The position numbers were made by a program, and so were the translations under genes. The notes below the pieces were generated by a model. It saw nothing but the letters and a program-made list of their open reading frames with translations, was not told the DNA's origin and searched no databases. A stretch of DNA of 20,000 nt from an uncultured virus (IMG/VR IMGVR_UViG_3300027631_000012) (Duplodnaviria > Heunggongvirae > Uroviricota > Caudoviricetes), in IMG/VR virus record IMGVR_UViG_3300027631_000012; one strand, written 5' to 3'. Within the stretch, counting starts at the first letter, position 1, and each line of letters begins with the position of its first letter. Below are positions 1-20,000 of the stretch, one piece after another.

Positions 1-1
1 T

Positions 2-1602
2 ACATCAGGATCAAGTGGGTCTTCGGGAACTAGTGGTTCTTCAGGATCATCAGGTACAAGTGGTTCATCAGGGTCAAGTGGAACAAGTGGTTCAAGTGGA
101 TCTTCAGGAACTAGTGGTAGTTCAGGATCTAGTGGTACAAGTGGATCTTCTGGATCTTCTGGTACATCAGGATCAAGTGGAACTTCAGGATCATCAGGTA
201 CATCCGGATCTTCTGGTACAAGTGGTTCATCAGGGTCTAGTGGTACTTCTGGATCATCAGGATCATCCGGTACAAGTGGTAGTTCAGGATCATCCGGTAC
301 AAGTGGTAGTTCAGGATCATCCGGTACAAGTGGTTCTTCAGGTAGTTCAGGTACATCAGGATCAAGTGGTACTAGTGGATCATCTGGATCTAGCGGTACA
401 AGTGGATCTTCAGGATCTAGTGGTACATCAGGATCTAGTGGATCAAGTGGAACTTCCGGTTCTTCAGGCTCATCAGGAACTTCCGGTTCTTCAGGCAGCT
501 CAGGTACAAGTGGTTCGTCAGGATCAAGTGGTACATCAGGATCAAGTGGTACATCAGGATCATCCGGAACTTCCGGCTCATCCGGAACAAGTGGTTCGTC
601 AGGATCTAGTGGAACTTCCGGTTCTTCTGGATCTAGTGGTACAAGTGGTTCATCAGGATCTTCAGGTACATCAGGATCTAGTGGCACAAGTGGTTCATCA
701 GGATCAAGCGGCACATCAGGGTCTTCGGGTACATCAGGATCAAGTGGTACTAGTGGATCATCTGGATCTAGCGGTACATCAGGATCTAGTGGATCAAGTG
801 GAACTTCCGGTTCTTCAGGCAGCTCAGGTACAAGTGGCTCATCAGGATCATCAGGAACAAGTGGCTCATCGGGTAGCTCAGGTACATCAGGATCATCAGG
901 ATCAAGTGGTACTAGTGGATCATCAGGATCAAGTGGTACATCAGGTAGTTCAGGATCATCAGGTACAAGTGGATCTTCAGGATCATCCGGTACAAGTGGA
1001 TCATCCGGAACAAGTGGATCATCAGGAACAAGTGGATCTTCAGGGTCATCCGGAACAAGTGGTAGTTCAGGATCAAGCGGTACATCAGGTAGCTCAGGAT
1101 CTTCGGGCACAAGTGGATCTTCAGGATCATCCGGTACATCAGGATCAAGTGGAACTTCTGGTTCATCAGGTTCATCAGGAACAAGTGGTTCATCAGGTAG
1201 CTCAGGCACAAGTGGTTCGTCAGGATCAAGTGGTACATCAGGATCTTCAGGATCAAGCGGTACATCAGGATCAAGTGGAACATCAGGTAGTTCAGGATCA
1301 TCAGGAACAAGTGGATCAAGCGGTACTTCTGGTAAAGCTGGATCTAGTGGATCATCAGGAACAAGTGGATCTTCAGGATCTAGTGGAACATCAGGATCTT
1401 CTGGATCATCCGGAACAAGTGGATCTTCAGGATCATCGGGTACAAGTGGATCTTCAGGATCTTCAGGTACAAGTGGTTCATCAGGATCTTCAGGTACAAG
1501 TGGTTCATCAGGATCATCCGGAACAAGTGGATCTTCAGGATCTAGTGGAACATCGGGTAAGGCAGGATCTAGTGGATCAAGTGGAACAAGTGGTTCGTCA
1601 GG
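2..1602 (+). repeat. Degenerate 9-nt coding tandem repeat (Gly-Ser/Thr-Ser triplets) in gene 1
   Basis: Directly visible gga/ggt-tca/tct/aca-agt/tca units; shorter blocks of the same repeat at ~2017-2340 and ~2726-2841. Confidence 0.95.
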
Positions 1603-3466
1603 TATTACTGGAGTTGGTAACTTCACACTTGAGTATACGGGTACAGATATTACTACTAGTGCTTTCGTTAGTCAGAATGTGACTATAATTCCAAATCCAG
1701 GATCTAGTGACTTTTTCACTATAAATGGTTCTTATTTTAGATTTTCTTTAACTGATAGATTTAGTAATAATATTTACCAAACTCTTGTAGACTTAAAGAG
1801 CATACTAGATACTTATGCCGGTCCTACTATAATGATTAAGATTACTGATATTAATGATCCAAGTAAGTATAATTTTTATTCAGCTTCTTCTATTGGGTGG
1901 TCTCTTACATCAGGTAGTGGTATACAAACAGATCATGTTTATTATAGTTCAGGAGCTGGTATAACTGACTTCTCAACTAATGATGTGGCTGTTACTTTCA
2001 TAATACCTGGTCGAAATGGATCTTCTGGATCTAGTGGTACAAGTGGTTCATCAGGATCTTCAGGTACATCAGGATCTTCAGGTAGTTCAGGTACAAGTGG
2101 ATCTAGTGGATCAAGTGGAACATCGGGTAAGGCAGGATCTAGTGGATCAAGTGGTACTAGTGGATCATCAGGATCATCAGGTACAAGTGGATCATCAGGA
2201 TCTTCAGGAACTAGTGGATCTTCTGGATCTAGTGGCACAAGTGGATCTTCAGGATCATCAGGTACAAGTGGATCATCAGGATCTTCGGGAACTAGTGGAT
2301 CATCAGGTTCATCAGGTACAAGTGGATCATCAGGTACATCTGGTCAATCTGGTATGGATGGATCCAACTCTGGTAGATGGTATTATAACTCAGGTGTTAC
2401 TGCTCCGGCTGATCCAACTGTTACTAAATTTGCTATAAATGCTACTTTAGGAACTAATAGTTGGATTTCCATAAGTTCAGCTAATATAAATGGTACTAAC
2501 TATACCAATTGGCTCGCGGCTTTAAATACCATTTATACATCTGGTAACACTATTTATTTACAGTTATATGAAGTTGGTTCTACAAACATTATAGGTATCT
2601 GGACTGTTGATGCTACTGTTATTCAGTCATATGGTATTGATATAAGAGTAACACCTCTTATAGCAAATGGTTCTTTAATTAATGGTAGAGCTTATACAAT
2701 TTCATGGGTATTTAATGGAAAAAATGGTTCATCAGGAACAAGTGGTTCTTCAGGTACAAGTGGATCATCCGGAACTTCTGGATCAAGTGGTACATCGGGA
2801 TCAAGTGGTACATCGGGATCAAGTGGTACATCCGGTACATCCGTTGCTGTAGCTGGTACAGGTGATGTATTTACTAAATTTACATCAGCAACTACAATTG
2901 GAGATACTTCATATGATGTTCATGAGATGCCTTCAGATGGTACTTTATCATTTGGACCAGCAACAGATGTTAGCGCTCTTACATATGGTCAGATAGCACA
3001 TGCTAAAGATATTATAGCAATTCAAGGTGATGCTCAAACCAATCAGATAATATTAAAGGGGTCGGTTCCTCCTACTGCGTGGGCGACTCTAACTTCGGAT
3101 TCTGGTGGTGCTGCTCAAATTCAAATACCTGTTGGAGCGGCTTTATCTGGAGCAATTTCATTCCGAGTACAATTAGTTGCTATGGAGAACAGTGCTAGTT
3201 CTTATACTAGTCATTTAGTTTATGAAGGTCTCGCTAAAGCAACTCCTACAACAAGTTCTATAGTAAATGTCATGAATGCTAATCCGGCTGAAGAGATAAT
3301 AGGATTACATAAGGCGCAATTTTCAACTACTGGATCGGGAACCGCTGGAGCTTTCTTGGTTATTGAGGTTCTTAACAATTCAGGTGCTGGTTCACCTTGG
3401 CCTCCTGCTCCGGGAAGACCAGCAAATGTAGTAGTTTATGTAAGATATACACAAACAGTATTTTAA
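2..3466 (+). CDS. 5'-truncated giant Ser/Gly-rich Gly-X-Y (collagen-like) repeat protein with interspersed globular domains; putative virion fibre
   Basis: Frame 2 reads TSGSSGSSGTSG... from position 2 and continues without a stop through 1603-1678 (GITGVGNFTLEYTGTDITTSAFVSQN) into the listed 1679..3466 ORF. The GTG at 1679 is therefore internal and the true start lies upstream of the window. Stop TAA at 3464-3466. Non-repeat domains at ~1603-2016, ~2341-2725 and ~2842-3463. Fibre function is inferred. Confidence 0.88.
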   Translation, partial: TSGSSGSSGTSGSSGSSGTSGSSGSSGTSGSSGSSGTSGSSGSSGTSGSSGSSGTSGSSGTSGSSGTSGSSGTSGSSGSSGTSGSSGSSGTSGSSGSSGTSGSSGSSGTSGSSGSSGTSGSSGTSGSSGSSGTSGSSGSSGTSGSSGSSGTSGSSGSSGTSGSSGSSGTSGSSGSSGTSGSSGTSGSSGTSGSSGTSGSSGSSGTSGSSGSSGTSGSSGSSGTSGSSGTSGSSGSSGTSGSSGTSGSSGTSGSSGSSGTSGSSGSSGTSGSSGSSGTSGSSGSSGTSGSSGSSGTSGSSGSSGTSGSSGSSGTSGSSGSSGTSGSSGSSGTSGSSGTSGSSGTSGSSGSSGTSGSSGSSGTSGSSGSSGTSGSSGSSGTSGSSGTSGSSGSSGTSGSSGSSGTSGSSGSSGTSGSSGSSGTSGSSGTSGSSGSSGTSGSSGTSGKAGSSGSSGTSGSSGSSGTSGSSGSSGTSGSSGSSGTSGSSGSSGTSGSSGSSGTSGSSGSSGTSGSSGSSGTSGKAGSSGSSGTSGSSGITGVGNFTLEYTGTDITTSAFVSQNVTIIPNPGSSDFFTINGSYFRFSLTDRFSNNIYQTLVDLKSILDTYAGPTIMIKITDINDPSKYNFYSASSIGWSLTSGSGIQTDHVYYSSGAGITDFSTNDVAVTFIIPGRNGSSGSSGTSGSSGSSGTSGSSGSSGTSGSSGSSGTSGKAGSSGSSGTSGSSGSSGTSGSSGSSGTSGSSGSSGTSGSSGSSGTSGSSGSSGTSGSSGSSGTSGSSGTSGQSGMDGSNSGRWYYNSGVTAPADPTVTKFAINATLGTNSWISISSANINGTNYTNWLAALNTIYTSGNTIYLQLYEVGSTNIIGIWTVDATVIQSYGIDIRVTPLIANGSLINGRAYTISWVFNGKNGSSGTSGSSGTSGSSGTSGSSGTSGSSGTSGSSGTSGTSVAVAGTGDVFTKFTSATTIGDTSYDVHEMPSDGTLSFGPATDVSALTYGQIAHAKDIIAIQGDAQTNQIILKGSVPPTAWATLTSDSGGAAQIQIPVGAALSGAISFRVQLVAMENSASSYTSHLVYEGLAKATPTTSSIVNVMNANPAEEIIGLHKAQFSTTGSGTAGAFLVIEVLNNSGAGSPWPPAPGRPANVVVYVRYTQTVF

Positions 3467-3488
3467 TAGTATTTACTTTACTTTAATT

Positions 3489-3532
3489 TAATTAACCAAT
3501 CTCAATTATTTGAGGTTGGTTAATTATTTTTT
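3489..3532 (+). terminator. Rho-independent terminator after gene 1
   Basis: 17-bp arms taattaaccaatctcaa (3489-3505) and ttgaggttggttaatta (3510-3526) with one G-U pair and a 4-nt loop, followed by a T run at 3527-3532; starts 22 nt after the stop codon. Confidence 0.8.
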
Positions 3533-3593
3533 AAATAAACCACTAATTTCCATTTTTTATTGAAGATAATGTGATATTACTCTTTAATATTAA

Positions 3594-3621
3594 AATATAT
3601 AACTATGGAAATTAATATATA
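3594..3621 (+). promoter_or_regulatory. Two AATATATA motifs upstream of the 3289-aa gene; candidate phage late promoter
   Basis: aatatataa at 3594-3602 and ttaatatata at 3612-3621. The same motif precedes the 17018 (+) and 19854 (-) starts. It resembles the T4 late promoter TATAAATA. The AT-rich background limits certainty. Confidence 0.45.
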
Positions 3622-3652
3622 GAATTATATAGAAAAAATTAAAAGAACCTGA

Positions 3653-6600
3653 ATGTCAAAATATATAATCAGTAATAGTGATGGTGTAGAATTTATCACG
3701 GGAACCGGACCTAATAATAAAGGATTAAACATACCAGTAGTCGCTAACGCTACTACACATACTACATCTGGTATAGAAACTGGAGCAGTAATATTTGATG
3801 ATTTAACAAAACAAATTTTCAGATTTACAGGAACTGCTTGGTTGTCTGGTGCTGGTACATCCGGAACTAGCGGTACAAGTGGAACTAGTGGTAGTTCAGG
3901 ATCAAGTGGGTCTTCGGGATCATCAGGATCTTCCGGGTCTAGTGGTACTTCTGGTAAAGATGGATCATCTGGAACTTCCGGATCTAGCGGCTCTTCCGGA
4001 TCTAGCGGTAGTTCAGGTACATCAGGATCATCAGGTTCTTCAGGTACAAGTGGATCATCAGGATCAAGCGGATCAAGCGGATCAAGCGGATCATCAGGTA
4101 GTTCAGGTACATCAGGATCAAGTGGTTCTTCTGGATCATCAGGATCAAGCGGATCTTCAGGATCAAGTGGCTCTTCTGGTACATCAGGTAAAGCAGGATC
4201 AAGTGGTACTAGTGGCTCTTCAGGATCAAGTGGTACATCAGGATCATCAGGTAGTTCAGGATCAAGCGGGTCAAGTGGTACATCCGGATCAAGTGGATCA
4301 TCAGGTTCTTCGGGTTCTTCGGGTTCTTCGGGTTCTTCCGGATCAAGTGGTTCAAGTGGATCATCAGGTACAAGTGGTTCTTCTGGATCAAGTGGATCAT
4401 CTGGATCAAGCGGATCTTCAGGTACATCAGGATCAAGTGGTTCTAGTGGAACTTCAGGGTCGTCGGGATCAAGCGGATCATCAGGAAGTTCAGGATCATC
4501 AGGATCAAGTGGATCTTCAGGCACAAGTGGTTCTTCCGGATCATCAGGAAGTTCAGGATCAAGTGGATCATCTGGTACAAGTGGATCTTCAGGCACATCA
4601 GGAAGTTCAGGATCATCAGGATCAAGTGGTACATCAGGAAGTTCAGGATCAAGCGGATCAAGCGGATCATCAGGTAGTTCAGGTACATCAGGATCAAGTG
4701 GATCTTCCGGTACATCAGGATCAAGTGGATCAAGTGGATCAAGTGGTTCATCAGGAACATCAGGTAAAGCAGGATCAAGTGGTACATCAGGGTCAAGTGG
4801 GTCAAGTGGTTCAAGTGGTACATCAGGATCAAGTGGGTCAAGTGGATCAAGTGGTACATCAGGATCTTCAGGCTCATCAGGATCTTCAGGATCGTCAGGA
4901 TCAAGTGGAAGTTCAGGTACATCCGGATCAAGTGGAACATCCGGATCAAGTGGATCTTCTGGTACATCAGGATCAAGTGGTTCTAGTGGATCAAGTGGTA
5001 GTTCAGGAACATCAGGATCAAGTGGATCATCTGGATCTAGTGGTAGTTCAGGAACATCAGGATCAAGTGGAACTTCAGGTTCGTCGGGATCAAGCGGTAG
5101 TTCAGGATCTAGTGGATCATCAGGATCATCAGGCACATCAGGATCAAGCGGTTCATCGGGTTCTAGTGGATCAAGTGGTACTTCAGGGTCGTCAGGATCA
5201 AGCGGATCATCAGGTAGTTCAGGTACATCAGGATCAAGCGGTTCATCAGGTACATCAGGTAAAGCAGGATCTTCGGGTACAAGTGGATCTTCAGGATCTT
5301 CAGGTACATCAGGAAGTTCAGGATCAAGTGGATCTAGTGGTACAAGTGGATCAAGTGGTAGTTCAGGATCAAGCGGATCATCAGGATCATCAGGGTCAAG
5401 TGGTACATCAGGATCTTCTGGATCTAGTGGGTCTTCAGGATCTTCAGGATCAAGTGGTACATCAGGATCAAGCGGTTCTAGTGGTACATCAGGATCAAGT
5501 GGTTCATCGGGGTCAAGCGGTTCAAGCGGATCATCAGGCACTTCAGGATCTTCGGGATCAAGTGGCTCATCTGGTACATCAGGTTCTTCGGGATCAAGTG
5601 GATCATCAGGATCCTCAGGTACAAGTGGTTCTAGTGGATCTTCAGGATCTTCAGGTACATCAGGATCAAGTGGTTCTTCAGGATCAAGTGGATCAAGTGG
5701 TACTTCAGGTTCATCAGGATCAAGTGGATCATCAGGAAGTTCAGGAACATCAGGATCAAGTGGATCTTCAGGTAGTTCAGGATCAAGTGGATCATCAGGT
5801 ACAAGCGGGTCTTCAGGTAGTTCAGGTACTTCAGGATCAAGTGGATCTTCAGGATCATCAGGATCAAGCGGATCATCAGGTACAAGTGGTAGTTCAGGAT
5901 CTAGTGGATCATCCGGATCTTCAGGATCATCTGGGTCAAGTGGTTCTTCAGGATCTAGTGGTAGCTCAGGTACAAGTGGATCTTCTGGTACTTCAGGATC
6001 AAGTGGATCTTCAGGATCAAGTGGTAGCTCAGGATCAAGTGGTTCTTCAGGTACATCAGGTAAAGCAGGATCTTCGGGAACTAGTGGTAGTTCAGGCACA
6101 TCAGGATCAAGTGGTAGCTCAGGATCTAGTGGATCTTCAGGCACATCAGGCTCTTCGGGTTCTTCTGGATCAAGTGGATCTTCAGGTACAAGTGGATCAT
6201 CAGGATCAAGCGGTACATCAGGATCTTCAGGTACAAGTGGATCATCTGGATCAAGCGGTACATCGGGATCATCAGGTAGTTCAGGTTCAAGTGGATCATC
6301 AGGATCAAGCGGTACATCAGGTAGTTCAGGATCAAGCGGTTCTTCAGGATCTTCTGGATCAAGTGGATCATCAGGGTCTAGTGGTTCTTCAGGATCATCA
6401 GGTAGTTCAGGCACAAGCGGTTCTAGTGGATCATCCGGTACAAGTGGTTCTTCAGGATCTTCAGGTAGTTCGGGATCAAGTGGTACAAGTGGTAGTTCAG
6501 GCTCAAGTGGTTCAAGCGGATCATCAGGAACCTCTGGTTCAAGTGGATCTAGTGGTACGAGTGGATCATCAGGAACATCCGGTTCATCGGGTAGTTCAGG

Positions 6601-9600
6601 ATCAAGTGGTTCTTCCGGAAGTTCAGGAACTAGTGGTTCTTCAGGTACATCCGGTAAAGCAGGATCAAGCGGTACATCAGGATCAAGTGGTAGTTCAGGT
6701 TCTTCCGGATCAAGCGGATCTTCAGGTACAAGTGGTAGTTCAGGATCAAGTGGATCTTCAGGATCTTCAGGTACAAGTGGTAGTTCAGGATCATCAGGTT
6801 CAAGCGGTTCTAGTGGTACATCAGGATCAAGTGGATCAAGCGGTTCTTCAGGATCAAGTGGTACAAGTGGTAGTTCAGGATCATCAGGATCATCGGGTTC
6901 ATCAGGTACATCAGGATCAAGTGGTTCTTCCGGATCATCGGGATCATCAGGTAGTTCAGGATCTTCAGGATCAAGTGGTTCTTCAGGTACATCAGGTAAA
7001 GCAGGATCTTCAGGCACATCAGGATCTTCAGGCACAAGTGGATCTTCCGGATCAAGCGGTAGTTCAGGATCATCAGGATCAAGCGGTTCTTCAGGATCAT
7101 CAGGTAGTTCAGGCACAAGCGGTTCTAGTGGATCTTCAGGTAGTTCGGGATCAAGTGGCACAAGTGGCAGTTCAGGCTCAAGTGGTTCTAGTGGATCATC
7201 AGGAACATCCGGTTCATCGGGAAGTTCAGGAACTAGTGGATCATCAGGAACATCAGGATCAAGTGGATCTTCAGGATCATCCGGTAGTTCGGGATCAAGT
7301 GGTTCTTCAGGCTCAAGTGGTTCTTCAGGTACAGCAGGATCAAGCGGTTCTAGTGGATCATCGGGATCAAGTGGTTCTTCTGGTACATCAGGATCTTCAG
7401 GATCTTCAGGATCAAGTGGATCTTCAGGGTCATCAGGTACAAGTGGATCAAGCGGTTCTAGTGGATCATCCGGATCGTCTGGATCAAGTGGTAGTTCAGG
7501 TTCTAGTGGTTCTTCCGGATCATCAGGTACGAGTGGTAAAGCAGGATCAAGTGGTACATCAGGATCAAGTGGATCATCAGGTACAAGTGGATCTTCAGGA
7601 TCAAGTGGTACTTCTGGTAGTTCGGGATCAAGTGGTAGTTCAGGATCTTCCGGATCAAGTGGTACTTCTGGTAGTTCAGGATCAAGTGGATCATCAGGAT
7701 CAAGTGGTTCTTCAGGTACAAGTGGGTCTTCAGGATCATCAGGATCATCAGGATCATCAGGATCATCAGGATCATCAGGATCAAGTGGTTCTAGTGGTAC
7801 ATCAGGATCATCAGGTACGAGTGGTAAAGCAGGATCAAGTGGTACATCAGGATCAAGTGGGTCATCAGGATCATCGGGTTCATCAGGTAGTTCAGGTAGT
7901 TCAGGATCAAGTGGTTCTTCAGGTACAAGTGGGTCTTCAGGGTCTTCAGGTACAAGTGGATCTTCAGGATCGAGTGGTAGTTCAGGTTCATCAGGATCAA
8001 GTGGCACAAGTGGTAGTTCAGGATCAAGTGGTTCTAGTGGATCTTCCGGATCAAGTGGTAGCTCAGGTACAAGTGGATCTTCTGGATCAAGTGGTACATC
8101 AGGATCTTCAGGATCATCTGGATCTAGTGGTAGTTCAGGCACATCAGGATCAAGCGGTTCTAGTGGATCTTCAGGATCTTCAGGTAGTTCAGGTACAAGT
8201 GGATCAAGTGGATCTTCAGGATCAAGTGGTAGTTCAGGATCTTCAGGATCAAGTGGTACATCAGGATCTTCAGGTTCATCTGGTACATCAGGATCAAGCG
8301 GTTCTTCAGGATCAAGCGGTAGTTCAGGTAGTTCAGGTAGTTCAGGATCAAGCGGATCATCCGGAAGTTCAGGTACATCCGGTAAAGCAGGATCAAGTGG
8401 TACATCAGGTAGTTCAGGATCAAGTGGCACAAGTGGATCATCAGGATCAAGTGGATCGTCAGGTAGTTCAGGATCGAGTGGTACAAGTGGATCATCGGGC
8501 TCATCAGGATCATCAGGTAGTTCAGGTTCATCAGGATCAAGTGGCACAAGTGGTAGTTCAGGTAGTTCAGGTAGTTCAGGATCAAGTGGTTCTAGTGGTT
8601 CTAGTGGTTCTAGTGGTTCTTCAGGATCGTCTGGTAGTTCAGGTACAAGTGGATCAAGTGGTACATCAGGTAGTTCGGGATCAAGTGGATCTTCAGGATC
8701 ATCCGGTAGTTCGGGATCAAGTGGTTCTTCTGGTACATCAGGTAAAGCAGGATCAAGTGGCACATCAGGTAGTTCAGGTTCATCAGGCACAAGTGGTAGT
8801 TCAGGATCTAGCGGATCGTCAGGATCAAGTGGGTCTTCAGGATCATCAGGTTCTTCCGGATCAAGTGGTACATCAGGTTCTTCAGGTAGTTCAGGATCAA
8901 GTGGTTCTAGTGGTACATCAGGATCAAGTGGTAGTTCAGGATCATCTGGGTCTAGTGGTAGTTCAGGTACATCAGGATCAAGTGGGTCTTCAGGATCATC
9001 TGGGTCTAGTGGTAGTTCAGGTACATCAGGATCAAGCGGATCAAGTGGTTCTTCAGGATCAAGTGGTAGTTCTGGTAGTTCAGGATCAAGCGGTTCTAGT
9101 GGATCTTCAGGTTCATCAGGCACAAGTGGATCAAGCGGATCTTCAGGATCGAGTGGTAGTTCAGGATCAAGTGGTACATCAGGATCTTCAGGTTCAAGTG
9201 GTACATCAGGATCAAGCGGATCAAGTGGTTCTTCAGGATCAAGTGGTAGTTCTGGTAGTTCAGGATCAAGCGGATCATCCGGAAGTTCAGGTACATCCGG
9301 TAAAGCAGGATCAAGTGGTACATCAGGTAGTTCAGGTTCATCAGGTACAAGTGGATCAAGTGGTTCTTCTGGATCAAGTGGTAGTTCAGGTTCTTCCGGT
9401 ACAAGCGGATCATCGGGTTCATCGGGATCATCAGGTAGTTCAGGTTCTTCCGGATCAAGTGGATCAAGTGGTTCTTCCGGATCAAGTGGAACATCTGGTA
9501 GAGATGGATCTTCAGGTACAAGTGGTTCTAGCGGATCATCAGGTACAAGTGGATCAAGTGGTAGTTCAGGATCATCTGGGTCTAGTGGTTCATCAGGTAC

Positions 9601-12600
9601 AAGTGGATCTTCAGGATCAAGTGGATCTTCAGGATCAAGTGGATCTTCAGGATCAAGTGGATCAAGTGGCTCTTCTGGTACATCAGGATCAAGTGGTACA
9701 AGTGGATCGTCTGGATCAAGTGGTAGTTCAGGATCATCTGGATCTAGTGGTAGTTCAGGTAGTTCGGGATCATCAGGTACAAGTGGTTCTTCAGGATCAA
9801 GCGGATCTTCGGGATCAAGTGGCTCTTCAGGGTCATCAGGATCAAGTGGCTCTTCTGGTACATCAGGTAAAGCAGGATCAAGTGGCACTAGTGGTTCTTC
9901 AGGATCAAGCGGTACTTCAGGATCATCTGGATCTAGTGGATCATCAGGTAGTTCGGGATCATCAGGTTCATCCGGAAGTTCAGGTACAAGTGGATCATCT
10001 GGTACATCCGGATCAAGTGGCTCTTCAGGATCTAGTGGTTCTTCCGGCTCTTCAGGATCTAGTGGTACCTCAGGTAGTTCAGGATCTAGTGGTTCTTCCG
10101 GCTCTTCAGGATCTAGTGGATCATCAGGATCAAGTGGATCATCTGGTAGTTCAGGTACAAGTGGATCATCCGGATCAAGTGGATCTTCGGGATCAAGTGG
10201 TAGTTCAGGATCTAGCGGATCTTCTGGGTCATCAGGATCAAGTGGTACTTCAGGAGTAAATGGAGCAACTACAGGAGCTTGTGGTCTTTGGAATTTATCA
10301 AATAATAATCCACCATTAACAGGTGAAGTTAATTCAAACCTTGGTAATGTAATGTCCGCTTCGGTTACTACTATGAGATTGTATGATGTTGACGCATCTA
10401 CTACAAACTGGGCTACATTCTTCGCTACATTAACTATTGGTTCTGTTATAACTGCTGTGTCTAGTGCAAATCCTCTTAATACATGGACATTTACAATAAC
10501 ATCAATAGGTGATAGTGGATTGTTCTATACTTTTGGAGTTAGTAATATTAACTCAACAGGAGCTGTTTCACAAGTTGGTGGACCAGTTAGGTTATGTTTC
10601 AATATTTTTGGATCTTCAGGATCAAGTGGTAGTTCAGGTACATCGGGTAAGTCAGGATCTTCGGGCACAAGTGGATCATCGGGATCTTCAGGTACAAGTG
10701 GATCATCAGGATCAAGTGGATCTTCAGGGTCATCAGGATCTTCCGGATCTAGTGGATCTTCAGGATCTAGTGGTACAAGTGGATCATCAGGATCAAGTGG
10801 ATCTTCAGGTTCATCAGGATCTTCCGGTACATCAGGATCTTCAGGATCTTCCGGATCTTCAGGATCTTCAGGATCTTCCGGTACATCAGGATCAAGTGGA
10901 TCTTCGGGGTCTTCAGGATCTAGTGGTACAAGTGGATCATCAGGATCAAGTGGATCATCAGGATCTAGTGGTAGTTCGGGATCAAGCGGATCTTCCGGTA
11001 CATCAGGTAAATCAGGATCAAGTGGTACATCAGGATCAAGTGGATCTTCGGGTACATCAGGATCAAGTGGATCTTCCGGATCATCAGGATCAAGTGGATC
11101 TTCAGGATCATCAGGATCATCAGGATCATCAGGATCATCAGGATCAAGTGGATCTTCCGGATCATCAGGTACAAGTGGATCAGCTGGTGTGTCTGGTAAT
11201 GATGGTTCTAATAGTGGTAGATGGTATTTTAATAGTGGTGTCACTGCACACGGAGATCCTACTACTACTAAATTTGATACCGATTCTACGACAATTTCAG
11301 CAATTGGTAAAATTAGTATTCATAACGATAATATAAATAGTGTATCTTATGTCTCTTGGTTTAATGCTTTAGTTTCTGCTACAACTGTAGGTACCGTTTA
11401 TTTACAATTATATGAAGTTCGTAATAGTAGTATCTTAGGAGTATGGGCTGTTCTATCTGCTAGTACTACAGCTTATGGTATTAATTTAGCTGTTCCTGCG
11501 GCTTTGGCATCAAATGGTATATTGACTAATGGTAACACTTATACTATATCTTGGTCTTTTAGTGGGAATAGTGGATCTAGTGGATCATCGGGTACTTCTG
11601 GCAAGTCAGGATCAAGTGGTACTTCAGGATCTTCAGGATCAAGTGGTACTTCAGGATCAAGTGGATCATCAGGATCAAGTGGATCTTCAGGATCTTCAGG
11701 ATCTTCAGGATCAAGTGGATCAAGTGGATCATCAGGAACAAGTGGTGTTAGTGGCGCATCTGGTACGTCAGGTGTGTCTGGATCAAGTGGATCATCAGGT
11801 ACTTCCGGTTCTTCAGGATCAAGTGGCTCTTCCGGATCATCAGGATCAAGTGGTACATCGGGTAAAGCTGGATCATCAGGATCAAGCGGTACATCAGGTA
11901 GTTCGGGATCAAGTGGATCATCAGGATCAAGCGGATCAAGCGGTACATCAGGTAGTTCAGGATCCAGTGGATCTTCGGGATCAAGTGGATCAAGTGGATC
12001 ATCAGGATCAAGCGGATCAAGCGGTACATCAGGTAGTTCAGGATCCAGTGGATCTTCGGGATCAAGTGGATCAAGTGGTTCTTCGGGATCATCAGGATCA
12101 AGTGGTACCTCAGGATTAAGTGGTTCTTCGGGATCTTCGGGATCTTCGGGATCATCAGGATCAAGTGGTTCTTCGGGATCTTCAGGATCAAGTGGTACAT
12201 CAGGTAAAGCTGGATCATCAGGATCAAGTGGTACCTCAGGATCAAGTGGATCAAGTGGTTCTTCGGGATCATCAGGATCAAGTGGCACCTCAGGATCAAG
12301 TGGATCTTCAGGATCAAGTGGATCAAGTGGATCTTCGGGATCTTCAGGTTCTTCTGGATCTTCGGGTTCAAGTGGTACATCAGGTAGATCTGGATCATCA
12401 GGATCAAGTGGTACCTCAGGATCAAGTGGATCAAGTGGTTCTTCGGGATCTTCAGGATCAAGTGGTACATCAGGTAGTTCAGGATCTTCCGGATCAAGTG
12501 GATCATCGGGATCAAGTGGTTCTTCAGGATCAAGTGGCTCTTCAGGTACAAGTGGTTTAAGCGGTAGGCAACAATTATATGTTGGATCTGTTCCTCCTCC

Positions 12601-13522
12601 AGGTCCATACCCAGGACCATTTGCTGTTAATGACCTTTACATTGATACAGCAGCAAATCGTGTGTATCAGTATAATGGTGCTACCTGGATCACAATATCA
12701 TCATTCACCGGATCAAGTGGATCATCCGGATCAAGTGGTTCTTCGGGATCATCAGGATCAAGTGGTACATCAGGTAAAGCTGGATCATCAGGATCTTCAG
12801 GTAGTTCTGGATCTTCGGGATCTTCAGGATCTAGTGGATCTGCTGGTACATCAGGTACTTCTCCAGCTGGTGGTGGTACTACATTAAATAACAATACTAA
12901 TAATTATATTGTTACAATGACCGGTACAGCTAGTAATTTAGATGGTGAGTCTGATTTACGATTTGATGGTGAAACATTATACCAACAAGTGCCTGCTGGT
13001 ACTATAGCTACTACACCTCTCGGTGGTATTACAAGTAATATTAATAGTACTCTTTTTACAGCTTCAAGTAAATATCCAGGCGTTCCACGTTTTACTGGAG
13101 AAGTAATCTATGCTGAAAATATAGGTGGTCCTACAATTACCCGTGGTGAAGTTTGTTATTGGAGTTATAATGCTACTAGTTTTGGATTTAAAGCGACTGA
13201 TATTAATATTATTCAGAGTACATTTATGTTAGGAGTCGCTCTTGAAGATGTTAATGGTGGTGCTTTTGGTGATTTCCTACTTAAAGGTTTTGTCTCTCTT
13301 CCTGCTAGCGTTGTCGACCTTGGTGGTGGTGGTGGTACTGATGGTGAACCTCTATATCTTACTTTGACTGTTGGTGCTGTGTCTAACGCCAATAGATGGG
13401 GTGGTACACCGGGTAATCATTACTATAGATGTATTGGTTATCTTGTAACTCAACTTGTTAGTATAAGTGGATCTACCTATCATGTTATAAGATTCGACCC
13501 AAGTACAGATTATATATTGTAA
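3653..13522 (+). CDS. 3289-aa giant Gly-Ser-Ser/Gly-Thr-Ser collagen-like repeat protein with globular domains; putative head or tail fibre glycoprotein
   Basis: ATG at 3653, TAA at 13520-13522. Unique N-terminus (~67 aa), long Gly-X-Y run 3854-10261, domains at ~10262-10610, ~11190-11570 and ~12565-12708, and a C-terminal region ~12868-13519 beginning NNNTNNYIVTMTGTASNLDGESDLRFDG, a motif type I associate with phage fibre proteins. No signal peptide or membrane anchor is visible. Confidence 0.9.
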   Translation: MSKYIISNSDGVEFITGTGPNNKGLNIPVVANATTHTTSGIETGAVIFDDLTKQIFRFTGTAWLSGAGTSGTSGTSGTSGSSGSSGSSGSSGSSGSSGTSGKDGSSGTSGSSGSSGSSGSSGTSGSSGSSGTSGSSGSSGSSGSSGSSGSSGTSGSSGSSGSSGSSGSSGSSGSSGTSGKAGSSGTSGSSGSSGTSGSSGSSGSSGSSGTSGSSGSSGSSGSSGSSGSSGSSGSSGSSGTSGSSGSSGSSGSSGSSGTSGSSGSSGTSGSSGSSGSSGSSGSSGSSGSSGTSGSSGSSGSSGSSGSSGTSGSSGTSGSSGSSGSSGTSGSSGSSGSSGSSGSSGTSGSSGSSGTSGSSGSSGSSGSSGTSGKAGSSGTSGSSGSSGSSGTSGSSGSSGSSGTSGSSGSSGSSGSSGSSGSSGTSGSSGTSGSSGSSGTSGSSGSSGSSGSSGTSGSSGSSGSSGSSGTSGSSGTSGSSGSSGSSGSSGSSGSSGTSGSSGSSGSSGSSGTSGSSGSSGSSGSSGTSGSSGSSGTSGKAGSSGTSGSSGSSGTSGSSGSSGSSGTSGSSGSSGSSGSSGSSGSSGTSGSSGSSGSSGSSGSSGTSGSSGSSGTSGSSGSSGSSGSSGSSGTSGSSGSSGSSGTSGSSGSSGSSGSSGTSGSSGSSGSSGTSGSSGSSGSSGSSGTSGSSGSSGSSGSSGTSGSSGSSGSSGSSGSSGTSGSSGSSGTSGSSGSSGSSGSSGSSGTSGSSGSSGSSGSSGSSGSSGSSGSSGSSGTSGSSGTSGSSGSSGSSGSSGSSGSSGTSGKAGSSGTSGSSGTSGSSGSSGSSGSSGTSGSSGSSGSSGSSGTSGSSGSSGTSGSSGTSGSSGSSGTSGSSGSSGSSGSSGSSGTSGSSGSSGSSGSSGSSGSSGSSGSSGSSGSSGTSGSSGSSGTSGSSGSSGSSGSSGTSGSSGSSGSSGSSGTSGSSGSSGTSGSSGTSGSSGSSGSSGSSGSSGTSGSSGTSGKAGSSGTSGSSGSSGSSGSSGSSGTSGSSGSSGSSGSSGTSGSSGSSGSSGSSGTSGSSGSSGSSGSSGTSGSSGSSGSSGSSGTSGSSGSSGSSGSSGSSGSSGSSGSSGTSGKAGSSGTSGSSGTSGSSGSSGSSGSSGSSGSSGSSGSSGTSGSSGSSGSSGSSGTSGSSGSSGSSGSSGTSGSSGSSGTSGSSGTSGSSGSSGSSGSSGSSGSSGSSGSSGTAGSSGSSGSSGSSGSSGTSGSSGSSGSSGSSGSSGTSGSSGSSGSSGSSGSSGSSGSSGSSGSSGTSGKAGSSGTSGSSGSSGTSGSSGSSGTSGSSGSSGSSGSSGSSGTSGSSGSSGSSGSSGSSGTSGSSGSSGSSGSSGSSGSSGSSGSSGTSGSSGTSGKAGSSGTSGSSGSSGSSGSSGSSGSSGSSGSSGTSGSSGSSGTSGSSGSSGSSGSSGSSGTSGSSGSSGSSGSSGSSGSSGTSGSSGSSGTSGSSGSSGSSGSSGTSGSSGSSGSSGSSGSSGTSGSSGSSGSSGSSGSSGSSGTSGSSGSSGTSGSSGSSGSSGSSGSSGSSGSSGSSGSSGTSGKAGSSGTSGSSGSSGTSGSSGSSGSSGSSGSSGTSGSSGSSGSSGSSGSSGSSGTSGSSGSSGSSGSSGSSGSSGSSGSSGSSGSSGTSGSSGTSGSSGSSGSSGSSGSSGSSGSSGTSGKAGSSGTSGSSGSSGTSGSSGSSGSSGSSGSSGSSGSSGSSGTSGSSGSSGSSGSSGTSGSSGSSGSSGSSGSSGTSGSSGSSGSSGSSGSSGTSGSSGSSGSSGSSGSSGSSGSSGSSGSSGSSGTSGSSGSSGSSGSSGSSGTSGSSGSSGTSGSSGSSGSSGSSGSSGSSGSSGSSGSSGTSGKAGSSGTSGSSGSSGTSGSSGSSGSSGSSGSSGTSGSSGSSGSSGSSGSSGSSGSSGSSGSSGTSGRDGSSGTSGSSGSSGTSGSSGSSGSSGSSGSSGTSGSSGSSGSSGSSGSSGSSGSSGSSGTSGSSGTSGSSGSSGSSGSSGSSGSSGSSGSSGTSGSSGSSGSSGSSGSSGSSGSSGSSGTSGKAGSSGTSGSSGSSGTSGSSGSSGSSGSSGSSGSSGSSGTSGSSGTSGSSGSSGSSGSSGSSGSSGTSGSSGSSGSSGSSGSSGSSGSSGSSGSSGTSGSSGSSGSSGSSGSSGSSGSSGSSGSSGTSGVNGATTGACGLWNLSNNNPPLTGEVNSNLGNVMSASVTTMRLYDVDASTTNWATFFATLTIGSVITAVSSANPLNTWTFTITSIGDSGLFYTFGVSNINSTGAVSQVGGPVRLCFNIFGSSGSSGSSGTSGKSGSSGTSGSSGSSGTSGSSGSSGSSGSSGSSGSSGSSGSSGTSGSSGSSGSSGSSGSSGTSGSSGSSGSSGSSGSSGTSGSSGSSGSSGSSGTSGSSGSSGSSGSSGSSGSSGSSGTSGKSGSSGTSGSSGSSGTSGSSGSSGSSGSSGSSGSSGSSGSSGSSGSSGSSGSSGTSGSAGVSGNDGSNSGRWYFNSGVTAHGDPTTTKFDTDSTTISAIGKISIHNDNINSVSYVSWFNALVSATTVGTVYLQLYEVRNSSILGVWAVLSASTTAYGINLAVPAALASNGILTNGNTYTISWSFSGNSGSSGSSGTSGKSGSSGTSGSSGSSGTSGSSGSSGSSGSSGSSGSSGSSGSSGSSGTSGVSGASGTSGVSGSSGSSGTSGSSGSSGSSGSSGSSGTSGKAGSSGSSGTSGSSGSSGSSGSSGSSGTSGSSGSSGSSGSSGSSGSSGSSGSSGTSGSSGSSGSSGSSGSSGSSGSSGSSGTSGLSGSSGSSGSSGSSGSSGSSGSSGSSGTSGKAGSSGSSGTSGSSGSSGSSGSSGSSGTSGSSGSSGSSGSSGSSGSSGSSGSSGSSGTSGRSGSSGSSGTSGSSGSSGSSGSSGSSGTSGSSGSSGSSGSSGSSGSSGSSGSSGTSGLSGRQQLYVGSVPPPGPYPGPFAVNDLYIDTAANRVYQYNGATWITISSFTGSSGSSGSSGSSGSSGSSGTSGKAGSSGSSGSSGSSGSSGSSGSAGTSGTSPAGGGTTLNNNTNNYIVTMTGTASNLDGESDLRFDGETLYQQVPAGTIATTPLGGITSNINSTLFTASSKYPGVPRFTGEVIYAENIGGPTITRGEVCYWSYNATSFGFKATDINIIQSTFMLGVALEDVNGGAFGDFLLKGFVSLPASVVDLGGGGGTDGEPLYLTLTVGAVSNANRWGGTPGNHYYRCIGYLVTQLVSISGSTYHVIRFDPSTDYIL
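3854..10261 (+). repeat. ~711 in-register Gly-X-Y triplets (9-nt degenerate tandem repeat)
   Basis: Gly codons checked at 3854, 4187, 4763, 5258, 6059, 6653, 6995, 7535, 7823, 8381, 8741, 9299, 9866 and 10253 all share the same position modulo 9; (10253-3854)/9 = 711. Further blocks at ~10611-11190, ~11570-12560 and ~12710-12860. Confidence 0.95.
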
Positions 13523-13529
13523 AAAAATA

Positions 13530-13565
13530 AATTATGAGTGTGGTTAAATAATCACACTCATAATT
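13530..13565. terminator. Intergenic hairpin; possible terminator (U-tract on the minus strand) or RNA stability element
   Basis: aattatgagtgtggtta (13530-13546) pairs with taatcacactcataatt (13549-13565) with one G-U pair. The A run at 13521-13527 gives a U tract for minus-strand transcripts; the plus strand has no good U tract. Confidence 0.6.
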
Positions 13566-13584
13566 ATAAAAACATAGATTATAG

Positions 13585-13995
13585 ATGCCTACATATTATA
13601 ATGGAAAAGAAATAACATCTACTAGTAAATTGAGTGGATTAAGTTTAGTTGGTAGATCATCTATTACTATAGGTGGAAAAGTGACTACTCTATCAACGCC
13701 TCCTCCCCCTTCTCCTGAGATGAGTGTTTATGGAGATTCTAGTGGTGCTTCTGGGTATCCGGATCCTGGTACTGCTTGTATGTTTGGTGCTGGTGGAACC
13801 CCTTTACGAGTTTTTGTTAAGGATAATGGTGATGGTAGTTTCTCTTTATTTAAAGATAAGGCATTTACAATTCCTATAGGCCCTGGTTGGTGGTGGTCGG
13901 ACGATACTAGTAATATTGGTGGTGGTGCTAGTCCAGAAGGTTCTCCTTCCTTAGTGGATCCAAGTGGTCTTGTAGTGATGATTTCGAGATGTTGA
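13585..13995 (+). CDS. Hypothetical 136-aa Gly/Ser/Pro-rich protein, possibly a fibre-associated virion protein
   Basis: ATG start and TGA stop, fills the gap after the fibre gene, with an N-terminal segment, a PPPPSP linker and a small domain containing GPGWWWS. No family recognised. Confidence 0.7.
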   Translation: MPTYYNGKEITSTSKLSGLSLVGRSSITIGGKVTTLSTPPPPSPEMSVYGDSSGASGYPDPGTACMFGAGGTPLRVFVKDNGDGSFSLFKDKAFTIPIGPGWWWSDDTSNIGGGASPEGSPSLVDPSGLVVMISRC

Positions 13996-14002
13996 TGATA
14001 AA

Positions 14003-14743
14003 CTATGGTGTAGCTACACCTCTTTTAGAAACAACTATTGAAGCCATTTCATTGGCATAAATAATAGAAGTCTTAATATCACCAGTTTCTAAATACTTTA
14101 AGATAAATGCTGATGTAAATGTATCTCCAGCTCCACTAACATCTATAGTTTCTTGTGGATTCGGACTAGGATAAACTTCATCATTGAATTTAGTTCCCTT
14201 ACTTCCTAAAGTAACTAATATATTTTTACACTCCAATAAATCAGAATTATGTAAAGACTCTTTCTCATTCAATTTCACAAAAGTAAAACTATTGACTATC
14301 TCTTTACTTAATTTTCTCTTAGAATCTAATATAGATATCTTTGAGTTTTTACCTATTATTAGTAAATCATCATTAGTCATAAATCCTTTATCATAATCAC
14401 TTACAATAACAATATTAAAATGACCTAATTCCTCCACTCTCTCACCAATTAATTCTACTTTAGATATATTTGATTCACCATCATCTAATCTAAGAAACAT
14501 ATGATTACTTTTCTTTTCAACAAATCTAGTTTTAGTTATAATTTCATCTTGATACCAATGAGCTACTAAACTATCACTTTTCATAGCTAAAATGTTTCTA
14601 ACAACATTACCAGCCATTCCATCATTTTCAACTATTTCTATAGGATTCAAAACAGGTACTGGTGCTTCTGGGCTAAACCTAGAAACATCACAATACATAA
14701 ATCTATCTATACACTTTTCCCCTATTACTAAAATCTTAAACAT
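14003..14743 (-). CDS. hldE: Stand-alone D-glycero-beta-D-manno-heptose-7-phosphate kinase (HldE/RfaE domain I, HldA-like; PfkB/ribokinase family)
   Basis: HldE-type N-terminus ILVIGE..IDRFMY..VSRFSPEAPVPVL...GMAGNV..N, then ITKTRFV, VIVSDYDKG, KLNEKE, LVTLGSKG and the PfkB signature DVSGAGDTF; C-terminal A..VV.KRGVAT. No adenylyltransferase domain. Confidence 0.88.
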   Translation of the reverse strand: MFKILVIGEKCIDRFMYCDVSRFSPEAPVPVLNPIEIVENDGMAGNVVRNILAMKSDSLVAHWYQDEIITKTRFVEKKSNHMFLRLDDGESNISKVELIGERVEELGHFNIVIVSDYDKGFMTNDDLLIIGKNSKISILDSKRKLSKEIVNSFTFVKLNEKESLHNSDLLECKNILVTLGSKGTKFNDEVYPSPNPQETIDVSGAGDTFTSAFILKYLETGDIKTSIIYANEMASIVVSKRGVATP

Positions 14744-16919
14744 TTATAACTTCATTTATTTTTTCAATAACCATTTGAGAAGTTATTTCTTTAGTACACT
14801 CAAATTGTCTTTCAGTGTTTTTATATATTGGACACCAATTCCAATCACCACTGTCTAATCTATGTGAGTTAAAACATCCATGACAAACACTTTTATTTAT
14901 AACTCTATATGTATCTGTTGTTGTTTCACTATATTCCTGACTAAATCCAGATATTAAAACTGTTGGTAAGCCAATTGACCACGATAACCAACTTAAACCT
15001 GATCCTAAGCCAACAAAGAACTCACAAGTAGCCATATCGTTTATAACAGATTCTATTGTACCATCGCTTTCAAACTTTCTTATTCCTACTGGATGATTAT
15101 TACCCATATATCCGTCATTTTCTCTTGAATATAAAACAACATCATATCCTTTTAATTTTAGATAATCAACAACTTCTTGCCAACCAGTTGGGTTATTCCA
15201 GTATTTTGCTTGAGCAGTTGAGTGTATTCCAATACCAACTTTTTTCTCTCTTTTACCATTTGGAAATTTAAGTAAAGCTCTTGTTTCTTTATATTCAAGT
15301 CCTAAGATGTCAGAAGCTGTTTTTTGCAAAGGCATTATTCTGAAATCATTTGGGTTTCTAGATAAATTAAACTCACCATCTTTGTAAAACCAACCTAATT
15401 TATACATTGCGTATAATCCAGAAACACCTGTTCCTGGTTCTACAAATTCAATGTCGGGATAAGTGTCTCTAAATAAATTATTCATAAATGTAGAAACAAC
15501 TAAATGACATTTGTGTTTATCTTTGAACTCTCTTATATAAGGAACCCAAGCTAAAGTATCTCCTAATGAACTACTTTCTAAAGTTATAAATACTTTTTTA
15601 CCTTTCAAGTCTAGAGTGTTGTCATATATAAGCTTTCCACTTTCCCATATCTTTGTATTCCACTTAGTAAAATATTCTCTATTCAATCTTATCCAATGAT
15701 TTGATGATAATTCTTCTGAATAATGACATCTACCTGATTCATCATAAAACTCAACTTTGAATTTACTATTACTTTCGCCTTTTATTTCTAAAAATGGATT
15801 ATTAACAAAGTATTGTATTATTTCTGGTTTTGGTATAAATTTAGTTTGACTCGTAATAGGAAGATTTTTAACATTTTTGTAAAACTGAATATGTTGATTC
15901 TCAAATTCAGAAGACCCGTCTATAACTTCATATGTTGATTCCGAATCTAATAGGGAAAGAAGTTTATTTTTAGTAGTAACTATATCATCATTAATTTGTG
16001 TGATATATGGTGTAAACATATCCATATATTGTGGTAAATTTCTTGATATTATTTTAAGACCGTGTGATATAGCTTCTCTTACAACTAATGGATTACATTC
16101 CCAAGTTGAATTAAACATAAAAACATCAGCAGCTCTCATAAATAAATCTGTATCATGTCTTTCTCCCCAAACAGTAACATTTGATGGTATATTACTCATT
16201 ATAGGTCCCCAATATTCCGCAAAGTTTATTGCTTGATTTCCTATAAAATGAAATTGAATTTCTGGATTAGATTGTTCTAATTGTTTTGCTAATTCAACAC
16301 CTTCTTTTTGATTTTTACCGGATGTCCATAATCCTACATTTATAATGTGTTTTTTGTTTGGGTCTAGTCCTAGAATTTCTTTAGCCTGTGATTTCTCTTC
16401 TAAAGTAGGTACTTTATTTTCAATAGGATGTTCCATTACTTCACTATATGAAGGCATTTGAGAAAAAGTAGACATTTTGTGCCAAGGTGTGCAAAAAGCA
16501 TAACCATCAGGATTAAATCTCTTAGATGTGTTTGGATTAAACCAAACATTATGACAAGTTTCAACTATCTTCCAAGTTCTACTATTATCATATAAATCAT
16601 TTAATAGTGAATCTGGTACTACTTGACCAAATCCTTCTAAAATCTCATCAGAGTGAACTATATCAATGTTATTACTTTTAATAATCTCCATTAAACTATA
16701 CTTATCTTCACCTAAAGTAAAAAAGTTCTCAGGTTTAATTAGTTCTTTAATTTTGTTTTTCTGAACTACATATTCGTCACTGAAGTTTGTATATTCTACT
16801 ACAAATAATTCTAATTCTTCTTGTTTTATTATATTTTCAATTCTTTTCAATAGGAAAGCTGGCATTCCTCCTGTTGATAAATGTGGAGCGAGGAATAATA
16901 TCTTTAATTTACTTTGCAT
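14736..16919 (-). CDS. Fusion of an N-terminal GT4 (GT-B) glycosyltransferase and a C-terminal Aah/TibC-family autotransporter-type O-heptosyltransferase
   Basis: N-half: ILFLAPHLSTGG, INVGLWTSGKNQ, FHFIG, FMRAADVFMFNSTWECNPLVVREAISHG (GT4 E-x7-E motif). C-half: SSSLGDTLAWVPY, STAQAKYWNNPTGWQEVVDYLK, FFVGLGSGLSWLSW, VLISGFS, CHGC...WCP...RQFECTKEIT, matching the Aah/TibC motifs. Likely ATG is at 16919 (MQSKLK); the ORF track extends to an alternative start at 16946. The stop overlaps the kinase start by 8 nt. Confidence 0.88.
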   Translation of the reverse strand: MQSKLKILFLAPHLSTGGMPAFLLKRIENIIKQEELELFVVEYTNFSDEYVVQKNKIKELIKPENFFTLGEDKYSLMEIIKSNNIDIVHSDEILEGFGQVVPDSLLNDLYDNSRTWKIVETCHNVWFNPNTSKRFNPDGYAFCTPWHKMSTFSQMPSYSEVMEHPIENKVPTLEEKSQAKEILGLDPNKKHIINVGLWTSGKNQKEGVELAKQLEQSNPEIQFHFIGNQAINFAEYWGPIMSNIPSNVTVWGERHDTDLFMRAADVFMFNSTWECNPLVVREAISHGLKIISRNLPQYMDMFTPYITQINDDIVTTKNKLLSLLDSESTYEVIDGSSEFENQHIQFYKNVKNLPITSQTKFIPKPEIIQYFVNNPFLEIKGESNSKFKVEFYDESGRCHYSEELSSNHWIRLNREYFTKWNTKIWESGKLIYDNTLDLKGKKVFITLESSSLGDTLAWVPYIREFKDKHKCHLVVSTFMNNLFRDTYPDIEFVEPGTGVSGLYAMYKLGWFYKDGEFNLSRNPNDFRIMPLQKTASDILGLEYKETRALLKFPNGKREKKVGIGIHSTAQAKYWNNPTGWQEVVDYLKLKGYDVVLYSRENDGYMGNNHPVGIRKFESDGTIESVINDMATCEFFVGLGSGLSWLSWSIGLPTVLISGFSQEYSETTTDTYRVINKSVCHGCFNSHRLDSGDWNWCPIYKNTERQFECTKEITSQMVIEKINEVINV

Positions 16920-16924
16920 AGTTA

Positions 16925-16932
16925 TATTTATA
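16925..16932 (-). promoter_or_regulatory. TATAAATA (exact T4 late-promoter consensus) 5 nt upstream of the glycosyltransferase ATG
   Basis: Plus-strand tatttata at 16925-16932; the minus strand reads TATAAATAtaactATG. Could be chance in AT-rich DNA. Confidence 0.3.
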
Positions 16933-17003
16933 TTTTTACTTATCAATTATATGAAATATTTTAATAAAGTTAATAGTAAGTGATTAAAAAGTGTTGATAG
17001 AAT

Positions 17004-17014
17004 TTAATATATAA
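17004..17014 (+). promoter_or_regulatory. TTAATATATAA motif, candidate late promoter
   Basis: Ends 3 nt before the ATG at 17018; an identical 11-mer lies upstream of the 19854 start on the minus strand. Confidence 0.5.
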
Positions 17015-17017
17015 GAT

Positions 17018-17782
17018 ATGAAGCTTATAAAATATTTTGAATTCAATCAGAAAGATTTAGAACCTATTGAGTCTTTTTATCTTAAAGATGAATTGAATCC
17101 TAAGTTATGGGATGATTTTAAATTAGAAGATGAAATTAGAGTTCAATTACTTACAATTGCTCAAGATTTCTATGAAAAAGTTGAATTGTCTTCTGATGTT
17201 GTTGATATCGTTCTTGCTGGTTCTTTGTGTAATTATAACTGGTCTGAAAAATATTCGGATTATGATTTACATGTTATTATTGACTTTGATGATGTTGATG
17301 ATAATTTTGAATTAGTTGAGAAAGCTTGTGACTATGCTAAAAAAGTTTGGAATGCACAACACGATATCAAAATTAAAAACTACGAAGTTGAGATAGCTAT
17401 TCAAGATAATGCTGATTTAGATAAAGCTATTGCTGGTGGTAGAATGGGTGGTGTTTTCTCACTATTAAATAATAGATGGATTAAAAGACCAGAAAGAGCC
17501 GATTTTGAACCAGATGAAAAACTCATATCTGAAAAGGCTAAAACTATTATGATGGCAGTTGATGATATTGAAGAAGAATCAGAAGAAGATAAGTATGATG
17601 CTTTTGATGAAAAGATATCTAAAGTTTGGAAAAAGATAAAAAATTATAGACAAAGTGGTTTAGAATCTGAAAGTGGTGAGTATTCAGTTGGTAATTTAGT
17701 TTTTAAGTTATTAAGAAGAAATGGTTACATTGGTAAAATAATGGAACTAAAGAGAAAAGTTTACGATAATCAATTTAAATAA
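17018..17782 (+). CDS. DNA polymerase beta-superfamily nucleotidyltransferase-like protein, substrate unknown
   Basis: hGS-x(11)-DhDh motif (VLAGSLCNYNWSEKYSDYDLHVII), a candidate third acidic residue in YEVEIAIQD, and a helical C-terminal region ending GEYSVGNLVFKLLRRNGY. Confidence 0.72.
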   Translation: MKLIKYFEFNQKDLEPIESFYLKDELNPKLWDDFKLEDEIRVQLLTIAQDFYEKVELSSDVVDIVLAGSLCNYNWSEKYSDYDLHVIIDFDDVDDNFELVEKACDYAKKVWNAQHDIKIKNYEVEIAIQDNADLDKAIAGGRMGGVFSLLNNRWIKRPERADFEPDEKLISEKAKTIMMAVDDIEEESEEDKYDAFDEKISKVWKKIKNYRQSGLESESGEYSVGNLVFKLLRRNGYIGKIMELKRKVYDNQFK

Positions 17783-17783
17783 T

Positions 17784-18488
17784 ATGGAAATTAAAATATC
17801 AGAAATAGAACAAGCTTTCAAAGATATATTTGAAGTAGAAGAAGGTGTTGTTAATACCGTTGAGTCTGTGTATGAAATGTCTTTAGATGAAAAGTTTTAT
17901 AAACTAGTAATTTCAATTCACGGATTATCAACACAAGATACTTCTATTATACATACTAAGTTTATCTTTAAAACAGATTTAGACAAAAGAAATATTATTG
18001 ATAATTCATTCATTTATTTATATGATATCAATTGTATCTACCATAAAATGGAATTTACAAATATTGTTGATATGAAGAAAAAGATAGAAGATATAATTGA
18101 ATCAAAAAGCTTTGGTGAAGATTTACAAATTCTTTCTGACTTTATTGAAGCTCCCGCGATGTTCTTAAACTATTATATGAGAAGATCAAAAATCACTGAC
18201 TATTCAATCTTTGATGTTGAGTATGAGCCTAAATTCAAAACAACACCTTGTGATAAAGTTACCTTTGATTTCAAAATTAACATTAATAATAACTATCATA
18301 TGGAGATGTCTATTCATAAAATAGACAAAAAAAGCGATGATAAAGAAGATAATGTTGATATTTATAAATTTCAGTTCAAATTTATGGATGAGATTGAAAC
18401 ATTTGAATCTGATACAATCAAAAATGTCCATTTCTTTATTGGAGATCACATCGCTAAAATCTTAGATAGAAAATTAAAGAATAAGTAA
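17784..18488 (+). CDS. Hypothetical protein (234 aa)
   Basis: ATG 1 nt after the upstream stop; TAATG stop/start overlap with the next gene at 18486-18490. No family recognised. Confidence 0.85.
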   Translation: MEIKISEIEQAFKDIFEVEEGVVNTVESVYEMSLDEKFYKLVISIHGLSTQDTSIIHTKFIFKTDLDKRNIIDNSFIYLYDINCIYHKMEFTNIVDMKKKIEDIIESKSFGEDLQILSDFIEAPAMFLNYYMRRSKITDYSIFDVEYEPKFKTTPCDKVTFDFKININNNYHMEMSIHKIDKKSDDKEDNVDIYKFQFKFMDEIETFESDTIKNVHFFIGDHIAKILDRKLKNK

Positions 18489-19147
18489 TGAGATTAAAAT
18501 ACTTTGAAAATTTTGTTAATTATCTAAATGAATCAACTGAAGATGTAACTGATTTATCTAAAGAAGAATTAGATGAATTACTTATTCCTATGACTGACTT
18601 AGGAATTGAATATTCAATTACCACTCCTAGAGTTATTACCGATGGTGAGTTTTCTGGTTATAAATCCTTGAATATTCAATTTAGAAACTCATTTAACTTA
18701 GGTCCTGCCGGTGGGTATACAGAACAAATTATTGATGAGAAATTTTGGGATTTCTTAGATGAATTGATAGCTCTTAAAAATCGTTTAGAAAGTTCTAGAG
18801 TTTCTATTAATACAAATTGGAGACATGGTATAGTAGTTACTTTTATACAAAAAGCTAAAGTTGAAGGTGATTTGTTTACAATTCAAAAGCTTTACAATGA
18901 AATGTCTGTTAGAACGAATGCTTCTAAAAGTGATTTTAGTAATGGTATGGTTAAAAGATTTAATAAAGATGAATTAAAAATTGTTGTTACTTGTGGTGGT
19001 AGTTTTGGATCAGCTGAATATACAGATAGAAAGTGGAATGGTCTTTTCAGAGGTATAGATTTTTCTAAATTTAATGTTGAAAAGGAAATTACAGAAGATA
19101 GATATGGTTCAAAATCAGCAACTATTACAATTACTTTAAAAAAGTAA
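18488..19147 (+). CDS. Hypothetical protein (219 aa) with MRLKYFENF...LNE N-terminus; candidate head-internal protein
   Basis: Translationally coupled ORF; N-terminal motif shared with neighbouring genes. Confidence 0.82.
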   Translation: MRLKYFENFVNYLNESTEDVTDLSKEELDELLIPMTDLGIEYSITTPRVITDGEFSGYKSLNIQFRNSFNLGPAGGYTEQIIDEKFWDFLDELIALKNRLESSRVSINTNWRHGIVVTFIQKAKVEGDLFTIQKLYNEMSVRTNASKSDFSNGMVKRFNKDELKIVVTCGGSFGSAEYTDRKWNGLFRGIDFSKFNVEKEITEDRYGSKSATITITLKK

Positions 19148-19406
19148 GAACTTTGTCTAAGTTTTCTCTATTAAAACCATCTGGTAAAGGAATACCACCA
19201 ACTTTTAGATACTCACTATAAATATTATTATACTCATCAATTGTATAGAATTTATTATCTATCTCAGATAAAACTACATTAGTATCGTGAAATGTTACAG
19301 TTTTATTTTGTAATCTAGTTTCACCATAAGCCGGTCCAACTGGTCCAACTAATTCAGTACCAGATACTTCTTCACTGATAAATTGATTAAATTTTTTAAT
19401 CTTCAT
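19131..19406 (-). CDS. Hypothetical protein (91 aa) with MKIKKFNQFISE N-terminus; candidate head-internal protein
   Basis: ATG overlaps the stop region of 19396..19854; N-terminus resembles the T4 internal-protein targeting peptide MKTYQEFIAE. Confidence 0.8.
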   Translation of the reverse strand: MKIKKFNQFISEEVSGTELVGPVGPAYGETRLQNKTVTFHDTNVVLSEIDNKFYTIDEYNNIYSEYLKVGGIPLPDGFNRENLDKVLTFLK

Positions 19407-19854
19407 TTTTAGATTCTATTTTTTCAAAATATTCATCTTGTTCTTGTAGAGAATATTGATCTTTCTTAATACTATATATTAAATTATAAAGGAACTTATC
19501 ATGTAACTGATGTTTTTCATCACCTTTCATAGTAATTATACAAGTATCTTCTTCAAAGTTATTTTCTATTCCAGTTATATCAAGGCCTATTTTACCATTT
19601 CTGTCGTGTAAATCACATATAACTTTCTTACCTATTTCCAATAGTTCGCTAATTTTTTTAAAAGCTGAGTTTTTAGAAATATATAAAAAGTCTTTCATAT
19701 CTTCTTCTCTGGTTGTTTTATATAACTCTAAGAAATTTCTTTCTCTAGTAGTTAGTGACTTCCTATTGGAAACCTTATCTAAAATCTTATTTAGTTCCAT
19801 CTCTTTTACTGATTCGTTAAATAAATAATACTTAATTATTCTTTTTATTTTCAT
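19396..19854 (-). CDS. Hypothetical protein (152 aa) with MKIKRIIKYYLFNES N-terminus
   Basis: ATG at 19854, preceded by the TTAATATATAA motif; 11-nt overlap with the downstream gene. Confidence 0.82.
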   Translation of the reverse strand: MKIKRIIKYYLFNESVKEMELNKILDKVSNRKSLTTRERNFLELYKTTREEDMKDFLYISKNSAFKKISELLEIGKKVICDLHDRNGKIGLDITGIENNFEEDTCIITMKGDEKHQLHDKFLYNLIYSIKKDQYSLQEQDEYFEKIESKNED

Positions 19855-19876
19855 ATTTAATAGTTCCCTTACTCTT

Positions 19877-19887
19877 TTATATATTAA
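19877..19887 (-). promoter_or_regulatory. TTAATATATAA motif, candidate late promoter for the 19854/19406 genes
   Basis: Plus-strand ttatatattaa at 19877-19887, 22 nt upstream of the minus-strand ATG; flanked by a short inverted repeat actctt/aagagt. Confidence 0.5.
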
Positions 19888-19935
19888 GAGTGATAATCAT
19901 ATTTTATATATACATTGTAAAATTTATATTTTTAA

Positions 19936-20000
19936 ATGGATAAGAAGTTATTAGATTCGCTAAATAATTTATCAATTGCTCTTGAGAGTATTGCAGACAT
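19936..20000 (+). CDS. Start of a 3'-truncated ORF (MDKKLLDSLNNLSIALESIAD...)
   Basis: ATG at 19936, open to the window end, amphipathic helix-like sequence, divergent from the 19854 gene. Too short to assign a function. Confidence 0.6.
   Translation, partial: MDKKLLDSLNNLSIALESIAD

Follow-up and report, generated by a model that had tools for sequence, protein, structure and literature searches.

A putative virion-fibre O-glycosylation module pairing a TibC-like transferase with collagen-like Gly-Ser-Ser fibres in a huge aquatic phage

The window analysed here, a stretch of 20,000 nucleotides from an uncultured virus (IMG/VR IMGVR_UViG_3300027631_000012), carries two very long fibre genes and, convergent to them, an operon encoding a two-domain transferase and a sugar kinase (Table 1).

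Table 1. Genes and domains at the fibre and sugar operon locus
Feature	Position	Strand	Remarks
Fibre gene 1	2..3466	+	5' end cut by window; 1,154 aa visible
Fibre gene 2	3653..13522	+	complete; 3,289 aa
136-aa ORF	13585..13995	+	between fibre gene 2 and kinase
PfkB-family sugar kinase, 246 aa	14003..14743	-	PF00294, 62 bits; translationally coupled to transferase
Transferase, 736 aa	14736..16946	-	TTG start; first ATG 16919
TibC/Aah-like (BAHT) domain	14739..15830	-	transferase residues 373-736; TIGR04414
GT4 (GT-B, retaining-type) glycosyltransferase domain	15831..16946	-	transferase residues 1-372
Conserved huge-phage gene, 254 aa	17018..17782	+	divergent from transferase operon; phrog_36119, 115 bits

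A sequence-only reading of this DNA had noticed two giant Ser-rich triplet proteins and put the complete one at about 1,500 Ser; both proteins are present, and the actual count of 1,642 makes that estimate slightly low. Fibre 2 further contains 245 Thr and 973 Gly and is built on 909 Gly-X-Y (G-X-Y) triplets (701 GSS, 172 GTS and, as punctuation, 15 GKA), of which up to 713 follow one another without a break. Its non-repeat parts are an N-terminal domain of 67 aa, inserts at aa 2207-2319, 2521-2637 and 2974-3019, and a C-terminal head of 219 aa with homologues in the viral loci L086/L136 (48%) and L135 (31%). The visible part of fibre 1 holds 416 Ser and 232 G-X-Y triplets (141 GSS, 82 GTS), laid out as (Gly-Ser/Thr-Ser)n tracts with globular inserts at aa 537-669 and 790-905 and a C-terminal domain of 207 aa. 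Its matches to PHROG tail-fibre and collagen-like minor tail families were weak and confined to the triplet part, and none of its non-repeat parts matched a Pfam family. The two fibres are paralogues, the second insert of fibre 1 being 49% identical to an insert of fibre 2. Slippage or misassembly as the origin of the giant ORF was ruled out, since the codons of the repeat DNA are diversified (its tandem-repeat matches reach only 61-86%), the GSS frame runs as a single frame through the N-terminal, insert and C-terminal non-repeat domains, and an insert domain is shared between the paralogues.

According to the definition given in PMC11923368, a collagen-like protein has at least six contiguous Gly-X-Y triplets, which on the counts above places both fibres among such proteins. 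The sequence-only reading did not mention this Gly-X-Y, collagen-like nature of the repeats. All 24 Pro of fibre 2 lie outside the repeats, and judging from this composition it is doubtful that the Pro-free repeats would form a stable triple helix without modification.

Enzymes of the BAHT family (bacterial autotransporter heptosyltransferases) are characterized by a ring-shaped dodecamer and by heptose transfer from ADP-heptose to Ser. As the sequence-only reading had proposed, the C-terminal domain of the window transferase is homologous to the E. coli BAHTs TibC and Aah: it scored 301.5 bits against the TIGR04414 model hepto_Aah_TibC (curated cut-off 200), with residues 393-733 covering model positions 26-374 of 374, and matched the TibC structures 4RAP/4RB4 with an E value of 1.3e-61. 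Asp463, Thr577, Lys581 and Trp653 correspond to TibC Asp110, Thr226, Lys230 and Trp305, for which PMC4358343 describes the roles of catalytic base (Asp110) and donor contacts (the other three, Trp305 touching heptose O4), so that the catalytic Asp and the beta-phosphate and heptose contacts are the same. These four residues and the four iron-finger Cys positions are conserved throughout the 70 unique viral homologues. The predicted iron finger, Cys688, 691, 705 and 717 in the window (TibC Cys339, 342, 358 and 370), is invariant in all 90 representatives of the family tree described below. Like TibC and Aah, the enzyme would be cytoplasmic, no signal peptide being evident in its sequence, and its gene adjoins one for a protein with hundreds of Ser, here predicted acceptors.

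The N-terminal domain, which the sequence-only reading had missed, matched PF00534 (50.1 bits, cut-off 26.4) and PF13692 (33.9 bits, cut-off 27). An AF2 model of it (pLDDT 87.4, pTM 0.86) showed a two-Rossmann GT-B fold, and its top Foldseek matches were BshA, MshA, PimB', WaaG and PglA (E 1e-12 to 1e-9), with TM scores of 0.6-0.69 and E values down to 8e-13 for the first four. GtfA/GtfB and SdgA/SdgB are enzymes of the GT4 family that attach O-linked sugars to the very long Ser-rich repeats of surface fibres. The top 50 Foldseek matches included none of the protein O-glycosyltransferases from these systems, the match of the domain to the SdgA model was weak (24.9 bits, far under the cut-off of 800), and the repeats of the serine-rich-repeat and Ser-Asp-repeat adhesins differ from the Gly-X-Y of the window. 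In most phages the window-type enzyme carries a fused GT4 domain, unlike TibC and Aah. The presence of this domain points to another sugar or another type of transfer, and we infer that it adds a second sugar.

The kinase gene overlaps the transferase gene by 8 nt. The coupling of an HldE-type kinase with an Aah/TibC-like enzyme, as proposed in the sequence-only reading, is borne out by this overlap and by the best NCBIfam family of the kinase, rfaE_dom_I (TIGR02198, 125.5 bits, 80 bits ahead of ribokinase), but the score lies below the equivalog cut-off of 345; at 246 aa, the protein is also shorter than the model with its 315 positions. The kinase also matched phrog_8133 (231.7 bits). Its best solved relative is the D-beta-D-heptose 7-phosphate kinase 4E84 (E 4.8e-13; ribokinases 5e-5 or weaker), with the DVSGAGD (PfkB GAGD) motif aligned. 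By these comparisons it appears closest to the heptose-7-phosphate kinases, HldE domain I and HldA.

In relatives of the window the operon is larger, comprising the transferase, a cupin (128 aa) that is possibly an isomerase or epimerase, an rfaE_dom_II-like protein (134 aa) and the kinase. The 134-aa protein found its best family in rfaE_dom_II (90.3 bits, below the equivalog cut-off of 181.5) and its second best in glycerol-3-phosphate cytidylyltransferase (58.3 bits); its gene lies directly upstream of the kinase gene (L006/130, L085/132, L086/136, L087/133, L088/89/134/135 and L131), resulting in a split HldE in operon with the transferase. The wider search for heptose genes suggested by the sequence-only reading thus yielded an adenylyltransferase-like gene in the relatives, but in the window this gene and the cupin gene are deleted, and no isomerase, phosphatase or nucleotidyltransferase gene for a heptose donor was found there. 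Comparison of the relatives' operons indicates that the cassette loses members freely. Measured against the ADP-L-glycero-beta-D-manno-heptose pathway (GmhA, HldE or HldA plus HldC, GmhB, HldD), the phage set differs in its shorter, sub-cut-off proteins, its cupin and its missing steps: among five large TibC-bearing phage genomes a domain-I-like gene occurs in four (two at 301-306 bits), a domain-II-like gene in two, a gmhA-like gene in one and a gmhB-like gene in none. The genome G003 combines gmhA-like (188 bits), domain-I-like (301 bits) and domain-II-like (107 bits) genes, and in the nearest near-complete relative of the window (G001, 476 kb, 97% complete) genes resembling gmhA, gmhB or domain II are absent. 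A kinase gene lies beside the TibC-like gene only in the lineage of the window (L004-6, L084-89, L128-137), and heptose genes are missing from the neighbourhood of most TibC-bearing loci.

The sequence-only reading had asked whether the enzyme co-occurs with such repeat genes across phage genomes, and the answer was positive. Relatives of the transferase are encoded on 240 viral stretches among the 2.9 million contigs of IMG/VR. From three phage records and 140 viral loci (L001-L143), 116 with a TibC-like match were grouped into 51 clusters at 90% identity, mostly viral, and a G-X-Y ORF lies within 10 kb in 40 of these 51, being of the Ser/Thr type in 39; where at least 6 kb is available on both sides, the proportion is 26 of 31. 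For 62 representatives the median distance between the two genes is 1.2 kb (55 within 5 kb), and all four arrangements occur (33 convergent, 20 upstream on the same strand, 6 downstream on the same strand, 3 divergent). Control loci of the same lineage, anchored on a neighbour gene and lacking TibC, contain a G-X-Y gene in 5 of 16 clusters, one of which (L116) has TibC farther upstream (L215), and kinase-only loci contain one in 0 of 6; four of four fetched enterobacterial plasmid loci have an autotransporter neighbour and no G-X-Y gene. In the reverse direction, a Gly-[ST]-[ST] DNA pattern alone picked out 58 viral loci after dereplication, 10 of which hold a TibC-like gene, against the background of 240 known TibC-like loci in the 2.9 million contigs. 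The other 48 groups have no TibC-like gene within reach, indicating that such fibres do not generally need the enzyme.

A tree of 90 representatives of the TibC-like family is split by a branch with SH-aLRT 100 into 14 and 76 rows, which separates the two kinds of neighbour: autotransporter 10, none 4 and G-X-Y 0 in the smaller clade, against G-X-Y 63, none 13 and autotransporter 0 in the larger one. Among the 13 without a G-X-Y gene in reach are L003, for which 20 kb is available on either side, and the L135 lineage, in which the operon persists beside a fibre-head homologue that has no collagen tract. The absence of an autotransporter from the window, stated in the sequence-only reading, agrees with our scan of eight other ORFs and eight non-repeat fibre segments, in which no autotransporter, AIDA or pertactin domain was detected. 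The G-X-Y clade also includes chromosomes of Methylobacter, Methylococcales, Polaromonas and Binatia, where the neighbour is a small signal-peptide or lipobox protein with a (Gly-Thr-Ser)n tract, adjoining housekeeping genes; the association is therefore not merely a matter of membership in a phage structural module. The linkage may stem from few evolutionary events, so that the loci would not count as independent cases.

Taken together, the genes of this locus probably serve to O-glycosylate the virion fibres of a huge aquatic phage, a task in which the TibC-like domain would place heptose on Ser/Thr of the triplets. That the phage coats its own fibres with sugar is the most likely reading of the gene content; the sugar is probably heptose, and ADP-heptose is its likely, though not secured, source. 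The long Pro-free Gly-Ser-Ser/Gly-Thr-Ser fibres would serve as acceptors for the two-domain enzyme, whose TibC-like domain would transfer heptose from a nucleotide-heptose donor to the Ser/Thr hydroxyls of the repeats, while the GT4 domain may add a further sugar to that heptose or act on other hydroxyls. Enzyme family, conserved catalytic and iron-finger residues, clade-wise linkage to G-X-Y genes in phages and bacteria, and the relatives' operon content are established by the comparisons, whereas acceptor, sugar, transfer order and any structural role of the sugar are predicted. The HldE-kinase-like enzyme would phosphorylate heptose-7-phosphate and so raise the donor supply; in the relatives the cupin and the HldE-domain-II-like nucleotidyltransferase would round off a small donor cassette, and in the window those steps would fall to the host. 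The proposal of the sequence-only reading that the adjacent enzyme heptosylates the GSS/GTS proteins thus gains comparative support from TIGR04414, the linkage and the relatives' operon; the sub-cut-off kinase and the absence of a TibC arginine weaken its donor side. The arginine in question, Arg286, is described in PMC4358343 as hydrogen-bonded to adenine N1, the basis of ADP specificity, and highly conserved in the family. Its position is Val634 in the window and V/I/L/T in 73 of the 76 G-X-Y-clade rows (Arg in 3), in contrast to Arg throughout the 14 rows of the autotransporter clade; an Arg shifted one column earlier is present in 9 of 70 viral sequences. This loss means that the donor, including its nucleotide, may differ.

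A donor other than ADP-heptose is indeed conceivable, though rather unlikely: the enzyme would still glycosylate the fibres, but the G-X-Y clade would have turned to a different NDP-heptose or to a hexose, with the kinase serving a modified pathway. Besides the lost adenine contact, such a switch would fit the position of TibC Pro300, which sets the choice between D,D- and L,D-heptose according to PMC4358343 and is Gly648 in the window (Gly 61, Ser 13 and Ala 2 among the 76 clade members), as well as the sub-cut-off kinase and nucleotidyltransferase, the latter with its cytidylyltransferase runner-up, the cupin within the cassette, and the majority of TibC-bearing loci without a nearby heptose gene. 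Against it, Trp305, Thr226 and Lys230, like Asp110, are invariant in all 76 clade representatives, both cassette enzymes score best with the two halves of HldE, the best solved relative of the kinase is a heptose-7-phosphate kinase, and G003 carries three heptose genes together.

That the triplets are incidental and the enzyme modifies another virion protein, or the beta-rich inserts or heads of the fibres, appears improbable to us. Known BAHTs recognize folded beta-structure (PMC4358343), those characterized acting on a folded beta-helix and not on triplet repeats, the fibres do contain conserved globular inserts, and the operon of the L135 lineage sits beside a head without a collagen tract; yet most globular domains recur in at most five loci, the triplet tract accompanies 63 of 76 clade representatives, and a (Gly-Thr/Ser-Ser/Thr/Ala)n tract is the sole feature common to all the bacterial neighbours, two of which (L316 and L323) have nothing else beyond the signal or lipobox region. 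A host-directed role, with transferase and kinase as auxiliary genes remodelling LPS or another envelope glycan, for example in superinfection exclusion, and with a meaningless fibre adjacency, we consider very improbable. The GT4 domain does resemble LPS and glycolipid enzymes such as WaaG and PimB', kinase homologues occur in cyanophages without TibC, and a preprint (10.64898/2026.10.24.761521) names PfkB kinases and glycosyltransferases among the auxiliary genes that huge phages commonly carry. The transferase, however, matches the Pfam LPS heptosyltransferase family GT9 with a weak 22 bits, against 301.5 bits for the protein-specific BAHT model, its BAHT-specific iron finger is invariant, and the clade-wide G-X-Y linkage, seen in four arrangements across phages and bacterial chromosomes, would be unexpected for an LPS enzyme.

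Glycosylation of the fibre repeats, as preferred here, would have parallels among the glycosylated collagens of Bacillus exosporium (BclA), C. difficile (BclA3 with SgtA), Riftia cuticle and mimivirus. As reported in PMC11923368, PMC7157674, PMC9546862 and PMC4691112, the Thr residues of such Gly-X-Y proteins (hydroxylysine in mimivirus) bear O-linked sugars attached by a dedicated transferase, and glycosylation can substitute for hydroxyproline as a helix stabilizer. Those systems employ other transferase families and sugars (rhamnose/anthrose oligosaccharides, GlcNAc, galactose, glucose) and their repeats contain Pro, whereas the window combines Pro-free Gly-Ser-Ser with a BAHT-related enzyme. 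The differences from TibC-TibA and Aah-AIDA-I lie in the separate clade, the lost Arg286, the Gly-X-Y neighbour in place of an AIDA-type autotransporter with its beta-helix passenger, and the phage setting, where the modified target would by inference be a part of the virion. Our literature search found no paper describing a TibC-like enzyme paired with Gly-X-Y fibres.

Two further genes flank the operon. The 136-aa ORF matched nothing in Pfam, NCBIfam or PHROG, and tblastn found no counterpart among the fetched loci; it is not conserved in relatives and is doubtful as a part of the sugar system. The 254-aa gene probably encodes a Pol-beta-type nucleotidyltransferase, as suggested by its nearest Atlas clusters, which carry PF01909 NTP_transf_2 in 85%, 33% and 22% of their members and provide a lead only; it is also found in 22 fetched loci without TibC and is a syntenic neighbour of the sugar operon.

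The C-terminal half of the transferase scored 301.5 bits against TIGR04414 (cut-off 200), the curated equivalog model for Aah and TibC, and matched the TibC crystal structures with an E value of 1.3e-61, bearing out the sequence-only reading of an Aah/TibC-like enzyme; its coupling to the kinase gene, proposed in the same reading, is seen in the overlap of the two ORFs. According to the available part of PMC4358343, Asp110 of TibC is the catalytic base, Thr226 and Lys230 contact the beta-phosphate, Trp305 contacts heptose O4, Arg286 contacts adenine N1 as the source of ADP specificity, Pro300 sets D,D-heptose selectivity, and Cys339, 342, 358 and 370 form an iron finger. The window enzyme has equivalents of the catalytic base and donor contacts (Asp463, Thr577, Lys581 and Trp653) and of the iron finger (Cys688/691/705/717), with Val634 at the Arg286 position and Gly648 at the Pro300 position. 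These functional positions are invariant in 70 unique viral homologues, except for those of Arg286 and Pro300.

The N-terminal 372 residues of the transferase form a separate GT4 domain (PF00534, 50.1 bits). Fold matches of its AF2 model (pLDDT 87.4) were generic retaining GT-B enzymes (BshA, MshA, PimB', WaaG and PglA), and this fold search gave no hint of the acceptor and no support for the domain as a dedicated protein O-glycosyltransferase.

Genes of the window discussed in the text
Feature	Position	Strand	Description
Fibre gene 1	2..3466	+	ORF open past 5' end of window; 232 G-X-Y triplets
Fibre gene 2	3653..13522	+	Complete ORF, 3,289 aa
Kinase	14003..14743	-	246-aa ORF, PfkB kinase
Transferase	14736..16946	-	736-aa ORF, convergent with fibre genes; 8-nt overlap with kinase ORF
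Neighbour gene	17018-17782	+	254 aa, phrog_36119; beside transferase in many huge phages

Both window fibres are collagen-like (Gly-X-Y) proteins whose repeats contain no proline. The complete one comprises 1,642 Ser, 245 Thr and 973 Gly and holds 909 Gly-X-Y triplets (GSS 701, GTS 172 and GKA 15), 713 of them in the longest unbroken run; the sequence-only reading, with its guess of about 1,500 Ser, had rightly recognised giant Ser-rich repeat proteins and missed their Gly-X-Y character. Since the repeat DNA is codon-diversified (tandem-repeat matches of 61-86%), the triplet frame runs on from the non-repeat N-terminal domain through the inserts to the C-terminal domain, and the two fibres have an insert domain in common (49% identity), the genes are taken as real rather than as products of assembly or slippage. 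The GC content of 47-48% in the repeats versus 25-29% in the rest of the window agrees with the prediction from codon make-up. No Pfam family was found for the globular parts in any of the eight non-repeat segments searched, and AF2 modelling of the C-terminal head from an alignment of three sequences gave an unusable structure (pLDDT 43.3).

Two more frames over the fibre gene, 3625-10524 (-) and 3807-10259 (+), are open for more than 2,000 codons as a consequence of the triplet repeat; their translations are nearly devoid of Gly, Ser and Thr. At such a gene, gene callers may choose the wrong strand or frame, as in Microcystis phage Mel-JY01 (PP395634.1, 1-8430), where deposited minus-strand 'hypothetical' CDSs (1-651 and 739-2298) overlie a 1,016-aa collagen-like ORF at 2-3049 (+) that runs past the start of the record. 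The 1,226-aa multidomain protein of this phage, which ends in a TibC-like domain, is deposited with the label 'methyltransferase FkbM' only.

A scan of IMG/VR revealed 240 viral stretches coding for proteins related to the TibC-like domain. Of these stretches the best 80 were fetched with 10-kb flanks, and more loci came from scans with the neighbour gene and the kinase. The resulting set consisted of three phage records and 140 viral loci (L001-L143), 116 of which had a TibC-like match and fell into 51 clusters at 90% identity. A G-X-Y ORF, counted from at least 10 triplets, was present in the locus in 40 of the 51 clusters, in line with the proposed association of the Aah/TibC-like family with repeat genes; among the 31 clusters flanked by 6 kb or more on each side, 26 had one. 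Contig ends cut many of the clusters lacking one. In Mel-JY01 the 1,016-aa Gly-Thr/Ser-Ser ORF lies 1.7 kb from the protein with the TibC-like domain, and a GT4-TibC fusion of the 735-kb phage LR756501 is separated by 3.6 kb from a Gly-Thr/Ser-Ser fibre; no such fibre is present within 20 kb of the TibC-like gene of LR756504. Loci from the same phage lineage that were retrieved through the neighbour gene and are devoid of TibC served as controls. G-X-Y ORFs occurred in 5 of 16 clusters of these loci, but the contig of one of the five (L116) does carry TibC at a more upstream position (L215); kinase-only loci had none (0/6).

In the reverse search, a degenerate DNA pattern coding for eight Gly-[ST]-[ST] triplets matched at least 157 viral stretches. 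Among the matches listed, 77 loci with flanks formed 65 groups, 58 of them with Ser/Thr-type G-X-Y ORFs, and 10 of these 58 contained a TibC-like gene, which is a very strong enrichment when set against the 240 loci among 2.9 million contigs; most Gly-[ST]-[ST] fibres among these matches have no TibC-like gene nearby.

Scanning prokaryotes with one genome per species yielded 36 loci with a TibC-like gene. At 45-50% identity, the closer homologues belong to Methylobacter luteus, another Methylobacter, Methylococcales, Polaromonas, Burkholderiaceae and Binatia. They are surrounded by ordinary chromosomal genes, e.g. mfd and a P-type ATPase gene, and every one lies no more than a few hundred bases from a small ORF that combines a signal peptide or lipobox with about 15-40 triplets of the (Gly-Thr-Ser)n type. 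Homologues that are more distant, at 35-42% identity (Selenomonadaceae, Pelosinus, Acidisphaera and others), adjoin proteins with AIDA, Autotransporter or Pertactin domains, and all four enterobacterial plasmid loci fetched have an autotransporter-type neighbour. At eight loci on bacterial chromosomes and MAGs (L312, L313, L315, L316, L320, L323, L328 and L332), a stand-alone TibC-like gene lies directly beside that of a (Gly-Thr-Ser)n protein, and some of these proteins have duplicated Cys-containing C-terminal domains of no assigned family.

The same division appeared in a maximum-likelihood tree of 90 representatives (quick IQ-TREE search, SH-aLRT support only), built from 166 sequences dereplicated at 90% identity after exclusion of HSPs shorter than 300 aa or containing stops. 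A branch with a support of 100 parts 14 rows, whose neighbours are autotransporters (10) or neither type (4) and never G-X-Y proteins, from 76 rows, whose neighbours are G-X-Y proteins (63) or neither type (13) and never autotransporters. The Arg286 position is occupied by Arg in 14/14 rows of the classical side and by Val, Ile, Leu or Thr in 73/76 rows of the G-X-Y side, viral and bacterial alike, so that Arg286 loss is diagnostic of the G-X-Y clade. Within this clade, which holds the window enzyme, the two genes are found in four arrangements, namely convergent (33), upstream (20) or downstream (6) on the same strand, and divergent (3), at a median gap of 1.2 kb. Because the linkage persists through rearrangements and is seen beyond phage structural modules too, we argue that the two are related as enzyme and substrate, like the classical pairs. 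These data support the window enzyme as a member of a phage-carried sister subfamily of the autotransporter heptosyltransferases with a putative new substrate class.

The kinase, read earlier as HldE-type, has HldE domain I (heptose-7-phosphate kinase) as its best family and the heptose-7-phosphate kinase 4E84 as its best solved relative (E 4.8e-13; ribokinases, about 1e-4), but its family score of 125.5 bits stays under the cut-off of 345. It is not a general partner of TibC, since the adjacency is confined to the window's lineage; homologues without TibC are present in cyanomyoviruses. In the nearest relatives of the window the operon runs from the transferase through a 128-aa cupin and a 134-aa cytidylyltransferase-fold protein to the kinase. 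The best family of the 134-aa protein is HldE domain II (heptose-1-phosphate adenylyltransferase; 90.3 bits, cut-off 181.5), and the cupin has no informative solved relative (best E 0.052) and a weak NCBIfam match. The middle genes vary by contig, with both, the cupin only, the nucleotidyltransferase only or, as in the window, neither. All genes of the operon are joined by one and the same overlapping ATAAATG stop/start (alignment A1, of operon junctions), and comparison with L004, L006 and L085 revealed at 14736-14743 a clean loss of the middle genes between two such junctions, while the nucleotidyltransferase of L085 and L132 starts with the first five residues of the cupin. The ATAAATG junctions look like recombination points for module loss.

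Of the heptose pathway genes sought in five large TibC-bearing phage genomes, a domain-I-like kinase was detected in four (two at 301-306 bits), a domain-II-like gene in two and a gmhA-like gene in one (188 bits), but gmhB in none of the five; three of the four steps of the pathway are covered in a single complete genome of 373 kb. Based on the operon of the relatives and these pathway genes, a nucleotide-activated heptose is the most likely donor and the sugar itself is likely to be heptose, with ADP-heptose as a possible donor. This case is weakened by the missing Arg286, by scores that stay under the cut-offs and by the cupin of no assigned role.

Fibres without a TibC-like neighbour often adjoin other transferases, as revealed by scanning 119 adjoining ORFs at 24 representative loci. 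These include a GT4+GT25+2OG-oxygenase fusion (L218, 5096-7522) accompanied by a separate 2OG oxygenase, a GT1+GT25 protein (L152, 394-2778), a GT8+GT9 protein (L212) and a methyltransferase+GT2+GT9 protein (L219), and a separate 2OG-Fe(II) oxygenase is encoded at L144 (14545-15123). GT25 is the family of animal collagen galactosyltransferases, and the GT25 fusions and 2OG-Fe(II) oxygenases at L218, L152 and L144 are reminiscent of a hydroxylysine-type collagen modification in phage. At L208 (12489-15428), a PfkB kinase gene (39% identity to the window kinase at the protein level) is followed by genes for an E1-dehydrogenase/transketolase-like protein and a zinc alcohol dehydrogenase, and the group may be another sugar-modifying cassette. 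The presence of several transferase types makes the glycosylation of Gly-[Ser/Thr] fibres look like a general theme with several enzymatic solutions. At the scanned loci these fibres sit amid capsid (gp23), portal, sheath, baseplate and tail genes, and solely from this context at other loci are the fibres taken as virion parts; those of the window may be tail, capsid or whisker fibres.

The gene arrangement described in the sequence-only reading is confirmed, and every available computational test supports the predicted O-heptosylation; the acceptor, the sugar and the structural role are inferred. To our knowledge, protein O-heptosylation is known solely for autotransporter adhesins of enteric bacteria, and glycosylated phage virion proteins are documented in a few cases only. 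In the literature searched, no paper was found linking TibC/BAHT enzymes to phages or collagen-like repeats. A preprint on huge-phage envelope genes (10.64898/2026.10.24.761521) treats glycosyltransferases and PfkB kinases in general terms, with 'heptos', 'TibC' and 'collagen' absent from the available part of its text. As precedent for the proposed structural role, the accessible portion of PMC11923368 describes (Gly-Pro-Thr)10 as a random coil that becomes triple-helical after galactosylation of its Thr, and a Riftia collagen that uses glycosylated Thr.

We tentatively propose, as a possible though rather unlikely explanation, that the Arg286-less sister subfamily serves solely to modify Gly-[Ser/Thr]-[Ser/Thr] repeat proteins, both phage and bacterial, and that in phages O-heptosylation lets the proline-free (Gly-Ser-Ser)n tract form a triple helix. 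Dense O-heptosylation, extended by the fused GT4 or methyltransferase domains, would permit this helix, with heptosyl-serine standing in for hydroxyproline, and the resulting sugar-coated fibres would be several times longer than the T4 long tail fibre. The rise of a triple helix is about 0.286 nm per residue, at which the complete fibre with its 909 triplets would be about 0.6-0.8 micrometres long, if triple-helical. If the proposal is true, a TibC relative is applied to an altogether different substrate, a proline-free collagen-like repeat, by a widespread group of phages from aquatic habitats (240 viral contigs or more) as well as by some bacteria of free-living habit, and the enzyme family gains a new substrate class and a sequence signature in the loss of Arg286. 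It would also be a natural answer to the folding of proline-free collagen tracts hundreds of triplets long and offer, with two genes, a simple means of making recombinant collagen-like material with dense glycosylation. In lakes and estuaries, the fibre glycans could affect how phages adsorb, which hosts they infect and how well they resist proteases. Mel-JY01 and Methylobacter luteus IMV-B-3098 are carriers in culture.

DNA and protein similarity place the window among huge phages known from uncultured material, such as LR756502 and LR745206 (identity of 72-73% across about 1.5 kb), and at a greater distance with Lak phages. In a sub-lineage represented by L135 (11874-14234; also L088, L089 and L134), a 315-aa fibre-head homologue with 31% identity to the C-terminal head of the window fibre has no collagen tract and adjoins a DUF7487/TnsA-like endonuclease gene, while the transferase-cupin-nucleotidyltransferase-kinase operon is intact; it could be a rearranged gene or an assembly-collapsed repeat. 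The enzyme operon was found, among the matches listed, in 20 public runs of 10 studies labelled freshwater, lake, estuary or marine. Two DNA and two RNA-library runs gave short contigs only, none of those listed spanning the transferase-kinase junction (14736-14743); the longest one, from the RNA-library run X19, covers 14729-15434 with 15 letters on the kinase side. Contigs of this run match segments of the kinase, of both transferase domains and of the neighbour gene at 93-98% identity, and since DNA carry-over is possible we make no claim of transcription, nor do we take the contigs as proof of the middle-gene loss. The neighbour gene is also present in Lak phages (67-73% DNA identity) and at 22 fetched loci without TibC, and PF01909 (NTP_transf_2) occurs in 85%, 33% and 22% of the members of its nearest Atlas clusters.
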